From Deltaproteobacteria bacterium GWC2_55_46 (GTDB taxonomy: Bacteria > Desulfobacterota > GWC2-55-46), in the NCBI GenBank assembly GCA_001595385.3, contig LVEI03000002.1:51924-115923 (forward strand): a DNA stretch of 64,000 nucleotides, read 5' to 3'. The number at the start of each line of letters is the position of its first letter. The first letter of the stretch is position 1. The position numbers and the translations under genes were made by a program. This document shows positions 1 through 64,000 of this stretch, piece by piece. The notes under the pieces are model-generated. The model saw only the letters and a program-made list of their open reading frames with translations. It had not been told where the DNA came from and made no database searches.

Positions 1-593
1 ACGAGCTTTTTAAGGCGCTCTCTTTCGCCGGCATAGGCCCTGAAGACTGCCTCGAGGTGGGGATACCGGACCAGGAGGCCGGCTTCAACCTCGCCGGGCT
101 GGCGTTGAAGCTAAAGGAGATGATCGGCATGACCGAGCCCGAGTCGGTGATGGCGCACACGTACGAGGGCGGTCACCCGGACCATGATTCGGTCTCTTTC
201 GGCGTAGCCGCCGCTGTGGCGTTGCTTAAAAAGGAAGGGGCCGAGGCGCCGCCGATAATAGAGTACCCCTTGTATCACGCGGTTGAGGGGAGGCTCAGGG
301 TATTCGAGTTCCTGCCCAGGGAGGGTGTCGAGGATATAACGGTCATACTCACCGAAGAGGAGAAGCGGTTTAAAGAGAAGATGATGGACAGCTTCACCAC
401 GCAGGCCGGTGTCTTGAGGGTCTTTCCATTTGAATTTGAGAGGTTCAGGCCTGCCCCGCGCTACGACTTCGCGGCGCCACCGCATGAGGGCGGGCTTTAT
501 TATGAGCGGTTTAACTGGGGCATCGACGGAAGAGTTTGGCGCGAGCTTGCCTCAAAGGCGATAAAAGAGCTTGGGATAGAGGGGCTTTTATGA
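1..593 (+). CDS. PIG-L/LmbE-family deacetylase, 5' end off-window
   Basis: Frame is open from the window edge. HPDHD metal-binding motif (YEGGHPDHDSV). Stop 591-593 overlaps the next ATG (ATGA). Confidence 0.6.
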   Translation, partial: ELFKALSFAGIGPEDCLEVGIPDQEAGFNLAGLALKLKEMIGMTEPESVMAHTYEGGHPDHDSVSFGVAAAVALLKKEGAEAPPIIEYPLYHAVEGRLRVFEFLPREGVEDITVILTEEEKRFKEKMMDSFTTQAGVLRVFPFEFERFRPAPRYDFAAPPHEGGLYYERFNWGIDGRVWRELASKAIKELGIEGLL

Positions 594-1657
594 ATCCCAC
601 CGTCCTCGGGGTCTCGTTCCCGTTCGCCAGGGTAAGTCCGGATACGCCCGGGGGAGCCGAACAGGTCCTGTTGACGCTTGATAGCGAGCTTTCAGCCAGG
701 GGCTGGGGGTCGGTCGTAGTCGCCCCGGAAGGGTCCAGGGTGGAAGGCACTCTGGTGCCGACACCTTATGTATGGGGGCGTATTGACGCTCAGGTCCGCT
801 CCTACATGCATGAGCTTTACAGGAAGAGCATAGGATTTGCGGTCAAGCATTGGAAGATAGACCTTGTGCACATGCACGGGCTCGATTTTTTCGAATACAT
901 GCCGAGAGATGGCGTACCTGCGCTCGTAACGCTCCACCTGCCTGTATCCTGGTACCCTGAAGAAGCGCTCTTGACATCAAGGCCGCTCACTTTTTTTAAT
1001 TGCGTCTCAAGGAGCCAGGAGCGTACATGCCCTGAAGGGATCAATCTTGCCGGTGTAATAACGAACGGTGTCCCCGTGGAGAGGTTCTCGACAGGCATAA
1101 CACGGAGGAACTACGCCCTTGCCATGGGCAGGATCTGCCCGGAGAAGGGCTTCCACCATGCCATAGACGCGGCAAGGATGGCAAGAGTCCCTATCGTTAT
1201 AGCGGGTGCGGTATTCCGCTACGAGGAGCATGAGGAGTACTTCAGGAAGGAGATATCCCCGAGGGTCGACGGCAGGAGCTGCGTCTTCGCCGGGCTGGCT
1301 GGTTTTCCAAGGAAAAGGCGTCTGCTTGCCGGGGCCAGGTGCGTCCTTATCCCGTCGCTCGTGCCTGAGACGAGCTCGCTTGTGGCGATGGAGGCCCTTG
1401 CCTCCGGCACGCCTGTAGTGGCCTTCCGGCAAGGCGCCCTGACAGAGATAGTCGAGCATGGCAGGACCGGTTTCCTCGTAGACGGCGTAGGCGAGATGGC
1501 CGATGCTATCGCCTACGCCGACACCATATCGCGTGATGAATGCAGGGCAGCCGCTCATGGCTTTTCATCGGTTGAGATGGCGGATAAGTATATCGATCTC
1601 TATTCAAGGATCGCGGCATCGAAGCGGAGCGGAGGAAGCGGTGTCATTGAGCTTTAG
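590..1657 (+). CDS. Glycosyltransferase family 4 (GT-B, group 1)
   Basis: C-terminal motif PSLVPETSSLVAMEALASGTPVVA...EHGRTGFLV is typical of GT4. ATG 590 is coupled to the upstream stop. Confidence 0.8.
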   Translation: MNPTVLGVSFPFARVSPDTPGGAEQVLLTLDSELSARGWGSVVVAPEGSRVEGTLVPTPYVWGRIDAQVRSYMHELYRKSIGFAVKHWKIDLVHMHGLDFFEYMPRDGVPALVTLHLPVSWYPEEALLTSRPLTFFNCVSRSQERTCPEGINLAGVITNGVPVERFSTGITRRNYALAMGRICPEKGFHHAIDAARMARVPIVIAGAVFRYEEHEEYFRKEISPRVDGRSCVFAGLAGFPRKRRLLAGARCVLIPSLVPETSSLVAMEALASGTPVVAFRQGALTEIVEHGRTGFLVDGVGEMADAIAYADTISRDECRAAAHGFSSVEMADKYIDLYSRIAASKRSGGSGVIEL

Positions 1658-2645
1658 GTTTATTATCGATGAGATAACTACGCTTGAAGGCCTTGAAGGT
1701 ATCGCGCCCGCCTGGGAGGAGCTTTTCGAGGCATGCCCCATGGCAACCCCCTTCCAGTCCCCACGTTGGCTTATCCCCTGGTCGAGGCACCTTGATGACG
1801 GCAGCCCTTTCGCGCTCGCCTTGAGAGGCGGCGGCGCGCTCGCTGGCCTCGCCACGTTCACGTTGAAGGGCGAAGAGCTATTCTTCTCAGGCACAGGGGT
1901 CTCCGATTACCTCGACATATTATCTCTTCCAGGGCTTGAGGAGGAAGCGGCGATGGCGGTCGTTGAATACCTTTCACTATCGAAGGGCCGGTGGAGAAGA
2001 TGCGACCTGCGCGAGCTTAAGCCCTCGTCAGCCATGCTTTCACCGAAGGTCTTGAATTCAGCAGATGCGGAAAAAATCGCGGGAAAGCCCTGCCTGTCGA
2101 TCGATCTGCCATCGACCTTTGATGAGTTGATCGGAAAGCGCGGCTCAAAGGGAAGAAACGGCGCCAAGCGTACTAGAAAAAAGCTGGACAGGAGCGCTTC
2201 TATTTCAGTCGAGACAGCCTCCATGGGCGACCTTCCAGAGTTCCTCGAATCTTTTTTCACGCTTCACCTGAGGAGATGGAATTCGCTCGGCCGGAAGGGT
2301 GTTCTTGAGGGCGCTGAGATAAGGTCCTTTCACAACGAGGCGGCAGCCGGGTTTCTTCATAAGGGGCTTCTGCGGTTATACAGGATGAGGTACCAGGGGA
2401 GCGACATGGCAGCGTTGTACTCATTTTTGCATAGAGGACGGATGTACGCGTACCTAAGCGGCTTTGAGCCGGACCTTGCCGCCTTAAGCCCCGGCGCCCG
2501 CATGCTCGAATACGCGGTAGAGGACGCTATAAGGGCAGGGGCCAAAGAGGTCGATTTTTTAAGGGGCGCCGAAAGCTATAAGTACGTCTGGATGCCAAAG
2601 GAGAGCAGGAACTACATGTTGGTCATACAGGGGAAAGATCGATGA
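1641..2645 (+). CDS. GNAT-fold FemAB/CelD(BcsL)-like acyl/aminoacyl transferase
   Basis: C-terminus ...AKEVDFLRGAESYKYVWMP is typical of the Acetyltransf_6/CelD-like family. GTG 1641 is chosen just before the GT stop. The ORF is open from 1503, so the start is uncertain. Confidence 0.6.
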   Translation: MSLSFRFIIDEITTLEGLEGIAPAWEELFEACPMATPFQSPRWLIPWSRHLDDGSPFALALRGGGALAGLATFTLKGEELFFSGTGVSDYLDILSLPGLEEEAAMAVVEYLSLSKGRWRRCDLRELKPSSAMLSPKVLNSADAEKIAGKPCLSIDLPSTFDELIGKRGSKGRNGAKRTRKKLDRSASISVETASMGDLPEFLESFFTLHLRRWNSLGRKGVLEGAEIRSFHNEAAAGFLHKGLLRLYRMRYQGSDMAALYSFLHRGRMYAYLSGFEPDLAALSPGARMLEYAVEDAIRAGAKEVDFLRGAESYKYVWMPKESRNYMLVIQGKDR

Positions 2646-4378
2646 TCGTGTACAGGAAGTCTGAAGAGGAGATTGAGACACGCCATTTGGCGATGGAGAT
2701 ATTGCGGATGGCGGAAGGCGTAAAGGACGGTTGTACCCACGAGGCCGCAACAGAGCTTATGATCGAGTTGGGCAGGCTGGAATCGGGCATAGCCGACAGC
2801 CTCTTCCATGAAAGGGACGGCGTAAACGAGATAAGCGCGGCCATGAGGAAGGCTTCGACCGCCGCCGGGCACGTATTCAGGGCCTCCTGGGAGGGAAGGG
2901 GCGCTGAAGTATCGTCATGGTCTGACGTCTTGACGGCCCAACTCGTGAGTATACTCTCCATGCCTCTGCCCGGAAGGATCAAGACGAGGCTACCGGAGGG
3001 ATATGCCCATTACGGGCTCTTTCCTGAGGTCTATCTGCAAGCGGCGCGCGATTTCTTCGAGGACAGGAGGCCCGCTCAAGCAGTATGCATAGGCCTCCGG
3101 AGCATAGGGACAAGTCTCTCGTCTGTCGTGGCCGCCACCCTTGAGTCCCTTGGGTGTGACGTTATGTCATTTACATTAAGGCCCAGGGGCCATCCTTTCA
3201 GCAGAAAGGCGCTCCTTATGCCTGAGCTTGAGGAGGTTGTCACGGGTCTCAAGGGGAGCTTCTTTTTATTGGTGGACGAGGGGCCGGGGCTCAGTGGCAC
3301 GTCTTTCTCCTCGGTGGCCCAAAGGTTATCCCGGCTGGGTGTCCCTGACGGGAATATCATCATCTTCCCAAGCTGGGAACCGGACGGCAGCTCTTTCATC
3401 TCAGGGGAAGCAAGGCAGAGGTGGGGCAGGCACGCCAGGTATGTCTCATATTTCGAGGATATATGGGTCAGGAGCGGAAGGCTCCAGATGGAAACCGGCC
3501 TTGTTGGGCCGCTTAAGGACATATCGGCTGGCATGTGGAGGGGGTTTTTCTACAATGATGAGGATTGCCCGGCCGTACACCCGAGGCATGAGAGGAGAAA
3601 ATATATGGTAGGCGAGCCTGGGGAGGCTGGTTCCGTGATGCTCAAGTTCGCCGGCCACGGCAGGTTCGGCGCCTCGAAGGCAGCGAGGGCGGCGCGGCTC
3701 TCTCAAGCAGGTTTCACCATGCCGGTAAAGGGCTTTACAAACGGTTTCATATTAAGTGATTTCGTTCCGGGAAGGCCCGTTACCGCAAAGGATGTAAACC
3801 AGCTCCTGCTCGACCAGATGGCCGGCTATCTCGCCTTTGTGAAGCAGAACTTCCCGGCCCAGGGCAGGATGAGTTTTGATGAGTTCGTCCAGATGGCCGT
3901 TCGCAATATCACCCTCGGCCTCGGCGAGGACTGGGCAAAGCCGGCGGCTCGCCTTGAGGGGTTTAAAGGGGAATATGCCGGTCATGAGGCGGTGCAGATA
4001 GACGGCAGGATGTTCCCGTTCGAGTGGCTGCTTACAGGTAAAGGCTACAGGAAGACGGATTGCCTCGACCACCATCTCGACCAGTTCGTCCCCTCTTCCC
4101 AGGATATAGCATGGGACTTAAGTATGACAGCCGTCGAGTTCGAGATGAATCCGATGGAGCAGAGCTATTTCGTAGGCAGGTATTCCGCCGCAGCCGGCGA
4201 CCACGTAAGTCATGAGCGCCTGAGATTTTATACTATCGCCTATCTCGCGTTCAGGCTCGGCTACTCTACCTTCGCGTCGATCGAGCTTGCGGGGAGCGCT
4301 GACGGTCAGAGGTTTACGACCCTTCGGCACCGTTATGCCTCGGCGCTTAAAAGGGAGCTTCTATGGCTTGAGGACTAA
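2642..4378 (+). CDS. Hypothetical two-domain protein (PRTase-like N-half, protein-kinase/APH-like C-half)
   Basis: 578-aa ORF whose ATG overlaps the upstream stop (ATGA). FFLLVDEGPGLSGTSF resembles a PRPP-binding loop. The C-half has DCLDHHLD...DIAWDL, which is kinase-like. No confident family. Confidence 0.55.
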   Translation: MIVYRKSEEEIETRHLAMEILRMAEGVKDGCTHEAATELMIELGRLESGIADSLFHERDGVNEISAAMRKASTAAGHVFRASWEGRGAEVSSWSDVLTAQLVSILSMPLPGRIKTRLPEGYAHYGLFPEVYLQAARDFFEDRRPAQAVCIGLRSIGTSLSSVVAATLESLGCDVMSFTLRPRGHPFSRKALLMPELEEVVTGLKGSFFLLVDEGPGLSGTSFSSVAQRLSRLGVPDGNIIIFPSWEPDGSSFISGEARQRWGRHARYVSYFEDIWVRSGRLQMETGLVGPLKDISAGMWRGFFYNDEDCPAVHPRHERRKYMVGEPGEAGSVMLKFAGHGRFGASKAARAARLSQAGFTMPVKGFTNGFILSDFVPGRPVTAKDVNQLLLDQMAGYLAFVKQNFPAQGRMSFDEFVQMAVRNITLGLGEDWAKPAARLEGFKGEYAGHEAVQIDGRMFPFEWLLTGKGYRKTDCLDHHLDQFVPSSQDIAWDLSMTAVEFEMNPMEQSYFVGRYSAAAGDHVSHERLRFYTIAYLAFRLGYSTFASIELAGSADGQRFTTLRHRYASALKRELLWLED

Positions 4379-4987
4379 ATGATGAAGATAGACCTCCACA
4401 ACCATTCTTTCACTCATGAGAGCTCTTCTGAGCCTCAAGATACGATCGAGGCGGCGATAGGCGCTGGTCTCGACGGAATAGCCTTTACAGAGCACAACTC
4501 CTACTCTGCTTCGGACATGGCCGAGGAGCTTAAAGAGAGGTTCGAGGGGAGGATAAGGATATTCAGGGGCGCGGAATATGACGCGGCTGAAGGGCATGTG
4601 CTCATATTCGGGATAACCGACGATAGCTTCATGGGCCTCGGCATGTACGCTCCTGTCTCTGAGCTTATAAAATACGTCACGCCGAAAGGCGCCGCCGTCA
4701 TCGCGGCCCATCCTTTCAGGGGATGGGGCCTGTTCAAGGCCGACCTCGCCTCTGTCCACGGCTTGTGTGCCGTTGAGGCCTTCAACGGGCACAACACCCC
4801 TGAGGAGAATGAAAAGGCCATGGTCGTGGCCGCCTCGATCGGCATCCCCGCCACAGGCGGAAGCGACTCGCACGGCAAGGAGGACGTTGGAAGATGCTAT
4901 ACCGAGTTCCAGGACGAGGTCACATACGAGAACTTCGTCTCGTTGCTGAGGGGTGGGCGCTACAGGGGCGTGTGCGGCAGGCCTTGA
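4379..4987 (+). CDS. PHP-domain metal-dependent phosphoesterase
   Basis: IDLHNHS...GLDGIAFTEHNS...AAHPFR...GGSDSHG histidine motifs of the PHP family. Starts 1 nt after the upstream stop. Confidence 0.75.
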   Translation: MMKIDLHNHSFTHESSSEPQDTIEAAIGAGLDGIAFTEHNSYSASDMAEELKERFEGRIRIFRGAEYDAAEGHVLIFGITDDSFMGLGMYAPVSELIKYVTPKGAAVIAAHPFRGWGLFKADLASVHGLCAVEAFNGHNTPEENEKAMVVAASIGIPATGGSDSHGKEDVGRCYTEFQDEVTYENFVSLLRGGRYRGVCGRP

Positions 4988-5337
4988 ACGCTTTTTGCCT
5001 TCTCCTTCTCGCGCCGTCCCTGCTCTTTGTGCTGGCCGGTTGCGGTAGGGGCTGGGCAGGGATAGAGGTCAAGGGGATAGGGCTGACCCAGGACAACGAG
5101 GCCGCGGTCATACGGCTTTCTGAGACCAGGCCTGGCGGACTCGACGATGCGCTTTCCGGGAGCGAAAGGGTCTTTATCCTCCATGAGAAGTCCGGGATTT
5201 TTATAAGTTCTCCACTGATAAAAGACGCGCCAAAGGAGAGCATCACATTTCCCAATCATGGAAAAATATTCAAAAAAGGTGACAGCGTGCATGTCGTCAT
5301 CGGAGGATTTTCATCAGCCCCGGTGGTCCTTGAGTGA
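4984..5337 (+). CDS. Small lipoprotein (hypothetical)
   Basis: Lipobox LLFVLAGC after a hydrophobic N-terminus. TTG 4984 overlaps the PHP stop. The ORF track starts it at 4894, inside the PHP gene. Confidence 0.45.
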   Translation: MNAFCLLLLAPSLLFVLAGCGRGWAGIEVKGIGLTQDNEAAVIRLSETRPGGLDDALSGSERVFILHEKSGIFISSPLIKDAPKESITFPNHGKIFKKGDSVHVVIGGFSSAPVVLE

Positions 5338-5460
5338 TAGCTTGAATAATGAGGGCAAGGCCAGCCCAGGTATTTTTCGATCTGGGCAGGGTTGCCCGAT
5401 ATCGTCTTGTCAGATTTGAGGTAAGGGTTTCAAATGCTTCAATTTTTATGAAGAATACCC

Positions 5461-5489
5461 TTGACAGCCATTTGCAGAATAGATAAAAT
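5461..5489 (+). promoter_or_regulatory. Sigma70-like promoter candidate (TTGACA-N17-TAAAAT)
   Basis: Consensus -35 at 5461-5466 and a near-consensus -10 at 5484-5489, in the intergenic region upstream of tRNA-Val and thrS. Confidence 0.4.
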
Positions 5490-5647
5490 CCAATGCTGCC
5501 CAAAAGACCTGTATTCTTAATGATTCGCTACAGGCATCGTTTGGAGCCAGTTCTTAAAAAATGTTTTGAAATACCGGCGTTTTTATGTGAAAATTGTAAG
5601 ATTGAAAAGGGGCCTGACCCTGTTTTGCGGCTCCCGATTCGATATAT

Positions 5648-5722
5648 AGGCGCGTAGCTCAGGGGTAGAGCGCTACCTTGACACGGTAGAGGTCGGCGGT
5701 TCGAAACCGCCCGTGCCTACCA
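5648..5722 (+). tRNA. tRNA-Val (anticodon GAC)
   Basis: Cloverleaf folded by hand: acceptor AGGCGCG/CGTGCCT, anticodon arm CTACC-TTGACAC-GGTAG, T-arm GGCGG-TTCGAAA-CCGCC, encoded CCA. Confidence 0.9.
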
Positions 5723-5828
5723 TTGCTGTAATCAAGGTGTCATCGGTCAGGTTGGCTTAAGGGCTATTTCTGACGGATGACGCCTTTTATTGATTTCAAG
5801 TATGGCCGGTAAAAGGCCGAAGGACTTG

Positions 5829-7757
5829 ATGATAAAGGTAATCTTCCCAACAGGTGAGGAGAAGGAGTTCGGTCCGGGCACAAGCGTTCTTGAAGCGCTT
5901 AAGGTCCATGATAAGGGACTCCTCAAGAAGACCGTCGCCGCGAAGGTAGATGGCTCTTTGAGGGATTTAAAGTCGTCCCTTGGAAGCGCCGACGGCCAGG
6001 TGAAGGTCGAACCTGTCGTGCTCGACTCCCCTGAGGGGCTTGAGATACTGCGCCATTCGGCCTCCCACGTGCTTGCCGAGGCGGTAAAGTCCATCTATAA
6101 AGACGCGAAGGTCGCCATAGGGCCAGCTATTGAGGACGGCTTCTACTATGATTTTGACGTTGAGAAGCCATTTACCCCGGAAGACCTCGAAAAGATAGAA
6201 TCGAGGATGAGGGAGATAATAAAGGGAGACCACCCGTTCTCGAGGGAGACTATACGCAAGGAAGAGGCGCTGAAGCTCTTCCTGGATATGGGCGAGAGGT
6301 ACAAGGAAGAGATAATAGGCGAGCTGGACAGCCCTGAAGTGAGCGTCTACAGGCAGTCTCAGTTCGTTGACCTTTGCAGGGGGCCGCACCTGCCCTCTAC
6401 CGGGTGGATAAAGGCCTTCAAGCTTACCGCCGCCGCCGGCGCATACTGGAGAGGCGACGAGAAGCAGAAGATGCTCCAGAGGATCTACGGCACCGCCTTC
6501 GCCACCAGGGATGACCTCAAGGCCTATCTCGACAGGATCGAGGAGGCGAAGAGAAGGGACCACAGGAAGCTCGGGCGCGAGCTCGACCTTTTTACCACGA
6601 GCGAAAACATTGGCTCGGGGCTTGTCCTGTGGCATCCGAACGGCGCTACGGTAAGAATGGTAATAGAGGACTTCTGGAAGGGCGAGCACGTAAAGGGCGA
6701 CTACTCGATAATCTATACGCCCCACATAGCCATGGTAGACCTCTGGAAGACGAGCGGCCATTGGGACTTCTACAAGGAGAGCCTCTTCTCCCCGATGGAC
6801 GTCGAAGGGCAGGATTATATCGTAAAGCCCATGAACTGCCCGTTCCACATACAGGTATACAAGACCCAGCTCAGGAGCTACAGGGACCTTCCCATACGCT
6901 ATGCCGAGCTTGGGACGGTCTACCGCTATGAGCGCTCCGGCGCTCTCCACGGGCTTCTCCGTGTCCGGGGCTTCACTCAGGACGACGCCCATATATTCAT
7001 GACCCCGGACCAGCTTGAGGACGAGATAAAGGGTGTCCTCAAGTTTACGCTTTTCATATTAAATTCTTTTGGATTCAATGAATTTGATATATACTTAAGC
7101 ACCAGGCCGGAAAAATACGTAGGTACTCTCGACAACTGGGCAAAGGCCGAGGGCGCATTGAAGGGCGCTCTTGAGGCGCAAGGGATAAAATATTCCATCG
7201 ACCCGGGCGAGGGGGTGTTCTACGGCCCGAAGATAGACATAAAGATAAAGGACGTGCTGGGTAGAAGCTGGCAGTGCTCGACCATACAGGTCGATTTCAA
7301 TCTGCCGGAGAGGTTTGACATAACGTACAGGGACGAGTCGGGCGGCGAGAGCAGGCCCATAATGATACACAGGGCGCTCATGGGCTCTCTCGAGCGTTTC
7401 TTCGGCTGCCTGGTAGAGCACTACGCCGGCGCCTTCCCGGTCTGGCTCTCTCCTGTGCAGGCGACAGTCCTTACGGTGACCGAACGGAACGACGAGTTCG
7501 CCAGGGAAGTATACGCGAGGCTTAGGTCCGAGGGCATAAGGGCCGAGATAGACATACGCAATGAGAAGCTTGGCTTCAAGGTAAGGGAAGCGCAGCTTAA
7601 GAAGATACCGTATCAGCTCGTGATAGGCGATAAAGAGACCGAGGCGAGGCAGGTGGCCCCGCGTTTGAGGGGCGGGTCGAATCTGCCGTCCATGACGGTG
7701 GACGAGTTCCTAACAGTCATAAAGGCCGAGAACAGGCCTGGCGTCCATACTCTTTGA
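5829..7757 (+). CDS. thrS: Threonyl-tRNA synthetase
   Basis: N-terminal TGS domain (MIKVIFPTGEEKEF), class II motifs and RGFTQDDAHIF. ATG 5829 is preferred over 5790 by homology of the N-terminus. Confidence 0.95.
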   Translation: MIKVIFPTGEEKEFGPGTSVLEALKVHDKGLLKKTVAAKVDGSLRDLKSSLGSADGQVKVEPVVLDSPEGLEILRHSASHVLAEAVKSIYKDAKVAIGPAIEDGFYYDFDVEKPFTPEDLEKIESRMREIIKGDHPFSRETIRKEEALKLFLDMGERYKEEIIGELDSPEVSVYRQSQFVDLCRGPHLPSTGWIKAFKLTAAAGAYWRGDEKQKMLQRIYGTAFATRDDLKAYLDRIEEAKRRDHRKLGRELDLFTTSENIGSGLVLWHPNGATVRMVIEDFWKGEHVKGDYSIIYTPHIAMVDLWKTSGHWDFYKESLFSPMDVEGQDYIVKPMNCPFHIQVYKTQLRSYRDLPIRYAELGTVYRYERSGALHGLLRVRGFTQDDAHIFMTPDQLEDEIKGVLKFTLFILNSFGFNEFDIYLSTRPEKYVGTLDNWAKAEGALKGALEAQGIKYSIDPGEGVFYGPKIDIKIKDVLGRSWQCSTIQVDFNLPERFDITYRDESGGESRPIMIHRALMGSLERFFGCLVEHYAGAFPVWLSPVQATVLTVTERNDEFAREVYARLRSEGIRAEIDIRNEKLGFKVREAQLKKIPYQLVIGDKETEARQVAPRLRGGSNLPSMTVDEFLTVIKAENRPGVHTL

Positions 7758-7779
7758 GGCGTCAAACCGGAGGGGGTGA

Positions 7780-8376
7780 ATTTTTATAGCAAAGGATACG
7801 ACAAGGATCAACAAGATGATAAGGGTTCCGCAGGTCAGGGTCATCGACGCGGAAGGCAACCAGCTTGGAGTAATGGCGACAAGGGATGCGATTACGGCCG
7901 CCGAGGAAGTCGGGATGGACTTGGTCGAGGTGGCAGCGACGGCGAACCCGCCGGTCTGCAGGATCATGGACTACGGCAAGTTCAAATACCAGACGAGCAA
8001 GAAGACCAAGGAGGCCAAGAAAAAGCAGACCGTTATAAGCATCAAGGAAGTTAAGCTCCGTGGGAAGACCGGGGAGCATGATTTTCAGTTCAAGCTGCGT
8101 AACGTCAAGAGGTTCCTTGGTGACGGCGACAAGGTAAAGATCTCGATCATCTTCAAGGGGCGCGAGATAACCCATACCGAGCTTGGCATGGGGATGCTCA
8201 AGAGGGTCGCCGAGGAATTGAAGGACGTTGCCACTATCGAAGCGCCCCCGAAACTCGAGGGCCGCAATATGAGCATGTTGATAGCGCCGGCCCCTCAAAA
8301 GGCCGAGAAGACTACAAAGCAGGTAGATACGCCCCAGCAGAAAGATAACTCAGGGGCGCAGCCACAGGAGGAGTAG
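7780..8376 (+). CDS. infC: Translation initiation factor IF-3, probable AUU start
   Basis: RINKMIRVPQVRVID... is the IF-3 N-domain. The in-frame stop at 7777 is followed by ATT 7780, with GGAGGGGG 4-10 nt upstream. The first ATG (7816) would truncate the conserved N-terminus. Confidence 0.85.
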   Translation: MFIAKDTTRINKMIRVPQVRVIDAEGNQLGVMATRDAITAAEEVGMDLVEVAATANPPVCRIMDYGKFKYQTSKKTKEAKKKQTVISIKEVKLRGKTGEHDFQFKLRNVKRFLGDGDKVKISIIFKGREITHTELGMGMLKRVAEELKDVATIEAPPKLEGRNMSMLIAPAPQKAEKTTKQVDTPQQKDNSGAQPQEE

Positions 8377-8382
8377 AAAGCA

Positions 8383-8580
8383 ATGCCCAAGCTTAAGACC
8401 AATAGCGGTGCCGCGAAGAGGTTCAAGATAACCGGGTCCGGCAAGGTGAAGAGAAACAAGTCCGGTATGAGGCACCTCCTCACGAGCAAGGCCAAGAAGA
8501 CAAAGAGGGTGCTCCGCAAATCCGGCCTCATCTCCGCCACACACGAGGACTCTATCAAGAAGTTGCTGCCCTACGGCTAA
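8383..8580 (+). CDS. rpmI: 50S ribosomal protein L35
   Basis: MPKLKTNSGAAKRFKITGSGKVKR is the canonical L35 sequence. Confidence 0.95.
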   Translation: MPKLKTNSGAAKRFKITGSGKVKRNKSGMRHLLTSKAKKTKRVLRKSGLISATHEDSIKKLLPYG

Positions 8581-8660
8581 GGGTAGATATTAGCTTTTAC
8601 TTGTAAGTATCTGTAATTGTTGCTTTAAGCTTATCTGAAATCAATACGCAAGGAGCAGTT

Positions 8661-9020
8661 ATGCCGAGGGTTAAAAGAGGCGTTAACGCCAAGAAGAAGA
8701 AAAAGAAAGTACTAAAAGCCGCCAAGGGGTTCCGTGCCGGCAAAAGCAAGCTTTACCGCATAGCGACCGAGACCGTTGACAGGGCGCTCGTATACGCCTA
8801 CGCCCACAGAAGGACCAAGAAGAGGGAGATACGGAGCCTCTGGATCGCCAGGATAAACGCGGCAGCCAGGAATAACGACATCACCTACAGCCGCCTCATA
8901 AGCGGCCTTCTCAGGGCCAACGTCGCGATCGACAGGAAAAACCTCGCGGACATGGCAGTGCACGACGCGGCCGGGTTCGCCAAGGTCGTCGAAGTAGCGA
9001 AGACCAGCCTCGCTGCATGA
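8661..9020 (+). CDS. rplT: 50S ribosomal protein L20
   Basis: [26 protein letters not shown]... is the canonical L20 sequence. Confidence 0.95.
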
Positions 9021-10033
9021 GCGTAAGGCCTGAAGAGCTCGAGCGGGAGGCGCTGGAGGAGCTTTCCAAGGCTGCTTCCAGGGAAGCTCTCCAGCAGGCC
9101 AAGGCCAGGTACCTCGGCAGAAAAGGGGAGGTGGCCACGCTCTTGAAAGGGCTCGGCGCCCTTTCCCCTGACCAGAGAAAAAAGGCCGGCGAGTCGATAA
9201 ATACCGTTAAGGACAGGCTCGAAGCGGTCTTTGCGAGCGCCCTTTCTGCTTTTGACGAAAGGGAGAGGAATGAGAAGCTCGACAGGGAACGGGTGGACGT
9301 AACGCTACCCGGCAGGTCCTTAAGCCCCGGCAGGCTCCATCCGGTCACTCAGGTGATGGACGAGATAGAGGAGATATTCTCGAGCCTGGGCTTCGATATC
9401 GCGGAGGGGCCGGAGGTCGAGCTCGACTATTATAACTTCGAGGCCTTAAACCTTCCAAAAGACCATCCTGCAAGGGATATGCAGGATACCTTCTATGTAA
9501 GCGACGAGGTGCTTCTGCGCACCCACACCTCCCCGGTCCAGATAAGGGTGATGGAAAAGGAAAAGCCCCCTTTGAGGGTCATCGCCCCTGGAACGGTCTA
9601 CCGCAGGGACTCAGACATCACACATACCCCGATGTTCCACCAGGTCGAAGGCTTCATGGTGGATAAGGGCGTTACCTTCAGCAACCTTAAGGGCGTGCTT
9701 ACGCATTTCCTCCACAGCCTTTTCGGCGAGAAGATCGAGATACGCTTCCGCCCGAGCTTTTTCCCTTTTACCGAGCCGAGCGCCGAGGTCGATATCCGCT
9801 GCGTCATCTGCGGGGGTTCCGGCTGCAGGGTCTGCAAGGGCAGCGGGTGGCTCGAGATACTCGGGGCGGGCATGATACATCCTCACGTCTTCAGGGCCGT
9901 CAAATACGACCCGGAAGAGTACACGGGCTTTGCCTTCGGACTCGGCATAGAGAGGATAGCCATGCTCAAGTTTGGTATCGACGACCTGAGGCTCTTCTTT
10001 GAGAACGATCTGAGGTTCCTCAGGCAGTTTTAG
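9017..10033 (+). CDS. pheS: Phenylalanyl-tRNA synthetase alpha subunit
   Basis: [11 protein letters not shown] and [16 protein letters not shown] class II motifs. Start overlaps the rplT stop. Confidence 0.95.
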
Positions 10034-10096
10034 CTCCCTTTATAATTTGGCAATTCATTTTAGGACTCTGAAAAATCCCCTTTTAAGGTCAAACAG

Positions 10097-12481
10097 ATGC
10101 TTTTCAGTTACAATTGGCTAAAAGAGTATCTCGAAGGCGCGCCCGCTCCAGATGAACTCTCCGACAGGCTTACCATGTCCGGTACCGAGATAGAATCAGT
10201 CACAAGGACCGGCGCCGCTTTTACCAACGTCATAACAGCCCAGATAATAAGCTGCGAGAAGCACCCCAACGCGGATAAGCTCTCTTATTGCAAGGTGAGG
10301 ACAGACAAGGAAGAGCTCGCGATAGTCTGCGGCGCGAAGAACATGAAGGCCGGCGACAAGGTCGCCCTTGCCGTAAACGGGGCCGAGTTGCCGGGCGGGC
10401 TCAAGATAAAGAAGTCCAAGATAAGGGGTGTCGAATCCCAGGGCATGATGTGCTCTGAGGTCGAGCTCGGGCTCAAGGATACGTCCAGTGGCTTGATGAT
10501 CCTCCCTCCTGATACACCGCTCGGCGTGGACTACAGCGCCATCCTCGGCTCGGACTATATGATGGAAGCGGGGATCACCCCGAACAGGGGCGATATCCTC
10601 TCGATACGGGGCCTGGCGAGGGAAGCTGCCGCCGTAACGGGCGCCAGGTTTATCGACAAGTCCTTTACGGTGGAAGAGGGCGGCGGTCCTGTAGAGAAGG
10701 CCGCTACTGTCTCTGTGGCCCCGGCTTGCCCATGTCGGAGATACTCCGCGCGTGTCATAGAGGGCGTAAAGACAGGCCCGTCGCCGGATGATATCAGGGC
10801 AAGGCTTGAGGCCCACGGCATAAGGGCCATAAACAACGTGGTCGATATTACAAACCTCGTGCTCCTTGAGACTGGCCAGCCTTTGCATGCCTTTGACCTC
10901 GACAAGCTCAACGGCCATAGAATAAACGTGAGGTTCGCCGCAGAGGGCGAGAGCATCGAGACTATCGACGGCAAGACGAGGTCGCTCGATACATCCATGC
11001 TCGTTATCGCCGATTCCGCAGTCCCGGTCGCTATAGCCGGCGTCATGGGTGGCAAGGCAACAGAGGTAAGCGAGGGGACGGTGAGGGTGCTCCTTGAGAG
11101 CGCATGGTTCGAGCCCTCGAGCGTGAGGATGACCTCCAGGAAGCTCGGCTTATCGAGCGATTCATCCTACAGGTTCGAAAGGGGGGTCGATATCGATGGC
11201 GTGGCAAAGGCCCTTGACATGGCCGCTAACCTTATATTAAAGCTCGCCGGAGGGGCGGCAACAAAGGGTACCATAGATATCCGCGCAGTCAAGGCCGTGC
11301 CGGCGGAGATAGATTTCAGGCTTAAAAGGGCAGAGGAGCTTCTTGGCGTATCCATCGGCGAAAAAGCCCTGCTCGAGATATTCGGCAGGCTTGGGATTAT
11401 AGCCCGCGTAAAATCTCCAGGCGTCATAACCGCCGTACCGCCGTCATACAGGACGGACCTCGTACAGGAGACCGACCTCATGGAGGAGGCGGCAAGGCTC
11501 TTCGGCTATAATAACATATCTACGACATTGCCGGTCGCAAGGCTCATACCGGGCAGCCCCGGCAGGCTTTCGGCCATAAGAAGGAAGGTAAAGACGCTGC
11601 TCGTGGACTCAGGCCTCACAGAGGTCGTGAACTACAGCTTCGTCTCCAGGGAGGCCTTTGCCATTACCGGGCCGGAGTCAAAGGCAGGCGTGGCCATTCT
11701 GAACCCGCTCACAGAGGAGCAGGCAGTGATGAGGGACAGCCTTCTGCCATCGCTCCTGGAAAACCTGAAGTTCAACCTCGCCCGCAAGAGCGAGGAGCTT
11801 AAGATATTCGAGTTCGCCCCGGCGTTCATAGCAAACTCAAGGCTGCCTCATGAGAGGTGGAAGGTCGCCGGGCTCCTCTACGGCCACCGCTACGAGCCTG
11901 GCTGGAGCTACCCGGCTGAGTCGGTTGATTTCTTCGACGTGAAAGGGCTCATAGAGCGCCTTCTTGAAGGGCTCGGGATACAAAGAGCGGTCTTTGAAAG
12001 GACGGAGCACCGGTTGCTGCACCCTGGAAAGGCGGCTGCCCTAAGGCTTGCGAATAAGCCGGCCGGGGTGTTCGGAGAGGTCCATCCGGCCCTCTGGGCC
12101 GGTTATGATCTCAGAATGCCTGCCTATCTTTTTGAGCTTGATATCGATACGATGATGGCCTCTTTCGGCGCGGCGAGAAAGTACTCCCCACTGCCTAAAT
12201 TCCCTGAATCGGCGAGGGATATAGCCTTCATAGTGAATGAAGAGACACCCTTCAGGGAGATCTCAGACTCGATAAAAAGGATTGACGTAAAACTTATTGA
12301 AAAGGTTGAATTGTTTGATGTATACTATGGCGGGAACATACCTTCCGGCAGTAGAAGCCTCGCCGTACGCGTGACCTACAGGTCGCGTGAGAGGACGCTT
12401 ACAGGGCAGGAAGTCGAAGATATCCATACCAGGGTAGTGAAAGAGCTAACCGAGCGGTTCAAGGCAGAAGTCAGAGGTTGA
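10097..12481 (+). CDS. pheT: Phenylalanyl-tRNA synthetase beta subunit
   Basis: 794 aa with an N-terminal tRNA-binding (OB) domain, B3/4 and B5 domains and a C-terminal FDX-ACB-like end. Follows pheS. Confidence 0.95.
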   Translation: MLFSYNWLKEYLEGAPAPDELSDRLTMSGTEIESVTRTGAAFTNVITAQIISCEKHPNADKLSYCKVRTDKEELAIVCGAKNMKAGDKVALAVNGAELPGGLKIKKSKIRGVESQGMMCSEVELGLKDTSSGLMILPPDTPLGVDYSAILGSDYMMEAGITPNRGDILSIRGLAREAAAVTGARFIDKSFTVEEGGGPVEKAATVSVAPACPCRRYSARVIEGVKTGPSPDDIRARLEAHGIRAINNVVDITNLVLLETGQPLHAFDLDKLNGHRINVRFAAEGESIETIDGKTRSLDTSMLVIADSAVPVAIAGVMGGKATEVSEGTVRVLLESAWFEPSSVRMTSRKLGLSSDSSYRFERGVDIDGVAKALDMAANLILKLAGGAATKGTIDIRAVKAVPAEIDFRLKRAEELLGVSIGEKALLEIFGRLGIIARVKSPGVITAVPPSYRTDLVQETDLMEEAARLFGYNNISTTLPVARLIPGSPGRLSAIRRKVKTLLVDSGLTEVVNYSFVSREAFAITGPESKAGVAILNPLTEEQAVMRDSLLPSLLENLKFNLARKSEELKIFEFAPAFIANSRLPHERWKVAGLLYGHRYEPGWSYPAESVDFFDVKGLIERLLEGLGIQRAVFERTEHRLLHPGKAAALRLANKPAGVFGEVHPALWAGYDLRMPAYLFELDIDTMMASFGAARKYSPLPKFPESARDIAFIVNEETPFREISDSIKRIDVKLIEKVELFDVYYGGNIPSGSRSLAVRVTYRSRERTLTGQEVEDIHTRVVKELTERFKAEVRG

Positions 12482-12521
12482 GGCGCGTAATATTTTACCC
12501 CGCTTTAAGAGGAGGACTACT

Positions 12522-12827
12522 ATGACCAAGGCGGATATCGTAGAGATTGTCTTTGAGAAGGTAGGTTTTTCAAAAAAGGATGTTTCTGCAGTCATCGAGG
12601 AGATATTCGAGACCGTAAAGACGACCCTTGAGTCTGGTGAAAAGGTCAAGATCTCCGGCTTCGGCAACTTCACCATAAGGCAGAAGAGGGCCAGGAGGGG
12701 AAGGAACCCCCAGACAGGGAGCGAAATCACCATAGACCAGCGCCGTGTGATGACCTTCAAGGCCAGCCAGCTCCTAAAGAAGGCCATAAACCAGCAGGCG
12801 CAGGCCCAGACGCCAACAGCGGTCTGA
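12522..12827 (+). CDS. ihfA: Integration host factor alpha subunit
   Basis: GFGNFTIRQKRARRGRNPQTGSEITI DNA-binding arm of the IHF/HU fold. Conserved position after pheT. Confidence 0.85.
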   Translation: MTKADIVEIVFEKVGFSKKDVSAVIEEIFETVKTTLESGEKVKISGFGNFTIRQKRARRGRNPQTGSEITIDQRRVMTFKASQLLKKAINQQAQAQTPTAV

Positions 12828-12874
12828 TCCTGGTCCGCAGGTCCAATACTTCAAAAAACGCCTGAAGGCCACGG

Positions 12875-13228
12875 ATGACGACGCAGATACCCGACAAGCT
12901 CTATTTCAAGATAGGCGAAGCGGCCGCCCTTACAAAGGTGAAGCCGTACGTTTTGAGGTACTGGGAGAGCGAGTTCAGGATAATAAGCCCCAAGAAGTCG
13001 CTCACCAAGCAGAGGGTCTACAGCAAGCGGGATATAGAGCTTATACTTGAGATAAAACGCCTGCTCTACAAGGAAGGTTTCACGCTTGACGGGGCGAAAA
13101 AGCGCGTCAAGGAGATACAGGCCGAGCGGACCAGGCAGCTCGATTTCGGCTTTACAGAAAAGAAGTTCCAGACGGCCCTGAAGGCCTTGAAAAAAGAGCT
13201 TACGTCCATAAGGAAGATGCTGGCTTGA
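12875..13228 (+). CDS. MerR-family transcriptional regulator
   Basis: N-terminal HTH YFKIGEAAALTKVKPYVLRYWESEF, followed by a coiled coil. Confidence 0.8.
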   Translation: MTTQIPDKLYFKIGEAAALTKVKPYVLRYWESEFRIISPKKSLTKQRVYSKRDIELILEIKRLLYKEGFTLDGAKKRVKEIQAERTRQLDFGFTEKKFQTALKALKKELTSIRKMLA

Positions 13229-13333
13229 AAAGTTTGTCTTCTGGAAGGTTTTTTCTGGAAAAGCCTTTAACGGCGTGCTAATATTATTTGTCTCAGGGGG
13301 CCGGACGGGCCCCTTTTAAATTGTAATCGATTC

Positions 13334-13410
<77 letters not shown>

Positions 13411-13420
13411 GTTAAATCAA

Positions 13421-13452
13421 GGGGTTACGGAGTTTCCGTAGCCCCTTTTTTT
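13421..13452 (+). terminator. Rho-independent terminator after tRNA-Pro
   Basis: 11-bp stem GGGGTTACGGA/TCCGTAGCCCC with loop GTT, followed by T7. Confidence 0.7.
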
Positions 13453-13646
13453 ATGAAAAAGGCAATTGGTATACAGTTTGGTCTACAGTTTGACAAAATA
13501 TAAAAAGCCGCCCCCCTTTCGGGTAAGCGGCTGAAGGGAAGGGCCCTCCGGGTAACTCATGGGCGGTGAGCCCGGAAGGGCGCGTGGAGGGTGTGGGGGA
13601 GGGTGTTCGTGCTCGGAGGCTATGGCTTCGGCGGTTTTCTCTGGGT

Positions 13647-13671
13647 TCAAGTGGAAATTTTTTCCACTTGA
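13647..13671. repeat. 25-bp palindrome TCAAGTGGAAA-TTT-TTTCCACTTGA
   Basis: Perfect 11-bp arms. Shares TCAAGT/ACTTGA ends with the palindrome at 13813. Confidence 0.8.
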
Positions 13672-13812
13672 TTTTCTGTCACCCCCCTGTGCCTTCTTCG
13701 TCCTGTCGTACTTCTTCCCGATGTAGTAGGCGAAGGACTTGTGCTCACTTTGAGCAGAAGTGTCGGCGGTAGCAGACTGGACATTTTGTCCACTCTGCAC
13801 ATACGGCGGTTT

Positions 13813-13837
13813 TCAAGTCCTCAAATTGAGGACTTGA
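13813..13837. repeat. 25-bp palindrome TCAAGTCCTCAA-A-TTGAGGACTTGA
   Basis: Perfect 12-bp arms. Related to 13647-13671. A third palindrome, CTCAATTAATTGAG, lies at 13899-13912. Confidence 0.8.
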
Positions 13838-13996
13838 TTTCCTGGCGGTAAGCGGCCTTCGCCCGGTGAGCGTCGGTAGAGCGTTCGTTCTTATGTGGCT
13901 CAATTAATTGAGTAACAGAAGTCTTCTTTTCACCTCGTGGTTTTCCGGAAGCTTGAGACTTCCTCTCCTGGGCCTCTGCCTTTATGGGTGCGTAGC

Positions 13997-14509
13997 CTAA
14001 GACCTTCTGAGGTGGAGCTTTTCCTTCCACTCCCCTATCATCCCTTCGAATTTTTGCTCAGGCACGGCGGCGAGCTTCTGGCATTTTGAAGAGAAATTCT
14101 TTGTAGTGTCCAAATCTTTAAGGGTAACGGAAAACGGTACTTTCGAAATGACCGTTTTTTTTGAAGGCCGTCCGCTCTGCACACCTTGTGCTATGGTGCC
14201 GGCGGTTTTTGGTTGGTGGCATTTTGCCGAAAAACCGGTGTCTGGCCCGGTACCGGTTATAAGGGTGCCCTCCCGGCGGTTTCGCGTCTGGCTGGCGCTG
14301 CCGGGACCAAGAGGGCCCTCTCCCGGCCCTAAGCAATAATCCGTATCGTCCACCACCTCGAAGCGGTAGGGGTGTCGTCGTGATCCCTCATATGGCGCTC
14401 GCCCCAGGGTGAAAACTCCTCGCCGCTTGCCATGCCGGGCCTCAAGTTTTGCCGCTGTCTCCCCCTCTTCCTCTGCCAAGACTGCCTTTAGCTCCGCGTC
14501 TTCCCTCAT
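13997..14509 (-). CDS. Hypothetical protein (weak call)
   Basis: Strong SD (GAGGAGGAAAGG) before ATG 14509, but the sequence is low-complexity and Gly/Pro/Arg-rich. May be decayed. Confidence 0.3.
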   Translation of the reverse strand: MREDAELKAVLAEEEGETAAKLEARHGKRRGVFTLGRAPYEGSRRHPYRFEVVDDTDYCLGPGEGPLGPGSASQTRNRREGTLITGTGPDTGFSAKCHQPKTAGTIAQGVQSGRPSKKTVISKVPFSVTLKDLDTTKNFSSKCQKLAAVPEQKFEGMIGEWKEKLHLRRS

Positions 14510-14656
14510 TTGCCTTTCCTCCTCGTTTTGGTTTGTATGCTCTCGCTCTTCACGAAAGCGCTGCTCTTGGTTTACGGGCTGGCCTTCATAGCCCCAGACT
14601 CCGGCCAGCCTTTACAAGGCTGTGTAGGACGCGATAGACCGCCTCCTCTAGCAGCC

Positions 14657-14926
14657 TCAGTGTAGCCATCCCCGCACCTCTCTCTCCGTCACGCTCGGCA
14701 ATTGCCCGCCATCCCACCACCAAAAGCGCGGGTGACAGCCGAAGGGGATCCGCTCAAGCTCCCCCTGGACGTCGAGCGTAGGCAGGGGCATGGGCCTTAT
14801 CCTGCCAGTCCTCAGTAAAGGCTCGGCGAGGTGCTCCGGCAGCGTTACCACCTCGCCAGGCTCAAGCTCCCGGATGCCGGACGTTGTACGGACCTTGAGG
14901 ACGCTAACCACCATGTAGCTATTCAT
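14657..14926 (-). CDS. Hypothetical protein
   Basis: 89 aa. ATG overlaps the primase stop (ATGA), the last gene of the minus-strand replication operon. Confidence 0.5.
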   Translation of the reverse strand: MNSYMVVSVLKVRTTSGIRELEPGEVVTLPEHLAEPLLRTGRIRPMPLPTLDVQGELERIPFGCHPRFWWWDGGQLPSVTEREVRGWLH

Positions 14927-16611
14927 TCGAGCACCTCCAGAATATCATCCGCGTCTTTAGTGCTGGTCCTCGATGGTCCGCGGTCCGGCGTATTGTCCTC
15001 TCCATTGTTTTTACATATAGACTCATCTTCCTTTTTAGTAATTTCACCTACACGTACAATAGCAGGGACCGCGGACCACTGCGGACCACCTAAGCCAATG
15101 CCGGAATAAAGGCGGGTTCTGCTCCCCCTCGTCCGGGGCCTCTCGGTCTTCAACTCCGGCAATGCCGCCCGCAAGTCACGGCCAAATGTCTGCAAAGTGC
15201 CGGGGTGCTCCCGCCCCTGTGTCTCACACCATGTCCGCCAAGCCTGGTAAAGGTCAGAACAGGCCACCTCGGCCCCCGGTGCAAAATGACACTCATCACG
15301 AATGAAGGCGCTTATAGGACTCCCCAGGTCCTCAAGCTCGTCAATGGCCTCCCTCGCGCTCGACGGCTGTATAAAGCGGCCCCTCTCCTTGAGCCTGTAG
15401 AGGCCCTCGACCGCCCAATTAAGAATTGCTGGCAGCTCTTCCGCAAGTCTGGCGTCGAGGCTGTGGTCCTCGCGGCCCAGGAAGCTCTCATTCATTTTCA
15501 GGACGATGAACCGTGAAGCCAGCGCCCCGGAGCTGTCGGACAGGCATGGCAGTTCGTTCGTGAGAACCATGAACCGGGTGTTCAGCTTTCCGGTCCAATC
15601 TTCCATGTGTTTTCGGGGTATGCTTAAGGTGTCCTCGCCGCTGATTGATAAAAGTCGTTCCGTGGTCATCTCCTGGTTAGCCCTGGAGCCTAAACGGGCA
15701 TCAGATATGACGCCCAGGGGTTTCCCGATTAGCGGTTGAAGTCCAAAGAGTGTTTGTAGTGAGGATAATGTGGGTCCCGCGATATTATGATTGCCCAGGA
15801 GCTTTACGAGGAGCCTATATATTGTCCCCTTTCCCGACCTCGGAGGACCTACCAACATAAAAATCTTCTGGAAGGAAGTATCCGAAGTAAGGAGGAGTCC
15901 AATTATCTCCTGTAGTGTCAGGCCGGACTCCGGATCATCGGGCCAGATTGAATTGAGGAAGGCCAACAAGCTCTTGGGACCCGATGCATCCGGGGTGTGC
16001 GCTATCGGAATTTGAATATTAAAGTAATGCTCGCGGTTGTGAGGTTCGAGGACGACGCCGCTCTCCCGCAGTCGCAGCGCACCATTTGCAAGATTGATAA
16101 TGTTTGTGTCGGCGTTCCATTCGTGGCGCGGACGGAAGATTTCAGTTTTCAGAATATCAAGTACACCATTGACGCGGTTCTGGGTAACATCTGCTATCGT
16201 CTCGACGACCTCATGCACCTTACCCTTTACCTCGCGATTAGGGGCCTCCTGCCATACGCCATCGAGATTCCATACCCAGATATCTCCATCAGCGCACAAG
16301 ACATTCTCCGGTCCGTAATTCTCCACGACCTTTCTGGCGAGTACCAGGTGGTCAGGCTCCTCCTCTGCAAAGGCTGCCGCCGCTTCTGCCTTTATCGCGC
16401 TCAAGGGCAGCCCGGTCATTTTTTTAATTGTCCTGTAGACGCGCTGCCGCGCAACGGGGCCCAGGATTTTCGTGGCTGCCTGGACGATTGAGGCGATATT
16501 CTCGGAAGTCGAGTCAGGGGTCAGGGCTTCGGCCATGATGGAAGGCTCGTCCGTGAGGCTGGCCTCTCGTTTCTCCTTCATATACTCATCGAGCCAAGCG
16601 TTATCCGGCAT
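14923..16611 (-). CDS. Phage/plasmid primase-helicase, P4 family (D5_N plus SF3 helicase-like C-domain)
   Basis: Walker A in FMLVGPPRSGKGTIYRLLVKLLG, with the overall architecture of P4-alpha/D5-like proteins. ATG 16611 with GAGGAGG upstream is preferred over 16734, which overlaps the upstream gene by 134 nt. Confidence 0.8.
   Translation of the reverse strand: MPDNAWLDEYMKEKREASLTDEPSIMAEALTPDSTSENIASIVQAATKILGPVARQRVYRTIKKMTGLPLSAIKAEAAAAFAEEEPDHLVLARKVVENYGPENVLCADGDIWVWNLDGVWQEAPNREVKGKVHEVVETIADVTQNRVNGVLDILKTEIFRPRHEWNADTNIINLANGALRLRESGVVLEPHNREHYFNIQIPIAHTPDASGPKSLLAFLNSIWPDDPESGLTLQEIIGLLLTSDTSFQKIFMLVGPPRSGKGTIYRLLVKLLGNHNIAGPTLSSLQTLFGLQPLIGKPLGVISDARLGSRANQEMTTERLLSISGEDTLSIPRKHMEDWTGKLNTRFMVLTNELPCLSDSSGALASRFIVLKMNESFLGREDHSLDARLAEELPAILNWAVEGLYRLKERGRFIQPSSAREAIDELEDLGSPISAFIRDECHFAPGAEVACSDLYQAWRTWCETQGREHPGTLQTFGRDLRAALPELKTERPRTRGSRTRLYSGIGLGGPQWSAVPAIVRVGEITKKEDESICKNNGEDNTPDRGPSRTSTKDADDILEVLE
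14965..15117. repeat. 153-bp direct repeat, copy A (inside the 3' end of the primase gene)
   Basis: 149 of 153 identical to 17808-17960. Contains the inverted 12-mers GGTCCGCGGTCC (14975-86) and GGACCGCGGACC (15066-77) flanking an AT-rich core. Confidence 0.9.
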
Positions 16612-17158
16612 TGTGATATTCCTCCTCGAAAAGTGCCCGCCTTGCCGTGTCATCTCGGGTGCAAAAAACAGTTTCATAGGTGTATTCAATTTCGGGCATC
16701 GCATGAATAAGAGGCGCGAATACCTTAAGCTCATCCTCCGCGAAGCCCTGGGCCTCTTTCTGTCGGTAGAGCCACAAGAGCGCGGCCATTGAATCTACCT
16801 TGTGCTTCTCCCATGCACGATAAGTCTTCTCGCGTTCTCCCCGCTCCTGCCGGGCCTGTACTGCCGCCCTGGTATCTGCCGGGGTTCTGTGAGTACTTAT
16901 CCCGGCCCTGTCTGCCAGCATCTTAATTGCGCCGCGTGTATCGAGGCCGTGAAACTTTTTCACGAAATCCAGCACGTCGCCACCTTCACCGCAAGCCCAA
17001 CACCTCCACTTTTCGCCCCTGATAGTAAAGGACGGACTCCGGTCATCGTGGAAAGGGCATCGCCTCTTGCCGCGCTCAAGGTGTATCCCGGCGTCGCTCA
17101 GGACGGCCTCAAGAGGCAAGGCGGCCTTGATATGGGCTATAAGGGAGCCGCCGTTCAT
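16601..17158 (-). CDS. CHC2 zinc-finger (DnaG-primase-type) protein
   Basis: CPFHDDRSPSFTI...WRCWACGEGGDVLDFV is the zf-CHC2 signature. Start overlaps the upstream stop. Confidence 0.7.
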   Translation of the reverse strand: MNGGSLIAHIKAALPLEAVLSDAGIHLERGKRRCPFHDDRSPSFTIRGEKWRCWACGEGGDVLDFVKKFHGLDTRGAIKMLADRAGISTHRTPADTRAAVQARQERGEREKTYRAWEKHKVDSMAALLWLYRQKEAQGFAEDELKVFAPLIHAMPEIEYTYETVFCTRDDTARRALFEEEYHNAG

Positions 17159-17364
17159 TACTTCGCGCCCCTGGCCGCTGCCTTTTCCCTAAGCCATCCC
17201 TCAATCTCTGAGGCCAGCCAACCACAAGCCTGCCCTCCCAGGCGTATCCTCCTTGGGAATTTTCCGGCCCTCTCCCAACGGAATATAGAGGGGTCTGAGA
17301 CTTGAAGCATCCTCAATAATTCGGGCTTCCTTATAATTCGCTCGTCTGTCTTTTCAACCTGCAT
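17158..17364 (-). CDS. AlpA-family (prophage CP4-57-type) HTH regulator
   Basis: LLRMLQVSDPSIFRWERAGKFPRRIRLGGQACGWLASEIEGWL matches the AlpA/Phage_AlpA pattern. ATG 17364 with GGAGGC upstream. The N-terminal extension in the ORF track is unlikely. Confidence 0.7.
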   Translation of the reverse strand: MQVEKTDERIIRKPELLRMLQVSDPSIFRWERAGKFPRRIRLGGQACGWLASEIEGWLREKAAARGAK

Positions 17365-17520
17365 TTTCCCGCCTCCTTGTTTGTTGTTGATTATGAGCAC
17401 ATATAGAGCAAGCCCCGTGCCAAACGCAAAAAGGCCGCCACGGATTGCCAGTAACGGCCTGTATTCATTGAGCTTTAGGTCATGAAAGCGGCGCTCGCCT
17501 CCATTATCTTGAAAGACACG

Positions 17521-17570
17521 AAATCCCATATATGGGATTTCAGCGAAATAAAATCCCATATATGGGATTT
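17521..17570. promoter_or_regulatory. Two identical 20-bp perfect palindromes AAATCCCATATATGGGATTT, starts 30 bp apart
   Basis: Copies at 17521-17540 and 17551-17570, about 160 bp upstream of the alpA-like start. Candidate operator. Confidence 0.5.
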
Positions 17571-17807
17571 AGGAACAGTTGTGCGAGGAGAGCTTGAGTA
17601 CGCATTTGACGCATTATGCTCCGTAGCGTCCCGTACCTCGCCGGGGCCCGGGATCGGCAACTGGCCCGCGGTGGCACGCGATCCACCCCATTGTCTACTG
17701 CACTGGCTTTATATATAGGTATTTGCCCTATATTTTCCTTTTTTATATGTGTTTGAGCTGGAGAAACAATGACAGGGAACGCGTTCCATCGCGTTCCACC
17801 GCGTACC

Positions 17808-17960
17808 GGTCCTCGATGGTCCGCGGTCCGGCGTATTGTCCTCTCCATTGATTTTACATATAGACTCATCTTCCTTTTTAGTAATTTCACCTACACGTAC
17901 AATGGCAGGGACCGCGGACCACTGCGGACCACCTAAGCCAATGCCTGAATAAAAGCGGGT
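17808..17960. repeat. 153-bp direct repeat, copy B (orphan primase 3'-end remnant or cis site)
   Basis: Offset of exactly 2843 bp from copy A. The minus-strand translation keeps ...YSGIGLGGPQWSAVPAIVRVGEITKKEDESICK.NGEDNTPDRGPSRT with no gene body upstream. Confidence 0.9.
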
Positions 17961-18260
17961 ACGGCCCCTACCACACCTTCCTGCCCCAAAACGCTCCAAA
18001 ACTCCCCAACGCTCCACAATCGCCTACAAGCCACAGAACCCTGAACCCTTATGAAGGGCATGGGCCAGTCTTCTCCCGCGCTCCAGCGCCCCTCCTGTGA
18101 AGCCACACCGCCAAATAACTGGTAAGTTTCTTACCACCAATTGCAGGAAGGGAGCCTCATGGTACCCGACTTCCTGACTACGTTGTGTCGAATCGGATAC
18201 CGTTTTGCGTAAATCACCTTGTCAAAGATCCACAGGAATACCCCTCCAATACCCTACTCG

Positions 18261-18504
18261 ATACCCCCGTGATCCACCCAAATCACCGTCCCTAAAGCAC
18301 CAGGCTCCACCCTCTCCAAGTCAGGCTCGGCTCTCTCTCCAAGACTCCCCAAGAGGCTTGCCGTGAACCAGTTTCGACAAGGGGTGCCGGGGAGGGAAAA
18401 GTCCAGCAGAATCAAAATGTTAGGGATGGGGAGAAATAAATTGTGGGGGGTACTTTAACGACAGATACCCCCGCCCATAACAACATGAAACCCATAGGGG
18501 GTAC
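18261..18504. repeat. Iteron-like GGGGGTAC / ATACCCCC 8-mers (4 copies, both orientations)
   Basis: ATACCCCC at 18261 and 18465. GGGGGTAC at 18446 and 18497. All lie in an ORF-free stretch between the two island modules. Confidence 0.4.
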
Positions 18505-18604
18505 GGCATAGATTAGTAGTAATAATCCACCTATACAGGAGCGCAACGCCAGTTGACAGGGTCTTGGCAGCCGGTGATTGAACGCATAACCAGTAACAAT
18601 ATCA

Positions 18605-18730
18605 GTAACAATTGTTACCGATTATGATGCGTGCCACGAACGGCATAATCGCTTGAAAATTGAATACTTAAGCGACAACCTTCAGCCCGTATCCCTTGCC
18701 TATTCGATAACCGGTAACGATTGTTACCGG
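18605..18730. promoter_or_regulatory. Paired GTAAC-N-GTTAC palindromes (candidate operators)
   Basis: GTAACAATTGTTAC (18605-18618) and CCGGTAACGATTGTTACCGG (18711-18730), plus a half-site CAGTAACAAT at 18591. They sit 30-160 bp upstream of the first plus-strand gene. Confidence 0.4.
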
Positions 18731-18763
18731 TTAGGCAAGCCGGACGCATGAAAGGAAAACACC

Positions 18764-19342
18764 ATGTTAGAGATTAAAACCTTGCAGGACGTTGAAAAGC
18801 TGATGAAGGACGTAAACAAAGCCTTATCGCTTATTGAAAGCACGTACGGCAAGCAAGGACCAGTTTGCTATGCCATATCGCAATTCCTCAAGAGTGACAA
18901 CGGCAAGGCAGAGTTAGGGGAAACGTCTGCTAAGGCATGGTTAACAGAGCGTCTCAAGGGTGTTAGCGTGAACGCCTTTTACAATGCTGTTAGACGGTAT
19001 GAAGAATCCTTACTAACACCGGAGGAAAAGGAAACGAAAAAGGCAACGGCACAAGCGGAACGTGCCAAGAAAAAGGCAGAGCAAAAGGCTAAAGAGGATA
19101 GCATACCCGCCGATTTTTCGGCAATAGAGTTAGGGCTAAGGTCTGCTGTTAAAGGTTGGTCTATAGACCAGTTACAGACGGTTCAAGCTATTGTTGCGGC
19201 GGAATTAACCCGCAAGGAAAAAGCCATGACCGCCGAAGCGGCAAAACAGGCAAGTAAGGCTAAAGCCGTTCCTACAGGCAAAACACGGGTAACTGCGGCA
19301 AACGGTTCCGCATCGCCGATAGCACAAGCGGCAAACCAGTAA
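18764..19342 (+). CDS. Hypothetical protein, Lys/Ala/Glu-rich coiled-coil C-half (possibly KfrA-like DNA-binding)
   Basis: 192-aa ORF with an SD (GAAAGGAAAA). First gene of the plus-strand array. Function not established. Confidence 0.6.
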   Translation: MLEIKTLQDVEKLMKDVNKALSLIESTYGKQGPVCYAISQFLKSDNGKAELGETSAKAWLTERLKGVSVNAFYNAVRRYEESLLTPEEKETKKATAQAERAKKKAEQKAKEDSIPADFSAIELGLRSAVKGWSIDQLQTVQAIVAAELTRKEKAMTAEAAKQASKAKAVPTGKTRVTAANGSASPIAQAANQ

Positions 19343-19349
19343 CACGGCT

Positions 19350-19381
19350 GGACAGGGAAACGTGGTGTTTCCCTGTCCTTT
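19350..19381 (+). terminator. Hairpin terminator candidate
   Basis: 12-bp stem GGACAGGGAAAC/GTTTCCCTGTCC with a short T tract (TTT). Confidence 0.45.
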
Positions 19382-19411
19382 AACCGTTCCCTAATAACAG
19401 GAGCTAAGACT

Positions 19412-19495
19412 ATGCGAAAAAGCATAATCTATTTTCTCGCCGGAGTACATGGAGCTATGGCCGTTGTAGTCGTGTACATAATGGCTACAATCTAA
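19412..19495 (+). CDS. 27-aa hydrophobic peptide (MRKSIIYFLAGVHGAMAVVVVYIMATI)
   Basis: AGGAG sits 8 nt upstream of the ATG. One predicted TM helix. Followed by a strong terminator. Confidence 0.4.
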   Translation: MRKSIIYFLAGVHGAMAVVVVYIMATI

Positions 19496-19522
19496 GCCGT
19501 ATCCCGATAAGACACGTTCAAG

Positions 19523-19558
19523 GCCGGAGAAGTTTGTCCATATTCTCCGGCTTTTTTT
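19523..19558 (+). terminator. Rho-independent terminator
   Basis: GCCGGAGAA/TTCTCCGGC stem followed by T7. Confidence 0.75.
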
Positions 19559-19559
19559 G

Positions 19560-20579
19560 CAGACTTCTCCATGCGCTCGCGCTCATGACGCATACCTGTA
19601 CCTGGGCAGTTGCACCCGTCTATCCGTCTAATAATCCCGCAAATTCAAAGCCCTGGAAGTCCGGTTAATCCGGGATTCCGAAAAACCTGGGATTGGTTTG
19701 CCCGAATCCGGCGAGTCCCTGTTTTAAAAGTTAAACCGTTTAACTTTTAGTTCTGAAAGTCCCTGAAAACGAAACTTCCCGAATCCCGAAAAGCCCTGGA
19801 AGTCCCCTGACTATTCTGAAACTGCGTTTTAAGCCTTGAAGATTATTAAGCAAAACGCCTGTTGAGAAACACGCGATAGCCCTTTAAACGGAGTCCTGGC
19901 CGTTTGGAGGATGCCCAGATAAGGAAGGTCTGCATAGCCCTGCCCAGGCGCCTGTCGGGAGACACGCGGAAGGAAGCGGACCCCTTGTCAATGAATGAGC
20001 AATCCTGGAATCTGAAAGCCGGTTAAATCCGGCTTGAAGGAGTCTTGGAAAGCTCCCCTGGTCTATCGGGGATGAGGATAGAGGAACCACGTATAGGCTC
20101 TGCTCGGAGTAACGTCCGAAGGCAACCAGTGGTCACGGCATGGAGGATGTCGCGAGAGTCGCGCTCCCAAGCTGCTCCCTGGAAGTAAGGGAAAGCGGTC
20201 CGGTGTAATTCCCGGTCCCGTTGAGTACCTGAGGTAAAGGATAGCGGTCTGTTCCCTGTAAAGGGATTCGGTGAAGAACCGAGGGCGCGGGTGGGTGAAT
20301 CGACGGCACGCCTTGCTGAACCTTGACTGATGTTTCGACGGGCCAAAAGCGAGAAGGTCCGCCTGGTCTTGGGGAAGCGTAGGACTGAAAATCCTGGGTT
20401 GAAGTCTGATTCAGGTCGATTCGTAAAGGACGAAAGTATACCCCTCATTCCTCCGGTCAGGTCTTACCTTAAAGGGCCAGGCAAGCACGCGCCTACACTA
20501 AAAGAGCTGAGCGAAAGCTCAGAAGCGTGCATACAACTGAATAGGAGTCCATGTGAGGGGTCATAACTGGCCCCTCTTT
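19560..20579 (+). ncRNA. Candidate large structured non-coding RNA (unclassified)
   Basis: 1.0 kb without a credible ORF in an otherwise gene-dense array. Plus-strand GNRA-capped hairpins (GAAA at 20513, GTAA at 20258) and nested helices. 3' terminator at 20555-20579. Boundaries are approximate. Confidence 0.35.
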
Positions 20580-20598
20580 ACTTCCCGAAGGAAGGTCG

Positions 20599-20823
20599 AT
20601 GGGAAAGAAGGCAGTAGAGAAAGCGATAGGCGAGCTGCTCGCGGAGATTTACCACAGGCTCAACGGCAAAGACCGGACAAAGGAGTTTGTGGGCGATCCC
20701 GCGATTAGGGCGCGACTGAATGGACAGTGGAGCATTTTGCATACGCTCTGCACGGTCCTGAAGCTGGACATGGTAAGTGTCCGAGCCAGCATGAGCGAGA
20801 AGCTTAAAGAGCTGGCGGCGTAA
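20599..20823 (+). CDS. Hypothetical protein
   Basis: 74 aa with SD GAAGGAAGG upstream. Confidence 0.6.
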   Translation: MGKKAVEKAIGELLAEIYHRLNGKDRTKEFVGDPAIRARLNGQWSILHTLCTVLKLDMVSVRASMSEKLKELAA

Positions 20824-20848
20824 GGGCTTTTCAGCCCGAATCACGAAA

Positions 20849-20886
20849 GGGGAAGTGGGAGGAATCCTGCTTCCCCTTTTCTATTT
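20849..20886 (+). terminator. Rho-independent terminator
   Basis: GGGGAAG/CTTCCCC stem, then TTTTCTATTT. Confidence 0.6.
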
Positions 20887-20911
20887 GGACTGAAAAATGA
20901 AAGGAGGAGTC

Positions 20912-21181
20912 ATGAAGCTGAAAATCAAGCCGGAAGATTATCGAATCTTGAAAGCGGCGGTAGAGAAGGTCGCGAGAGAAAACCCCGGTATGCGCCGGGA
21001 GTACCGGGAGAACGGACTGAGCGAGATGCGATATCGGTGGGACCTGCTCTGGAAAGCAGGGCTGCGAATCGGATGCAGTATAGGCACCCCTGGAGATCTG
21101 AATTTGTACGATTACATGAACGACGAGCACATAGACTCGGCGCTGCGTCATATCGTCGGAGCCGGAAAGGAGGAGTCATGA
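20912..21181 (+). CDS. Hypothetical protein
   Basis: ATG 20912 is preceded by AAAGGAGGAG and is preferred over 20897. Confidence 0.6.
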   Translation: MKLKIKPEDYRILKAAVEKVARENPGMRREYRENGLSEMRYRWDLLWKAGLRIGCSIGTPGDLNLYDYMNDEHIDSALRHIVGAGKEES

Positions 21182-21270
21182 GAATCCTGAAAGAGGTCGT
21201 GGGAGGTATAGCGCTTTTAATCCTGCTCGTCGCCGGAGTATTCCTGGCGATGCTTGTAGGGCAAGCCTGA
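21178..21270 (+). CDS. 30-aa membrane peptide (MRILKEVVGGIALLILLVAGVFLAMLVGQA)
   Basis: ATG overlaps the upstream stop (ATGA). One TM helix. Confidence 0.45.
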   Translation: MRILKEVVGGIALLILLVAGVFLAMLVGQA

Positions 21271-21282
21271 AAGGAGGCCGTC

Positions 21283-21465
21283 ATGTCCTACCGTACCTAC
21301 TGCGTTTTGAGGGAGCTTCGCGAAAGATTCTTCGCGGGAGATATCGACCAGGAAACCCTTGTGAAAGAGGTCGAGTCCGTCATGCGGATGAAGCAGCTGT
21401 TCCTGGACTTTGAGAAAGGAGGTGAGGCGCGTGGTGAAGGTGATCACAAACAGAGGAACCTTTGA
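21283..21465 (+). CDS. Hypothetical protein
   Basis: 60 aa with SD AAAGGAGG upstream. Confidence 0.55.
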   Translation: MSYRTYCVLRELRERFFAGDIDQETLVKEVESVMRMKQLFLDFEKGGEARGEGDHKQRNL

Positions 21466-21529
21466 CTTTGTGAAAGGCTCGATGGTCGAGCATTTCGTCA
21501 GAACGGGCTATGTGGTGGCCCTGGCCTAA
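21431..21529 (+). CDS. 32-aa hypothetical peptide
   Basis: GTG start with SD GAAAGGAGGTGA upstream. Its stop lies inside the repeated hairpin element. Confidence 0.35.
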   Translation: MVKVITNRGTFDFVKGSMVEHFVRTGYVVALA

Positions 21530-21625
21530 AAGTTAAACCGCTTAACTTTTAGTTCTGGAACCTTGAGTACCTAACCCGCAGGTATTCGGGGTTTTTTATT
21601 GTCTGCGGGGCGAAAGGGAGAAGTT

Positions 21626-21757
21626 ATGGAGATACGGCTGAAGCTGATTGAGGCGGCGAAGAAACGCCCGGAGTTCAAGGTAGGCCAGCTGGTAAAACTG
21701 GCTATCAGGAAGCACAAGAGCACGAAGAAGGAGAAAAACCATGCGAATCATAACTGA
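21626..21757 (+). CDS. 43-aa basic hypothetical protein
   Basis: ATG preceded by GGGAGAAG. Overlaps the next ORF by 17 nt. Confidence 0.4.
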   Translation: MEIRLKLIEAAKKRPEFKVGQLVKLAIRKHKSTKKEKNHANHN

Positions 21758-21917
21758 CGCGGAGTGGCAGAAGGAGTGCAAGAGGAGGCTCGATAAAGCC
21801 CTGGACGAGCCTGTGCTGGCAAGGAAGGCGCTCGAAGCCCTGGACCGGGACCCGAAGCTTAAGAGGGAGATACCGAGGCCCCTGTACTTCCGGGTCTTAA
21901 CAAGCGCAATCGTCTAA
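21741..21917 (+). CDS. 58-aa hypothetical protein
   Basis: ATG preceded by AAGGAGAAAAA. Below the ORF-track size cutoff. Confidence 0.45.
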   Translation: MRIITDAEWQKECKRRLDKALDEPVLARKALEALDRDPKLKREIPRPLYFRVLTSAIV

Positions 21918-21930
21918 AGGAGGTCTATCC

Positions 21931-22266
21931 ATGAGTAAGCCAAGGGAATACGAAAACAAACTCCTCGGCGCAATAGAGGAGATGCAAAGCGCGAGTAGCT
22001 CCCTGCACTCACCCCCGGAGCCCATCGAGGACCCCGGCCCCAATGCCCTGCCTTTTCTTGACGAGCAGGACAAGCACGTAAAACACGCGAAGAAACACCT
22101 TCTGGCGGCTAAAGACCTGCTAAGGGAATACACGGCCACCATAAACTCAATCCGCGACTTCCTGCTGGCGCTCGAAGTGGAGGCCGTAGAAAAAGGTCAG
22201 GCTTCGATATCCAGGGAAAAGATTCACGAGATAAGACAGGCTCTTTGGAAAAACCCAGATGTCTAA
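21931..22266 (+). CDS. Hypothetical protein
   Basis: 111 aa with SD AAAGGAGG upstream. Confidence 0.6.
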   Translation: MSKPREYENKLLGAIEEMQSASSSLHSPPEPIEDPGPNALPFLDEQDKHVKHAKKHLLAAKDLLREYTATINSIRDFLLALEVEAVEKGQASISREKIHEIRQALWKNPDV

Positions 22267-22373
22267 CCGGAAAGGAGGTGATTTAGCACCGGGGTTGCGA
22301 AACCGCTCCCGGACAATGTAAAACGCGGACTGGCAGAAACGACCCATAACCTCAAACAAGAAGGAGAAAGAAA

Positions 22374-22808
22374 ATGACGAAGTTCAAGGTCGGCGACGTA
22401 GTGGAGGCCGTAAGGAACACCTGCTCGCACAACTACAAGATAGGTAAAGCGTACCAGCTTGCCAAGCGCTACGGCGATGAGAGCTGGTTCATGACAGACA
22501 TGAAGACCGGCAAAACCTTCGATTGCTATGTCAAGGAGAACGACCTGAAGCTATCCAGCCAGACCCGCGCGGAAGAGGCCGCTTATCTCGAATCCGACGT
22601 CCTCCCCGACAGGAAGGCCGCCCTTGAAACCCTCAAGAAGGAAGTCGAGGACCTGGAAGCGAAGATCGAGAGGTACAAAAAGTTCGAGTCTGCGGAGCAC
22701 GAGGCCGCGCATCTCATCTCCCAGATATTCAAGACCGGCGGGGATGAGGGCGCCATCCTCGACGTGCTCAAGACCACGAAGGTCCTGAGCGGGAAGGAAG
22801 ATTTCTGA
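22374..22808 (+). CDS. Hypothetical protein (coiled-coil C-half)
   Basis: 144 aa with SD GAAGGAGAAAG upstream. Confidence 0.6.
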   Translation: MTKFKVGDVVEAVRNTCSHNYKIGKAYQLAKRYGDESWFMTDMKTGKTFDCYVKENDLKLSSQTRAEEAAYLESDVLPDRKAALETLKKEVEDLEAKIERYKKFESAEHEAAHLISQIFKTGGDEGAILDVLKTTKVLSGKEDF

Positions 22809-22819
22809 GGTAACACGCG

Positions 22820-22849
22820 GGGCGGTTCTTCGGGGCCGCCCTTACTTTT
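22820..22849 (+). terminator. Terminator candidate
   Basis: GGGCGG/CCGCCC stem, then TTACTTTT. Confidence 0.45.
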
Positions 22850-22868
22850 AAAAGGGAGGCGGTAAACC

Positions 22869-23168
22869 ATGCCTAAAAAGTTTCGACTGAAGGACTGGAA
22901 GTGGACAATCCAGCAGGTGCTGGAGGACACCCGAGTCTTCGAGCCTGACCGCAAGGCCGGCCTGCACTACTACGAGTGTCGGCACGGGGAGAACGATTGG
23001 AGCCAGCCAATCTCGATAGAGCAGTCCGTACTGGTGAACTTCTGGGGGACACTCGTAACCACTGAATCCCTGAATCTGGGAGACGGGGTTCTGGAACTGA
23101 CGAGGCGCGAGGGCGAGGAACTGATGTTTCTTGCTCATTCGGACGTCAAAAAAAGAGGTGGTCCATGA
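22869..23168 (+). CDS. Hypothetical protein
   Basis: 99 aa with SD AAGGGAGG upstream. Confidence 0.6.
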   Translation: MPKKFRLKDWKWTIQQVLEDTRVFEPDRKAGLHYYECRHGENDWSQPISIEQSVLVNFWGTLVTTESLNLGDGVLELTRREGEELMFLAHSDVKKRGGP

Positions 23169-23803
23169 AAAAAGAAACCCTGAAAGCCCTCGAAGGCAGC
23201 ATCGAGAAGTGGGAGGGGATTGTAGCCGGCACGGAGGTGGACAAGGCTTTTAAGAATTGTCCCTTGTGCCAACGCTTCTCTGGGGACGACGAATACTTCT
23301 GCCATACCCCTGACGGCGAAGAAGTCTGTCCAATTGTCAAGAAAGTCAAAAACGACGCTTGTGACGCAACGCCTTACATGGACTGGCATAGCCACGGGAC
23401 AGACAAACACCGCACCACTAACCATCCCGATCATAGCGAAAAGCACCACAGCGTCCACCCCGATTGCCCGGAGTGTTTGAGGCTGGCGAAGACGGAACTC
23501 AAGTTCCTCAAGAGCCTGCTCCCCAAAAAGAACAAAAGGAAGGAGGTAACCATGTCTGGAGTATCAGGAAGCGTCACCTGCCCGAATTGCGGGGCGGACA
23601 TGGACACGTATTCGGACTGGAAACCGTTCGAGTATGTATCCGGGGAATGTTACGGCTGCGGGTTCTTCTACTACACCGTGACTGATCAGATGAGCCTTGA
23701 AGGACTGAACGAGGGGCGCAAGGAGCGCGGCCTCAAGCCCCTCAAGAAGCTCCCGAAGGTCTCGAAGCTCATGAAGCACTACATCAAGAAGGAGGCGTCA
23801 TGA
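23165..23803 (+). CDS. Cys/His-rich hypothetical protein with a C-terminal zinc ribbon
   Basis: CPLCQ...C..PDGEEVCP...HPDCPEC in the N-half and CPNCG...CYGCG in the C-half. A strong in-frame internal SD plus ATG at about 23551 suggests a possible second product. Confidence 0.6.
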   Translation: MKKETLKALEGSIEKWEGIVAGTEVDKAFKNCPLCQRFSGDDEYFCHTPDGEEVCPIVKKVKNDACDATPYMDWHSHGTDKHRTTNHPDHSEKHHSVHPDCPECLRLAKTELKFLKSLLPKKNKRKEVTMSGVSGSVTCPNCGADMDTYSDWKPFEYVSGECYGCGFFYYTVTDQMSLEGLNEGRKERGLKPLKKLPKVSKLMKHYIKKEAS

Positions 23804-24012
23804 ACACAAAGGTAAGTTATCAGGTTTTGAACAGCAGCGGTCTGCCGGCGAGCGGGCCGCAGCACGACCTCGCCGTATTCCCCTCCCAGAGAACCGCCAA
23901 GGACTGGATCGACTACCTCGTGAACGAGTGCGACGTTGAAAGGGACGAGATCACGATCCGGGAAGTGCTCGTAAGCCTACCTCTGACTTACCCGGGAGGG
24001 GAGGAGTTATGA
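23800..24012 (+). CDS. Hypothetical protein
   Basis: 70 aa. ATGA overlap with upstream, SD AAGGAGG. Confidence 0.55.
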   Translation: MNTKVSYQVLNSSGLPASGPQHDLAVFPSQRTAKDWIDYLVNECDVERDEITIREVLVSLPLTYPGGEEL

Positions 24013-24323
24013 CCGACTACATGCCCTTAGGCCCCGTTCCATACGCCGAAGACTGCGCCCAACTGGGAACGCCCTATTACTACGAACGGGCCAAGAAGGA
24101 GTGCCGGGCCTATCGGAACCAGCTCAGGCGGGTATTCGGGGAGCCGCCCGGAAACGCTTCCTTCGTAATGAAGTCCTTCCCGCACGACTTGGGGAGCTAT
24201 TACGAGATCTGCGTCCTCTACGACCCGAACAACGAGGAGGAGAGCGACTTCGCCTACATGTGCGAAGGGAACCAGCCTGAACTCTGGGACGAGGAAGCCC
24301 GGAAGGAACTGGGCGTATGTTAA
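24009..24323 (+). CDS. Hypothetical protein
   Basis: 104 aa. ATGA overlap with upstream, SD GGAGGGGAGGAG. Confidence 0.6.
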   Translation: MTDYMPLGPVPYAEDCAQLGTPYYYERAKKECRAYRNQLRRVFGEPPGNASFVMKSFPHDLGSYYEICVLYDPNNEEESDFAYMCEGNQPELWDEEARKELGVC

Positions 24324-24748
24324 AGAACCTGCTCACAAACAAAGAGTACGTGAAAAGCAGGGGGCAAGTCTGTCCGGTCTGCGAGAGTCCGGGACTTGAA
24401 GCCTGTGGAAGCTTGGACGTTGACGGCGGCACAGTCAGTCAATCTGACACCAACTGCCTTACCTGCGGTGCGAGCTGGACCGACTACTATGTCTTGACGG
24501 AGTACGTCCTCGACGAGCCCGACCACATGGACGACATAAAGACCCTAAAGACTCTCAGCAATGAGGTCTCCATCGTAGAGACCCCCGGGGAAGTCGCCGC
24601 GCTTGTCGAAACAAAAGACGCCCGGGCGTGGTTCACGACCCTCAACTCCATGAGGATCAAGAGGATCAAGAGCACGAAGATACGGGAGGAGGTAATACAG
24701 GCTTTGACGGAAATCGAGATGATGAAGAAGCTCAGCCAGACGGCCTAA
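24317..24748 (+). CDS. Zinc-ribbon hypothetical protein
   Basis: CPVCES...C(x)nCLTCG four-Cys ribbon. Overlaps the upstream gene by 7 nt. Confidence 0.55.
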   Translation: MLKNLLTNKEYVKSRGQVCPVCESPGLEACGSLDVDGGTVSQSDTNCLTCGASWTDYYVLTEYVLDEPDHMDDIKTLKTLSNEVSIVETPGEVAALVETKDARAWFTTLNSMRIKRIKSTKIREEVIQALTEIEMMKKLSQTA

Positions 24749-24767
24749 CGCCTGAAAGGAGAATGAA

Positions 24768-25058
24768 ATGCCAAAAGATTACTGCAAGTGCCCGAACTGC
24801 AACTACACCGACTTCAAGGAGTACGCGCTTGATATCGTGACCAGCAAGAACGTACATATCCGCAAGAGCGGAGCCGTCGCTTACGAGGAAGCCGAGATAG
24901 ACGGCTACTGTACTGCGTATTCATCGCTCAAGTCCAACCCGAGAAGCACGCTTTTCTATGTCTGCGAAAATTGCAAGACATTGTACGTTCGCCGCCTTAC
25001 CGAGCCCACCTGGGAAGAGAACGCGGCATTCTCTGAAATAATCAAAGTCGTGGGCTGA
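24768..25058 (+). CDS. Zinc-ribbon protein, paralog of 29378-29686
   Basis: CPNC...FKEYALDIVTSKNV...EIDGYCT.YS...LFYVCE.C is shared with the 29378 product (roughly half the residues identical by eye). Confidence 0.65.
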   Translation: MPKDYCKCPNCNYTDFKEYALDIVTSKNVHIRKSGAVAYEEAEIDGYCTAYSSLKSNPRSTLFYVCENCKTLYVRRLTEPTWEENAAFSEIIKVVG

Positions 25059-25152
25059 GGCCACGAAAACTTCCGCCCTGAAGTGTGGGCCAACATAACC
25101 CCGAATCGCATGAAGAGCCGGGGATTTTTATTGCCCGGAAAAGGAGGAAACC

Positions 25153-26463
25153 ATGAAGTCCGAAGTTCGATTTGAAGTAAAGAACGGGGCATATAACCCC
25201 CAAACGATCAGTGGCAGTGTGGGTTGGATAATTCAGGAGAGCCTCTCTCCGGAAGAATCCCTACCCGCCGCCGTAGACATGGCGTTACAGGCCCTCGATC
25301 TCTCCCATTACTACATGGATGATGGCCGGGGACCGAAGGTCACAAAGCCTATCAAAAAGATTCTGGTGAAGGCGTTCGGCAAGGAACGGACTGAGATTGC
25401 CATGCCCGCACTGTGCAAGAAGATAGCCGAGCTTTACTCGCCCAAGATGGACCTCCGGGCCTTCTGGGGAGATAAGGCTCTCCTGGGTGCTGGCAAATGG
25501 GAGCGCCAGGATACCTGTTTTGCGGACGATGGCTGCAATAAAACTTCCAAAATCTTTTTGGAGAAGTTCAGGAGGGCGAAAGCGCTTGTCTTGGAGCACG
25601 AAAACGAAGAAGGTACGTCCTACGCCAGGAGCATAGCCTTCTTCGCCGGGGGCCGTACCGTCTACCTCTCCAACTTCTACTACAACGGCGTGCCGCAGAA
25701 CAACCTCTTGTTCGTGGAGGCACTAAGAAAACTTCTGGGCATCTCGTCAGTCAAATACGCGAAAGAAACTTTCCCTTTGCCTATCTATACGAATCATGAC
25801 GGCCTAAAGGTATATGACGGTCGATCCAAGCCGTACAAGGGGAAGATACTCTACCCGTGTCCTCACTGTGACGAGAAGGTGCCGAAATTGACAACGTATG
25901 TTTCCGGGCATACCCACCAGATAGGCTGTTCCAGCGAGTGCGTTGGTGATGACGAAGACTCGATCTCCTGCAATAACTGCGGTGAGCGGGCCCTCCGTGA
26001 TGACGCCTATAACGGTCCCGACGATAACCTCTACTGCGAAAGCTGCCATAACGAACTGACCAGCTACTGCAACGCCTGCGACTCGACCGTCTGGAATGAC
26101 GACTACTTGGGGGATGGATACTGCGATAATTGCGGGTTCGACTGTCGTGAGTGCGACAGCACTCACAGCAACAACGACCGCTACGAAGGCCCGGACGGGC
26201 GCGACTACTGCGAAAAATGCTTTCATGAAAAGTTCACTGAGTGCTACGAGTGCAATGAAGTCGTAAAACGCAAGGACTCCAGGCAGGACCAAGACGGAGA
26301 AAATTACTGCAAGGGCTGTTACGAGGACAAGTTCGTCGAGTGCAAAGAATGCGGGGAAGAAACGCTCCGGGACAAGGCGCAGGACGACCTCTGCCCCGAT
26401 TGCTACTCGGACAAAAAAGAGAAAGAGGAGGCCGAGAATGAAAACGCTACTGTCAACACTTAG
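25153..26463 (+). CDS. Multi-zinc-ribbon protein: unknown N-domain plus about 5 tandem CxxC-x(12-16)-YCxxC modules
   Basis: C-terminal 200 aa: CNNCG..YCESC / CNACD..YCDNC / CRECD..YCEKC / CYECN..YCKGC / CKECG..CPDC, with an acidic tail. Confidence 0.7.
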   Translation: MKSEVRFEVKNGAYNPQTISGSVGWIIQESLSPEESLPAAVDMALQALDLSHYYMDDGRGPKVTKPIKKILVKAFGKERTEIAMPALCKKIAELYSPKMDLRAFWGDKALLGAGKWERQDTCFADDGCNKTSKIFLEKFRRAKALVLEHENEEGTSYARSIAFFAGGRTVYLSNFYYNGVPQNNLLFVEALRKLLGISSVKYAKETFPLPIYTNHDGLKVYDGRSKPYKGKILYPCPHCDEKVPKLTTYVSGHTHQIGCSSECVGDDEDSISCNNCGERALRDDAYNGPDDNLYCESCHNELTSYCNACDSTVWNDDYLGDGYCDNCGFDCRECDSTHSNNDRYEGPDGRDYCEKCFHEKFTECYECNEVVKRKDSRQDQDGENYCKGCYEDKFVECKECGEETLRDKAQDDLCPDCYSDKKEKEEAENENATVNT

Positions 26464-27385
26464 GGCATCCAAGGAAACCCTGAAAGCACAAATAGAAAAG
26501 ACGGCCACCATGAAAGGGCAGGACTCATGGCTCTTCGTGCCGGAAAACCGTGAGAACAAGGTCTGCCTCGTAGCCCACATAGACACCGTGTGGGACAACA
26601 GCCTCGGCTTCGGAAAGTTTGGGAGTCTATTCCCCAAGATGCCTGAGAAAAAAGCCCCTGAAAGGGAGAAGATTCTCATCCACGACAAGGAGAAGGGTCT
26701 CATCTGGTCCCCCGATGGACTCGGGGCCGATGACAGGGCCGGAGTCTACGCCGCTCTTAAGCTCTTCAAGGAAACCCCTGAACCGTATAAGCCCTTTATT
26801 CTTCTGACCGACTACGAGGAAAGCGGCGGGAAAGGTGCGCGGGAAGCGGCTGATATCTTTGCCAAGGAATTGGCTGGCTGCAACTTTTTCATAGAGCTCG
26901 ACCGGGCGAACGGGAATGACGCCGTGTTTTACAACGGCGAGCCGAAAGAGTTTGCGGATTATATCTCCGAGTTCGGGTTCAAGGAGTCCGTTGGGAGCTT
27001 CAGCGACATCAGTATAGTCTGTCCGTCTGTCCAGCGGTGCGGGGTAAACCTGTCTATCGGCTACTATAACCAGCACACGGACAAAGAGTATCTGGACACA
27101 AGCAAGCTCTTCACGACCGTAGAAAAGGTGAGGCGCATTCTCAAAGACAACTACGACAAAAAGAAGGTCTGGGATCTGGAGGTCTTGCCCTGCGAGGACA
27201 GGGACTGGATAGACAGGTGGGGGAAACTGGACGATGGGGACGAGTCATATTTTGAGGAAGACGTCGTCTTCTGTCCCGAATGCGGCGATGGCATGGAGCT
27301 TGAGGACCTCGACTTGACGCAAGGGTATTGTGTCTCTTGCGGCAACTTTATCATGACAGCAAGCGGGGTTCTGGTCGAGCGATGA
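26438..27385 (+). CDS. M20/M28/M42-like metallopeptidase-fold protein with a C-terminal zinc ribbon
   Basis: Metal-ligand pattern LVAHIDTV ... GADDRAGV ... DYEESGG ... ELD ... YNQHTDKE. C-terminal CPECG...CVSCG. Confidence 0.55.
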   Translation: MKTLLSTLRASKETLKAQIEKTATMKGQDSWLFVPENRENKVCLVAHIDTVWDNSLGFGKFGSLFPKMPEKKAPEREKILIHDKEKGLIWSPDGLGADDRAGVYAALKLFKETPEPYKPFILLTDYEESGGKGAREAADIFAKELAGCNFFIELDRANGNDAVFYNGEPKEFADYISEFGFKESVGSFSDISIVCPSVQRCGVNLSIGYYNQHTDKEYLDTSKLFTTVEKVRRILKDNYDKKKVWDLEVLPCEDRDWIDRWGKLDDGDESYFEEDVVFCPECGDGMELEDLDLTQGYCVSCGNFIMTASGVLVER

Positions 27386-27407
27386 GAACCGCCAAACGGA
27401 GGAATTT

Positions 27408-27821
27408 ATGACACAGCAAACGGACCGACACCGCCTCACAAGCCCTCCAGCCTGCTGCCCGAAATGCGGGGCGGAGGCGAATTTTATCCCTCGTGTGAAA
27501 ATAACTGAAGAGGGAGGGATCGAGTTCACGGTCCAAAAATGCCGGGACTGCGGGTACGAGTTCGAGGTCGAGATCGTGACCGAGCCCGAACCCCTCGAGT
27601 GCTGCTCAATCTGCGGGAAGGACCTCTTCGCCGGAGACGAAGCGGCAGGCGTGACTCTCGGCGCCATACTTGAGGACTACCACGGCTTCGGGAGCGACGA
27701 TGAACCCTGGGATTACGTCTTCTGCCGCAAATGCTACTCGGAGCGGTTTATCGAAATCATGGGCCGCATAGAGGAAGTGCTGGTGTTTTTGAGACTTACG
27801 GAAGGAGGTAAGTGTGAATAA
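27408..27821 (+). CDS. Double zinc-ribbon hypothetical protein
   Basis: CCPKCG...CRDCG and CCSICG...CRKC. Confidence 0.6.
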   Translation: MTQQTDRHRLTSPPACCPKCGAEANFIPRVKITEEGGIEFTVQKCRDCGYEFEVEIVTEPEPLECCSICGKDLFAGDEAAGVTLGAILEDYHGFGSDDEPWDYVFCRKCYSERFIEIMGRIEEVLVFLRLTEGGKCE

Positions 27822-28395
27822 AAACGAAGCCTGGTCAAAGCTAATAGGCAACGAACACCTGAAAAGGGCGATGGAGGTAGCCCTTGCCGGCGGGCATACG
27901 ATAGCTGTCTTCGGGCATCCGGACAATGGGAAGAAATACCTGAAAGAGATTCTCGGGAAAAAGCTCCTGTTCCTGTCGCCATGCCCCTGCGGAAACCTTG
28001 GCGACTCCCTCAGAGTATGCACCTGTACGTTTGGGCGCGTAAAGAAATACCGGATAACAAAGAGGTTTCAGAAGGCCGCCCTGAGCGATATCAGGGCAAC
28101 CCTGATCACTCCTCGATTTCAGGACTTTGAGAGAGCGGGTAAGGCCGAGCCGTTCCTTGGGGTCGAGAAGAGGATAGCAGCCATGAACGGTCTTCAGGTC
28201 GAAGACGGGAAGGGCGCATACGAGTCGCTTTTGAGGACAGCGATTGAAAGGCTCCACTTCACAGCGGGCATGGTCGAAAGGGTTCGGGCCGTGGCCCGGA
28301 CGATAGCGCGGCTTGAACATGCGCCCGTAGTCAAGGTGCATCATCTGAGCGAGGCAATCCAATACGGAGGTATAGACCCCCTTGAAAGGAGGTAA
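27814..28395 (+). CDS. Miniaturised ComM/YifB (Mg-chelatase-like) family protein lacking the AAA+ core
   Basis: Keeps GNEHLKRAMEVALAGGH, GHPDNGKK, the CPCG..C.C knuckle and the C-terminal RAVARTIARLE...HHLSEAIQY, in only 193 aa. Confidence 0.5.
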   Translation: MNKNEAWSKLIGNEHLKRAMEVALAGGHTIAVFGHPDNGKKYLKEILGKKLLFLSPCPCGNLGDSLRVCTCTFGRVKKYRITKRFQKAALSDIRATLITPRFQDFERAGKAEPFLGVEKRIAAMNGLQVEDGKGAYESLLRTAIERLHFTAGMVERVRAVARTIARLEHAPVVKVHHLSEAIQYGGIDPLERR

Positions 28396-28398
28396 GTC

Positions 28399-28914
28399 AT
28401 GTCTGACAACTGCAAGGAAAGAATAGCGGAAAAGTACGCGGGCACAATGGACACTATCAGGAAGCTCTGGAGGGCCGAGCGTGTTGGTTACGAGGGCGGA
28501 GAATTCAGTCCCGTTACAAATGGCGAAGAGTGCCCTGTCTGCAAGAAGGGTGAGCCTATGGAGGTGGACGAGCTAACCGGCATCTGCAAGCCCTGCTGGG
28601 ACGAACTCTACAATATCGGCACCTTCAACGAGTACGGCCTTTCCTTCGACTATGTGCCGGAGGGAACATTCAAGGACCAGAGGGAAGCGTACTTCAGGTA
28701 TCAGCTCTCCTGGGGAGGGCCATCCGATGAATTCCGCTTCTTCGTAAACCCGAGCTTCAAGCCCTACAGGATCGAGTACTGGTTCCTGGACTGGTTCGAC
28801 GGGGCAAATATTGTGTTGAGTGGTAAGGCCGAGGAACTCCTTGAAGAGATATTCGGCTTCTTAAAGGAGACAGGGACGGTCGAGGCCGAATACGAAAAGA
28901 CGAAGGAGGCATAG
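28399..28914 (+). CDS. Hypothetical protein with a CxxC...CxxC ribbon
   Basis: 171 aa with SD AAAGGAGG. CPVCKKG...CKPCW. Confidence 0.6.
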   Translation: MSDNCKERIAEKYAGTMDTIRKLWRAERVGYEGGEFSPVTNGEECPVCKKGEPMEVDELTGICKPCWDELYNIGTFNEYGLSFDYVPEGTFKDQREAYFRYQLSWGGPSDEFRFFVNPSFKPYRIEYWFLDWFDGANIVLSGKAEELLEEIFGFLKETGTVEAEYEKTKEA

Positions 28915-28934
28915 CCATGTGGGAAGGAGGCAAG

Positions 28935-29381
28935 ATGAACAAGGTTGAGGAGATAAAGAAAAGAGATAAAGGAGAAGTAGAATTTAAAATGCAACTCATT
29001 AAAGCACAAGTACAAGGAGAGTTAAGACATTTACTTAGGGACTCTGTTCCCCTGTTGCTTTGGGATAACATTGATTTCCTCCTCTCCCATATCGACACCC
29101 TCGCCGCCAATCTCAAAGAGGTAGAAGGAGAAAGGGATGAACTCAAGGTTTCCCGAGAGATTTGGAAGCAGGGTTTTGAAGAGCAGATAGGCAATCTTCA
29201 AGCCAAGCTCGACCGTCTCACGGAGGCTGCGGGGCCATTTATAAGATTTCTTCATGCCTTTGATGGCAAGCAGAGGGGATTGGCTCAAAAAGATGAGGAT
29301 GCTGTTTACAAATTTAATGGCATTAGTATCAAGCTCGGCGACCTCCGCAAGCTCGCCGAGGCCGTGGGGGATAAAAAATGA
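28935..29381 (+). CDS. Coiled-coil hypothetical protein
   Basis: ATG 28935 after GGAAGGAGG is preferred over 28917. Confidence 0.55.
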   Translation: MNKVEEIKKRDKGEVEFKMQLIKAQVQGELRHLLRDSVPLLLWDNIDFLLSHIDTLAANLKEVEGERDELKVSREIWKQGFEEQIGNLQAKLDRLTEAAGPFIRFLHAFDGKQRGLAQKDEDAVYKFNGISIKLGDLRKLAEAVGDKK

Positions 29382-29686
29382 CATTTCCAAGCGCTTGCTT
29401 GACCTGCCCGAAATGTAAGGGAGAGTGCTTTAAGGAGTATGCCCTCGACATCGTGACCAGTAAGAATGTGAGTATTCACAAAAACAGTGGTGCAGCTTAC
29501 GTGGCGGCAGAGATTGACGGCTACTGCACCGAATATTCTCCGCTCGCGCCCAGCCCGAGAACGGTTCTTTTCTACGTTTGCGAGCATTGCGGAGAGATGT
29601 TGCATTACCTCAAGCGGGAGCAGAGACTTGTTGCGGTAGATGACAATGAGAGCTACCACGCCAAAATCAAGAAGGTAATAGGTTAA
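29378..29686 (+). CDS. Zinc-ribbon protein, paralog of 24768-25058
   Basis: See 24768. ATGA overlap with upstream. Confidence 0.65.
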   Translation: MTFPSACLTCPKCKGECFKEYALDIVTSKNVSIHKNSGAAYVAAEIDGYCTEYSPLAPSPRTVLFYVCEHCGEMLHYLKREQRLVAVDDNESYHAKIKKVIG

Positions 29687-29697
29687 AAGGAGGAAAA

Positions 29698-30003
29698 ATG
29701 CCTGAGCACACACCTGGCCCGTGGTTCATCGAAGAAGATCGTGAAGCTATCCGGGGAACCTACCCTATCTCGGACGACTTTGGAACCCTTATCGCTCATG
29801 TCGAGACATGGGACGAATCAGACAAGGAGGTACAGGAGCAAGCAAAGGCCAACGCCGACCTCGTAACCGCTGCTCCGGACCTCCTCGAAGCGTGCAAGCT
29901 GGCACACGAGATAGCCTTTTTCAATCAGCACGTCTCGGGAATGATAGCTCTTGCCGAGATATGCAGGAAAGCAATCGCCAAAGCAGAAGGAGGGAAGGTA
30001 TGA
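29698..30003 (+). CDS. Hypothetical protein
   Basis: 101 aa with SD AAAGGAGG. Confidence 0.6.
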   Translation: MPEHTPGPWFIEEDREAIRGTYPISDDFGTLIAHVETWDESDKEVQEQAKANADLVTAAPDLLEACKLAHEIAFFNQHVSGMIALAEICRKAIAKAEGGKV

Positions 30004-30212
30004 AAATAATCACCGTCAAAAACATCGCAATCCAGTTCGACGCAGACCAGTTCACTCATGGCGCACCCAAAATACAGGCCCGCCAAGCAATCGACCTAAT
30101 AAACGGGGTGCTCCAGAGGGAACCCTACGGCCTCGGCGCCCAGATACTCGAAGGAGACGGTGCCCTTAATGTCGAAGTCGAAGACATCGACGCAGGAGGC
30201 GATCTCGAATGA
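30000..30212 (+). CDS. Hypothetical protein
   Basis: 70 aa. ATGA overlap, SD GGAGGGAAGG. The longer ORF from 29808 is rejected. Confidence 0.5.
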   Translation: MKIITVKNIAIQFDADQFTHGAPKIQARQAIDLINGVLQREPYGLGAQILEGDGALNVEVEDIDAGGDLE

Positions 30213-30412
30213 ACTGCCCACACTGTAACGCCGACCTCACCAAGTCCGAATCAGTGACCCGTTGGTGGAGTTCTTACGGCCACTATCAGCCCAAGTCCTC
30301 ATGGGATGGCGGGTTCGTCGAGGAGAACGACGGCAACGACCAGAACTTCTACGACACTTGCATCGAGTGCGGGTTAACCATCAAAGAAGAGGAGGTGTTT
30401 AAAAATGCCTGA
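30209..30412 (+). CDS. Zinc-ribbon hypothetical protein
   Basis: CPHCN...CIECG. ATGA overlap. Confidence 0.55.
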   Translation: MNCPHCNADLTKSESVTRWWSSYGHYQPKSSWDGGFVEENDGNDQNFYDTCIECGLTIKEEEVFKNA

Positions 30413-30593
30413 ATGGGTATGTTTCGCTTGCGGAAACCACTGTCACGGCTGGGGTCCAAGATACGGCCAGCCCTGTCCGCACTGCGGTGGGAAACTGAAG
30501 AGCACGGAGGAAATCACAATAATCGGAAAGGAGGGAGACTGTAATGAAGCTACTGACAGAAGAACTGAAAAAGAAGATACCACCGCTATATAG
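30405..30593 (+). CDS. Zinc-ribbon hypothetical protein
   Basis: CFACGNHCH...CPHCGG, with SD GAGGAGG. Confidence 0.55.
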   Translation: MPEWVCFACGNHCHGWGPRYGQPCPHCGGKLKSTEEITIIGKEGDCNEATDRRTEKEDTTAI

Positions 30594-30858
30594 CACTGAA
30601 GAAGTCCCGATGGAGGACAAGGTGTTCGTCTGCAAGTTCTTTACGCCGTACAGTAACTGGACTTGGCTGGTAAGCGAGGGTAGCGAACAGGAGGACGGCG
30701 ATTATCTCTTCTTCGGCCTTGTAATCGGCTTCGAGAAGGAATGGGGCTACTTCACCCTTAAAGAGCTTGAGGGCGTAACTGGCCCAACCGGACTCAAAAT
30801 CGAGCGCGACCTGCACTTCGAGAACGTCCCGGTGAAGGAGATTGTGGAGGGAAAGTAA
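30544..30858 (+). CDS. DUF2958-family protein
   Basis: LLT..L...IPPLYSTEE......V.KFFTP.SNWTW...EG.......FFGLV.G.E.E.GYF.L.ELE.......IERDLHF pattern. Confidence 0.6.
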   Translation: MKLLTEELKKKIPPLYSTEEVPMEDKVFVCKFFTPYSNWTWLVSEGSEQEDGDYLFFGLVIGFEKEWGYFTLKELEGVTGPTGLKIERDLHFENVPVKEIVEGK

Positions 30859-30911
30859 GCAATGCAGTTGTCCGGGATTTCCGGACAACTCAAAATCCGT
30901 CAACCCCGACA

Positions 30912-30936
30912 CCCGCCCTGAGCGGGCTTTTCTTTG
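30912..30936 (+). terminator. Terminator candidate
   Basis: CCCGC/GCGGG stem, then CTTTTCTTTG. A 10-bp hairpin at 30867-30891 precedes it. Confidence 0.45.
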
Positions 30937-31004
30937 TCCGGAGCTTAGCACGGGGGTTGCGAAAGGCGGAGCGAGTATGAAAAAACTTAGAAAGAGGAGG
31001 TGAG

Positions 31005-31133
31005 TTGTCGAATGAGACGAAGGGGCGAGTAGCGTTTCACAAGATGGTTCGAGAGAACACGAAGACCACCTATTCGTCGAGAGAGATTGTTAACCAGATC
31101 AAACTCATAAAAAAACTCGAAGGAGGGACGTAG
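31005..31133 (+). CDS. 42-aa hypothetical protein (TTG start)
   Basis: AGAGGAGG 5 nt upstream of the TTG. Stop overlaps the next GTG. Confidence 0.35.
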   Translation: MSNETKGRVAFHKMVRENTKTTYSSREIVNQIKLIKKLEGGT

Positions 31134-31387
31134 TGCGAATTGACTTAGACGCCTTAACTGAAGGCGAAAGGTTCATTGTGTCTTGGCAATATCATTTACA
31201 AAACAGTTTCTTCACCGCCCTTGCAGAAGCCATCTCCCGGGCCGACATCTTCAACCTTGCCCGGCTTGAGAAAGGATTCCCCGAGGAGGTCCGGGCGTAC
31301 AGGGATTTCTCGATGGTCTCGGGCTGGTGGGAAGAAGTACGAAAGAAGGCCGGGATAATAAGGGAGGACAACGATGCCAAAGCCTAA
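31133..31387 (+). CDS. Hypothetical protein
   Basis: 84 aa, GTG start after GAAGGAGGG. Confidence 0.55.
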   Translation: MRIDLDALTEGERFIVSWQYHLQNSFFTALAEAISRADIFNLARLEKGFPEEVRAYRDFSMVSGWWEEVRKKAGIIREDNDAKA

Positions 31388-31670
31388 CGAGAACATCGAC
31401 CGCATGATCAAGCGAGGGGTCGTGAGGGTATTTTTCGAGGTCTACAAAGATCTTCACTTCGACCTTGACGAACCGACCCCGCTCAAGAAAGTAGTCACGG
31501 ATGTGCTCTCGGACGCTGGCTGGACCATGGGGCTGGTGGAAATGCCCGGTCTGAGGACCACGGAGCACATCATTGCCGTCATGGTAGAGGATCGCAAAGA
31601 CAAGGACAAGCACCAGTGCTTTGAGGGTAAAGATCTGGACACTCTGCTCTGCGGAACCTTGGAGGGCTGA
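31374..31670 (+). CDS. Hypothetical protein
   Basis: 98 aa with SD AAGGGAGG. Confidence 0.55.
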   Translation: MPKPNENIDRMIKRGVVRVFFEVYKDLHFDLDEPTPLKKVVTDVLSDAGWTMGLVEMPGLRTTEHIIAVMVEDRKDKDKHQCFEGKDLDTLLCGTLEG

Positions 31671-31672
31671 CG

Positions 31673-32005
31673 TTGGCGACTACTAAGTACCAAGAGTATC
31701 GAGATGTCAGATGGAGGGAGTTCATGGCCTCCCTCACCCCGGAGCAAAGAAGACTACAGGCCAGAGCCGTCGAGCTGGACAAGGCTTGGCAAAACACGTT
31801 CAACAGGAAGAAGCGGGCTTCAAACCGGGCCAGGCACAATGCCGTGGTGGACAGGCTGATTCTCTTGGCCTTCCCGCCCGACGGGATGACCGACCGGACG
31901 ACGACCACGTATCGCAAACCAACCAAGGAGGCTATAGAAGATGCCGATAATCAAGGGGCAGAAAGAGGCCGGGAAGTTCAAGAGGGGCGAGAGGCTAACG
32001 CCTAA
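31673..32005 (+). CDS. Basic hypothetical protein (TTG start)
   Basis: 110 aa with SD GGAGGG. The 3' end overlaps the next gene by 65 nt. Confidence 0.45.
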   Translation: MATTKYQEYRDVRWREFMASLTPEQRRLQARAVELDKAWQNTFNRKKRASNRARHNAVVDRLILLAFPPDGMTDRTTTTYRKPTKEAIEDADNQGAERGREVQEGREANA

Positions 32006-32219
32006 GGAAGCCATCTGCGCTCAGTGCTACTCTTGCACCTGCATGACCGGGAAAGACTGCCTCAGCGCGGGGTGCGCCCTCTATGCTTTCCACCCTTACC
32101 GAAAGGACAGGCCCAAGCGCCAAATGAGCGAGAAGCACAAGAAACAGATTGCGGGCTTGAACCGGGGCAGGCAAGCACACTCAGATTCCGCAAGAGTCCA
32201 CGGAAAATCCGTCAAATAA
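31941..32219 (+). CDS. Cys-rich basic hypothetical protein
   Basis: 92 aa with SD AAGGAGG. CAQCYSCTC...C..GC. Confidence 0.55.
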   Translation: MPIIKGQKEAGKFKRGERLTPKEAICAQCYSCTCMTGKDCLSAGCALYAFHPYRKDRPKRQMSEKHKKQIAGLNRGRQAHSDSARVHGKSVK

Positions 32220-32284
32220 ACGGGCCAGAATCAACGAAACCTCCGAGGGCCTATGAAGCCACGGGGAAAACAAAGGAGGGGCTT

Positions 32285-32605
32285 GTGAAGCCAAAACCAA
32301 TACTCATCATCATTGACGAGGACTACGAACCATCCACAAAGGGAGCCACTGCCTTCGACGATGTAGTTGCTTCGCTGGAATTCCACGAAATAGGGGCTGC
32401 CATAGGCGAAGTGGACTATCTGCCGGAGGAGGCCCTGAAGTTATGCCAAGAGGCCATAGCCACGCTCATATCTGCACCGGGGACTCATACGAAGGCGGGC
32501 GATGGCTATACCAAAGAGGAAGCCATCCGCGCCACTCTGGACATCCTCTGCAATTTACAGATGTGCCTTGAATGTATGCCTGTTAAACCAATCGAAGGGA
32601 GATAG
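32285..32605 (+). CDS. Acidic hypothetical protein
   Basis: GTG 32285 after AAAGGAGGG. The upstream part of ORF 32024 is Arg/Pro-rich and implausible. Confidence 0.5.
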   Translation: MKPKPILIIIDEDYEPSTKGATAFDDVVASLEFHEIGAAIGEVDYLPEEALKLCQEAIATLISAPGTHTKAGDGYTKEEAIRATLDILCNLQMCLECMPVKPIEGR

Positions 32606-32608
32606 CAC

Positions 32609-33004
32609 ATGTCTACACCGTTTATAGTCATCACGGAAAGAATGCTGGAGGCCGGCAAGTTCAAAAATATGTCAGCCCTGGCAAGGGCGCTTGAAATAAC
32701 GCCACAGGCGCTCTCGAATTACAAGAAGCGCGAGGAGATGCCAACCAGCCTGGTGGTCAGGTTCGCCCAGATATACGGACTATCCATCGACTACCTGATA
32801 ACCGGGGAGGGCCCGGTCTTAAGGGCCGACTCAGCAACCGACCCCATGAAGAGCATCGGTATAACACCCGATGAAGGGGTCGCGGTGTTCCAGACGCTCA
32901 AGGTACTCAGACGGGAAGGCCCGACCGCCCTCGCCCTAAAGAGCGTGCTCGACGCCTTCTATAGCCATCGGCTGAAGGAGGACGTATGTCAAAGGCAATC
33001 ATAG
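32609..33004 (+). CDS. CI-repressor-like HTH (XRE superfamily) regulator
   Basis: MSALARALEITPQALSNYKKREEMPTSLVVRFAQIYGLSIDYLITGEG is the Phage_CI_repr-type N-domain. Confidence 0.7.
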   Translation: MSTPFIVITERMLEAGKFKNMSALARALEITPQALSNYKKREEMPTSLVVRFAQIYGLSIDYLITGEGPVLRADSATDPMKSIGITPDEGVAVFQTLKVLRREGPTALALKSVLDAFYSHRLKEDVCQRQS

Positions 33005-33156
33005 GCGAGTTCAAAGGCAACCCCACTATCTCCCTTCCCATCGGCACAACGGACAGGGAGGGGAGCGAGAAAATGTTCACATTTGGGGTGAAGAAAGCGC
33101 AGGCGATCCTTGAGCACATCGAGGATATCAAGAAGTTCGTAGAGAATAATACGTGA
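32986..33156 (+). CDS. 56-aa hypothetical protein (possible antitoxin-like partner)
   Basis: ATG overlaps the repressor 3' end. Stop overlaps the next GTG (GTGA). Confidence 0.35.
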   Translation: MSKAIIGEFKGNPTISLPIGTTDREGSEKMFTFGVKKAQAILEHIEDIKKFVENNT

Positions 33157-33425
33157 ACCCCGATATCAAGCTCACCGCGCACGCCGTCGAGCGGTTCGTC
33201 GAGAGGAGCCGGAAACTCGGCATGAAGGTAAGGAGTCCGGAGGATGTGATCCTCAAATTACTGAGCAAGGCCACCCCAGAAGACCTCTCCCCCGCCCACA
33301 GAGTTAAGAGGCTTATCAAGAACGGATGCAGGGAGGCCACTTATCTTGTGAATAACGGATGGAGGTTCGTGGTGGTGGATAACGCAGTCACCACGATCGA
33401 AAGAATCGTACCTCACCAAAATTAA
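33153..33425 (+). CDS. Hypothetical protein (weak DUF4258/toxin-like LTxHAxERxxER motif)
   Basis: KLTAHAVERFVERS at the N-terminus. 90 aa. Coupled to the preceding small ORF. Confidence 0.4.
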   Translation: MNPDIKLTAHAVERFVERSRKLGMKVRSPEDVILKLLSKATPEDLSPAHRVKRLIKNGCREATYLVNNGWRFVVVDNAVTTIERIVPHQN

Positions 33426-33437
33426 AAGGAGTACCAC

Positions 33438-33629
33438 ATGTCTGAAAAACAGCAATTCACCAAGTTCGATTACTACGTCTTCGGCTGGACCATATTCCTG
33501 TTCTTCGCCGTCTTCTGGTTCTTCAACGCGGAGTCCTGGGACCAGTACCTTGAAGGTATGACCGGGTTTGCCATGATAGGCGGGGCGCTGACGTTATGGG
33601 ATCACATATCTGAACGGAGGACAAAATGA
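33438..33629 (+). CDS. Two-TM membrane protein
   Basis: 63 aa with SD AAAGGAG. Hydrophobic segments WTIFLFFAVFWFF and FAMIGGALTLW. Confidence 0.55.
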   Translation: MSEKQQFTKFDYYVFGWTIFLFFAVFWFFNAESWDQYLEGMTGFAMIGGALTLWDHISERRTK

Positions 33630-34621
33630 GCAGCCAGCCTCAAGAGCAGGCCATGCTCCTTATGGCCCTTGCTTCGCTCGGCAAAAGGCTTGAAGGCATT
33701 GAGAAGCGGCTGGACGGGAAAACCCCCGTCCTTCTCGTCGAGGAGGCCGCGGAGGGGTTCAAGGCGTACCTCAAAGAGAACGCCAGGCCGAATACCCGAA
33801 GGTCCTTCGACTACCTGCTTGCCGAGTTCGAGAAGGAGTTCGCCGGCCAGAACGTACCGGAGATCCCCCCGTACAGGCTACAGGAGTTCCTCGGGGCGAC
33901 GTGGGGCAAGGGGAAGAAGAGCGTGGTCAAACAGTCCCTCTCCAAGCTCAAGTGGTTTTATTCCTGGTGCATCAAGGCCGTCATGGTCAAGGGCATGCCG
34001 CTGTTCTACAACCCCTGTGACCTTATCGAGGTCAAGGACGACGGTCCTCCTGATAGACCGGAGTTCGTGCCGGTCGAGAAGATGAAAGCGTTTCTGGACA
34101 CGATGGTTGACCCCAAGCACTGGCTTATGACAGCCATCCTTATGACCTCAGGGATGAGGGTTTCCGAGTTGCTTGGAGACAAACGGGCAGAAAAACCTGG
34201 ACTCTGCAAGAAGGACGTAAGTGGGAGGATCCTTGCACTCCACAACACCAAGTCGGGGAGAAGGGGAGAGGTCGCCGTGATCCCCGTCTGGGTAGCCGAG
34301 CGTCTCAGCCAGTTCTTGCAAAACCTCGGGCCGGAGGATAGAATCTTCACCACGGGCTACACCTCGTATCACGGTGTCGTGAAGTCCCACGGGAAGAGGG
34401 TCGGATTGGATATGAAGCCGCATTACATGAGAAAGTGGATAGCGAGCTTATGGAACAGGATGGGGGAATACGGGATGACCTCGTTCGTGCTCAGACACGC
34501 TACAACGAAGGCGAACGAAGCAACCCTCGTAACCGCGCTTGGAGCAAGGTACGTGGCACCACTCAGTCCGAAAGAGGCGATGGAGAAACAAGATGAAATG
34601 CTAAACTTTCCCAGGAGGTAA
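33626..34621 (+). CDS. Tyrosine recombinase/integrase
   Basis: SAM-like N-domain. Catalytic-domain motifs SGMRVSELLG (Arg), HYMRKW (HxxR) and LRHAT...GARY. Confidence 0.75.
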   Translation: MSSQPQEQAMLLMALASLGKRLEGIEKRLDGKTPVLLVEEAAEGFKAYLKENARPNTRRSFDYLLAEFEKEFAGQNVPEIPPYRLQEFLGATWGKGKKSVVKQSLSKLKWFYSWCIKAVMVKGMPLFYNPCDLIEVKDDGPPDRPEFVPVEKMKAFLDTMVDPKHWLMTAILMTSGMRVSELLGDKRAEKPGLCKKDVSGRILALHNTKSGRRGEVAVIPVWVAERLSQFLQNLGPEDRIFTTGYTSYHGVVKSHGKRVGLDMKPHYMRKWIASLWNRMGEYGMTSFVLRHATTKANEATLVTALGARYVAPLSPKEAMEKQDEMLNFPRR

Positions 34622-34625
34622 AGTC

Positions 34626-35117
34626 GTGGAATTCGTAATGATGATTGTCATCGCTATAGTCGGGCTTATGCTAATACACTACATTTCGGAAGGATTCAAA
34701 GCGGACAGGAGAGATGCAATCAAGGAAGAGACATGCACAACGGAGGAGATAGTAGTGGCAGGAGACTATGTCATGGGCCATCCAAAAATCAACATCGCTA
34801 CGAATGTCTGGATTGCGGCCACGGAAACCGATTTCATCCTGTTTGAAAAGAAGAAAAGAATCGGAGAGATACCCAAGAAGGCCGTCAAACAGATAGCCGT
34901 CGAGGATAGGAGCAGTTTACAACAACGACTCACGGCTACGCGGTTGGTAACTCTTGGGGTTTTTGCTTTGGCAGCTCCCAAAAAGAAGAAGATCGAGGAA
35001 TACTTTCTTGTCATCTCATGGGTAGATGAGAAAAGGATGGAACACAATACAACATTCAGAGGAGGAAATGCGGAGGGCACCAACGGTCGAAGAAACCTGC
35101 TGTTGAACTACCTGTGA
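34626..35117 (+). CDS. Membrane-anchored hypothetical protein (bacterial PH-like C-domain?)
   Basis: GTG start after AGGAGG. N-terminal TM helix. No recognisable catalytic motif. Confidence 0.5.
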   Translation: MEFVMMIVIAIVGLMLIHYISEGFKADRRDAIKEETCTTEEIVVAGDYVMGHPKINIATNVWIAATETDFILFEKKKRIGEIPKKAVKQIAVEDRSSLQQRLTATRLVTLGVFALAAPKKKKIEEYFLVISWVDEKRMEHNTTFRGGNAEGTNGRRNLLLNYL

Positions 35118-35141
35118 ATTCTTAATTGGCGGAGGTTCACC

Positions 35142-35408
35142 GTGTGTAAAACGTGCTGGCTTCTTCTCGTTCTCTTCCTTCCCCTCCCCACCCCTGCCAT
35201 TGCCGAAACCTACAGGGTCTTTGACAAAGACCAGAATGTGGTCGAGATTTGGAAGGAGAAGGACGGGTTAATCGAGGTCTATAACCCGGACATGTCCAGA
35301 AAGGGCTACATCAAGAAAGAGGGCAAGCGGCTGGAGAGATACGACAAGGACTGGCGGAGGGAAGGAAGGGTCGAGCATGACCTCGACCCCAAGGGGAAAG
35401 GACGGTAG
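35142..35408 (+). CDS. Small secreted hypothetical protein
   Basis: Signal peptide CKTCWLLLVLFLPLPTPAIA. 88 aa. Confidence 0.5.
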   Translation: MCKTCWLLLVLFLPLPTPAIAETYRVFDKDQNVVEIWKEKDGLIEVYNPDMSRKGYIKKEGKRLERYDKDWRREGRVEHDLDPKGKGR

Positions 35409-35414
35409 AGCAGG

Positions 35415-35804
35415 TCAGAGCACCTTTTCCAGATTCTGAATCGTCATGTCGATGATATGTGCGCCCACGATAGTGTTGCTGCCCGACGCATAAGTCCACT
35501 TAAAGACTGCCCTGTGAGTTTCCTTCTCAAGAACGCTGTCCTGTATGGCTGTATCCGCTGAAGCTGTTTGCCAGGCGAGATTGCCCTCTGCGTCCACTGT
35601 TACGCCTTCCGCATTCAACACATCCTGGTCAGACCTGTCGTTTATTATCGCATAGGCCGGAGAGTCACTCGTGCTGTACAGCGTCAGTGTGAGCGTCAAG
35701 AGGCTCGTACCCGGGACGGGGGTGCCAGCCTCGTCTTCAATCACCGCCGTTATCTTGGGCGTGGTCTTTTCAAGTATGAGGTCTGTGAGTATGGTCTGGT
35801 TCAC
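35415..35804 (-). CDS. Hypothetical protein (third gene of the beta-helix operon)
   Basis: GTG start after GAAGGAGG. 129 aa, beta-rich composition. Confidence 0.55.
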   Translation of the reverse strand: MNQTILTDLILEKTTPKITAVIEDEAGTPVPGTSLLTLTLTLYSTSDSPAYAIINDRSDQDVLNAEGVTVDAEGNLAWQTASADTAIQDSVLEKETHRAVFKWTYASGSNTIVGAHIIDMTIQNLEKVL

Positions 35805-35814
35805 GGTGCCTCCT

Positions 35815-36033
35815 TCACGGGACTAAGGTTATGTCTGTCATGCCGGCCTGCCGGAGGCTCACGGTGGCAAGGGCGCCTTGCCCGGCCTGCGCCCCGGATA
35901 AGGTTGGCTGTGCAGTGCTTACGCCGGTCATGCCGGCTTTGCCAATTTGCATATCGGATAAAGCCGGCTGCATGACGCTTATGCCTGTTAATAACGGTTC
36001 GCTTACGGTCACATTGACAAACATCAGGGCCAC
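35815..36033 (-). CDS. 72-aa repeat protein (approx. 11-aa Q-x-x-L/M-S/T-G/D periodicity)
   Basis: SD GAGGTG upstream. The DNA shows approx. 66-nt tandem units (CGGATAAGGTTGGCTG... / CGGATAAAGCCGGCTG...). Confidence 0.45.
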   Translation of the reverse strand: MALMFVNVTVSEPLLTGISVMQPALSDMQIGKAGMTGVSTAQPTLSGAQAGQGALATVSLRQAGMTDITLVP

Positions 36034-36177
36034 CTCACCGTCACAGCAGTTAAGCCAGATTGAAAGAGTCCTACCGAATACAGGTTAATATAGCCAACAA
36101 TAACGGCTGTATCTTCCCATGCCAGCCAACCATGCGTGAACACCCCCGGTCCGAGGCGACCTCTAACCGCAAGCGCC

Positions 36178-38025
36178 TCAAACACCAGCACTCCTTATTT
36201 TCCCGGTCGAGTCCACGGTGAACTCAATGATTTTCTGAGTCTCGGCGTTATCCTCAAAATACTCATACTTCTTTGAGCCGTCCGGGTTGTCTGTCTGTTT
36301 CAGCCTGCCGCGCTCCATTTTGTAGAGGAGTTCCGACATTACCTTTGTGGCTGCAATGGACGCTTCATTTGTGGCCTCGTTCAAATATTGATAGCAGTTT
36401 ATCGTCTCTGAGTTTGCGCCCGTCAGATTGATGTCCCCGGAGGTATTCCCCTCGACGATAAGCCCCGGCCCGATTATATGGTTATTGTCTGCCCCGTTCA
36501 ATTCGTTTATTCCGTAGCCTGTGTTCTGTGTTATGGCCGTGCCCTTCTCCCCGGCGAACACATAGTTATTTTGCGTATTGGCCCCGTCGAATCTAATGCC
36601 ATCTCCATCGTTGGAAAGTATCCTGGTGTTCCTGATTACGTTCCGAACAGCATTGCCGGAGGTGGATTTGATGGATATAGCATGGCCGCTGCCGCCCTGC
36701 GCGGCGTCCTGAATCACCACATCGTCAATTAGGGCGTGGCTTCCGTTGAGCGAGGCTATCCCATGCCCGCGGCTGTAATCCACCCACACCTTTCTTACCA
36801 GAGCGAAGTCCGCCTGTATGGAGATGGCATCTTTCGACCCGCTGTTTGCTGTTTCTATGATGAAGCCAGAAATCTCACAACCCGGAGCAGATATGGTGAC
36901 AGTGTTGTTTGCCGTCGAAGTGGTCTTGATTTTCAAATCTCTCCCCGGCCCACGGAGGAGGGTAAAGGCTTTATTCATGTCAAAAAATGTATCAACCTGA
37001 GTAGTCGCGCCGATATCCCCCGGCATGCCAATGACTATATCATGCCGATATGCCACAACGAGGGCATTGACCCCTGCCCATGTAAGCTTCGCGGTTGAAG
37101 GAGTAAGCCCATCATTGCTGTCGTTGCCTCCAATAGGATTCCAGTAGAAGATCCGCCCCCTGCCCGTATGCGTTCCCCTCTGATATTCGATGAGGTTGAA
37201 AAGGTTATCAGTATTATTATTAACAGTCGCTTCCTTCGCCAGCACTATCCTGTGTGTATCCACTCCGCTATCGTCTATCTCACCGAGCCCGTTCCCTAAG
37301 AAGACTGTTCCCGCCGCGATATAGGTGTCTTCCGCCCCTCCTCCGACTTTCAAGCCATATTCTCCGTTGCCATGCAATGTCATCCCATCCTTCAGCCGGA
37401 CGTCATGGTTGTCAGTCCCCGTAATATTCACACCGTTATCGCCGCAATTATCTACATATCCGTCAAGGAGGTCGATTCCGTTGTTATTGTTGCCGAAATC
37501 AATGCCATCGGTCCCGCAATTTTTAATAGAAAACTTTTCATAAATATCCCCGTGTCCATTAACCGAATATATGCCGCGACGGGAAGCCCCTTTCACTATA
37601 ACTCCGCTAAAGTGAAAGTATTTGCCGTCCTTCCTGATACCATCTACATTCGCCCCCGCGAGAGAAACGTCGAGGTGAAGTCCGGTCATCTGGACGCCTT
37701 CCGCAAGGACCTCAACGGCTGCGCCGGACGGTAGGGCGGTCGTCGGACGTATTCTGGCGTCAAACCCAGGGCCTCTTAGGGACAGCCAGTTTTTCGTTAT
37801 GCTGATGTTCTCATCTATATAAAATACCCCCCCACTATTCGTGCTGCTGAGGTAGATGGCATCATGACCCCAATCCGCGCAAAGACTGTGAGCCTGCGCG
37901 AATGTCTTGACCGCAGATTTTTCCGAGATACCATCGTTAGCGTCATTTCCATTGACAGGGTCCCAATAGTAACTATCCCCTTTGTTGGTATGATGCCCTC
38001 TCAACGATTCCACCATGAACTGCAT
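36178..38025 (-). CDS. Right-handed parallel beta-helix protein with an internal two-domain duplication (tailspike/depolymerase-like)
   Basis: Two copies of the H-T-x-(K/R)-G-x-x-(Y/F)-YW-(D/N)-P-x-x-GND-x-NDG leader, each followed by NxxGxxI-type beta-helix coils. Start at M85 (38025) is chosen because the upstream 84 aa look like antisense translation. Confidence 0.6.
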   Translation of the reverse strand: MQFMVESLRGHHTNKGDSYYWDPVNGNDANDGISEKSAVKTFAQAHSLCADWGHDAIYLSSTNSGGVFYIDENISITKNWLSLRGPGFDARIRPTTALPSGAAVEVLAEGVQMTGLHLDVSLAGANVDGIRKDGKYFHFSGVIVKGASRRGIYSVNGHGDIYEKFSIKNCGTDGIDFGNNNNGIDLLDGYVDNCGDNGVNITGTDNHDVRLKDGMTLHGNGEYGLKVGGGAEDTYIAAGTVFLGNGLGEIDDSGVDTHRIVLAKEATVNNNTDNLFNLIEYQRGTHTGRGRIFYWNPIGGNDSNDGLTPSTAKLTWAGVNALVVAYRHDIVIGMPGDIGATTQVDTFFDMNKAFTLLRGPGRDLKIKTTSTANNTVTISAPGCEISGFIIETANSGSKDAISIQADFALVRKVWVDYSRGHGIASLNGSHALIDDVVIQDAAQGGSGHAISIKSTSGNAVRNVIRNTRILSNDGDGIRFDGANTQNNYVFAGEKGTAITQNTGYGINELNGADNNHIIGPGLIVEGNTSGDINLTGANSETINCYQYLNEATNEASIAATKVMSELLYKMERGRLKQTDNPDGSKKYEYFEDNAETQKIIEFTVDSTGKIRSAGV

Positions 38026-38062
38026 GTATTCACGGTTGTTCAAGGGACTATTGAGCAGGTGA

Positions 38063-38503
38063 CTTACCACTTGTGTCGAGCCCGTGGAGTTGTCCGAGCA
38101 ATTTTTCAAGGAACTCTTCTGGCTTAAGGGGGATAACCTCGACAAACACGGCATACTTAAAGACCTGGCCGCTGACAGCGGGTTCAGGTTCAGTTTCCGC
38201 GCGGCGGCCTCCAAATTCAAGATCATAGATGAGTCATTACAAGCGTCCGTACTTGTCAGATACGGCGGGGGAGACAAGTTGATCGAACAATTAATAAAGA
38301 ATGGTCCCGAGCGGTGGCTAATGAGAAAGCTTCAGAGATATGCGGTCAACGTGCCAAGGTATCTGTTAGAAAAACTAATCAAATCGGGCGAAATCGAAGT
38401 GCTGTTTGAGGGCATATTCGCTCAATCTACCATCAGTCGCTATGACCAAACCCTCGGTCTTTGTTACGGAACCGCAATAGAGCCCGATGACTTGATAGTA
38501 TGA
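38063..38503 (+). pseudogene. Putative 3' remnant of cas3 (type I-C helicase-nuclease C-terminus)
   Basis: Protein-like open frame ending 32 nt before cas5c, the position cas3 occupies in canonical I-C operons. The frame opens only at 38063. Identity is not verified by search. Confidence 0.4.
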
Positions 38504-38534
38504 GTGTTAATTTACAGGAAAGGAGGGAAAAGAC

Positions 38535-39215
38535 ATGGCTACTGTCTTAAAAAGCCGTCTTATGCATCTTAAGGTTTGGGGGCAGAACGCGTGTTTCACC
38601 AGGCCCGAGATGAAGGTTGAGAGGGTCTCGTATGATGTAATGACTCCATCCGCCGCAAGAGGGGTATTAGAAGCCATTCTTTGGAAGCCTGCCATAGTCT
38701 GGCGGATAGCGCAGATCGATGTGCTTCGGCCCATCAAGTGGGCGTCGGTCAGGAGGAACGAGGTGGGTGCCGTGATGTCGGCTCGCTCCGCTGGGATTTT
38801 TGTTGAAGATGAGAGGCAACAGAGGGCGGGACTAATCCTCCGGGATGTCGAATACACCATACACGCTTTTTTTGAAATGACGGAGAGAGCAGGTCCGGCG
38901 GATAATGTTGTCAAGTTTGAGGAGATGTTCCAACGGCGCGCGGAAAACGGCCAATGCTTTCACAGACCGTACTTGGGGTGCAGGGAGTTCGTGGCGCACT
39001 TCAATCCTGTTCTTAAAGACGAGCTCTTGCCAGAGCCGATAGATAAAAACATGGATCTGGGCTGGATGCTCTATGACATTAAACATGATAATAGCGCTGA
39101 TGTAAACTACATACACCTTTGCGGTGCCGGATGCCGACCATACTTCTTCCGAGCTTCGTTGGATAAAGGCATTGTGCTGGTGCCCCCAGCGGCAAGCAAG
39201 GAGGTGAGGGGATGA
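38535..39215 (+). CDS. cas5: Cas5c/Cas5d (type I-C pre-crRNA endoribonuclease)
   Basis: LKVWGQNACFTRPEMKVERVSYDVMTPSAARGVLEAILWKP is the canonical Cas5d N-terminus. Confidence 0.9.
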   Translation: MATVLKSRLMHLKVWGQNACFTRPEMKVERVSYDVMTPSAARGVLEAILWKPAIVWRIAQIDVLRPIKWASVRRNEVGAVMSARSAGIFVEDERQQRAGLILRDVEYTIHAFFEMTERAGPADNVVKFEEMFQRRAENGQCFHRPYLGCREFVAHFNPVLKDELLPEPIDKNMDLGWMLYDIKHDNSADVNYIHLCGAGCRPYFFRASLDKGIVLVPPAASKEVRG

Positions 39216-40945
39216 TACTTCAGGCATTAAATGCTTATTATAGGCGGATGGCGACGGATAAGGACTCTGATATCGCACCCGAGGGATTTCAAAGGCAAGC
39301 AATCCCGTTTGTCGTCATGCTTGACGGTAAAGGCCGATTCAGAGGCATTCAAGATACAAGGCAAACAGATGGGAAAAAGAAGATTGCGCGTACTTTTATC
39401 GTTCCGAAAGCCGTCAAAAGGTCAGTCGGTATTGAGGCCAATCTTCTATGGGACAACCCCGCTTATGTCTTTGGGTGTTCGAAACCTGATAAAAAGAAGG
39501 ATGGCGTAAAAGCCGCCGAACGCGCCAAGGAACAGCAGGAGAGTTTCATTGCTAAAGTCAAAAAAAATTTACCCGATTCATCAGATATCGGAGTGAATGC
39601 GGTTCTTCAATTCCTCGCTACTCGCGATTTCATCGGCGTATTTTCGCATACTTTGTGGCCTGAAATTGAGGAGGGCGGGGCAAATATAGCCTTTCAGCTT
39701 GAAGGTGACACGGAACTCGTATGCCAGCGCGATGCAGTAGTGAATACCATTATGAAAGGAAAGGAAGATGAAAACGAAACAGCATCGCCTTGCCTTGTAA
39801 CAGGAGAAATGACCGTCCCTGCTCGCCTACATACCGCCATTAAAGGCGTATGGGGGGCACAGTCCGCAGGTGCGAACATCGTCTCATTTAATCTCGATGC
39901 CTTTACTTCGTTTGGAAAAACGCAGGGCTTCAATGCGCCAATTGGGGAAAAAGCCGAGCACGCATATACGACTGCAATAAACACCTTGCTTGCAAAAGGC
40001 TCAAGGCAACGCATACAGGTAGGAGACGCAAGCACGGTCTTCTGGGCAGAAAGACAGAATGTCATGGAGGAATTGTTTAAAGATTTTTTTGGAGAACCCC
40101 CTAAAGGACAATCGGCGCAGGACAATGAGGCGATAAAAGCGCTCTTTAAAGCGCCTGAAACAGGAGCGCCTCCTCTCGATAGCGACTTGACGAAGTTCTA
40201 TGTCCTTGGCCTTTCACCAAACGCATCCCGTATTGCGGTGCGCTTCTGGTATGCAGGGACCGTTGGATGTGTCGCCCAGAATATCAGGCAACATTTTTGC
40301 GATTGCAGTATCGTCCACAGTCCAAGGGAACCCGAACATCTCTCGTTATTCCGGCTCCTCGTTTCAACCGCAATGGAGGGAAAGGCGGACAATATTCAAC
40401 CGAACCTTTCAGGAGAGGTGATGAAGGCGATACTTTCAGGAAATCCATATCCTAAAACGCTGCTTTCATCAGCTATAAGGAGGATCAAGGCCGAGAGGGA
40501 AATAACCTATCCAAGGGCATCCCTCATTAAGGCAATTCTCGTGAGGGAATCAAGATTTTATAACAGAAAAGAAAAGGAGGTAAGTATGTCACTTGACCCC
40601 GAAAACAAAAACACAGGGTATCTCTTGGGGCGCTTATTTGCGGTTCTGGAGCGGGCGCAGGAGTTCGCAAGTCCGGGCATTAACGCAACTATCAGAGACC
40701 GCTTCTATGGCTCGGCATCGAGCACTCCGGTTGCCGCCTTCCCCCACTTGATGAAGCTCAAGAACCACCATATCGCAAAACTCGAAAACAGGGGCGCGGC
40801 GGTAAATCTCGAAAAACAGATAGGCGGGATAATGGAGGGAGTAAGCGATTTTCCCGCGTATCTGAGTCTCCAAGACCAGGGGCGCTTTGCCATTGGCTAC
40901 TACCACCAGAGACAGAGTTTTTTCGTAAAGAAAGACAGTGAATAA
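39212..40945 (+). CDS. cas8c: Cas8c/Csd1 (type I-C large subunit)
   Basis: [13 protein letters not shown]... N-terminus, 577 aa, position between cas5c and cas7c. ATGA overlap. Confidence 0.85.
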
Positions 40946-40964
40946 ACTTCAAAGGAGGGATCCA

Positions 40965-42053
40965 ATGAGCAAAGCAGTAAACAACCGTTATGATTTTGTA
41001 TTGTTATTCGATGTTAAGGACGGGAATCCAAATGGAGACCCCGATGCAGGAAACCTCCCTCGCTTAGACCCGGAAACCGGGCATGGTCTGGTTACGGATG
41101 TGTGCCTGAAAAGGAAGGTAAGGAACTATGTGCAGATGGCCGGACGAGAACAGGGGTTTGATATCTATGTCAAAGAAAAAGCTGTCCTCGGGAGAGCACA
41201 TGTCGATGCATTTAAACGACTCGGAATCCAATTAGGAGAAGAATCCAAAGTACAAATACCATCTGGCCTGGTCGACAAATTTTCTGAATTGAGCTTGCCT
41301 GATGGTTTGAGGGTTGAAGAGGACGATAATACTGATTTTCTTCTCATTGAATCCGATGTTGATAAAAAAGCAGTTAAAGAATGGATAAAAGAGATAAAGC
41401 CCGACAAGGATATAAAGAAGTTTATTGATGATACAATGAAAGGGGCAAAATCTCGAAAGCCATCTGGAGACGAGGTGCAAAAAGGAAGAGATGAGATGTG
41501 TAAAACATTCTATGACATACGCACTTTTGGTGCTGTGTTGTCACTAAAGTCAGCCCCGAACTGCGGACAGGTGCGCGGCCCTGTCCAATTAACCTTCGCC
41601 CGCAGCATAGACCAGATAGCGCCTCTTGAGCACAGCATCACCCGCATGGCCGTGGCGACCGAGGCAGAGGCCGAGAAACAGCAGGGCGATAACCGCACGA
41701 TGGGAAGGAAGTTTACGGTCCCCTACGGCCTTTACAGGTGCCACGGGTTCGTCTCCGCTCCGCTTGCCTCACAGACCGGTTTTACGGACGATGACCTGGA
41801 GCTTCTGTGGAAGTCTCTTACTGAAATGTTCGAGCACGACCGCTCTGCCGCGCGTGGAGAGATGTCTACACGGAAGCTCGTGGTCTTCAAGCACGATAGC
41901 GCCCTCGGCAGCGCCCCGGCTCATGCACTGTTCGAGCGCGTCACGGTCTCGCGCAAAAGCGTTGCGGCTCCACCACGCGGTTTTGCTGATTACGAGATCA
42001 ATATTAGTAAAGTAGGCCTCCCGAATGGGGTCAGCATAATCGAGAAACCGTAG
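40965..42053 (+). CDS. cas7: Cas7c/Csd2
   Basis: [27 protein letters not shown] is the canonical Csd2 sequence. ATG 40965 after AAAGGAGGG. Confidence 0.9.
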
Positions 42054-42060
42054 GCGACTC

Positions 42061-42753
42061 ATGTTCTCCGAAGACGACCTCCTCCCCATCTCCGCGCTCC
42101 AGCACCTCTCGTTCTGCGAGCGGCAGTGGGGGCTTATACACCTTGAGGGCATCTGGGGGGAAAACCGCCTGACCGTGGAAGGCCGCCATCTCCATGACAG
42201 GGCGCATGAGGATGAAACCGAGGTCCGGCGCGATCTACGCATAGCCCGGGGGCTTCGCCTTCGCTCTTTAAGGCTCGGGCTTTCCGGGAAGGCGGACGTC
42301 GTTGAGTTCCATCTCGTAAAGGAGGCGGACAAAACAGGCGGCATGCGCCTTGAGGGTGTCGCGGGTCTCTGGCGGCCCGTTCCCGTTGAGTATAAACGTG
42401 GCAAGCCAAAATTGGACGCGTGCGACGAGGTCCAGATTTGCGCTCAGGCGCTCTGTATCGAGGAGATGACCGGCGCGCAGGTGCAGAACGGGATGCTCTT
42501 TTACGGTACTCCGAGAAGAAGATATGATGTACTCTTTGACACCGGGTTAAAGGGGAAAACGGAAGCGCTCTGTGTGCGCCTCCATGAGCTTACAAAGGCG
42601 CGCAAAACACCGGCGGCAAAATACGAGAAGAAATGCGAGAGCTGTTCCCTTATCGACTTTTGCATGCCCAAAACCGTCGGCAAGCGGACGAAAGTGGAAA
42701 GATACATCATGGCGGCCATCTCTGATACTGCCGATACAAAAGGAACGGAATGA
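42061..42753 (+). CDS. cas4: Cas4 (RecB-like nuclease with 4-Cys cluster)
   Basis: ISALQHLSFCERQWGL... and C-terminal CESCSLIDFC. Confidence 0.9.
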   Translation: MFSEDDLLPISALQHLSFCERQWGLIHLEGIWGENRLTVEGRHLHDRAHEDETEVRRDLRIARGLRLRSLRLGLSGKADVVEFHLVKEADKTGGMRLEGVAGLWRPVPVEYKRGKPKLDACDEVQICAQALCIEEMTGAQVQNGMLFYGTPRRRYDVLFDTGLKGKTEALCVRLHELTKARKTPAAKYEKKCESCSLIDFCMPKTVGKRTKVERYIMAAISDTADTKGTE

Positions 42754-43781
42754 AGCGGCTGCTCAATACGCTTTTTGTCACCACTCAAGGCGCATACCTT
42801 TCCCGCGAAGGAGAGACCGTGCTCGTCCGGGTGGAATACGAAACAAAGCTTCGGGTGCCGATCCACACCCTCGGAGGGATAGTTTGTTTCGGACAGGTCT
42901 CGGCGAGCCCTCCGCTTATGGAACTGTGTGGAGAGGCGGGCGTTACGCTCTCTTTTTTGAGCGAGCATGGTCATTTCATTGCACGGGTGCACGGCCCCGT
43001 TTCGGGGAATGTGCTTTTAAGGCGCGAACAATATCGTCGTGCGGATGACGAGACGTCCTCCTCCGTGGTTGCGCGCGCAGTTCTTGTCGCAAAGGTCGCC
43101 AATTGCCGTACGGTTCTACTGCGCTCCGCGCGGGAGAAGCCGGATGCTGATAGCGCGGAGGCCCTTCTTTCCGCCTCCGGGCGCCTGTCGCGAATACTCA
43201 AAAGTCTTGAGAATGAAGCCTCTCTCGATGCCCTCCGGGGCATGGAAGGGGAGGCGGCGCGTACATACTTCAGCGTATTCGATCACCTCGTGCTGTCTCA
43301 GAAGGAAGACTTTTATTTTACGGAGAGGAGCCGAAGGCCTCCGCTTGACAACCTCAACGCGCTGCTCTCATTCATCTACACCTTGCTTGCCCACGATGTC
43401 GCATCGGCGCTTGAGGGTGTGGGGCTTGACCCGGCTGTGGGCTTTTTGCACCGGGACAGACCCGGAAGGCCGGGGCTTGCGCTCGATCTCATGGAGGAGT
43501 TAAGGCCTTTCCTTGCCGACCGGCTGGCGCTTTCTCTTGTGAACCGGCAGCAGGTGAAGGGCAAGGGGTTCAACGCAACCGAGACCAGGGCGGTTATGAT
43601 GGACGACAAAACGCGGAAGGAGGTGCTTGTATCTTATCAAAAACGCAAGCAGGAGGAGATTCAGCATCCTTTCCTGGGCGAAAAGGTGGCAATCGGGCTT
43701 CTCCCTCATTGTCAGGCGATGCTCCTTGCGCGTTATCTGCGTGGCGACATGGATGGATATCCACCGTTCATTTATAAATGA
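42750..43781 (+). CDS. cas1: Cas1 integrase
   Basis: 343 aa. NTLFVTTQGAYL..EGE..., EG.AAR.YF, LN.LLSF.YTLL motifs. ATGA overlap. Confidence 0.9.
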   Translation: MKRLLNTLFVTTQGAYLSREGETVLVRVEYETKLRVPIHTLGGIVCFGQVSASPPLMELCGEAGVTLSFLSEHGHFIARVHGPVSGNVLLRREQYRRADDETSSSVVARAVLVAKVANCRTVLLRSAREKPDADSAEALLSASGRLSRILKSLENEASLDALRGMEGEAARTYFSVFDHLVLSQKEDFYFTERSRRPPLDNLNALLSFIYTLLAHDVASALEGVGLDPAVGFLHRDRPGRPGLALDLMEELRPFLADRLALSLVNRQQVKGKGFNATETRAVMMDDKTRKEVLVSYQKRKQEEIQHPFLGEKVAIGLLPHCQAMLLARYLRGDMDGYPPFIYK

Positions 43782-43790
43782 GGTCAGGTC

Positions 43791-44081
43791 ATGATGGTAT
43801 TGGTGACTTATGATGTGAATACTGAGACCGAGGCAGGCAAAAAAAGGCTCAGGCGCGTTGCCAAAGTATGTGAGAACACCGGCCAGCGGGTGCAGAACTC
43901 GGTTTTTGAATGCCTGGTGGACCCAGCCCGATGGGTCGATATGCGCCAAAAGCTGATTAAGGAGATCGACCCTGCCGTTGATAGTCTGCGGTTCTATTTT
44001 TTGGGGAGCAACTGGAAACGGCGGATTGAGCACGCCGGAGCAAAACCCGCGTATGACCCCGAAGGGCCTCTCATCGTCTAA
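43791..44081 (+). CDS. cas2: Cas2
   Basis: MMVLVTYDV.....GKKRLRRVAK.C...GQRVQNSVFEC is the canonical Cas2 sequence. Confidence 0.9.
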   Translation: MMVLVTYDVNTETEAGKKRLRRVAKVCENTGQRVQNSVFECLVDPARWVDMRQKLIKEIDPAVDSLRFYFLGSNWKRRIEHAGAKPAYDPEGPLIV

Positions 44082-44265
44082 GAGTTCCGCGTACCATAAG
44101 CGGACACGAAAAGACCTGCAGATTCGCGACGTATGTATCTTATTGAAATAAAAACAAAAATTCGGTGTTAAGGAGGAATGTGAACAAAGAGAGGGCTAAG
44201 GAAAAGGATGGTTCGCGAAAACACGTGTGCAAGTTCCTGGTTTTTGAATAGTATTTGGTGTTGCC
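44082..44265 (+). promoter_or_regulatory. CRISPR leader (AT-rich)
   Basis: Lies between cas2 and repeat 1 and contains TTATTGAAATAAAAACAAAAATT. The degenerate repeat is at the far end of the array. Confidence 0.6.
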
Positions 44266-45231
44266 GTCGCTCCCCGCGCGGGAGCGTGGATTGAAACCGG
44301 TATGGTCAAGATCCAGTGTGACTATCGGCAGGGTCGCTCCCCGCGCGGGAGCGTGGATTGAAACTTCGTTCCGGAATCGAGCGCGACCTCTAGCACCGTC
44401 GCTCCCCGCGCGGGAGCGTGGATTGAAACATGGTCTTCATCTCAATAAAGAGGCCGTGCTTCCCGGTCGCTCCCCGCGCGGGAGCGTGGATTGAAACTGT
44501 TTCTCTTTAAGGCTCTCTCTGGGACTGATTTTGTCGCTCCCCGCGCGGGAGCGTGGATTGAAACGCGGGACTGGGAGCATAGGATTTCCCGGTCTGTAAG
44601 TCGCTCCCCGCGCGGGAGCGTGGATTGAAACCTTTCAGATCTCTTCGGCATCCTCGCGAAACACGGTCGCTCCCCGCGCGGGAGCGTGGATTGAAACAGG
44701 ATTAGCGGGTGCGCATTTGGCTATAAATTCAGTCGCTCCCCGCGCGGGAGCGTGGATTGAAACGCGTAATGTCATACACCTACCAAATACCTCTTGCAGT
44801 CGCTCCCCGCGCGGGAGCGTGGATTGAAACTGTTAAAAGTAGTTGCGGTGCCTAAATCAACGCAAGTCGCTCCCCGCGCGGGAGCGTGGATTGAAACGAT
44901 GTTGTACCCGTTGACCGGGTGCTTGATCTCCGTCGCTCCCCGCGCGGGAGCGTGGATTGAAACGACGGCATAACCTTCCGCGTAATCTGCCGTATAACGT
45001 CGCTCCCCGCGCGGGAGCGTGGATTGAAACGCTATAGTTACGAGTCTGTCAGCCATCAGAATACGTCGCTCCCCGCGCGGGAGCGTGGATTGAAACTAAA
45101 CACAAGCGGAAACCCCGTCTCAATGACTTCATGTCGCTCCCCGCGCGGGAGCGTGGATTGAAACAGGGAAGGGAAGAAGGAAGAGGCGGCGAAGTGGAAG
45201 TCGCTCCCCGCGCGGGAGCGTGGATTGAGTT
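44266..45231 (+). CRISPR. Type I-C CRISPR array, 15 repeats and 14 spacers
   Basis: 32-nt repeat GTCGCTCCCCGCGCGGGAGCGTGGATTGAAAC. Spacers are 33-36 nt. The last repeat (45200-45231) ends ...GATTGAGTT (degenerate). Confidence 0.97.
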
Positions 45232-45388
45232 CGTGCCGCAGACCTTGATACAAACCTGATTCTTTTGTTTGGTTTTAGGGTACCCCCTCTAGTAGTCCTT
45301 GCTTAAGCTTCTCCACAAGAAGCTGCCCTTCCCCCGATTTAGTGGACACACCAAAAGGTTAGTGTTATAGGAGTCTAATCCTGGAGGT

Positions 45389-45697
45389 GTGAAGATGGAG
45401 GGAGGAAGCGGCAGGAGGAAGTTCGACAGTGAGTTCAAGAGGGAGGCTGTACGGCAGGTTGTAGAGGGCGGGCGTCCTGTTGCGGAAGTGGCAAGGAGCC
45501 TCGGGATTCATGAGATGCTTCTGCACAAGTGGAAGCGGCAGTATTCGGAGGACCCCGGAGATTGTTTTCCTGGCAAGGGGCATTTAAAGCCGCAGGAGGA
45601 AGAGATAAGGCGGCTTAAGCGGGAACTCGAAGACGCCAAGCAGGACCGTGAGATTCTAAAAAAAGCGTTGGCCATCTTCTCAAAGCACCGCGGATGA
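45389..45697 (+). CDS. IS3-family transposase OrfA (HTH)
   Basis: RRKFDSEFKREAVRQVVEGGRPVAEVARSLGI....L.KW is the IS3/IS911 OrfA signature. Confidence 0.85.
   Translation: MKMEGGSGRRKFDSEFKREAVRQVVEGGRPVAEVARSLGIHEMLLHKWKRQYSEDPGDCFPGKGHLKPQEEEIRRLKRELEDAKQDREILKKALAIFSKHRG
45658..45665 (+). promoter_or_regulatory. Programmed -1 frameshift slippery site (AAAAAAAG)
   Basis: An A7G run near the orfA 3' end, where the orfB frame opens. The mechanism is established for IS3/IS911. Confidence 0.55.
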
Positions 45698-46555
45698 AGT
45701 ACGAGTTCATGGAAAAAGAGCGCTCCCGGTTCGCGGTGGAGAGGATGTGCCGGCTTTTTGGTCTAACAAGGAGCGGCTATTACGCCTGGTTGAGAGAAAG
45801 GGGCACCGGAAGACGGCTTAAGGAGAACGAGGCCCTTCTGGAGGCGATCAGGCGGTCTTACCGGGCAAGCCGTGGCACATACGGGAGCCCGCGCATTACC
45901 GAGGACATAAGGGACACCGGCCTCCAGTGCGGGGATAACCGTATCGCCAGGCTAATGCGTATAAACGGGATAGCAGCAAAGACCAGGCGGAGGTTCAAGG
46001 CGACGACCAACTCAAGGCATTGCCTTCCCGTGTCTCCTAACCTGCTTAACAGGCATTTTACGGCTGATGGGCCCAACAAGGTCTGGACTTCCGATATCAC
46101 TTACGTATGGACCGAAGAAGGCTGGCTATACCTGGCGGTTGTCCTTGACGTGTTCTCGCGTCAGATAGTGGGCTGGTCGATGGGGGAGAGGATAGATACG
46201 GCTCTTGCCTTAAGGGCTTTCAATCAGGCCGTAATGAGGCGTATACCGACCCCAGGGCTTATCTTCCACTCTGACCGTGGCAGCTAATACGCAAGCGCTG
46301 ACTTCAGGAAGGTCCTGAAAAGTTGCGGCGCCATCCAGAGCATGAGCAACAAGGGCGATTGCTACGATAACGCCGTAACAGAGACGTTCTTCCATACTCT
46401 GAAAACGGAGCTTGTTTACTTCGAGAGATATACAACAAGGGCAGAGCAAAGAGGGGATTTTCGAATACATCGAGGCGTTCTACAATCGCCTCAGGCGGCA
46501 CTCGGCATTGGGATACCGCTCGCCTCATGCGTTCGAGCAGTCAAAAGTAGCTTAA
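45694..46555 (+). pseudogene. IS3-family transposase OrfB (DDE), inactivated
   Basis: In-frame TAA at 46285-46287 within the HSDRGS(Q)YAS motif. A frameshift near 46450 precedes the conserved [20 protein letters not shown] tail. Confidence 0.8.
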
Positions 46556-46777
46556 CCGTGTGTCCATTTTTTCGGGGGAAGATCACACAGAATATTACCA
46601 GGTGACATAGTTATACCTTTCAGTTCCTTTTTAAACCTACTGCGTCTTTATTAAACCGGGTGGATAATCGCTGGTTTTATGGAAGCTTACACTGAATAGA
46701 TTTGAAGACTCCTTTTAGGTAGTATTTGTTTATATAAGATTTAAAAAAATTATAGTTTTTTATTATAAAAAATATAT

Positions 46778-46805
46778 TTGCAGGCGATTACATTTTTAGT
46801 ATAAA
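46778..46805 (+). promoter_or_regulatory. Sigma70-like promoter candidate (TTGCAG-N16-TATAAA)
   Basis: Within a strongly AT-rich 130-bp block upstream of the TPR gene. Confidence 0.3.
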
Positions 46806-46962
46806 ATCTATTCGTATCTCTGATTGTTTTAGGTGAGATATCAAAGGAAATTAATTGCTGCTTTAAAGTTTTTGCTTCATTCCAGATGATCATTTTTCAT
46901 TCAATAGGCTTTGGGCCAGAGTTTTCTGGGCCTTCTGTAAAATCAATAAAGGAGATAAGCGA

Positions 46963-47592
46963 GTGAGGAAACTTTTTTCAGCGATAATCTGTTTTTTTGT
47001 GTTGACCGGCATTTCTGTGGCGGAGGAGGCCGCTGAGTTAAGCGCTTCAAAAGCCAAACTGGTTGAAATAAGAGGGATGCTTGATGAGGTAGCCGTTTTA
47101 AAGGAGAAAAACGACTCTGTCTGGCAGCCTAAGGTCTATAAAGCATTCAATGAGCTTAAAAAAGTATATACGGCTGAGATAGATAATGCCGAAATGTATC
47201 TGCTGTTTGCGAGGAGTTATCATTATAATGACAGGCGTAACAAAGCATTGACCACGCTTAAAAAGGTCTTTTATTTTGACCCTACGAATGTAGAGGGCCT
47301 GATGCTTAAGGGTGATATCTTTTTTGATGACCTGAAAAAGATGGATTCATTCGCGGATAGAAGCTTGAGCATAGAGAAGCAGAATGGACTGGAACAGTAC
47401 GAAGCCGCGCTTAAAGCGCCCGGGATCAGCAAGGAAACGGAAGCAATGATCTATCTTAGAATAGGCGATCTCTATGAGCTTACATCTGAGAAGGGAAAGG
47501 CACAAGAGGCCTGGAGCAAGGCGGTGAGCGCCGCTCCTGGTTCAGCTTCCGCGCTAAAGTCTGAAGAGAAGCTCAACAAATTGAAAAAATAA
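46963..47592 (+). CDS. Secreted TPR-repeat protein
   Basis: GTG start after AAGGAG. Signal peptide MRKLFSAIICFFVLTGISVA. TPR-like helical repeats. Confidence 0.65.
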   Translation: MRKLFSAIICFFVLTGISVAEEAAELSASKAKLVEIRGMLDEVAVLKEKNDSVWQPKVYKAFNELKKVYTAEIDNAEMYLLFARSYHYNDRRNKALTTLKKVFYFDPTNVEGLMLKGDIFFDDLKKMDSFADRSLSIEKQNGLEQYEAALKAPGISKETEAMIYLRIGDLYELTSEKGKAQEAWSKAVSAAPGSASALKSEEKLNKLKK

Positions 47593-47667
47593 TGGCAAGG
47601 GGGCTGCATCCTTTAGGATGTCGACCCCCTTGTTGCAAGATATTGAACTAAATGGTATTTTAACCGT

Positions 47668-48030
47668 GTGATAACGCACGGGATAGATATCGCCCATATA
47701 GAAAGGATAAGGGAGCTTTCTGAGCACCAGACTTTTCTGGAAAGGGTGTTTACAGAAGGCGAGATTGCCTACTCTTTCTCAAAACCTGAGCCGCATAAGC
47801 ACCTGGCGGGCCGTTTTGCTGTAAAAGAAGCTGTAATGAAGGCCCTTGGCACAGGATGGGCACTGGGTGTCACCTGGACGGATATCGAGGTAATAAACTG
47901 GCCTGATAAGAGCCCTGTTGTTCACTTGAAAGATGAGGCCGCCAGACTGTCATATGGCAAACGAATACACATCAGTATCTCTTATTCAAGCGGTTTAGCC
48001 TTCGCCGCGGCAGTCATCGAGAGCCTCTGA
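47668..48030 (+). CDS. acpS: Holo-[acyl-carrier-protein] synthase (4'-phosphopantetheinyl transferase)
   Basis: GIDIAHIERI...RVFTEGE...LAGRFAVKEAVMKALGTG is the AcpS signature. 120 aa. Confidence 0.85.
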   Translation: MITHGIDIAHIERIRELSEHQTFLERVFTEGEIAYSFSKPEPHKHLAGRFAVKEAVMKALGTGWALGVTWTDIEVINWPDKSPVVHLKDEAARLSYGKRIHISISYSSGLAFAAAVIESL

Positions 48031-48041
48031 ACCAAAGGGCT

Positions 48042-49487
48042 TCAACCAAGTTTCTTTTCCACACGGCCTGCGGCCTTGTGCCCGGAATAGGCTGCGGCAA
48101 CAACACCACCGCCGGTGCCTTCCCAATGTCCTGCCAGATAAAGTCCGTCAATGAATGTGTTGAGGGGCCGTAGCCCCGGAGACTGAGTCCATCCGTAAGC
48201 TGCTCCACCAGTATTAGCTGTATACCGCTCAAGGGTCGCAGGTGTAGCTACCTCGACATGGGCGGCGCTGCGGCAAATCCCAGGGATTATCAGGTCCGCT
48301 TTTTTCAGTATTTTATCTGTAAGTTCCCCTTTTGATGCCTTCCAATCATTCTTGAAAGAGAAACTGGACATCTCGTGCGCCGTTACCGAATGAATTCCGT
48401 CAGGGGCCATGTCAGGGTCAATTAACGACGGTATTGTGATGCCTATGGAACCGGCAGTGTTGAAACAAGCCTCTTCGGTAAAATTGTAATCCATGTCGAA
48501 GGTAGGATAATAACCGATGCTGGATGACCTTTCCAGATGGCTCAGGTCCATTTTTACCCCGGCGTAAAGTATGAAAAAAGAAGAGGAAGCTCCTGTGACC
48601 TTCTGCGCCAAAGCCCTCGGCTGGTCTGCTTTAGTTGAAAGCATCTCAAAGGTCTTGTAAAAATCAATATTCGAGATAACCGTCTTTGATGTGAACTCGT
48701 CTCCGTCCGAGGTTGCGACTCCTATAGCCTTTCCGTTCTCTACTATGATGCGTTCTGCTTTTTTTTTGAAGATGACTTCCGAACCTCTTGATTTTATGCC
48801 TGAGCTGATAGCCTCCGCGAGCCTCTGCGAGCCGCCCTTTATTCTCCAGGCCCCTGATGAAAAATAACTCATTATGAGAGCTATCATCGCTACAGAGCCG
48901 ACCCTTGTGGGAGGCACTCCGTAAAAAGGGCACCTGTCGGACAACACCGCCTTTAGCCTTGTGTCTTTTATACAAGTATCCAGCAGTTCTCCATAGGTAA
49001 GTCTGCTGAGTTCCACGATGTTTACGGGAATGCGCTCGTGTGGGAGAAGGCCCGCAATGAAATCTCCCCAACCCTTTATCTCGGAGTAAACAGCATTGAA
49101 AATCCTGAACAGGGAATCTATTCCGGCACTCTCCGATGGGAAGAGGGACTTAAGCTCACTGATATATCTTTCGATATCCGCATGGACATGAATTGTAAGA
49201 CCCGGGAATATCGAGGTCCGTATCGGGTCGAGGCGTATGGGTTTTAAAGTTTTTTCGACACCTAAGGAAGAAAGTACGATTGAAACAGGGCCGTTTGCAT
49301 CCAGCCCGCTGAAACAGTCGACGCATGAGTCGAAGGTAATGGAACGCCTCCTGAAAGACTGTAAATAACCGCCAGGTACAGGGTTCTGCTCAAGTATAAG
49401 CACCTTGTAACCTTTAGAAGCAAGTCTGCCCCCGGCTACGAGGCCCCCGATTCCCGAGCCTATTATCACGCAATCGAAATCAGGCAT
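48042..49487 (-). CDS. FAD-dependent oxidoreductase, phytoene-desaturase (CrtI)-like family
   Basis: N-terminal FDCVIIGSGIGGLVAGGRLASKGYKVLILEQNPVPGG dinucleotide fold. C-terminal GLYLAGHW..TGGGV. Confidence 0.8.
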   Translation of the reverse strand: MPDFDCVIIGSGIGGLVAGGRLASKGYKVLILEQNPVPGGYLQSFRRRSITFDSCVDCFSGLDANGPVSIVLSSLGVEKTLKPIRLDPIRTSIFPGLTIHVHADIERYISELKSLFPSESAGIDSLFRIFNAVYSEIKGWGDFIAGLLPHERIPVNIVELSRLTYGELLDTCIKDTRLKAVLSDRCPFYGVPPTRVGSVAMIALIMSYFSSGAWRIKGGSQRLAEAISSGIKSRGSEVIFKKKAERIIVENGKAIGVATSDGDEFTSKTVISNIDFYKTFEMLSTKADQPRALAQKVTGASSSFFILYAGVKMDLSHLERSSSIGYYPTFDMDYNFTEEACFNTAGSIGITIPSLIDPDMAPDGIHSVTAHEMSSFSFKNDWKASKGELTDKILKKADLIIPGICRSAAHVEVATPATLERYTANTGGAAYGWTQSPGLRPLNTFIDGLYLAGHWEGTGGGVVAAAYSGHKAAGRVEKKLG

Positions 49488-51931
49488 CAGTTTTTCTTTT
49501 TCTCAATAAGTGAAAGCAAGGAGGGGAGAAGCAATAAAGAGGTGAACAGGCTCATAAGGACGCCTATGGTTATCACCGCGCCCAGGGAAGCGATACCCTC
49601 AAAGCTCATGGTTATAAGAGAGCCGAAACCGGCTATGGTCGTAAGCGCGCACATGATTACAGATTTCCAGATTTTTTCGATACCTTCTCCAGGATTGCCT
49701 TCATTTTCAATATAGCCCTGCATGATATAGACGCTGTAATCGATGCCTATTCCTAATATGAGCGCGACAGCGCCTATATTGATGTAGTTAAAGCGTATCC
49801 CGAGGATGGACATGGCTCCAACTGTCAAGAGAAAGGTTATTAACAGTGAAGCCTGGACAGCCAGGGTCCATTTGAGCTTTTTGAATTGGAACCATATTAT
49901 GAATGTTATGATGAGATAAGTGATGCCTGAAGCGATCGTGATATCCTTTATGAGCGCTCCCTTGAGCGTCCTCAGCATTACAGGCGCACCTGTGATGGAA
50001 GTTCCCGGGACTTTGCTGATTTCATCTGAGACTGTCTTTATCGAATCGTCATCCCACTTTTCCTTAGGGAAAATATATGAAGCGGTCTTGAAGCGCTCCG
50101 GGTTGTAAAAGAGCCTGATTTTTTTATCCGAGTTGGCCTTAAGCTCGCTTAGCGTGATAAGGGACTTGTTATTGTAAGCCTGTGCCACCTGTTCGATGTA
50201 CTTTTCCTGATATGCTCCGGTTTTGAACCCGTTTGCTTTCAGGGCCTTCAAAAAGCGTTCTTTCAATTCACCGGCTTCGAGACACTTATCGGTTCTTTCG
50301 ATAGCAGCTTTCTGTTGTGAGGGGGGCGGCAAAAAAAGGCTCAGGGACGAGTAGGACCCTATCTTCGATTCAGCTTCAAGACTCTTGAAAGATGATTCCA
50401 GCTGGTCGTAGGCAGATAGAAGCCCTTCACTGGAGGCAGCCTCATTTACGACTATGAGCGGGTTTTCACCTGTGTCAAACGCCGATGAAATCTTTTTTTG
50501 AAGGGCGAATACGGGGCTGCCGCTTTTGCCTATGGATTCCGGATCTGAATCAAACCTGAGCTTTGGGATGAAGATAAGGCTTATGATTACGGCGGCGGCT
50601 CCGATTGAAAGGAACAAAGCGGGCCTTCTCCGTACCGCTCCGGCGCTTTTCGAGAGGTTTTGTTTCAAAGGCGAGTTCGAGACGAGGCGCGGCCCGAGCA
50701 GGATGGCGGCCGGGCACATGAAAAATATCATCGTTAAAAGGCAGGCGAGCACCCCGATGCCTGCCACTATCCCGAATTCGTACATGCCCTTGAAGTCGGT
50801 AAAAAGTATCGAGAAGAACGCGAGAGATGTGGTGACAGAGCCGACCACAACACCTGGCAAGACTCTGGTAAAGGCCGCTTCGAGCGCTTTTACGCGGTCC
50901 CCGCTTGCTCTGTACTCCTCCTCCCAACGGTTGAAAATATGAATTATATAGTCTATCCCCATTCCCATGAGCATCACTATGACGACGCATGAGACCATAT
51001 TGAGTCCGCCAAAAAAAACATAGGCGAAAGCGAGCGTATAAATGAGCGCGATTGCGAGCGTAACGGCAGTCAATATAAGGACGAGCAGCCTTTTTCTGTA
51101 AACGAACTGGAAGAGTAATATGATAATAATGCTTGATGTAACGAAGTTGGTGACGATCTCATCTTTTAATGACGAATGGGCCTCCATTGCAAAGGCATAA
51201 GGGCCGGTGAGGCCGATTGTTACGCCATCTGTGCCGTCAAGCGCCGCCCCTATGATTGAATTCATCTCGGTGGAGAACTCTTCGATGAACTCCATGTCCC
51301 GCGCCGTTTTTTTCGGTTTCACGAACATGAGGAGCATCGTCTGCTCCTTGTCCATGTAATACCCGCCCTGGCCGGAAAATCCCTTTTTGGAGATACTTTT
51401 CAGGACTATCGAACCAAGGTCGAGTGGGTCTTTTGAGATGAGGTCAGCCGCCACCGGCGAGGATACCGGAGAGAAGAGCGTTTCACGGTTTTTTCCGAGC
51501 TGCTCTGCCATCCCAGCCGGACTGAGCCTCTTGTCGAGCTCGTCTGATTCAGCAGGTCCAAGGAAAAGCGGGAAACGCTTGAGCAGGAGTTCCGGCTTGG
51601 ACTTGAGAGCGTTGTAATCGACATATTCTACATATTCAGATGAAGTGAGCTTTTCTGCGAGGTACTCAACGACTTCGATGTGCTCAAATACGTTCCCGTC
51701 CTTTGTCTCGATAGCGATGATTAGGTTGTCGGCCGAACCGAAATCCTCAAGAAAATCCTTGAACCTGGTGATGTTCGGGTCGTTCGAAGGCAGGACATCG
51801 AGCATGTCGGTCTTAAATTCTATCCGTAAGACCAGGGAAGCCAAGACGATGGCGAGTGTCACTGACGCAAGGGCCAGGAGCCTGTAATGGCCTATTATGA
51901 ATTGCGCTAATCTGTGAAAGAATATGTTCAT
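49487..51931 (-). CDS. MMPL/RND-superfamily exporter (HpnN/ApeM-like)
   Basis: 814 aa. Two 6-TM bundles, each following a large periplasmic loop. Its stop overlaps the downstream gene's start. Confidence 0.8.
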   Translation of the reverse strand: MNIFFHRLAQFIIGHYRLLALASVTLAIVLASLVLRIEFKTDMLDVLPSNDPNITRFKDFLEDFGSADNLIIAIETKDGNVFEHIEVVEYLAEKLTSSEYVEYVDYNALKSKPELLLKRFPLFLGPAESDELDKRLSPAGMAEQLGKNRETLFSPVSSPVAADLISKDPLDLGSIVLKSISKKGFSGQGGYYMDKEQTMLLMFVKPKKTARDMEFIEEFSTEMNSIIGAALDGTDGVTIGLTGPYAFAMEAHSSLKDEIVTNFVTSSIIIILLFQFVYRKRLLVLILTAVTLAIALIYTLAFAYVFFGGLNMVSCVVIVMLMGMGIDYIIHIFNRWEEEYRASGDRVKALEAAFTRVLPGVVVGSVTTSLAFFSILFTDFKGMYEFGIVAGIGVLACLLTMIFFMCPAAILLGPRLVSNSPLKQNLSKSAGAVRRRPALFLSIGAAAVIISLIFIPKLRFDSDPESIGKSGSPVFALQKKISSAFDTGENPLIVVNEAASSEGLLSAYDQLESSFKSLEAESKIGSYSSLSLFLPPPSQQKAAIERTDKCLEAGELKERFLKALKANGFKTGAYQEKYIEQVAQAYNNKSLITLSELKANSDKKIRLFYNPERFKTASYIFPKEKWDDDSIKTVSDEISKVPGTSITGAPVMLRTLKGALIKDITIASGITYLIITFIIWFQFKKLKWTLAVQASLLITFLLTVGAMSILGIRFNYINIGAVALILGIGIDYSVYIMQGYIENEGNPGEGIEKIWKSVIMCALTTIAGFGSLITMSFEGIASLGAVITIGVLMSLFTSLLLLPSLLSLIEKKKN

Positions 51932-52056
51932 GCCGGATAAAAAATACTATTGGTAAAACCATAAAGCAAGGGAGAATATGAGGGCGCTTTTACACTTTTA
52001 AAGAATCACTGTATATGCTATTCTAAGCAACCACTAAATACCCGTAAGAACACACA

Positions 52057-52944
52057 ATGTCCATAGAGCATTTCACCGAAGAAAAAAGGCATCTTCTCGC
52101 CAGGCCCGGCGTTTACAACTTCGGGATATGGAGTGCTGGATATATACCAAAGTTCCTTTCATACGGCGTGGCTGGAACTATCGCCGGAATCAGTTGTTTT
52201 TTTTACAAGGGCGCGAGGAAAAACCTTGAGAAAAACCTGAGGCGTGTCTTTCCCGAAGCAACTGAAGACAGCATAGCCGTGCTTGCGCGCAAAACCTTCA
52301 AGAACTACTCCAGATATCTTATCGATTACGCAAGGTTCAAATCAATAGATAAAGAGACCCTCGAAAGGGAGCTTGTTTGCATTGACGGGGGGCATTTCAT
52401 AGATGAATGCCTTTCGGGCGGAAAGGGGATAATCCTCCTGACCGCTCACCTTGGGAATTGGGAGCTCGGCGGCATTTTTTTCGGAAAGCACGACATAAAG
52501 ATAAATGTGCTTACAGCCAAGGACAATATCGATGAGATAACGGCAATAAAAGAACGATACAGAAAGTTCCATAATATAAGCACGATAGTGATAGGAGATA
52601 CGCCCTTTGCAGGTCTTGACGCGCTCAATGCCCTCATGCGTAATGAGGTCGTGGCCATGCTCGTCGACAGGGCCGCCGAAGGCGGGGTGCCTGTGCCTTT
52701 CTTCGGCACACCTACGACCTTTCCTGCCGGACCATTGCTCCTTGCTCGTGCCACAGGTTCTCCCATAATGCCGGCTTTTGTCGTAAGAGAGGGCAGTGGG
52801 TACAGGGCCATTGCCGAAAAGCCCATTTACTTCGATAAGGAAGCCGGCGATACGCTTGAGTCGGTCGCGGGGAAAGTAATAAAAAAATTTGAGCAGTACA
52901 TAAGGAAGTACCCGGATCAATGGTACAACTTTGTAGAGGTGTGA
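52057..52944 (+). CDS. Lysophospholipid/lipid A-type acyltransferase (LpxL/HtrB family)
   Basis: GIILLTAHLGNWELGG catalytic His motif. 295 aa. Confidence 0.75.
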   Translation: MSIEHFTEEKRHLLARPGVYNFGIWSAGYIPKFLSYGVAGTIAGISCFFYKGARKNLEKNLRRVFPEATEDSIAVLARKTFKNYSRYLIDYARFKSIDKETLERELVCIDGGHFIDECLSGGKGIILLTAHLGNWELGGIFFGKHDIKINVLTAKDNIDEITAIKERYRKFHNISTIVIGDTPFAGLDALNALMRNEVVAMLVDRAAEGGVPVPFFGTPTTFPAGPLLLARATGSPIMPAFVVREGSGYRAIAEKPIYFDKEAGDTLESVAGKVIKKFEQYIRKYPDQWYNFVEV

Positions 52945-53669
52945 TGTTCAGAGTTTTTAATGTAAGAGCGGCCATTGTTTTAGCGGCCCTGATTGCTGTG
53001 CTGTTTTCAGCCAGTTCCGGCATATCCGGCCAGCCTGACCTAGGCGAGCCTCTGAGCGCGGTCGAAGCCGCCTCAGCGTTCGACAGGATTAAAAACGCGC
53101 AGTCCGGGATTGACTCTGTCCTTGCCAGGGTCAGGCAGACGAAGAGTTCGCCCCTTCTTGATAAGGATATCGTGACAGAGGGTTCGGTCCTTCTCAAAAA
53201 GCCCAATTTCATGAGATGGGAGATCGATTCTCCGCAGAAGATGGTCGTTGTCGCGGACGGTGAGGCTCTGTGGGTCTACAGGCCAGCGAAGAGGGACGCG
53301 ACTAAAAGGCTGCTCGCCGGGGACATGGTCGTCAGGTACACTGTCGGCTTTCTCTCTTCAAGCATGAATTTTTCGCTCGATGAGATATCAAAGAACTTCA
53401 AATTGTTGACTTATGTGAAAGACGGCGCCACGATAATCCTTTTTCAGCCTAAGTCGAAAATGCTTTCGAGATTTCTGAAAGACCTTAAAATATTTTACGG
53501 CCCAGACGGGCTGCCGCGGCGTTTCGAGGTGCAAACGAAAGACGGTTCGACGACAAGTACGGAGATAGGGGAAGTCGTGGTAAACAGCGTAAAAGATAAT
53601 ACCCCGTTCTCGCTGAAACTCCCATCCGGCACCGTAGTGAGGACGCTCGGAGCCGAAGAGACGCGCTGA
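52944..53669 (+). CDS. LolA-like lipoprotein-carrier-fold protein
   Basis: Signal peptide plus the ...F.Q......L......G.v.lkkP...rWe...P....vv.DG..lW.Y.P pattern. ATG overlaps the upstream stop (TGATG). Confidence 0.65.
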   Translation: MFRVFNVRAAIVLAALIAVLFSASSGISGQPDLGEPLSAVEAASAFDRIKNAQSGIDSVLARVRQTKSSPLLDKDIVTEGSVLLKKPNFMRWEIDSPQKMVVVADGEALWVYRPAKRDATKRLLAGDMVVRYTVGFLSSSMNFSLDEISKNFKLLTYVKDGATIILFQPKSKMLSRFLKDLKIFYGPDGLPRRFEVQTKDGSTTSTEIGEVVVNSVKDNTPFSLKLPSGTVVRTLGAEETR

Positions 53670-53670
53670 A

Positions 53671-54318
53671 ATGCTGCGGATTGCCTCAGTTCTCATATTC
53701 CTGGCCATAGCCGCGCTGTTGGTTTACAGGTTCGCTCCCGGGCTCAGTCCGGCGGAGCTCCGTGCCTTCGTTCATTCTTTCGGAGCCCTTGCCCCGATAG
53801 TCTTCATAATCATAGTCGCGCTGAAGCCCATTCTTTTTTTTATCCCCTCGTTGGGGCTTACGGTAATAGCGGGGACGATGTTCGGCCCGTTTTACGGCAC
53901 TATCTATGTATCGATAGGCGCGGCAGGCTCCACGGCAGTGGCTTTTTACTTCGCCCGCATTTTGGGCAGAAGGGGAGTGGAGCGGGTCGTAAGCGGCAGT
54001 AAAAAGCTTCTGAACTTCGATAACAACATGGAGCAAAATGGTTTCAGGACCGTTTTTTTCATGCGGCTGTTCAACATCCCCTGGGACCTCGTAAGCTACT
54101 CTGCCGGGCTCTCTAAAATGCCTTTCAGGGATTTTTATCTGAGCAGCATGATATTGATAATCCCCATCTGTTTCATATATACCTATTTCGGAAGCACTGT
54201 AGAGGAGCCATTAAGCCCAGGCTTCATAATATCTTTGGCTGTGCTTATAGGTCTCGGCTCAATGCCATTCATATTTAAAGCGCTTAAAAAGAAAAATCAG
54301 GGTAACTTAGGGATGTAA
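53671..54318 (+). CDS. TVP38/TMEM64 (DedA/SNARE-associated) family membrane protein
   Basis: FMRLFNIPWDLVSYSAGLSKMPFRDFY motif, 5-6 TM segments. Confidence 0.75.
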   Translation: MLRIASVLIFLAIAALLVYRFAPGLSPAELRAFVHSFGALAPIVFIIIVALKPILFFIPSLGLTVIAGTMFGPFYGTIYVSIGAAGSTAVAFYFARILGRRGVERVVSGSKKLLNFDNNMEQNGFRTVFFMRLFNIPWDLVSYSAGLSKMPFRDFYLSSMILIIPICFIYTYFGSTVEEPLSPGFIISLAVLIGLGSMPFIFKALKKKNQGNLGM

Positions 54319-54342
54319 GACACCGGCTTAAGTTCTTAATGC

Positions 54343-55761
54343 ATGCTGGCTGGGAATCAGCTCACAAATAAAATTTTTTTTCAGAATGAGAAAAAAACAA
54401 CAGGGGTTTTGAATTTGAGTAAGCCTAAGCTTCTCTTGATATCACCGATAGCCGCTAAAAGCATAATGGGCAAGGATTTTTATTTCAGGCTCCCGACCTT
54501 GGGACTGCTGAAAGTGGCTGCGCTCACCCCTGACGGCTGGGACATTAATATCGTCGACGAAAAGGCCGAGCCCATAGACCTGAACCAGGATGCCGATCTT
54601 GTAGGCATCACTTCAATGACCCCGGCGGTAAACAGGGGATATGAGATAGCCGACCACTTCAGGGCAAGGGGCATCAAGGTGGTTATGGGCGGCATGCACC
54701 CGTCCAAGATGCCGGAAGAGGCCTTGCAGCACGCTGACAGCGTGGTAATAGGAGAGGCCGAAGGGCTATGGCCCGGAGTGCTCGAGGACTTCAAGCATGG
54801 GAAGCTTAAAAAAATATATAAGCACAGCGCCTATCCCTCCCTTGTAAACATTGGTATCGCTGACTGGGAGCTCTATCGGAACAAGCGGTATCTTCCTGTT
54901 CACTTTGTCGAGACGACAAGGGGGTGCCCGCACGACTGCGACTTCTGCTCGGTAACAAACTCATTCGGCGGAAAGTTCAGGTCAAGGCCTGTAGACGAGG
55001 TTGAAAACGAAGTCAGGCAGCTGAAACACTTCGACGGCAGGTTCATCCTCAAAAATATGGTTTTTTTTGTAGACGACAACATCATAAGCAACCGGGCTTA
55101 CGCGAGGGAGTTCTTCAAGCGTATCGCTCCTTATAACCTGAAATGGCTCGGCCAGGCTTCCGTAAATGTCGCCAGTGACGATGAGATACTCAGGCTTATG
55201 AAGCAAAGCGGCTGCCTGGGGCTCTTGGTCGGTTTCGAGACGCTTTCAAACAATAATCTCAATACCGTTGGAAAGAACTTCAATCATCCCGATAAGTATA
55301 TTGATGTCATAAAAAAGCTGCATGACCACGGCATAGGCGTTAACGGCGCATTCGTATTCGGGCTCGATGATGATGACGAAGGGGTTTTTGACCGTACGCG
55401 CGAGTTTGTAGTAAAGGCCAAACTCGATGTCTGTTATTTCTCTATTCTGACCCCTTATCCTGGGACCGTGCTTTATGAAAGGCTCAGGAAAGAGGACAGG
55501 ATAATCGATAACGACTGGTCGAACTACACCACGAGTTCTGTTGTCTACAGGCCCAAAAAAATGACCCCGGAAAAGCTCCTTGATGGTTATTATGACGCTT
55601 ACAGGGGAGCGTTCACATATTCTTCGATTTTCAAAAGGCTCTGGGGCAATGGGACCTATAAAAACTTTTTCTGGCCGATGAACTTCGGTTTTAAGCAGAG
55701 CATAGAAAAATCAGTTGAGCGCTTGAAGGCCATGGAGAATTCCTCTCTTAGAAATAGCTGA
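54343..55761 (+). CDS. B12-binding-domain radical SAM protein
   Basis: DLVGITSMTP...GIKVVMGGMHPS cobalamin-binding domain, then ETTRGCPHDCDFCSV (CxxxCxxC). Start uncertain, with TTG options at about 54409-54415. Confidence 0.8.
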   Translation: MLAGNQLTNKIFFQNEKKTTGVLNLSKPKLLLISPIAAKSIMGKDFYFRLPTLGLLKVAALTPDGWDINIVDEKAEPIDLNQDADLVGITSMTPAVNRGYEIADHFRARGIKVVMGGMHPSKMPEEALQHADSVVIGEAEGLWPGVLEDFKHGKLKKIYKHSAYPSLVNIGIADWELYRNKRYLPVHFVETTRGCPHDCDFCSVTNSFGGKFRSRPVDEVENEVRQLKHFDGRFILKNMVFFVDDNIISNRAYAREFFKRIAPYNLKWLGQASVNVASDDEILRLMKQSGCLGLLVGFETLSNNNLNTVGKNFNHPDKYIDVIKKLHDHGIGVNGAFVFGLDDDDEGVFDRTREFVVKAKLDVCYFSILTPYPGTVLYERLRKEDRIIDNDWSNYTTSSVVYRPKKMTPEKLLDGYYDAYRGAFTYSSIFKRLWGNGTYKNFFWPMNFGFKQSIEKSVERLKAMENSSLRNS

Positions 55762-55763
55762 AA

Positions 55764-56945
55764 ATGGTGGAGAGCGGCATGAAAAAACCGGGCGTTCTTG
55801 TGCTTGACGGGATGTGGAACAAGACGCTATCGGCTGTGAGGAGCCTAGGCCAAAAAGGTATCAAGGTGGCTGTTGGCGAAGCCACGCGTCTTACCACTTC
55901 GCATTTTTCAAGGTACGCCTCCAGAAGGTTGGTCTATCCTTCGCCGATTGCCAGGCCTGACGCGTTCATGAACTGGCTTCTATCCGAGCTTAAGGCCGGC
56001 TCTTATGAGATGGTCCTGCCTACAGAGTTTTCAACACAGCAGCTAATCGCCGGAAATGTTAAACATATCTCTCCTTTAACCGGATTCCCGTTTCCTCCGT
56101 ACGAACTCGCGCAAAAAGTCCATGACAAGGCGTGGCTCATGAAGTTTGCCGTTCAAAAAGGCTATCCAGCGCCAAAGACATTTTTTGTCGAAGACATCGA
56201 GGAACTGGAAGGAATCGCAAACAGAGTCTCTTATCCGGCTGTCATAAAACCTAAGGAGAGTTCCGGTTCACGCGGGATAATGTATGTAAAAGATAGAGGC
56301 TCTTTTCGAGACAACTACCTGAGCGTGCACTCGAAGTATCCTTATCCGCTCGTCCAGGAGTACATTCCAGCTTCAGAAGGCGGGGGCTGCGGTGTGGCCG
56401 CGCTATTCAATATGAAGGGCGAGCCTCGGGTCGGTTTTGTCTACAAAAGGCTAAGAGAGTACCCTGTCTCGGGCGGACCGAGCACATTGAGGGAGAGTAT
56501 CCGCGATGAACGCCTCAGGGATACCGCTTTTTCCATACTCAAAGACTTGAACTGGGTCGGCCCGGCGATGGTAGAGTTCCGCAAAGACCCGAGAGATAAT
56601 ACTTACAAATTGCTTGAGATCAACCCAAGGTTGTGGGGGTCTTTGAGCCTCTCCGTACTTTCCGGCGTGGATTTCCCCTTTCTTCTATATATGCTCGCCA
56701 AAATAGGGGATTGTGAAGAGGTGCTCGAGTACAGGGCAGGCGTGAGGTGCAGATGGCTCATACCGGGAGATATCATGCATCTTATGGCCACTAAAGATAA
56801 GCGAAAAGCATTGAGGAATTTTTTTGAAAGAGCTGACGGATATGATATCTTGTCGCTTCATGACCCTTTGCCAGTTGTGGGAAGGCTGTCATCATTGATA
56901 CCTTTTTTATTCAACAGGGAAATGAGAAAGCTCGTATTCAGATGA
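55764..56945 (+). CDS. ATP-grasp domain protein
   Basis: YPAVIKPKESSGSRGIMYV...LVQEYIP...EFR.D......KLLEINPR motifs. Confidence 0.75.
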   Translation: MVESGMKKPGVLVLDGMWNKTLSAVRSLGQKGIKVAVGEATRLTTSHFSRYASRRLVYPSPIARPDAFMNWLLSELKAGSYEMVLPTEFSTQQLIAGNVKHISPLTGFPFPPYELAQKVHDKAWLMKFAVQKGYPAPKTFFVEDIEELEGIANRVSYPAVIKPKESSGSRGIMYVKDRGSFRDNYLSVHSKYPYPLVQEYIPASEGGGCGVAALFNMKGEPRVGFVYKRLREYPVSGGPSTLRESIRDERLRDTAFSILKDLNWVGPAMVEFRKDPRDNTYKLLEINPRLWGSLSLSVLSGVDFPFLLYMLAKIGDCEEVLEYRAGVRCRWLIPGDIMHLMATKDKRKALRNFFERADGYDILSLHDPLPVVGRLSSLIPFLFNREMRKLVFR

Positions 56946-56976
56946 AGGTTTTCAATTGGATTCGCGGTGATTCGGA

Positions 56977-57801
56977 ATGTTGAACGCGCTCACTGTCGAC
57001 CTCGAGGACTGGTACCACGTATGCGGCGGCGGAAGGCACACTGACCCCAGGGTCTGGGACGAGTACGAGGACCGTGTCACGCGGAATACGGATAAGATAC
57101 TCAGGATGCTCTCAGCTTATTCCTGCAAGGCGACTTTTTTTGTGTTGGGCTATATAGCCGAGAGAAACCCGGAGCTTGTAAAGAGGATTCATGACGAGGG
57201 GCACGAGATAGCGGTCCACGGCTATTATCACAAACGAGTATTTGAGATGACCCCCGCCGAGTTCGAGGACGACCTTTTAATGTCGATAAGCGCCGTCAAA
57301 TCCATTACTCATGAAAATGTGCTTGGCTTCAGGGCGCCTGAATGGTCGATAAGGGATAACGCTCAGTGGGCCTTTCCTATAATAAGAAAGGCAGGGCTGA
57401 GATACGATTCCAGCACTGTGCCGCTTACGAGGATGGGCGACAGATCGTATAAAAAGACTCCCCATAAAATTGATACCCCTTACGGAGAGCTTTACGAATT
57501 TCCACTTACGACCTTCAAGCTGTTCTGGGAAAACCTGCCTTATACCGGTGGGCTTCCGATGAGGGTGGCGCCTTACTTCTTCATATGCTCATCGATAAAA
57601 AAGCTGAACGGCATGGGGATACCCGCCATCTCTTACATCCATCCGTGGGAGTTCGACAAGGACCAGCCGGAGATAGAACTGCCCATATCAAGGCGGTTCA
57701 TGCATTATTTCAATATACAGGCGACAAGACCTAAGATAGAGGGGCTTTTAAGGCATTTCAGGTTCGCGCCGGTAAAGGATGTGCTTGGTCTGAATGCTTA
57801 G
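56977..57801 (+). CDS. Polysaccharide deacetylase family protein (DUF3473-type C-terminus)
   Basis: LNALTVDLEDWYHV...ATFFVLGYIAE..PELVKRI..EGHEIAVHGY.H...FRAPEWS. Confidence 0.75.
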   Translation: MLNALTVDLEDWYHVCGGGRHTDPRVWDEYEDRVTRNTDKILRMLSAYSCKATFFVLGYIAERNPELVKRIHDEGHEIAVHGYYHKRVFEMTPAEFEDDLLMSISAVKSITHENVLGFRAPEWSIRDNAQWAFPIIRKAGLRYDSSTVPLTRMGDRSYKKTPHKIDTPYGELYEFPLTTFKLFWENLPYTGGLPMRVAPYFFICSSIKKLNGMGIPAISYIHPWEFDKDQPEIELPISRRFMHYFNIQATRPKIEGLLRHFRFAPVKDVLGLNA

Positions 57802-58048
57802 AGATGTATATTACATACGGTCTTTAGTATCCACCTGTCTTTTCCTGGGAGCCGTCCTTTTCTCGCTCCTATTTTTCCTGTATTTTACCGGTGTATACGG
57901 TGCGGCCGCGTTCCTGGGGCTTGTATTCTTCCTGCTCGCTTATTTCTACAGGCTGCATCTTTTTCTATTTGCCGGCAGGAGAGGCATAGCAAATGGAGCC
58001 ATCAAGGAAGAACCTTTTAAAGATAGCAGGGCCAAATTCGAGGTCTGA
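57794..58048 (+). CDS. Small 2-TM membrane protein
   Basis: 84 aa. Overlaps both neighbours' termini (translationally coupled). Confidence 0.5.
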   Translation: MLRDVYYIRSLVSTCLFLGAVLFSLLFFLYFTGVYGAAAFLGLVFFLLAYFYRLHLFLFAGRRGIANGAIKEEPFKDSRAKFEV

Positions 58049-59250
58049 TGCGAAGGCGTGTCGCGATAACAGGGGCAGGAATTATCACAGCTCATGGAGC
58101 AGGCTATGGGAAAAACCTGTCTGCCTTCATGGAAGGCAAGGACAGTATCCGGGAAATTTCCTTGTTCGACTCAACCCGTTACAGGGGCAAAAAAGGAGGA
58201 GAAGTCCAGGAGTTTTCTTTTGGCATAAAACTTCAAAAGCTCAAGAAAAGGCGGCTCGACAGGGCAACGCTTCTTCTGCTGACTGCTTTCGAGGAAGCCA
58301 GAGAGGCGTCAGGGCTTTCTTTCGATGGAATCGAGGCTTTGGTCTCGCTCGGCACCACGCTCGGCGGCATGATATCCGGCGCCAGGTATCATACGGATTA
58401 TGTCAAAAAAGGCAGGATGCTTTCGCGGCCTTCGATGCTAACTGACTATCTTGCCCATTTTCAGGCAGCCCACCTTAAAGAAGAATACGGGATAGAAGGT
58501 GAGGCGGCGACCTTTAGTGACGCATGCGCTTCAAGCTCTAATTCTATTGGCTATGCGTTTGAATCGATACGCGGCGGTCTTGCCGATGTGGCTATAGCTG
58601 GAGGGTACGAGCCGATGTGCGAGTTCACCCTTGCTGGTTTTAACTCCCTTCAGGCAATAACTCCCGGCGTGTGCAGGCCGTTCGATAAGAACCGCGACGG
58701 GCTCGTGCTTGGCGAAGGCGCGGCGGTCCTCATACTTGAAGATCTGGAAAAAGCGCAAACCCGGGGAGCCGATATCCTGGGAGAGGTAATAGGGTTCGGC
58801 GCTTCTTCGGACGTGTTTCATTCGACAAGGCCTGATCCTGACGCAAAAGGCGCGATAGCCGCGATAAAAGCCGCTCTTGAGGACGCCGCAATAATGAGTT
58901 CTGATGTCGATTACATCAACGCGCATGGCACCGCCACCCCTTTTAACGACCAGATGGAAGCTCGGGCCATAATGGATGTCTTCGATAAAAAGGTGCCTGT
59001 AAGCTCGATTAAATCAATGGTAGGACATATGCTCGGGGCATCAGGGGCAACAGAGGCGATAGTATCGCTCATGGCGATACGGGAAGGGTTCCTGCCGCCG
59101 AATATAAATATGACCGAGCCGGACCCCGAGTGCGCCGTGAATATCGTAAGAAAACCAGTAAAGGGCGTCTCGATAAACAGGGTGCTTTCGACATCATTCG
59201 GGTTCGGAGGCGCGAACGCGGCCCTCGTTCTCCAGAAGTATAAACAATGA
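58048..59250 (+). CDS. Beta-ketoacyl-ACP synthase (FabF/KAS II-like), catalytically complete
   Basis: Cys in SDACASSS, His in INAHGTATPFND and SMVGHMLGASG. Confidence 0.85.
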   Translation: MRRRVAITGAGIITAHGAGYGKNLSAFMEGKDSIREISLFDSTRYRGKKGGEVQEFSFGIKLQKLKKRRLDRATLLLLTAFEEAREASGLSFDGIEALVSLGTTLGGMISGARYHTDYVKKGRMLSRPSMLTDYLAHFQAAHLKEEYGIEGEAATFSDACASSSNSIGYAFESIRGGLADVAIAGGYEPMCEFTLAGFNSLQAITPGVCRPFDKNRDGLVLGEGAAVLILEDLEKAQTRGADILGEVIGFGASSDVFHSTRPDPDAKGAIAAIKAALEDAAIMSSDVDYINAHGTATPFNDQMEARAIMDVFDKKVPVSSIKSMVGHMLGASGATEAIVSLMAIREGFLPPNINMTEPDPECAVNIVRKPVKGVSINRVLSTSFGFGGANAALVLQKYKQ

Positions 59251-60368
59251 AGGTCGTAATCACGGGAATAGGCATAGTATCCCCGGCCGGGATAGGCAAG
59301 GAGGCTCTTTGGGACGCCCTCGTCCAGGGCAGGTCTTGTATAGCTCCCATCGAGAGGCTCAATGGCGCTTATGAGGGGGCCGAGGTAAAGGGATTCTCCT
59401 TCGAGTCCAATTTTGAAGACAGGAGGTTCAGGCGCGCCGCTCTTGTCAGCAGGTTCGCTCTTGTGGCGGCAAAGCTCGCGTTGAAGGACGCTGGTTTTAA
59501 CGCCGCTCCAGGAGGGCTCGAACGCATGCGGGCAGGCGTGGTCTCTGGCATTACGCATGGCGCCCTCAATTTCAGCTGCGAATTTCATAATAGCTATATG
59601 GAAGAAGGCCCCGCGGGTGCGAGTCCCGCGCTTTTTTCAGACTCGGTACTGAATGCCACTACCGGAAGCCTGAGCCTTGCATTCTCAGCGAGAGGGCCAT
59701 CGCATACCCTGATAGGCGACAGCCCGGTCGGGCTTCAGGCGTTAAGGCTGGGTTCGATGCTGATCGCTTCAAAAAAAACTCAAATCTGCATGGTGGCTGC
59801 TTCCGAGGTGTTCGAAGAGATTTTGGCTTTTTCGTATTCCAGGCTCGGCCATATCAGTGGCCGGGCACCGAGCTTTAATGCCGGAGAAGGCTCTGCCGTG
59901 CTGATACTCGAAAGCCTTGAGGCGGCGCTTGAAAGAGGGGCAATGCCATTGGCCGAGGTTGGTGGATGTTCCGTAAGCACAGGTAAGGACCTGGTGTCTT
60001 CCTTGACAAAAACCTGCGCGGACTCTCTTAAGAATGCTGGCCTGTCTCTGAATAGCGTCACGCATGTAATAACCAGGCATCCCTACTGGCTTGGAGATTA
60101 TGAAGAAAAGGCTTTTGCCGGCCTGTTGCGGGGCAAGTCCGTCTCCTCGACATCCGCCTGCATAGGCGAGTGCTTCGGGTTATCTTCACTCACGGACATC
60201 GCAATGGCGGCAATTGCGGTCAATAAAGGGAAGATATTCGATTCCATGTGCCTCGATAGTCCGGCCTTGCAAACAGCTGGAGCAACCCCTCTGGAACCCT
60301 TAAATGTGCTTGTTGCGTCAACCGGGATCAAGTGCGAGGCCGGGTGCGCCGTGTTGAAAAGGATTTGA
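59247..60368 (+). CDS. KS-like protein lacking the catalytic Cys (chain-length-factor-like partner)
   Basis: By hand alignment GPSHTLIGDSPVG corresponds to the G.....TACxSG motif, with Ser at the Cys position. The His motifs are degenerate. ATGA overlap with the upstream KS. Confidence 0.7.
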   Translation: MKVVITGIGIVSPAGIGKEALWDALVQGRSCIAPIERLNGAYEGAEVKGFSFESNFEDRRFRRAALVSRFALVAAKLALKDAGFNAAPGGLERMRAGVVSGITHGALNFSCEFHNSYMEEGPAGASPALFSDSVLNATTGSLSLAFSARGPSHTLIGDSPVGLQALRLGSMLIASKKTQICMVAASEVFEEILAFSYSRLGHISGRAPSFNAGEGSAVLILESLEAALERGAMPLAEVGGCSVSTGKDLVSSLTKTCADSLKNAGLSLNSVTHVITRHPYWLGDYEEKAFAGLLRGKSVSSTSACIGECFGLSSLTDIAMAAIAVNKGKIFDSMCLDSPALQTAGATPLEPLNVLVASTGIKCEAGCAVLKRI

Positions 60369-61448
60369 ATGGCTACAATGCTTTTGCAAAATAGGATAAA
60401 CCCGCTGCGCCTCCAGGTCGTGCCAAAGGTCCTTACAGGCATGCTTCTTTCGTTTATAGAAAATGAAGGGATGTGCGATTTATTAAAAAGACCCGTGGCA
60501 TTTTCTTTCGAAGAGTTTTCAGCGGCTGCGCAACGCGCTCTTCATTATGAATTAAAAGACACTGTCAAAATAAGGATGATGAAGGTCGGGCTGGATTTTC
60601 TGACGGAGTGCGGGTACCTTGCCAGGCTGGAAAACTCGAAGTTCCTTTTTACGCCCGAGCGCATGGATAAGGCTGCTTACAGGTTGGATGACAGGGAAGG
60701 CGACCTTAAAAAAGCATTCTCGGGCGAATTTGATTTTTTCCAAGCATGCCTTGACGAAGCCCCCGGATTCCTAAGGGGAACGAAAGCCCCTGTCGGTTTT
60801 TCTCCGGCTTACGAGCAGCTATGGGACGGTTTTCTCGACAATATCGAGTTCGCTACGATGCGCAGGCTTCTTTTGAGTCTGATGGACCTTGAAAACAATC
60901 CAGGTTTCCGCGTGCTCGACCTGTGCTACGGAGTGGGTCATGGGCTTTCAGCGATACTTTCTGGTTATCCTGATATTAGATTGGCAGCCCTTGACCGTGA
61001 AAATGTCTACAAAGAGGCCGCTCTTAAGAAGACCGAAGGCTTTGATGTGGAGTTCATAAGCGAACATTGGGATGGCTTCGGCTCAAGGCTCCCGATTGAC
61101 GACGCTTCCTTTGACGCTGTCCACTTCATGTGCGCTGACCCGTATGTCCCGCCAGGAAAGCGCGATGGAGTCTATGGCGAGATAAAGAGGGTATTGAAGC
61201 CCGGGGGCACGCTTGGCATGATGACGTGGTCTTATCCTGAGGACGGGGCTCAGGCTCAAGACCCCTGGAGGAGGCGGCAGATACTTGCCCACGACTTTAT
61301 CGAGAGCGTTTGCGCCGGCTGGCATGGCTTTTATAAAGCAGGCGAGACAAGGGAGATGTTCGAGCGTTTAGGCTTCAGGCCGAAGAAGACGGTATTGCCA
61401 CTGGAGCCTTCGTTGAGTTCGGTTTTATGGGTGATGGAAAGACCATGA
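60369..61448 (+). CDS. Class I SAM-dependent methyltransferase with an N-terminal dimerisation-like domain
   Basis: Motif I VLDLCYGVGHGL and post-I/II LKPGGTLGMM. Confidence 0.7.
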   Translation: MATMLLQNRINPLRLQVVPKVLTGMLLSFIENEGMCDLLKRPVAFSFEEFSAAAQRALHYELKDTVKIRMMKVGLDFLTECGYLARLENSKFLFTPERMDKAAYRLDDREGDLKKAFSGEFDFFQACLDEAPGFLRGTKAPVGFSPAYEQLWDGFLDNIEFATMRRLLLSLMDLENNPGFRVLDLCYGVGHGLSAILSGYPDIRLAALDRENVYKEAALKKTEGFDVEFISEHWDGFGSRLPIDDASFDAVHFMCADPYVPPGKRDGVYGEIKRVLKPGGTLGMMTWSYPEDGAQAQDPWRRRQILAHDFIESVCAGWHGFYKAGETREMFERLGFRPKKTVLPLEPSLSSVLWVMERP

Positions 61449-62242
61449 GGCGCGTCGTTGTCACAGGCCTTGGACTTATAACGCCGCTTGACTGCGGAGG
61501 GGGCAAAGAGGTCTTCTGGACTGCCATCTCAAGCGGCAGGTGCTCAATAGGCCCGGTGAGCCTTTTTGACGCCTCAGGGTATTCGTCAGGCGTCGCGGCG
61601 GAAATAAAAGGCCTTACGGTTAAGCCCGAAGAAAGATGGCAACGACTGTTGGATACCGCAGTCGACTTTGCGCTTTCTGACGCTGGCATCAGGGAAGAAA
61701 GTAAAAGCAAAACAGGCCTTATTCTCGGTACAGTCGTAGGGGGGATACTTTCAGGGACCGCTGCGTGGCGCGCCCGCTCTGGTTTACCAGGTTCATATCA
61801 TCTCTACTCGGGCGCAAACGAAATCGCTAGGCGTATTAAGCTTGAGGGGCCTGTTACTACCGTCTCGACAGCCTGCGCGTCCGGCACTGACGCCGTCGGC
61901 ATGGCAGCCAGATGTATCCAGTCGGGCGGGGCTGATATGATGATGGCCGGGGGAGGGGATGTCCTTAGCGAGTTTGCCTTCAGCGGTTTCAGCGCCCTTA
62001 ATGCCATGACCAAAGGCGTTGTAAGGCCTTTCTCAAAAAACCGGGACGGACTTGCGCTTGGAGAGGGAGCAGGCTTTCTTGTACTGGAGGAAGAAAAACA
62101 TGCAAACGCGAGGGGCGCGCATATATATTGCAGACTCTCGGGTTATGCTTCAGCGGCAGATGCCAACCACATGACCGGCCCTGACAAAAACGGAAGAGGG
62201 CTTGCAGCCGCAATAACAGGGGAACGCGCTGATGCAGCTTGA
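61445..62242 (+). pseudogene. Beta-ketoacyl synthase, C-terminally truncated (about 265 aa, His-His region missing)
   Basis: Has TVSTACASGTDAVG (Cys) but stops after ...ADANHMTGPDKNGRGLAAAITG, before the expected xxNAHGT motif. Confidence 0.55.
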
Positions 62243-62489
62243 CGAGATAATCAATTTTCAGATAATAGCGTACTCAGGCGACGAAGGCTCTGACAGGATC
62301 ATCGTAAAAGCAGGTTCGACTGAGACAGACGACGCTCTTGTCGAGAAGATAAAAAACACCATTCGCTCTTACGCGAGAGTCGCTCCTGAGGTCGAAATAA
62401 TGTCCCCTGAAAGGGTGGATGGCCTTCTTTATGCAGGCAACAGACGCAAAAAGATGACCTTTGTGGACATGAGGGGAACCGTTGCATAG
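62232..62489 (+). pseudogene. C-terminal fragment of a PaaK/CapK-like adenylate-forming ligase
   Basis: FQIIAYSG..SDRIIVKAG...LVEKIKNTIR....V.PEVEIMSPE.......G...KK..FVD.R resembles the small C-domain of phenylacetate-CoA-ligase-type enzymes. No N-domain is present. Confidence 0.45.
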
Positions 62490-62572
62490 GCGTGGTTGAT
62501 TTATGTTCCGTGTAATATTTCCTTTTTTCTAATAGACCATTATTTAAACATCTGAGAGGGAGTTTTACTGCG

Positions 62573-63655
62573 ATGTCTTTGAACTACGAAGTGATACACG
62601 GTCTCGACTTTACTGATGCGCAAATCGAGGAGTGCCTTAAAAGAGAGGGCCTTCTTTCGCTGGAATTGGAATTCAGCCGCAAATGCAATCTGAGATGCGT
62701 GTACTGCTACTCCGAAGCCGGAGAGGGACTTAAAGACGAACTCAAGCCGGATCAGCTTATAAGCGTTATCGACCAGGCGGCTGACCTCGGAGCCCGTAAA
62801 ATCATACTTCTCGGAGGCGGTGAGCCGCTCATCTATGAGGGCCTTGAGGACATTATCAGGTATATAGACAAGAAAGGACTTGAGCAGACAGTATTCACCA
62901 ATGGCTTTTTGATGACATCCGATCTCGCGAAGTTCATGTTCGACCACAATGTGTCTGTAGTAGTCAAGCACAACAGCTTCAGCAAAAGGGTCCAGGACAG
63001 CCTCGCCGGGCTCGAAGGGGCCTACGAAAAGATACAGAAGGCGATAACGCATCTGTTTAACGCCGGATACCCGAACGGGCATCGGCAGATGGGTATTCAA
63101 ACCATAATCCTGAGACAGAACCTCGATGAGATACCCTCAATGTGGAAGTGGGCCAGAAATCTGGGGCTGATACCCTATTTCGAGATTCTGACAATGCAGG
63201 GCAGGGCGAAGGCTCACCCTGAGATACTGGTCTCGACCGAAGAGGTTCAGGAGGTCTTCAGCAAACTCCGTAATATAGACCAGGAGGAATTCGGCAGGAC
63301 GTGGTCGGCGCATCCGACCATTGCCTCTTTCACCTGCAAGCGCCACCTCTATTCGTGCCTTGTAAATTCGCAAGGCTTTATCCAGCCGTGCACAGGCATA
63401 GACCTTTTCGTAGGGAACGTCACGACTGAAAAGCTCGCCGATATTCTCCACAAAAGCCACGTCATAAAGGACTTGAGGAAGATACGCGCAAAGATAGAAG
63501 GCCCGTGCAAATCCTGCGACCTGAGCGCGGACTGTTACGGGTGCAGAGGCAATGCCTATCAGCTCACAGGCAATTACCTCGCCTCGGATCCCGAGTGCTG
63601 GATATCAAAAAAGCCCGATTCAAAAACGGGCAATACTTCATGCAAATCCTCCTGA
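62573..63655 (+). CDS. Radical SAM protein with a SPASM/twitch C-terminal domain
   Basis: RKCNLRCVYCYS (CxxxCxxC) and C-terminal CTG...CKSCDLSADCYGCRGNAY. Confidence 0.8.
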   Translation: MSLNYEVIHGLDFTDAQIEECLKREGLLSLELEFSRKCNLRCVYCYSEAGEGLKDELKPDQLISVIDQAADLGARKIILLGGGEPLIYEGLEDIIRYIDKKGLEQTVFTNGFLMTSDLAKFMFDHNVSVVVKHNSFSKRVQDSLAGLEGAYEKIQKAITHLFNAGYPNGHRQMGIQTIILRQNLDEIPSMWKWARNLGLIPYFEILTMQGRAKAHPEILVSTEEVQEVFSKLRNIDQEEFGRTWSAHPTIASFTCKRHLYSCLVNSQGFIQPCTGIDLFVGNVTTEKLADILHKSHVIKDLRKIRAKIEGPCKSCDLSADCYGCRGNAYQLTGNYLASDPECWISKKPDSKTGNTSCKSS

Positions 63656-64000
63656 TCTCAGTTAATACCGAGACAGAGCCGTATCCGGTCGAGCCTATAG
63701 GGCTTGCGTATATCGCTGCCTCTCTCGTTAAGGAGGGACACGCTGTCAAGGTGCTTGACCTGTGCTTTGAGGAAGATGGCCCGCATGCTGTTTTGAGCGC
63801 GATTGAGGGCTTCAGGCCAGGTCTCATCGGGATATCACTGAGGAATACGGATAACCTTACTTATCCCAAGAGCGTTTCCTATCTGCCTCCTGTCAGGGAA
63901 GTCGTTTCCGCGATAAGGAAAAAAACTGCGGCGACTGTCATAATAGGCGGCTCGGGTTTTTCTCTTTTTCCGAAGGAGACGCTTGAGTACCTTGGTCTTG
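63640..64000 (+). CDS. B12-binding-domain radical SAM protein, 3' end off-window
   Basis: ATG 63640 overlaps the upstream 3' end. MQILLISVNTETEPYPVEPIGLAYIAASLVKEGHAVKVLDL...LIGISLRN is a typical N-terminal cobalamin-binding domain. The frame is open to the window end. Confidence 0.65.
   Translation, partial: MQILLISVNTETEPYPVEPIGLAYIAASLVKEGHAVKVLDLCFEEDGPHAVLSAIEGFRPGLIGISLRNTDNLTYPKSVSYLPPVREVVSAIRKKTAATVIIGGSGFSLFPKETLEYLGL

Follow-up and report, generated by a model that had tools for sequence, protein, structure and literature searches.

What is encoded by the segment 19560-20579 of the window, by which we mean the whole 64,000-nucleotide stretch of DNA analysed here, if neither the ORF listing nor a comparison with relatives reveals a conserved ORF within it? 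An earlier note had proposed that this 1-kb segment specifies a large structured RNA. We found the segment to be bipartite, with an unstructured control spacer at ~19560-19854 and a plus-strand structured RNA at ~19855-20579. The latter belongs to a family of large structured noncoding RNAs that had not been catalogued before; they are ~0.5-0.7 kb long and combine a variable 5' domain with a multi-helix 3' core that is conserved (20084-20531).

The segment is carried by an island of ~21 kb, and the features that frame it are as follows.

13334-13410: tRNA-Pro, at the left border of the island
18764..19342, plus strand: gene for a 192-aa K/A/E-rich protein (from the ORF list), the upstream syntenic gene
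19413-19496, plus strand: tiny hydrophobic ORF in the same upstream unit as the 192-aa gene
19520..19556, plus strand: intrinsic terminator of the upstream unit, an inverted repeat AAGGCCGGAGAA/TTCTCCGGCTTT followed by T7
20599..20823, plus strand: gene for a 74-aa protein, directly downstream of the RNA in all seven lineages that carry it
32609-33004: HTH regulator, at the right end of the island
33626-34621: tyrosine integrase, at the right end of the island

Minus-strand genes of the island include those for a D5-type primase-helicase, a CHC2 zinc-finger protein, and AlpA, and family searches assigned its long plus-strand series of small genes to no known families. Together, the integrase, AlpA, and D5 primase give the RNA a phage-like setting, and the carriers of this RNA family are temperate phage-like elements. 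A comparison of the island's two ends, at tRNA-Pro and at the integrase, revealed no att repeat. The host is a MAG, placed in the Deltaproteobacteria by one source's naming, and identical copies occur in aquifer metagenomes and in GCA_003499885.1. Outside the island, past its end, lies a type I-C CRISPR-Cas locus, and the type I-C CRISPR spacers of the host match neither the island nor its relatives.

Relatives of the locus were reached through the 74-aa protein, by word-indexed searches and one exhaustive HMMER search, after which the contigs were retrieved. Besides the window (W), they comprise six lineages from metagenome assemblies, namely A (L018/L021), C (L014), D (L017), E (L077/L079), F (L082), and G (L084); the seven lineages are those known so far, and several of them are close to one another. 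In all seven, the 74-aa gene is preceded by an interval of 880-1256 nt that is empty for gene callers and that is homologous across all lineages by nhmmer. Upstream of this gap, six of the seven lineages carry a gene for a K/A/E-rich protein of 192-278 aa, the contigs of lineage E ending too early. Of the 192-aa protein of the window, only the C-terminal 45 aa align to its counterparts in A, C, F, and G, while these four clearly homologous counterparts (200-217 aa) share 33-54% identity among themselves; no Pfam, PHROG, or PADLOC family includes the window protein. The genes of the left arms are entirely different among the lineages: (i) primase and AlpA, (ii) an AAA_25 helicase with MT-A70, (iii) a sigma-70 family factor with a methylase, (iv) an integrase with SSB and HNH, or (v) HTH proteins. 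Since the left arms differ, the conserved unit consists of the ~200-aa gene, the gap, and the 74-aa gene, and the gap has been retained over a divergence that reaches the limit of BLAST detection. A 94-aa protein encoded downstream of the 74-aa gene was considered as a further RNA-linked family and rejected, because its family is widespread (183 homologues) and three retrieved loci were tightly packed and carried no RNA; occurring without the gap, it is not linked to the RNA. A BLAST search of the segment against phage and plasmid collections gave no match, nor did a search of IMG/VR with both flanking proteins, and scanning IMG/VR, GTDB genomes, and JGI metagenomes for DNA patterns returned only chance matches in coding genes and known A-type contigs.

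The interval does not behave as a protein-coding sequence in any lineage. Stops occur in all six frames in every lineage, substitutions show no three-base periodicity (chi-square p = 0.18-1.0), and neither a conserved frame nor an excess of third-position substitutions was found. The two minus-strand ORFs that the earlier note had dismissed (19884-20090 and 20023-20448) do exist in the window; they are broken in the relatives, and no intact or conserved ORF replaces them in the homologous intervals of the other six lineages, which disfavours a decayed gene.

The folding potential of the segment resides in its 3' part and on one strand. Positions 19870-20585 folded with z = -4.15 on the plus strand and z = -1.73 on the minus strand, and the plus strands of lineages C and D gave z = -2.42 and -7.95, respectively. 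The first ~300 nt (19560-19880) gave z = -0.38, so that the proposal of a structured segment holds for the 3' part but not for the whole 1 kb. Covariation was assessed in alignments of increasing depth. RNAalifold on W, A, and C yielded 100 pairs over 20137-20482, 15 of which carry double compensatory changes; with four lineages (W, A, C, and E) there were 115 pairs, 25 of them double-changed, and 94.8% of cells were paired. The six-lineage alignment retained 92 pairs in 18 helices, with 93.9% of cells paired and double changes in 31 of the 92 pairs, compared with 13.9±2.5 after shuffling (none of 500 shuffles reached 31); although the structure was predicted from the same alignments that were used for counting, the margins over the controls are large. 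When partners were slid by 1-3 columns in this alignment, only 3-9 double-changed pairs and 35-43% paired cells remained. The model contains 37 G·U cells and 6 A·C cells, and this excess of G·U over A·C identifies the plus strand as the folded one. Moreover, between the window and lineage A, which is 87-90% identical, differences fall at 14 paired columns and at only 3 unpaired ones. Covariation, stability beyond shuffled sequences on the plus strand only, and the wobble excess thus support the large plus-strand RNA that had been proposed.

The resulting RNA comprises the following parts.

19855..20083, plus strand: variable 5' domain, with hairpins AGCCGG-UUAAAU-CCGGCU (20017-34) and CCCC/GGGG (20055-71)
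20084..20134, plus strand: core domain Pa-Pb-Pc, with helices 20086-90/20129-33, 20101-04/20121-24, and 20105-08/20115-18
20137-49/20446-58, plus strand: long-range helix enclosing subdomains S1 and S2 (20137..20458)
20160-20289, plus strand: S1, large in W, A, and C, but with only two or three hairpins left in lineages E, F, and G
20290-20445, plus strand: S2, with a conserved purine-rich loop AAAAGCGAGAA (20345-55) and a junction GUAAAGG (20423-29)
20460..20478, plus strand: hairpin HL, with a conserved loop UUACCUUAAAG
20485..20530, plus strand: terminal hairpin HT, with an outer stem 20485-90/20525-30 and an inner stem-loop 20507-22
20531..20579, plus strand: 3' tail, with a conserved AACUGAAUA (20535-43), followed by the intrinsic terminator
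20555-79, plus strand: intrinsic terminator GAGGGG...CCCCTC TTT, from a terminator scan

The 5' boundary is placed at ~19855, as the identity to lineage A jumps at ~19857 from 76-88% to 95-100%. The 5' domain that follows occurs in two types overall, being replaced in E, G, and D by a different, partly related type, and it is missing in C. Its stem at 20017-34 is shortened in lineage A by a matched deletion, and its stem at 20055-71 changes from CCCC/GGGG to UCCC/GGGA in C. A 24-nt complementarity between 19879-902 and 20454-77, seen in the window alone, is broken in lineage A, the closest relative, and is therefore probably not real. Likewise, pairing of the 5' flank with the 3' tail as a closing helix differs in register between W/A and D and is absent in E, and is thus not conserved.

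In the core, the Pa-Pb-Pc domain contains a conserved unpaired GGCUCUG (20096-102); Pa takes the compensatory forms ACCAC/GUGGU, ACCGC/GCGGU, and AUCAC/GUGAU, and Pc the forms CGGA/UCCG, CGAG/CUCG, CCGCA/UGCGG, and CAUAC/GUAUG. The long-range helix reads GGAGGA/UCCUCC in W, A, and C, GGAGAA/UUCUCC in E, and GGAGAG/CUCUCC in F and G, with GGAGUG/UACUCC in D as aligned by hand; D, the most divergent lineage, could be aligned with confidence only at the Pa loop, this helix, HL, HT, and the tail. Helices 5-15 of the six-lineage model are 89-100% paired, with many double changes. Within S2, helix S2b carries two mismatches in lineage A and three double changes between W and C/E, and an insertion of 28 nt (20387-20414) is unique to the window. 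Pseudoknot pairing of the S2 loop with the tail was rejected, because cross-lineage duplex energies were as good as cognate ones. Possible kissing contacts, AAGUA with CUUAC and AGGC with GCCU, were noted by eye only.

Toward the 3' end, the HL stem occurs as GGUC/GGCC, GGUC/GACC, GAGCC/GGCUC, UAAUC/GAUUA, or AGUC/GACU. The outer stem of HT, which is 100% paired in the six-lineage model with three double-change pairs, takes the forms GCACGC/GCGUGC, GCGCAC/GUGCGC, GCGUGU/ACACGC, and GCAUAC/GUAUGC, and it encloses a conserved asymmetric internal loop of 14 nt, CCUACACUAAAAGA (20492-505). The tail is common to W, A, D, and E and appears in F as AACUAAAUA; lineage F also has CCGACAUU instead of CCUACACU. 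A hairpin and U-run follow the RNA in five of the seven lineages (W, A, D, E, and F), with a palindrome instead in C and nothing in G.

Most of the individual elements listed in the earlier note proved to be present where it had placed them: CTGAGC-GAAA-GCTCAG (20507-20522) nested in GCACGC/GCGTGC (20485-90/20525-30), TCCCT-GTAA-AGGGA (20253-66) adjoining TCGGT-GAAGA-ACCGA (20268-82), both CCGG-TTAA(A)T-CCGG hairpins, and the 3' terminator, which the terminator scan recovered. Its GNRA hairpins are conserved as hairpins but not as loops, GAAA being replaced by UGAAAG, CGAGAG, UUCG, or CUUACG, and GUAA by UCAA. Its complementary element GAATCCCG begins further downstream than reported, at 19781-88 and not at 19772.

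For a comparison with known RNAs, the window was scanned with the 4227 covariance models of Rfam 15 by cmscan, which at gathering thresholds detected two tRNAs only, at 5648 and 13334; the one nearest to the RNA, tRNA-Pro, lies 6.4 kb off at the island border. With the cutoff relaxed to E<=10, W and the two divergent relatives C and D gave only chance-level matches, such as PhotoRC-I at 16.5 bits (45 needed) and miRNA models. The RNA is therefore not GOLLD, ROOL, OLE, HEARO, a member of the intron families, RNase P RNA, or tmRNA; for tmRNA, ARAGORN likewise gave no match. Further, the flanks are complete, separate genes, with no interrupted host gene as introns would need.

Among RNAs of comparable size, GOLLD and ROOL are large, complex RNAs of phages and prophages, often found near tRNA islands, and GOLLD has a 3' region that is conserved and a 5' region that is less so (PMC12286853). 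A homo-oligomeric nanocage is a further characteristic of the two. The present RNA is like GOLLD in its length of several hundred nt, its many covariation-supported helices, its location on phage or prophage DNA, and its conserved 3' and less conserved 5' parts. It differs from GOLLD in lacking any match in sequence or structure, in not lying beside tRNA genes, and in being strictly linked to one small protein gene; it is also much rarer, being found in a few metagenome assemblies and in none of the phage or plasmid collections or IMG/VR. With ROOL it has in common that it is a large, complex RNA of prophages and phages (PMC12286853), whereas its fixed protein-gene neighbour, the absence of a tRNA neighbour, and the lack of an Rfam match set it apart.

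Three other systems resemble the locus in layout. In the type III toxin-antitoxin system ToxIN, whose antitoxin RNA is built of tandem direct repeats, an RNA gene, a terminator, and a small protein gene follow one another, and the terminator sets the ratio of RNA to protein. The gene order is the same here, but no tandem repeat occurs in 19560-20600, and the 74-aa protein, which has no PADLOC match, reaches half the size of ToxN. The put RNAs of phage HK022, which mediate processive antitermination, are ~70 nt long and form two stem-loops; by layout they are similar in that a structured RNA heads an early phage operon and is followed by a terminator to be read through, but the present RNA is 7-10 times larger and two of its lineages have no terminator. 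The gene for the protein partner of OLE lies directly beside the OLE RNA gene, inside a longer operon, and this partner is a membrane protein. By analogy, the layout of an RNA with a protein partner could serve as a model for a role of the 74-aa protein; OLE is, however, chromosomal in anaerobic extremophile Firmicutes, whereas this RNA sits on a mobile element in a Deltaproteobacteria MAG, the two RNAs are nonhomologous, and for the 74-aa protein, which lacks a Pfam family, a soluble helical structure is predicted. OLE RNA is ~600 nt long and works with its protein partner (PMC3413148).

The 74-aa protein is 63-99% identical across the lineages, compared with 21-66% for the neighbouring proteins. 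The exhaustive HMMER search found it to form one 50%-identity cluster with no wider family, and neither Pfam families nor PADLOC models matched it. Its AlphaFold model (pLDDT 69.6) contains three long helices and a short low-confidence turn, which predicts a soluble helical protein. A fold search with this model gave nothing significant, the best match (E about 2) being the influenza NS1 dsRNA-binding domain; likenesses to Sushi repeats and to the GCN4 zipper were discarded as chance or coiled-coil composition. The distance from HT to the start codon ranges from 10 to 106 nt across the lineages. In the window, 20 nt separate the RNA from the gene, and in lineage G only 10 nt remain between the final helix and the start codon, so that the helix stops immediately before the ribosome-binding site. 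The protein is a candidate partner of the RNA, or else the product of the gene that the RNA regulates.

Upstream of the RNA, the spacer that follows the terminator of the preceding unit (19520-56, kept in lineages A and C) is interpreted as a control region.

19560..19854, plus strand: control spacer, not stably folded, with an identity to lineage A of only 76-88%
19726..19748: palindrome AAAAGTTAAAC-C-GTTTAACTTTT, followed by AGTTCTG, with a second copy at 21528-50

It contains an exact 16-nt repeat, AAAGCCCTGGAAGTCC, at 19647-62 and 19790-805, in agreement with the repeat reported earlier, as well as the elements CCTGACTATTCTGAAAC (19806-22) and CTTGAAGATTATTAAGC (19835-51). The richness of the segment in CCTGG(A/G) was likewise borne out, at about ten times the density of the window (7 plus-strand sites, against 86 on both strands of the 64 kb), but these 7 sites include the two in the repeat and do not reach the count of two plus about eight given before. 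Short conserved elements of a similar kind, CCTGAYTATTY..AAAC and CTTGAAGATTATT, occur in several lineages (C, E, and G) upstream of the RNA, and so do iteron-like repeats. The palindrome AAAAGTTAAAC-N-GTTTAACTTTT is present in four copies each in C (L014) and A (L018), where it is intergenic and stands at the starts of plus-strand units; variants occur in F (L082), and in C the junction of the RNA with the 74-aa gene has this palindrome instead of the terminator. The palindrome is probably an operator or a promoter-associated site. We infer that the spacer as a whole is a regulated promoter region, in which a scan for sigma-70 promoters found none.

Taken together, these observations are best explained by a new family of large, phage-borne structured RNAs that acts as a free folded RNA, most likely with the 74-aa protein, and we consider this explanation probable. 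Rightward transcription of the RNA would start in the spacer (19560-19854), at a promoter that is placed there because the spacer follows the upstream terminator and because its palindrome also marks the starts of other units. The RNA would be the first product of a unit that runs on into the 74-aa gene; as a gap of 20 nt in the window, and of 10 nt in G, is too short to contain a promoter, the two should share a transcript start. A leaky hairpin and U-run at 20555-79 may halt most transcripts, yielding an abundant, discrete RNA with a protected 3' end, while read-through would produce less mRNA and so provide for expression of the 74-aa gene and of the small genes that follow. The RNA would then act as a folded molecule, most likely in an RNP with the co-inherited, almost invariant 74-aa helical protein, and this RNP may work during the early or lytic programme of the element. 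A free RNA working with this protein is favoured because of the size and complexity of the core and because the protein is by far the most constrained product of the region. More tentatively, the RNA and the 74-aa protein could constitute a hitherto unknown phage RNP, or a self-assembling or catalytic RNA with a protein cofactor, that would act at an early stage of infection, its target being, for instance, host defence or host translation.

The main competing explanation holds that the RNA is a cis-acting leader, that is, a long 5' UTR of the 74-aa operon that controls read-through at 20555-79, either as a put-type antitermination RNA or as a sensor for the downstream early genes, with no role as a free RNA. 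Much of the arrangement speaks for it: the RNA always lies directly upstream of the same gene, and the 10-106 nt from HT to the start codon cannot accommodate a promoter; the spacing in lineage G means that RNA and mRNA must be one transcript there; the terminator sits exactly at the junction in five of seven lineages; and sequence conservation is highest in the gene-proximal part. A leader would account equally well for the tight linkage and for the terminator ahead of the gene. A leader of 500-700 nt with ~20 helices and two nested subdomains would, however, far exceed known antitermination RNAs and riboswitches. Moreover, we found no alternative pairing between the core and the terminator stem, many conserved unpaired nucleotides of the core lie far from the junction, and C, with a palindrome for the tail and terminator, and G, without a terminator, both keep the whole core. 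We therefore regard a pure leader as a serious alternative, albeit a less likely one.

The remaining explanations carry much less weight. An element acting as single- or double-stranded DNA, such as a replication origin or a packaging or recombination site whose folded strand is recognised, would account for the iteron-like repeats and palindromes of the adjoining spacer and for the D5-type primase-helicase encoded nearby on the island of the window, and folded single-stranded DNA would tolerate G·T wobble too. Yet the repeats lie outside the conserved core, the core is unchanged among seven lineages whose replication modules are wholly different, the element is oriented with the operon and ends in an RNA-type terminator, and a conserved fold of ~450 nt with ~90 pairs is unknown for origins, all of which makes a DNA-level role very improbable. 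Membership in a catalogued class (GOLLD, ROOL, OLE, HEARO, group I or II introns, or RNase P RNA) through extreme divergence is just as hard to sustain: size, phage context, and the conserved 3' and less conserved 5' parts do resemble GOLLD (PMC12286853), but three divergent members gave no Rfam 15 covariance-model match at E<=10, and no tRNA island adjoins. Finally, G+C-rich single-sequence folds always show hairpins, and the window does contain two long minus-strand ORFs, as a decayed gene or a neutral spacer with chance hairpins might; with both ORFs broken in relatives, no codon periodicity in the substitutions, compensatory changes far above controls, and a gap kept in seven lineages that have diverged to the BLAST limit, this last explanation can hardly be entertained.

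In summary, the RNA represents a family that is new and rare and that belongs with the large structured RNAs borne by phages. To our knowledge, only a handful of bacterial and phage RNA classes longer than 500 nt have elaborate conserved folds (GOLLD, ROOL, OLE, and a few others), and this family adds another class to the few. We know of no protein partner for ROOL, and the single small protein gene that travels with the present RNA offers an experimental handle that GOLLD and ROOL lack. The finding also places an RNA in the early region of poorly known temperate elements of groundwater Deltaproteobacteria, most of whose genes are unannotated, and illustrates that rare RNA families can escape scans based on Rfam and on viral contig collections. 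If the RNA does function as an RNP or with a protein cofactor, it would be no leader but the representative of a functional class of large RNAs that is itself new.

Within subdomain S2 of the proposed structured RNA, the two strands of helix S2b (window 20297-20304 and 20415-20422) have their lineage A equivalents at positions 7717-7727 and 7846-7856 of L018. In this lineage the 5' strand is of the window type (GAAUCGAC) and the 3' strand is of the type found in lineages C and E (GUUAAUCC), which leaves two mismatches in the helix; a 28-nt insertion unique to the window (20387-20414) sits between the same two strands. This arrangement looks like a recombination junction within the RNA gene. 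In L079, upstream of the lineage E RNA, a ∼37-nt unit, TAATCTGGCTTTCCYGGRAGTTGGGRAGTCCCY, occurs as three copies in tandem (positions 1-130); these iteron-like sites are similar to the motifs CCTGGAAGTCC and TAATCCGG of window 19640-19700.

The 74-aa protein encoded directly 3' of the RNA (20599-20823) shows similarity to eukaryote-type Sushi/CCP repeat proteins, with its residues 29-52, EFVGDPAIRARLNGQWSILHTLCT, aligning to their repeat unit GDPFIRCQSNGQWS (E = 5e-54, reached through 19 repeats), and its N-terminus resembles the GCN4 zipper. Both likenesses were taken as chance or compositional.

Several smaller elements accompany these genes, as follows.

Window 18601-22: palindrome ATCGGTAACAATTGTTACTGAT, within an ORF-poor stretch
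Window 19413-19496: tiny hydrophobic ORF of 27 aa, MRKSIIYFLAGVHGAMAVVVVYIMATI, with a good ribosome-binding site, just 5' of the upstream terminator
Window 19726-19748 and 21528-21550: copies of the palindrome AAAAGTTAAAC-N-GTTTAACTTTT
L014 (lineage C) 6295, 7260, 7394, and 7962: copies of the same palindrome
L018 6045, 7152, 8654, and 8939: copies of the same palindrome

The tiny ORF may encode a genuine small membrane peptide, and both lineage A loci, L018 and L021, contain a 23-aa hydrophobic ORF at the equivalent position. The ORF-poor stretch (17560-18760) is the second of its kind; it spans ∼1.2 kb, separates the divergent AlpA gene from the 192-aa gene, contains several short (10-nt) tandem duplications, and is likely a divergent promoter and regulatory region. 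The recurring 23-nt palindrome, with GTTCTG usually directly after it, lies between genes, where groups of plus-strand genes begin; no copy was detected in L017 (lineage D). It is probably the operator of a regulator.

The island and the locus beside it comprise the following.

Window 13334-34621: island, with tRNA-Pro at one end and a tyrosine integrase at the other
Window 36178-38277, minus strand: 699-aa ORF adjoining the CRISPR-Cas locus
Window 38535-45228: type I-C CRISPR-Cas locus (Cas5d, Csd1/Cas8c, Cas7, Cas1)
Window 44266-45228: CRISPR array of this locus, 15 repeats of GTCGCTCCCCGCGCGGGAGCGTGGATTGAAAC

None of the 13 spacers extracted from the array matched the island or any related locus retrieved, and a family search with the 699-aa ORF gave no match. 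No direct repeats of at least 12 nt were found joining the tRNA end of the island to 33-38.6 kb, and no capsid, tail, or terminase genes were recognizable within it. Instead of a complete prophage, the island could be a cryptic or satellite-like element.

Follow-up and report, generated by a model that had tools for sequence, protein, structure and literature searches.

Positions 38087-38503 on the + strand of the window (the whole stretch of DNA analysed here, 64,000 nucleotides long) very probably represent what a deletion has left of a type I-C cas3 gene, a non-functional 3' stump with about 138 of its roughly 727 codons, in front of a CRISPR-Cas operon whose other genes are intact. Our verdict is one of ordinary gene decay in a known system, and no new mechanism is proposed. 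What the locus offers is a base-level view of a deletion that would connect a defence locus with a prophage and with an integration hot spot at a tRNA gene, and it may serve as a small, clean example of defence islands eroding where mobile elements pile up.

The cas3 stump and the remaining I-C genes

Directly before cas5c, an open frame of 146 codons runs on the + strand from 38063 to 38503, with an in-frame TGA immediately 5' of it (38060-38062) and a terminating TGA at 38501-38503, as listed among the open reading frames of the window. The original prediction had described this frame and its position, which we could reproduce, the gap between its stop and the ATG of cas5c at 38535 being 31 nt by our count. 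It had also taken the frame for a remnant of cas3, and this identity is borne out by comparisons with Cas3 models and proteins. The PADLOC Cas3c model PDLC01765 matches the frame with an E value of 3.6e-18 (residues 9-135 on model positions 500-600 of 612) and PDLC01766 with 7.5e-14, and the frame is 57-61% identical to the C-termini of the Cas3 proteins of 717-755 aa, which head canonical I-C operons in related genomes. The closest related I-C locus (L090) was found in a metagenome scan and has its Cas3 directly upstream of cas5c; residues 590-727 of this 727-aa protein are 78% identical to the stump at the protein level (E 5e-75). A search of the PDB with the stump yielded a weak match to 8zns_A (Cas3, E 0.0035), and none was found in Pfam and NCBIfam, both of which are without a model for the C-terminal domain of I-C Cas3. 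The stump is the C-terminus of a type I-C Cas3.

The frame and the surviving piece of cas3 do not coincide. Homology to Cas3 is confined to 38087-38500, which amounts to 138 codons and about 19% of the gene, and the first eight codons of the frame (38063-38086) are not cas3, being the antisense of a beta-helix/tail-fibre remnant. A C-terminal remnant of about 146 codons and a loss of about 85% of cas3 had been proposed; that a C-terminal remnant is present and that most of the gene has gone both stand, the figures being corrected to 138 codons and about 81%. The stump, the last 138 codons and the stop (38087-38503, +), comprises the C-terminal accessory domain only. In the L090 protein, the HD domain occupies residues 22-176 (cas3_HD, 101.6 bits with an NCBIfam cut-off of 43.45) and the helicase core residues 240-550 (cas3_core, 121.5 bits with a cut-off of 102.45). 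Since the alignment of the stump covers residues 590-727 of that protein only, both the HD nuclease domain (TIGR01596 / PF18019) and the SF2 DExH helicase core (TIGR01587) are absent from it.

Downstream of the stump, the Cascade and adaptation genes are intact as originally predicted, with full-length Pfam matches from cas5c to cas2, all of them on the + strand: cas5c (38535-39215; Cas_Cas5d, E 8.7e-38, model positions 4-213 of 217), the start of which is preceded by a strong Shine-Dalgarno sequence (AAGGAGGG), cas8c (Csd1; 39212-40945; Cas_Csd1, E 1.7e-187, 1-559 of 559), cas7c (40965-42053; Cas_Cas7, E 1.6e-103), the start of which was taken from gene calls on identical contigs, cas4 (42061-42753; Cas_Cas4, E 7e-19), cas1 (42750-43781; Cas_Cas1, E 6.2e-102), the only cas1 of the genome, and cas2 (43791-44081; CRISPR_Cas2, E 3.8e-26). 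They are followed by a leader and a CRISPR array (44266-45231, +) of 15 repeats of 32 nt (GTCGCTCCCCGCGCGGGAGCGTGGATTGAAAC), 14 of them identical and the last one degenerate, with 14 spacers of 33-36 nt. Just past the array lies an IS3-family element (45389-46605, +; Pfam HTH_Tnp_1, HTH_21, rve and rve_2), whose orfB is split in two, rve being cut at residue 197 and rve_2 standing on a separate 87-aa frame.

The gene order from cas5c to cas2 is that of the canonical type I-C (Dvulg/Csd) operon, cas3-cas5c-cas8c-cas7c-cas4-cas1-cas2-array, as represented by L090, L025 and L027, and no gene of this part is missing. Shared with type I-C are also the 32-nt repeat ending in ATTGAAAC, the spacers of 33-36 nt and the location of a Cas3 C-terminal domain directly before cas5c. 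Unlike in type I-C, the first approximately 590 codons of cas3, with HD nuclease and SF2 helicase, have been deleted together with the upstream promoter, and antisense sequence of a phage gene has become fused to the stump. A short frame for the C-terminal domain before cas5c is likewise found in loci with a split or frameshifted cas3 (L085-L089), where an ORF of 141-162 aa follows an N-terminal ORF of 405-547 aa; there, the HD and helicase part is still immediately upstream, whereas here it is missing from the whole genome.

The junction with a truncated tail-fibre gene

The left border of the cas3 stump is sharp. DNA similarity to L090 begins abruptly at 38086, with 0-2 matches per 9 nt upstream of it, which is chance level, and in an alignment of 20 Cas3 C-termini the P-[ED]-x-F motif, conserved immediately before this point, finds no counterpart in the window. 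On the opposite strand, BLASTP and tblastx reveal a 5'-truncated phage tail-fibre/tailspike-like gene with two tandem beta-helix domains (36178-38097, -). The ATG at 38025 that had been annotated as its start falls within the homologous region, and the frame is open up to 38277. When the extended frame (36178-38277) was compared by BLASTP, its residue 62 met residue 424 of a 739-aa homologue (P0008, E 4e-101) and its residue 61 met residue 437 of an 821-aa homologue (P0013, E 8e-70). The homology, which starts with DNSTGS..., reaches codons D62 (38092-38094) and S61 (38095-38097), and in tblastx against L083 it starts at 38094 of the window.

Measured against those homologues in which its first beta-helix domain is also present, the gene is short of about 420-436 N-terminal codons, where the virion-attachment part would be expected. 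In all 12 tail-fibre homologues compared (12/12), the conserved LIESQRGxHT motif is preceded by N-terminal sequence, the length of which varies between a few dozen and about 430 residues, the longest of these parts (about 420-436 residues) occurring in the homologues with the first beta-helix domain of the window. The gene for P0008 belongs to a long operon of large genes, all in one direction, on a phage-like contig of 65 kb, and none of those genes is present here. The Pfam model Beta_helix matches the remnant under its cut-off (E 0.0099, 16 bits); more distant homologues (P0015-P0029) carry PF13229. Downstream of the remnant, three small genes of 129 aa, 72 aa and about 55 aa (35415-36191, -) are given by the ORF list and by gene calls on identical contigs, and profile searches returned no family match for any of them.

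At 38086-38097, the Cas3 homology of the + strand and the tail-fibre homology of the - strand overlap by about 9-12 nt (GAGTTGTCCGA). Two divergent, 5'-truncated genes abutting in this way would be the scar of one deletion, and the overlap is a candidate microhomology at which the ends joined, a relation that it suggests but does not prove. The break in cas3 had been placed at the junction of the island with the beta-helix gene; this gene is indeed the neighbour, and the site has to be moved to 38086-38097, inside both genes. The accompanying reading, by which insertion or rearrangement of the island took most of cas3, holds for the loss itself; the event is better described as a deletion with both ends in genes than as a plain insertion. 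For annotation, this means that the 139-aa "hypothetical protein" is a cas3 pseudogene fragment and that the "beta-helix protein" of 615-630 aa is the product of a 5'-truncated prophage tail-fibre gene.

Because the genome was assembled from a metagenome, in which contigs may be wrongly joined at short repeats, an assembly chimera has to be considered. We give it next to no probability: the same junction is found in 22 metagenomic contigs (JGI, ENA, NCBI, Logan) with 99.4-100% identity across it, these contigs stem from at least nine groundwater samples and from four assembly pipelines, and no repeat lies within the junction. An exact look-up of cas5c for strain variants retrieved only contigs identical to the window, and no version with an intact cas3 among them. 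The junction is real and is fixed in the sampled population.

Functional state of the locus

In type I systems, Cascade (Cas5-Cas8-Cas7 with crRNA) recognises the target and Cas3 is the sole nuclease. A system deprived of the HD and helicase parts of Cas3 loses interference as well as primed adaptation and retains at most target binding and naive adaptation. The locus lacks a functional Cas3 nuclease-helicase and is, by analogy, predicted to be no longer able to cut DNA, and surveys of immunity should score the system, the only one that this uncultured groundwater bacterium has, as interference-deficient. The original prediction also saw in this an explanation of tolerance for the neighbouring mobile DNA; no evidence supports this suggestion, none of the spacers matching the genome above chance.

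A Shine-Dalgarno sequence, present before cas5c, is missing at every in-frame start of the stump, and no sigma-70-like promoter was seen in 38026-38534. The stump is probably untranslated. In L090, a promoter of the form TTGAAA-17-TATAAT (11 of 12 consensus matches) is located about 40 nt before cas3. Genes cas5c to cas2 of the window would be without their native promoter and may be poorly expressed. Compared with L090, the stump has 78% protein identity, a dN/dS of 0.10 and neither stop codon nor frameshift, the corresponding values being 78% and 0.145 for cas5c and 71% and 0.07 for the N-terminus of cas8c. Conservation of the stump to the same extent as that of its intact neighbours, its undisturbed frame and the identity of 14 repeats argue that the loss of cas3 is recent relative to the divergence of the two loci, the dS of which is above 1. 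The low dN/dS of the stump is, taken by itself, also compatible with continued constraint.

The same observations can be turned into a different explanation, namely that the 139-aa frame starting with GTG at 38084 is a working stand-alone protein of the Cas3 C-terminal domain, a Cascade-binding regulator or decoy, or that the whole locus is a co-opted, Cas3-less Cascade. The frame is open, its dN/dS against L090 is 0.10, gene callers annotate it, and Cas3-less Cascades are known from CRISPR-associated transposons. We consider this explanation very improbable. Apart from the missing Shine-Dalgarno sequence at any start of the frame and the missing promoter, the frame opens with codons that are antisense to another gene, no Tn7-like genes were found nearby among the ORFs examined, and a low dN/dS is what would be expected after a recent deletion, given that the pairwise dS exceeds 1. 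Related loci speak in the same direction. We examined 38 loci, spread over many phyla, with relatives of Cas8c; 30 of them extend far enough upstream, and each of these 30 has retained a full-length cas3 immediately in front of cas5c, in two cases possibly frameshifted. Most of the short proteins resembling the Cas3 C-terminus in the databases are fragments from contig ends, and two that were inspected on longer contigs are 3' parts of a split cas3 with the 5' part still in place. An independent family of stand-alone C-terminal domains was accordingly rejected, in line with the original prediction, which had assigned the frame to cas3.

The predicted loss of interference further depends on whether Cas3 is encoded elsewhere. 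The three contigs of the assembly (C1, C2 and C3, the last one circular) add up to 2.79 Mb, with an estimated completeness of 100%. Searching all of it by tblastn with three full-length I-C Cas3 proteins returned the stump only, and four N-termini of tail-fibre proteins gave no match in the same assembly. Across the whole genome, the models cas3_core and cas3_HD produced only sub-threshold matches to generic helicases and HD proteins, as they did in all control genomes. Searches within the genome also showed cas1 to be single-copy and the CRISPR array to be the only one. Absence of the missing parts of both cas3 and the tail-fibre gene from the genome argues for a deletion rather than an inversion. 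The original prediction had made the loss of interference conditional on no other cas3 being supplied, and no intact one is present in this three-contig, 100%-complete assembly. A Cas3 acting in trans from an unassembled part or another replicon, by which the locus would still interfere, could be imagined because the chromosome consists of two contigs ending in IS copies, the two unclosed joins of which could hide a gene, and because cas5c to cas2 and the array are intact. Given that the three I-C Cas3 queries meet only the stump in C1, C2 and C3, that all cas3_core and cas3_HD matches are generic and sub-threshold, and that the genome is estimated as complete with one cas1 and one array, such a supply has very little likelihood.

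The tRNA-Pro island and the probable course of the deletion

The I-C locus lies on mobile DNA. A tRNA-Pro(GGG) gene identified by ARAGORN (13334-13410, +) would constitute the attL of a genomic island of about 61 kb: its 3' 55 nt (13366-13420) are repeated with 100% identity at C1:3867-3921, by eye the repeat continues through the terminator hairpin to about 88 nt in total, and a P4-type integrase with Arm-DNA-bind_3, Phage_int_M and Phage_integrase domains (C1:2426-3646) adjoins the repeat. A second tRNA-Pro 3' end (attR) does not occur within the window, the copy sitting on contig C1. In a genome of the same genus (G006), the flank of tRNA-Pro lies about 6 kb from homologues of C1:4638-13105. 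We infer that 13411 to the end of C2, together with C1:1-3866, forms a strain-specific array of islands of about 61 kb, across a C2-C1 join which falls in IS copies and was deduced rather than assembled. The I-C locus is found in none of six genomes of the same genus (0/6), which miss the DNA to its right too, and in one genome of the genus (G003) this tRNA is occupied by another island, of about 49 kb. Between tRNA-Pro and the junction, an integrase-like gene of a phage-like element (33626-34621, +) matches PHROG phrog_1 (E 8e-15) and no Pfam family, and relatives of this 331-aa integrase were not found in viral contigs.

A terminator hairpin follows tRNA-Pro at 13423-13454 (+). The first 33 bases of L090 (1-33) agree with it in all but two (31/33; E 2e-4 in a search of the whole genome), the scan of L090 called a terminator-like hairpin at this copy, and the intact cas3 of L090 starts about 320 nt (312 bases between) downstream of the tRNA-Pro-type hairpin. 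The adjacency of L090 to tRNA-Pro rests on this 33-nt match at the end of a contig. An intact cas3 close to such a hairpin fits the view that mobile DNA entered between tRNA-Pro and cas3 before the deletion took place.

The history may be reconstructed from these comparisons as follows. Judged from L090, the ancestor would have carried a cas3-to-cas2 operon and its CRISPR array just downstream of tRNA-Pro, with a promoter before cas3. Phage-like DNA, now at 13.4-38.1 kb, would then have entered between tRNA-Pro and cas3, at a site that serves as an integration hot spot. A single deletion, reaching from inside the tail-fibre gene of the prophage to approximately codon 590 of cas3, would have taken the head of the tail-fibre gene and all that lay between, probably including the remaining structural module of the prophage and an att copy, as well as, on the cas3 side, the promoter and the portions that encode the HD nuclease and the helicase. 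The ends would have been joined at approximately 38086-38097, possibly via a microhomology of about 10 nt. It would have spanned a minimum of about 3 kb and, with a complete prophage, probably far more. An undeleted ancestral sequence of this lineage was not found, and the size, the microhomology and the order of events are deduced from relatives of 55-78% identity; like the state of expression, a history with one single event is what the sequence comparisons suggest.

As to the cause, the null explanation is a deletion that arose spontaneously, by illegitimate or microhomology-mediated joining. Compatible with the stump reading is also an autoimmune origin, in which an I-C spacer was directed against the prophage, processive, bidirectional degradation by Cas3 proceeded into cas3 itself, and the ends were joined by microhomology, the survivor having lost both the target and its nuclease. 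Self-targeting by a type I-C Cas3, in the system of P. aeruginosa as a further type I-C example, is known to produce deletions of 7-424 kb that extend to both sides and vary in their ends (10.1101/860999). The scar in the window resembles these deletions in its arbitrary ends beside mobile DNA, one of which falls in cas3 and one in the prophage DNA that adjoins the cas operon, and in a possible repair via the 9-12-nt microhomology at the junction. It differs from them in that no self-targeting spacer is present here, which leaves the causal link a conjecture. Compared with the genome, none of the 14 spacers has a match above chance: the best one, of spacer 2 with a DUF2958 gene of the island, extends over 15 nt (19 of 33 positions in register, no TTC PAM), and 15 nt is no longer than expected, chance matches of 14 nt to the genome occurring for 8 of the 14 spacers. 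The four leader-proximal spacers had no match in IMG/VR, and the spacers had none in the loci retrieved. Moreover, in the P. aeruginosa experiments escape from self-targeting commonly proceeded by loss of the spacer and not of cas genes (10.1101/860999), and an ordinary spontaneous deletion would give the same scar. We regard autoimmunity as unlikely, though as deserving mention, and self-targeting as the cause of the loss is a hint only. It is similarly unlikely that the scar records a self-destruction of the nuclease gene which left a lineage with Cascade, the adaptation genes and the array, or, in a milder variant, that the Cas3-less Cascade has been retained on the island as a programmable repressor.

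Whatever its cause, the deletion that we favour has parallels in the decayed type I-E loci of E. coli and Salmonella, where IS-free deletions likewise end in cas3 and leave a dead locus. In contrast to these, the 3' end of cas3 and not its 5' end survives here, Cascade and the adaptation genes are kept, and the partner breakpoint is located in the tail-fibre gene of a prophage instead of a CRISPR repeat or another cas gene.

The tRNA-Pro island array and the tail-fibre remnant

The island array at tRNA-Pro(GGG) (13334-13410, + strand) extends over about 61 kb, covering the window from 13411 to 64000, the remaining end of its contig C2 and positions 1-3866 of contig C1 of the same assembly. Its limits are the tRNA gene itself (attL) and, on C1, an incomplete second copy of the 3' end of the tRNA adjoining a P4-type integrase; this copy comprises 55 nt at 100% identity, or about 88 nt by eye. 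The lipid gene cluster (47.7-64 kb) falls within the array. In a genome of the same genus (G003), the same tRNA carries another, unlike island, about 49 kb long.

The tail-fibre remnant beside the cas3 stump (36178-38097, - strand) consists of two tandem beta-helix modules, each introduced by the lead-in motif (L/M)(I/V)E(S/Y)(Q/L)RGxHT...YW(D/N)P..GND.NDG. Its homologues match either one or the other of these modules, which points to a modular, shuffled family of receptor-binding proteins in groundwater phages.

The third contig of the assembly, C3 (75,917 bp, outside the window), contains no cas3. About 75 nt at its end repeat the sequence starting 26 nt from its start, and this repeat common to both ends marks C3 as a probable circular replicon, either a plasmid or a phage, whose ends overlap in the assembly.

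Variation in the population

In one metagenomic contig (L022), 27 nt of cas8c are deleted in frame at 39688-39714, and two others break within the same gene, L023 at 39688 and L024 at 39663. Taken together, the deletion and the contig breaks suggest a polymorphic spot at 39663-39714 within the population. Shortly past the CRISPR array lies an IS3-family element (45389-46605) with a split orfB, whose rve domain is interrupted after 197 aa and picks up at 46342 in a different frame. SNPs among the population contigs are confined to 45560-45802, all within this element, and probably reflect cross-assembly with other copies of it.

Relatives of the I-C locus

In the closest related locus with an intact cas3 (L090), a near-consensus sigma-70 promoter (TTGAAA-17-TATAAT) is predicted within positions 1-346, about 40 nt 5' of cas3 and only about 260 nt past a tRNA-Pro-type terminator hairpin. 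Close relatives of the Cas8c (50-68% identity, among loci L045-L082) are scattered over Brocadia, Smithella, Nitrospirota, Thermotogaceae, Bipolaricaulota and Chloroflexota, and one is also found in an Aenigmatarchaeota MAG; judged from this distribution of sequences, the I-C lineage appears to have undergone wide horizontal transfer.

Follow-up and report, generated by a model that had tools for sequence, protein, structure and literature searches.

What lipid would be made by a cluster of ketosynthase (KS), radical SAM and export genes in an uncultured groundwater relative of sulfate-reducers, and does it belong with the clusters proposed for ladderane synthesis? In the window (the whole 64,000-nt stretch analysed), a first-pass annotation had described a lipid cluster, uncharacterised and type II PKS/FAS-like, that combines radical SAM enzymes with an export set resembling that of aryl-polyene (APE) clusters. 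The domain calls support this description, and each of them was reproduced with Pfam and NCBIfam; the cluster is real. By sequence, the host is assigned to Desulfobacterota, not to anammox bacteria; every one of the nearest relatives of its ThrS (at most 84% identical) carries a Deltaproteobacteria or Thermodesulfobacteriota label. The cluster starts ∼700 bp earlier than had been annotated, since a TPR gene (46963–47592) is a conserved member of it, and it includes two small ORFs absent from that annotation (84 aa at 57794–58048, 85 aa at 62232–62489). Its predicted continuation beyond 64 kb was borne out: the parent contig carries the rest of a B12-binding radical SAM (B12-rSAM) gene, the KR, ACP and dehydratase genes that had been suggested as a downstream check (all just past 64 kb), a GT2 gene and a second methyltransferase gene, followed by a convergent alpha/beta hydrolase gene and then IS3 transposases. 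From 52057 to 63655, start and stop codons of successive genes abut or overlap. The upstream, export and attachment genes are as follows.

46963..47592, + strand, TPR protein with an N-terminal signal-like segment (Pfam TPR_8/TPR_2)
47668..48030, + strand, holo-ACP synthase, AcpS (PF01648, 65.8 bits; TIGR00516, 81.5 bits, cutoff 59.8)
48042..49487, - strand, CrtI/carotenoid-isomerase-family FAD oxidoreductase, position of kuste3336 (Amino_oxidase, 66 bits)
49487..51931, - strand, predicted MMPL/HpnN-like RND lipid exporter (PF03176, 111.7 bits)
52057..52944, + strand, LpxL/PIM-type acyl-ACP-dependent acyltransferase (PF03279, 129.7 bits; HX4E motif HLGNWE at residue 131)
52920..53669, + strand, predicted LolA-like periplasmic lipid carrier (PF03548, 56 bits; LolA2_flexi, 48 bits, under the cutoff of 125)
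53671..54318, + strand, DedA/VTT-domain membrane protein (PF09335, 85 bits)
54343..55761, + strand, B12-rSAM enzyme with DUF4070 (PF02310, PF04055, PF13282)
55764..56945, + strand, ATP-grasp ligase (CPSase_L_D2, ATPgrasp_Ter)
56977..57801, + strand, polysaccharide-deacetylase-fold enzyme with DUF3473, position of kuste3351 (PF01522, PF11959)
57794..58048, + strand, 84-aa hydrophobic small membrane protein (ORF; no family match)

Most of these genes have counterparts in other loci. TPR homologues (23–34% identity) occupy a fixed slot between the ATP-grasp and deacetylase genes in Brocadia, Jettenia, Nitrospirota and deltaproteobacterial loci, and AcpS also lies within the cluster at L015, L019, L021, L025 and L029. 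The CrtI-like enzyme, with a GxGxxG motif at residue 10, is 40–52% identical to the PDH gene of the class-A loci; its closest solved structure is CrtI (4DGK, 68.5 bits), and its TIGR02730 score (202 bits) is far under the cutoff (586.9). The MMPL gene (HpnN TIGR03480, 251.6 bits, under cutoff) is 32–43% identical to its counterpart in anammox, Nitrospirota, NC10 and L009 loci. The ATP-grasp ligase is 48–56% identical to the same-slot gene of Brocadia and Nitrospirota loci, while the deacetylase (TIGR03006, 263.2 bits versus a cutoff of 276.2) keeps 57–65% identity across phyla. The 84-aa protein is kept at the same slot in L012 and L014 (29–35% identity) and in L087 (dN/dS 0.29). The LpxL-type gene is absent from anammox-type loci; it occurs at 32–45% identity in TIGR04072 neighbourhoods of Geobacter and Syntrophaceae, and copies of the DUF4070 enzyme (39–43% identical) adjoin TIGR04072 in loci of the same two groups. 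This DUF4070 enzyme, whose real start is probably 54415 since most gene callers call a protein of 448 aa, has CX3CX2C at residue 195, and its top NCBIfam matches, HpnJ and BchE, are both far under cutoff.

The condensation, methylation and remaining radical SAM genes are the following.

58048..59250, + strand, ketosynthase KS1, predicted active, position of kuste3349 (both KS domains; Cys/His/His)
59247..60368, + strand, inactive, chain-length-factor-like KS partner, position of kuste3348 (N-terminal KS domain only)
60369..61448, + strand, AmxMT1-type C-methyltransferase, position of kuste3347 (PDB 8HD2 match)
62573..63655, + strand, radical SAM/SPASM enzyme, position of kuste3343 (PF04055, 80 bits; SPASM, 29.7 bits)
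63640..64000, running off the window end, + strand, N-terminus of a TIGR04072 B12-rSAM enzyme, position of kuste3342 (112 bits on the first 120 aa)

In KS1 the catalytic Cys lies in DACAS and the two His residues in HGTAT (293) and GHMLGASG (326); its score with FabF TIGR03150 (385 bits) is under the cutoff (493.75). The partner gene shares its first 4 bp with the end of the KS1 gene, and its triad is lost (Cys replaced by Ser, first His missing, second His replaced by Glu). The methyltransferase matches the crystallised Brocadia fulgida AmxMT1 (PDB 8HD2) over nearly its full length (223.9 bits, E = 2.6e-65) and keeps the His-x3-Glu dyad (HDFIE at 308) and the CADPY Tyr; for AmxMT1, alpha-methylation of short beta-ketoacyl-ACP has been proposed (PMC9821293). 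The SPASM enzyme has CX3CX2C at residue 38 and further Cys clusters in its C-terminal part, is 51–78% identical across all class-A loci, and has AhbD and NirJ2 as top matches, under cutoff. All three radical SAM enzymes carry the CX3CX2C motif, the ACP carries DSI and the KR YxxxK. The dehydratase lacks the catalytic His of FabZ (GTFP for GHFP, also in L087 and L007), so another enzyme may be needed for dehydration. On the parent contig, the full off-window B12-rSAM protein passes NCBIfam TIGR04072 ("rSAM_ladder_B12"; 425.4 bits, cutoff 360) and is 47–49% identical to its Brocadia and Jettenia counterparts.

That the cluster is not a product of chance follows from its recurrence: the same gene order was found in ∼30 loci from four phyla. 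Matching loci lie in anammox bacteria (Brocadia L018, L022 and L024; Jettenia L020), Nitrospirota (L015, L016, L021, L025, L026, L029, L031, L033 and L040), NC10 (L041 and L062) and deltaproteobacteria (L007–L010, L012, L014 and L019). Of the species genomes scanned, 535 contain relatives, with anammox bacteria, NC10, Nitrospira-like bacteria and Desulfobacterota among the carriers. The gene order corresponds one for one to the kuste3352–3335 gene list of Kuenenia stuttgartiensis (PMC4790861), the kuste numbers being mapped through gene order and published annotations rather than Kuenenia sequences. With this candidate "ladderane" FASII cluster and its Brocadia/Jettenia orthologues (Rattray 2009; Javidpour 2016), the locus shares the order deacetylase, KS, inactive KS, AmxMT1-type methyltransferase, KS, (short KS-like), ligase, SPASM rSAM, B12-rSAM, KR, ACP, FabZ-like, at protein identities of 31–62% with the anammox loci. 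The ATP-grasp, TPR, second methyltransferase, MMPL, CrtI-like and GT2 genes are shared too, partly re-ordered. In contrast to the anammox arrangement, the CrtI-like, MMPL and AcpS genes sit here in a divergent upstream unit, the FabZ-like protein lacks its catalytic His, the host belongs to Desulfobacterota, and there is an extra module (LpxL-type acyltransferase, LolA, DedA, second B12-rSAM). A related module (LpxL-type acyltransferase, ACP, B12-rSAM, TIGR04072, KR, KS) is shared by Geobacter and Syntrophaceae loci; the window joins that module to the full anammox-type block. On sequence grounds, the cluster is thus placed as one copy of a conserved, uncharacterised specialised-lipid family marked by the TIGR04072 B12-rSAM. 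The annotation had named two findings that would count against it, a characterised product and a lack of co-occurrence; the genes co-occur widely, and in the literature found no product has been identified for any family member. When the Kuenenia genes were expressed heterologously, no new fatty acid appeared (PMC4790861).

The link to proposed ladderane clusters is therefore stronger than had been claimed, given the kuste3352–3335 gene order, the TIGR04072 pass and the AmxMT1 match. Nevertheless, synthesis of ladderanes (fused cyclobutane lipids) by this cluster is very unlikely because its host belongs to Desulfobacterota and is not an anammox bacterium. The name of the NCBIfam model and the long standing of the anammox orthologues as candidate ladderane genes speak for it; against it, Nitrospirota and NC10 carry the same cluster, and relatives are spread over hundreds of species genomes, mostly non-anammox. 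The occurrence of related clusters in some Deltaproteobacteria, mentioned in the first-pass annotation, agrees with the Desulfotalea psychrophila (DP1853/DP1855), Geobacter and Pelobacter clusters of Rattray et al. 2009 (PMC2649909), which combine KS, radical SAM and CrtI-like genes in non-anammox anaerobes and have no product assigned; the Desulfotalea likeness is by published description rather than direct sequence comparison. D. psychrophila has no ladderanes (PMC2649909), and antiSMASH "ladderane" calls in non-anammox genomes concern this same type of KS/radical SAM/CrtI-like lipid cluster. Current work assigns ladderanes to the anammox-specific kuste3603–3608 (Cluster I: amxACP, amxFabZ, CrtI-like, amxFabF2/amxFabFmut, B12-rSAM), which has the same six enzyme types but is a separate locus restricted to anammox bacteria, and in which a KS and a triad-less KS were shown biochemically to form a KS/CLF-like heterodimer (preprint 10.64898/2026.05.19.726425). 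Neither KS1 nor the dehydratase shows special affinity to its enzymes: KS1 scores no better with amxFabF2 (269 bits) than with Listeria or Bacillus FabF (275 bits), and the dehydratase score with amxFabZ (∼38 bits) is comparable to that with ordinary FabZ.

The resemblance to APE and flexirubin clusters, also pointed out previously, holds for architecture and parts but not for orthology to the E. coli APE genes, as far as sequence comparison can tell. Shared with E. coli CFT073 ape and flexirubin clusters are a KS and inactive KS, an extra KS, KR, hot-dog dehydratase, ACP, adenylating ligase, methyltransferase, GT2, LPLAT-type acyltransferase, LolA-like protein and MMPL; the radical SAM, CrtI-like, ATP-grasp and deacetylase genes are absent from ape, and neither a thioesterase nor a DUF3261 protein was found in this cluster. 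The KS is 34–36% identical to ApeR/ApeO (229 bits, versus ∼275 bits for the best FabF structures) and the MMPL protein 22% identical to its E. coli APE counterpart, while the ligase, CLF, dehydratase, LolA and methyltransferases gave no match to E. coli APE genes. The KR matches flexirubin FlxB (259.6 bits); all flexirubin equivalog scores are under their cutoffs.

The reading favoured here, at somewhat better than even confidence, is that an aryl-polyene/flexirubin-like type II assembly would make a methyl-branched, radical SAM-tailored acyl chain that becomes part of an exported membrane glycolipid, this copy being deletion-damaged (see below). Its steps are drawn from domain homology, except where the AmxMT1 homologue has been studied by structure and ACP binding. 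The dedicated ACP would be phosphopantetheinylated by AcpS. In intact versions, a FlxY/PaaK-type ligase would activate a carboxylic-acid starter, possibly aromatic (the starter is a guess), and a KS with a short KS-like protein would prime the chain, which the KS1/Cys-less-KS heterodimer would elongate with malonyl-ACP. The beta-carbon would be processed by the FabG-like KR and the FabZ/ApeP-like protein, giving an unsaturated chain, and the AmxMT1-type enzyme would alpha-methylate beta-ketoacyl-ACP intermediates. The two B12-rSAMs, the SPASM enzyme and the CrtI-like flavoenzyme may tailor the chain (C-methylation; desaturation, saturation or isomerisation). The LpxL-type acyltransferase would then move it from ACP to a membrane glycolipid (the acceptor is a guess), with a head group built or modified by the GT2, deacetylase, ATP-grasp and second methyltransferase enzymes, and the DedA protein, MMPL transporter and LolA would carry the lipid towards the outer membrane.

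Remodelling of lipid A or LPS, an unlikely alternative, overlaps this reading and differs from it in the acceptor alone: the KS/KR/ACP-derived acyl-ACP would be added as a secondary chain by the LpxL-type enzyme, and the GT2, deacetylase and DedA proteins, taken as ArnC-, ArnD- and polyprenyl-phosphate-flippase-like, would add an amino sugar. The LpxL/PIM-type acyltransferase with its HX4E motif, the GT2 matches to the polyprenyl-phosphate glycosyltransferases AglJ, PpgS and ArnC (PRK10714, 55 bits), the NodB fold of the deacetylase (ArnD has a NodB fold) and the weak match of DedA to UptA, an undecaprenyl-phosphate transporter (E = 1.6e-5), are consistent with it. However, these scores are all far under family cutoffs, no ArnT-like transferase is present in the cluster, and the versions in anammox bacteria, Nitrospirota and NC10 keep the rest but have neither the LpxL-type gene nor LolA, so lipid A cannot be the general acceptor.

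No enoyl reductase is encoded in the cluster, and the chain would therefore remain unsaturated; together with the CrtI-family enzyme, this fits a route by which polyunsaturated fatty acids or hydrocarbons would be made anaerobically, the CrtI-like enzyme desaturating and the radical SAMs assisting, as Rattray et al. proposed for the genes that Kuenenia and Desulfotalea share. This route is quite improbable. D. psychrophila, with homologues DP1853/DP1855, does contain polyunsaturated hydrocarbons (PMC2649909), but that evidence is a correlation, the Kuenenia CrtI homologues had no phytoene desaturase activity (no lycopene in E. coli; PMC4790861), and the ligase, two methyltransferases, GT2, ATP-grasp, deacetylase and export genes would be left unexplained. 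Of the characterised proteins related to the TIGR04072 enzyme, the best-scoring are methyltransferases (BzaD, 230 bits; TsrM, 170 bits in NCBIfam and 156 bits with PDB 6WTE; PhpK, 132 bits), which would suit B12-rSAM methylation of an unactivated carbon to give mid-chain methyl-branched fatty acids (10- or 11-methyl C16). Such acids have been reported in groups overlapping the carrier taxa (anammox, NC10, Nitrospira-like, Desulfobacterota). This is more doubtful still: BzaD and TsrM place their methyl groups on aromatic carbons rather than on alkyl chains, the ∼20 genes (KS/CLF, ligase, glycosyltransferase and exporters among them) far exceed what the product needs, and no support was found in the literature.

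What sets this copy apart lies between the methyltransferase and the SPASM gene.

61427..62242, + strand, third KS remnant, position of kuste3346 (N-terminal KS domain only)
62222..62222, no strand, deletion junction (aligns to L087 10796 and also to L087 12975)
62232..62489, + strand, C-terminal 85 aa of a FlxY/PaaK-type acyl-CoA ligase, position of kuste3344 (FlxY model positions 345–424 of 424)

A third, truncated KS had been recognised previously, and it does have the N-terminal domain only; that it is a deletion scar, and that the starter ligase went with it, had been missed. The sister contig L087 (95–97% identical) retains a full third KS (389 aa, triad Cys/His/His), a KS-like gene of 199 aa and an intact ligase (424 aa; FlxY 477.6 bits, cutoff 520; PaaK 255.7 bits). 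Relative to it, the window has a clean deletion of 2,179 bp, with ATAACAGGGG to the left of the junction and AACGCGCTGATG to its right. The KS remnant is intact through residue 266 and out of frame thereafter; the alignment breaks at 62222. The same deleted structure is present in six independently assembled contigs (L001–L006), whereas all other class-A loci spanning the deleted stretch have a full-length ligase, the window being the only exception. This deletion thus left the truncated KS and the 85-aa ORF as its scars; it took out the starter ligase, the short KS-like gene and, from the third KS, the catalytic C-terminal domain.

All other genes are intact. Compared with L087, dN/dS is 0.06–0.29 for all genes but two: the ACP gene has no non-synonymous change, and the 85-aa ligase remnant stands at 0.44 on five substitutions. 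The KS remnant, at 0.11, shows no sign of decay, so the deletion may be recent, or the leftover genes may still work. The cluster is not a new kind but a new member of a known, uncharacterised family, and what is new in this copy is the deletion behind its truncated KS and 85-aa ORF. In this strain the pathway is probably inactive or crippled, or else primed in another way.

ORF listing together with Pfam and NCBIfam scans recovered, in their expected places, all the domains that the first-pass annotation had called in the cluster:

48042-51931, minus strand: a CrtI-family flavoenzyme and an MMPL transporter (AcpS is also encoded in the cluster)
Plus strand, first part of the run: an LpxL-type acyltransferase, LolA, a DedA/VTT protein, a B12-radical SAM enzyme with DUF4070, and an ATP-grasp enzyme
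Plus strand, middle of the run: a polysaccharide deacetylase with DUF3473, a ketosynthase (KS1, 58048-59250), a KS-like partner (CLF, 59247-60368) and a methyltransferase (MT1, 60369-61448)
Plus strand, end of the run: a KS N-terminal domain only (KS3 remnant, 61427-62242), a SPASM radical SAM enzyme (62573-63655) and the N-terminal 120 residues of a second B12-radical SAM enzyme (from 63640)

In the plus-strand run, stops and starts abut or overlap; the SPASM gene lies directly upstream of the second B12-radical SAM gene and overlaps its start at 63640. By motif checks, each of the three radical SAM enzymes carries CX3CX2C, the acyltransferase HX4E, the flavoenzyme GxGxxG and KS1 the Cys/His/His triad. 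For the KS-like partner, Ser had been reported in place of the catalytic Cys; aligning the KS paralogues confirmed this and showed that its first His is absent and its second replaced by Glu.

The cluster had been expected to continue beyond 64 kb, and it does. When the SPASM protein was looked up by exact match, it was found on six contigs (L001-L006) that had been assembled independently and are identical to the window; among their sources are data from the Rifle aquifer, two JGI metagenomes and two NCBI MAGs. KR, ACP and dehydratase-like genes were sought downstream and are present on L001, position 1 of which corresponds to window position 52573:

L001, downstream part of the cluster: the full B12-radical SAM enzyme, a FabG-like KR, an ACP (DSI motif), a FabZ/ApeP-like hot-dog dehydratase (13444-13851, just beyond the window end), a GT2 glycosyltransferase and a second methyltransferase
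L001, beyond those genes: a convergent alpha/beta hydrolase, then IS3-family transposase genes (16959-18915 region)

The full B12-radical SAM enzyme scored 425.4 bits against TIGR04072 (cutoff 360), the NCBIfam model labelled 'rSAM_ladder_B12', lipid biosynthesis B12-binding/radical SAM protein; the 120 residues encoded in the window scored 112 bits. The dehydratase lacks the FabZ catalytic His in the window lineage (L001), in the sister contig L087 and in the deltaproteobacterial locus L007 (GTFP or LFLP versus GHFP), as does ApeP of the E. coli ape cluster; the residue is retained in the anammox and NC10 orthologues and in most of those from Nitrospirota, loci L021 and L026 being exceptions. 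The E. coli reference in this comparison was what we take to be the FabZ sequence.

A scan in which each species was represented by a single genome found relatives of the TIGR04072 protein to be encoded in 535 of the genomes; the best 80 loci were taken, ORFs were called in all of them, and each ORF was assigned to its best-matching window protein. Homologues at 47-49 % identity occur in Brocadia, Jettenia and Brocadiaceae, and others in Nitrospirota, Dissulfurispiraceae and Deltaproteobacteria/Thermodesulfobacteriota. The first-pass annotation had made its reading depend on the genes occurring together in other genomes: among the loci fetched, ∼30 (class A) share one architecture, ATP-grasp - TPR - deacetylase - KS - inactive KS - methyltransferase - KS - (short KS-like) - ligase - SPASM radical SAM - B12-radical SAM - KR - ACP - dehydratase - (AcpS) - methyltransferase - MMPL - CrtI-like - GT2. 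Class A includes anammox bacteria (Brocadia carolinensis L018, Jettenia ecosi L020, other Brocadiaceae L022 and L024), many Nitrospirota, NC10/Methylomirabilales (L041, L062) and deltaproteobacterial MAGs (L007-L010, L012, L014, L019). The SPASM gene directly precedes the B12-radical SAM gene in 35 loci, L001 and L087 included. In three deltaproteobacterial class-A loci (L017, L019, L028), an extra divergent B12-radical SAM gene, whose product is 27-30 % identical to the TIGR04072 enzyme, separates the third KS gene from the short KS-like one.

The class-A order matches, one for one, the published gene list of the Kuenenia stuttgartiensis operon kuste3352 to kuste3335 (PMC4790861; PMC2649909). 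In the window, the active KS, the triad-less KS and the AmxMT1-type methyltransferase follow the class-A order, the KR, ACP and FabZ-like genes come downstream, and the CrtI-like, MMPL, GT2 and second methyltransferase genes are nearby. MT1 matched AmxMT1 of Brocadia fulgida (PDB 8HD2) over nearly its full length (224 bits), with the His-x3-Glu dyad and the active-site Tyr conserved; for AmxMT1, alpha-methylation of a short beta-ketoacyl-ACP has been proposed (PMC9821293). The one stretch of the kuste type that is absent from the window is that between the methyltransferase and the SPASM gene, which holds KS3, the short KS-like gene and a PaaK/FlxY-type ligase; this is a secondary loss, and no argument against membership of the kuste3352-3335 type. 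The window cluster belongs, as a new member, to a family already known though uncharacterised. The lipid-cluster reading of the first-pass annotation is supported, for a family with no assigned product in the literature found.

Compared with the anammox type, the window cluster adds a module (acyltransferase, LolA, DedA, B12-radical SAM), has re-arranged flanks and carries a probably disabling deletion. A second architecture, found in Syntrophaceae and Geobacter, runs LpxL-type acyltransferase - ACP - B12-radical SAM - B12-radical SAM - TIGR04072 - KR - KS. Since the closest relatives of the window acyltransferase and first B12-radical SAM enzyme belong to it, the window cluster is a composite of a class-A block and a Syntrophaceae/Geobacter module. 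The TIGR04072 neighbourhoods of Syntrophaceae and related bacteria (L030, L034, L036, L039, L042-L060) and of Geobacter (L065, L075, L081-L086) carry two or three extra tandem B12-radical SAM genes, an LpxL-type acyltransferase and an ACP, and the SPASM/ligase block is absent beside the TIGR04072 gene; these two types may represent separate sub-families within one lipid system.

The third KS had been reported as truncated, and indeed only its N-terminal domain is present; the cause is a deletion. The 271-aa KS of the window falls in a 90 %-identity protein cluster that also includes 389-aa members, and the contig encoding these (L087, from a groundwater metagenome) shares 90-97 % DNA identity with that of the window. 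Between the methyltransferase and the SPASM gene, this intact contig has:

L087: a full KS (Cys/His/His), a 199-aa KS-like protein and a 424-aa AMP-binding ligase (FlxY, 477.6 bits, cutoff 520; PaaK, 255.7 bits)

Window position 62222 aligns to both L087 10796 and L087 12975, which defines a clean 2,179-bp deletion with the junction ...ACAGGGG/AACGCGC... The KS3 remnant is intact up to residue 266 and ends with six out-of-frame codons, while an 85-aa ORF (62232-62489) corresponds to the C-terminus of the ligase, starting at an internal Met. Among all class-A loci spanning this stretch, the ligase is absent only in the window; the remaining cluster genes there are intact. In comparison with L087, dN/dS was 0.06-0.29 for every gene apart from the ligase remnant (0.44, from five substitutions) and the ACP, in which no non-synonymous change occurs. 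The possibility that the deletion had relaxed selection was considered; the KS remnant has a dN/dS of 0.11, like its neighbours, and decay is not visible. The deletion is probably recent. Because the ligase and the catalytic half of KS3 are gone, priming should be blocked or changed in the window strain.

Two further differences separate the window lineage from L087. Values of dS (window/L001, from 52573 through 64000 and on) spread more than tenfold between genes, from 0.02-0.03 (ACP, KR, deacetylase, dehydratase) to 0.27 (KS1, CLF) and 0.49 (DedA), which suggests mosaic recombination inside the cluster. In addition, L087 carries a gene for a 186-aa lipoprotein (2356-2959; lipobox LVFTGC) between the DedA and first B12-radical SAM genes; at this site the window lacks the gene and has 92 unrelated bases instead (54295-54387).

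The genomic setting comprises the following features:

536-12481: left-end chromosomal genes (GT1 glycosyltransferase, FemAB-type GNAT (Acetyltransf_6), thrS, pheS, pheT)
13334-13407: tRNA gene
14923-16734, minus strand: D5-primase/DUF5906 gene
38535-44081, upstream of the cluster: complete type I-C CRISPR-Cas operon (Cas5d, Csd1/Cas8c, Cas7, Cas4, Cas1, Cas2)
44264-44429: short repeat array (2.5 units, 65-bp period)
45389-46587, directly upstream of the cluster: frameshifted IS3-family element

The ordinary genes at the left end indicate that the window is chromosomal rather than plasmid-borne. The primase gene is followed by ∼20 kb of ORFs (to 36200) with a strong positive AT skew, the few scanned giving no Pfam match, and 13334-36200 has the look of a prophage or other integrated mobile element. 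A 73-bp sequence at 46513-46585 has a 90 % identical copy at L001 18843-18915, past the downstream IS elements. It was considered as a tRNA/att site; there is no tRNA there, and the repeat is the end of an IS3-family element. With the IS3 element upstream, and transposases and the 73-bp IS end downstream, the cluster is bracketed by IS debris. G+C is 0.45-0.51 at 46-58 kb and 62-64 kb, versus 0.53-0.58 in the first 17 kb. This shift, the CRISPR-Cas operon, the array and the IS elements place the cluster in a plastic, IS-rich region. A whole-window Rfam scan gave two tRNAs only, far upstream, and no cobalamin riboswitch or other RNA element for the cluster; promoter and terminator counts at 46300-64000 equalled the shuffled expectation, which makes that scan uninformative.

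The route by which anammox bacteria make ladderanes has long been debated, and kuste3352-3335 has been a candidate operon for it since 2006-2009. The Kuenenia clusters were described together with similar ones in Desulfotalea, Geobacter and Pelobacter (Rattray et al. 2009; PMC2649909), the Kuenenia genes were later expressed with no product obtained (Javidpour et al. 2016; PMC4790861), and antiSMASH 'ladderane' calls from many phyla outside the anammox group appear in genome-mining papers. According to a 2026 review and a 2026 preprint (10.64898/2026.05.19.726425), ladderane biosynthesis is still unsolved, and both concentrate on a different, anammox-specific cluster. The window host is not a ladderane-making anammox planctomycete: relatives of its ThrS (5790-7757) are up to 84 % identical, and all those with names are Deltaproteobacteria or Thermodesulfobacteriota MAGs. 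Nor is there special kinship to the anammox-specific Cluster I (kuste3603-3608), scores against amxFabF (9S5H) and amxFabZ (8AYC, 7QV0), tied to anammox proteins through deposit names and lengths, being no better than those against ordinary FabF/FabZ. The presence of the same operon in Desulfobacterota, Nitrospirota and NC10 argues that its product is more general than ladderanes, and directs the search for ladderane genes to the cluster restricted to anammox bacteria. Our literature search found no paper giving a product for the TIGR04072-type cluster family, or describing a homologue characterised from Geobacter or another carrier.

A likeness to aryl-polyene and flexirubin clusters had also been proposed. 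The E. coli CFT073 ape locus has the same kinds of parts as the window cluster, in which all four attachment and export functions (LPLAT, LolA-like, MMPL, GT2) are encoded. When all proteins were compared by BLAST, KS1 matched ApeR (229 bits) and ApeO (180 bits) at 34-36 % identity, versus ∼275 bits for the best FabF structures; identities were 39 % for the KR, 33 % for the ACP and 22 % for the MMPL protein, and the acyltransferase matched ApeJ (26 %), not ApeD. The ligase, CLF, dehydratase, LolA and methyltransferases gave zero matches to ape proteins, including CLF against ApeC and the ligase against ApeH at E ≤ 1e-3. Orthology was therefore rejected, similarity being remote or absent, and the architectural likeness alone was retained. 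The flexirubin models are nearer, yet all score below their cutoffs (FlxY, 477.6 versus 520 for the L087 ligase; FlxB, 259.6 versus 340; LolA2_flexi, 48.4 versus 125), and no DarA/DarB-like gene was seen among the cluster ORFs. Judged from these comparisons, the clusters would share a pathway logic rather than belong to one family. An aromatic type II PKS was likewise rejected: actinorhodin-type CLFs have Gln at the Cys position, where the CLF-like protein has Ser, and profile scans that included the downstream genes found no cyclase or aromatase domain in the cluster.

The most economical reading is a dedicated type II assembly line, each chemical step of which is predicted from homology. The ligase would prime, KS/CLF elongate, the KR and dehydratase process the chain with no enoyl reduction, and the AmxMT1-type enzyme alpha-methylate; the B12-radical SAM, SPASM radical SAM and CrtI-like enzymes would then tailor the product. 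Among characterised proteins, those that score best against the TIGR04072 enzyme are methyltransferases (BzaD, 230 bits; TsrM, 170 bits in NCBIfam and 156 bits for PDB 6WTE; PhpK, 132 bits); mid-chain methyl fatty acids are a low-probability alternative product. In the assembly-line reading, the LpxL-type enzyme would move the chain off the ACP, the GT2, deacetylase, ATP-grasp enzyme and second methyltransferase would work on the head group, and DedA, MMPL and LolA would serve export.

Anammox bacteria, Nitrospirota, NC10 and Desulfobacterota have in common a block of KS/CLF, AmxMT1-type methyltransferase, KS, ligase, SPASM radical SAM, TIGR04072 radical SAM, KR, ACP and dehydratase. Tentatively, and with somewhat less than even confidence, we suggest that this block may make an undescribed class of membrane lipid of strict anaerobes, with an unsaturated and C-methylated chain that is aryl- or acid-primed and undergoes tailoring by cobalamin and SPASM radical SAM enzymes. 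The modification of fatty-acyl (non-isoprenoid) lipids by radical SAM enzymes has hardly been explored, only ladderanes and jawsamycin being listed in a 2026 review, so the product of the TIGR04072-type family would be new chemistry. The window copy itself is of limited practical use, coming from an uncultured organism and having lost its priming genes. If the proposal of an undescribed lipid is true, the kuste3352-3335 'ladderane operon' would be unconnected with ladderanes, and the deleted (window) and intact (L087) alleles would form a natural knockout/wild-type pair in sister groundwater populations.
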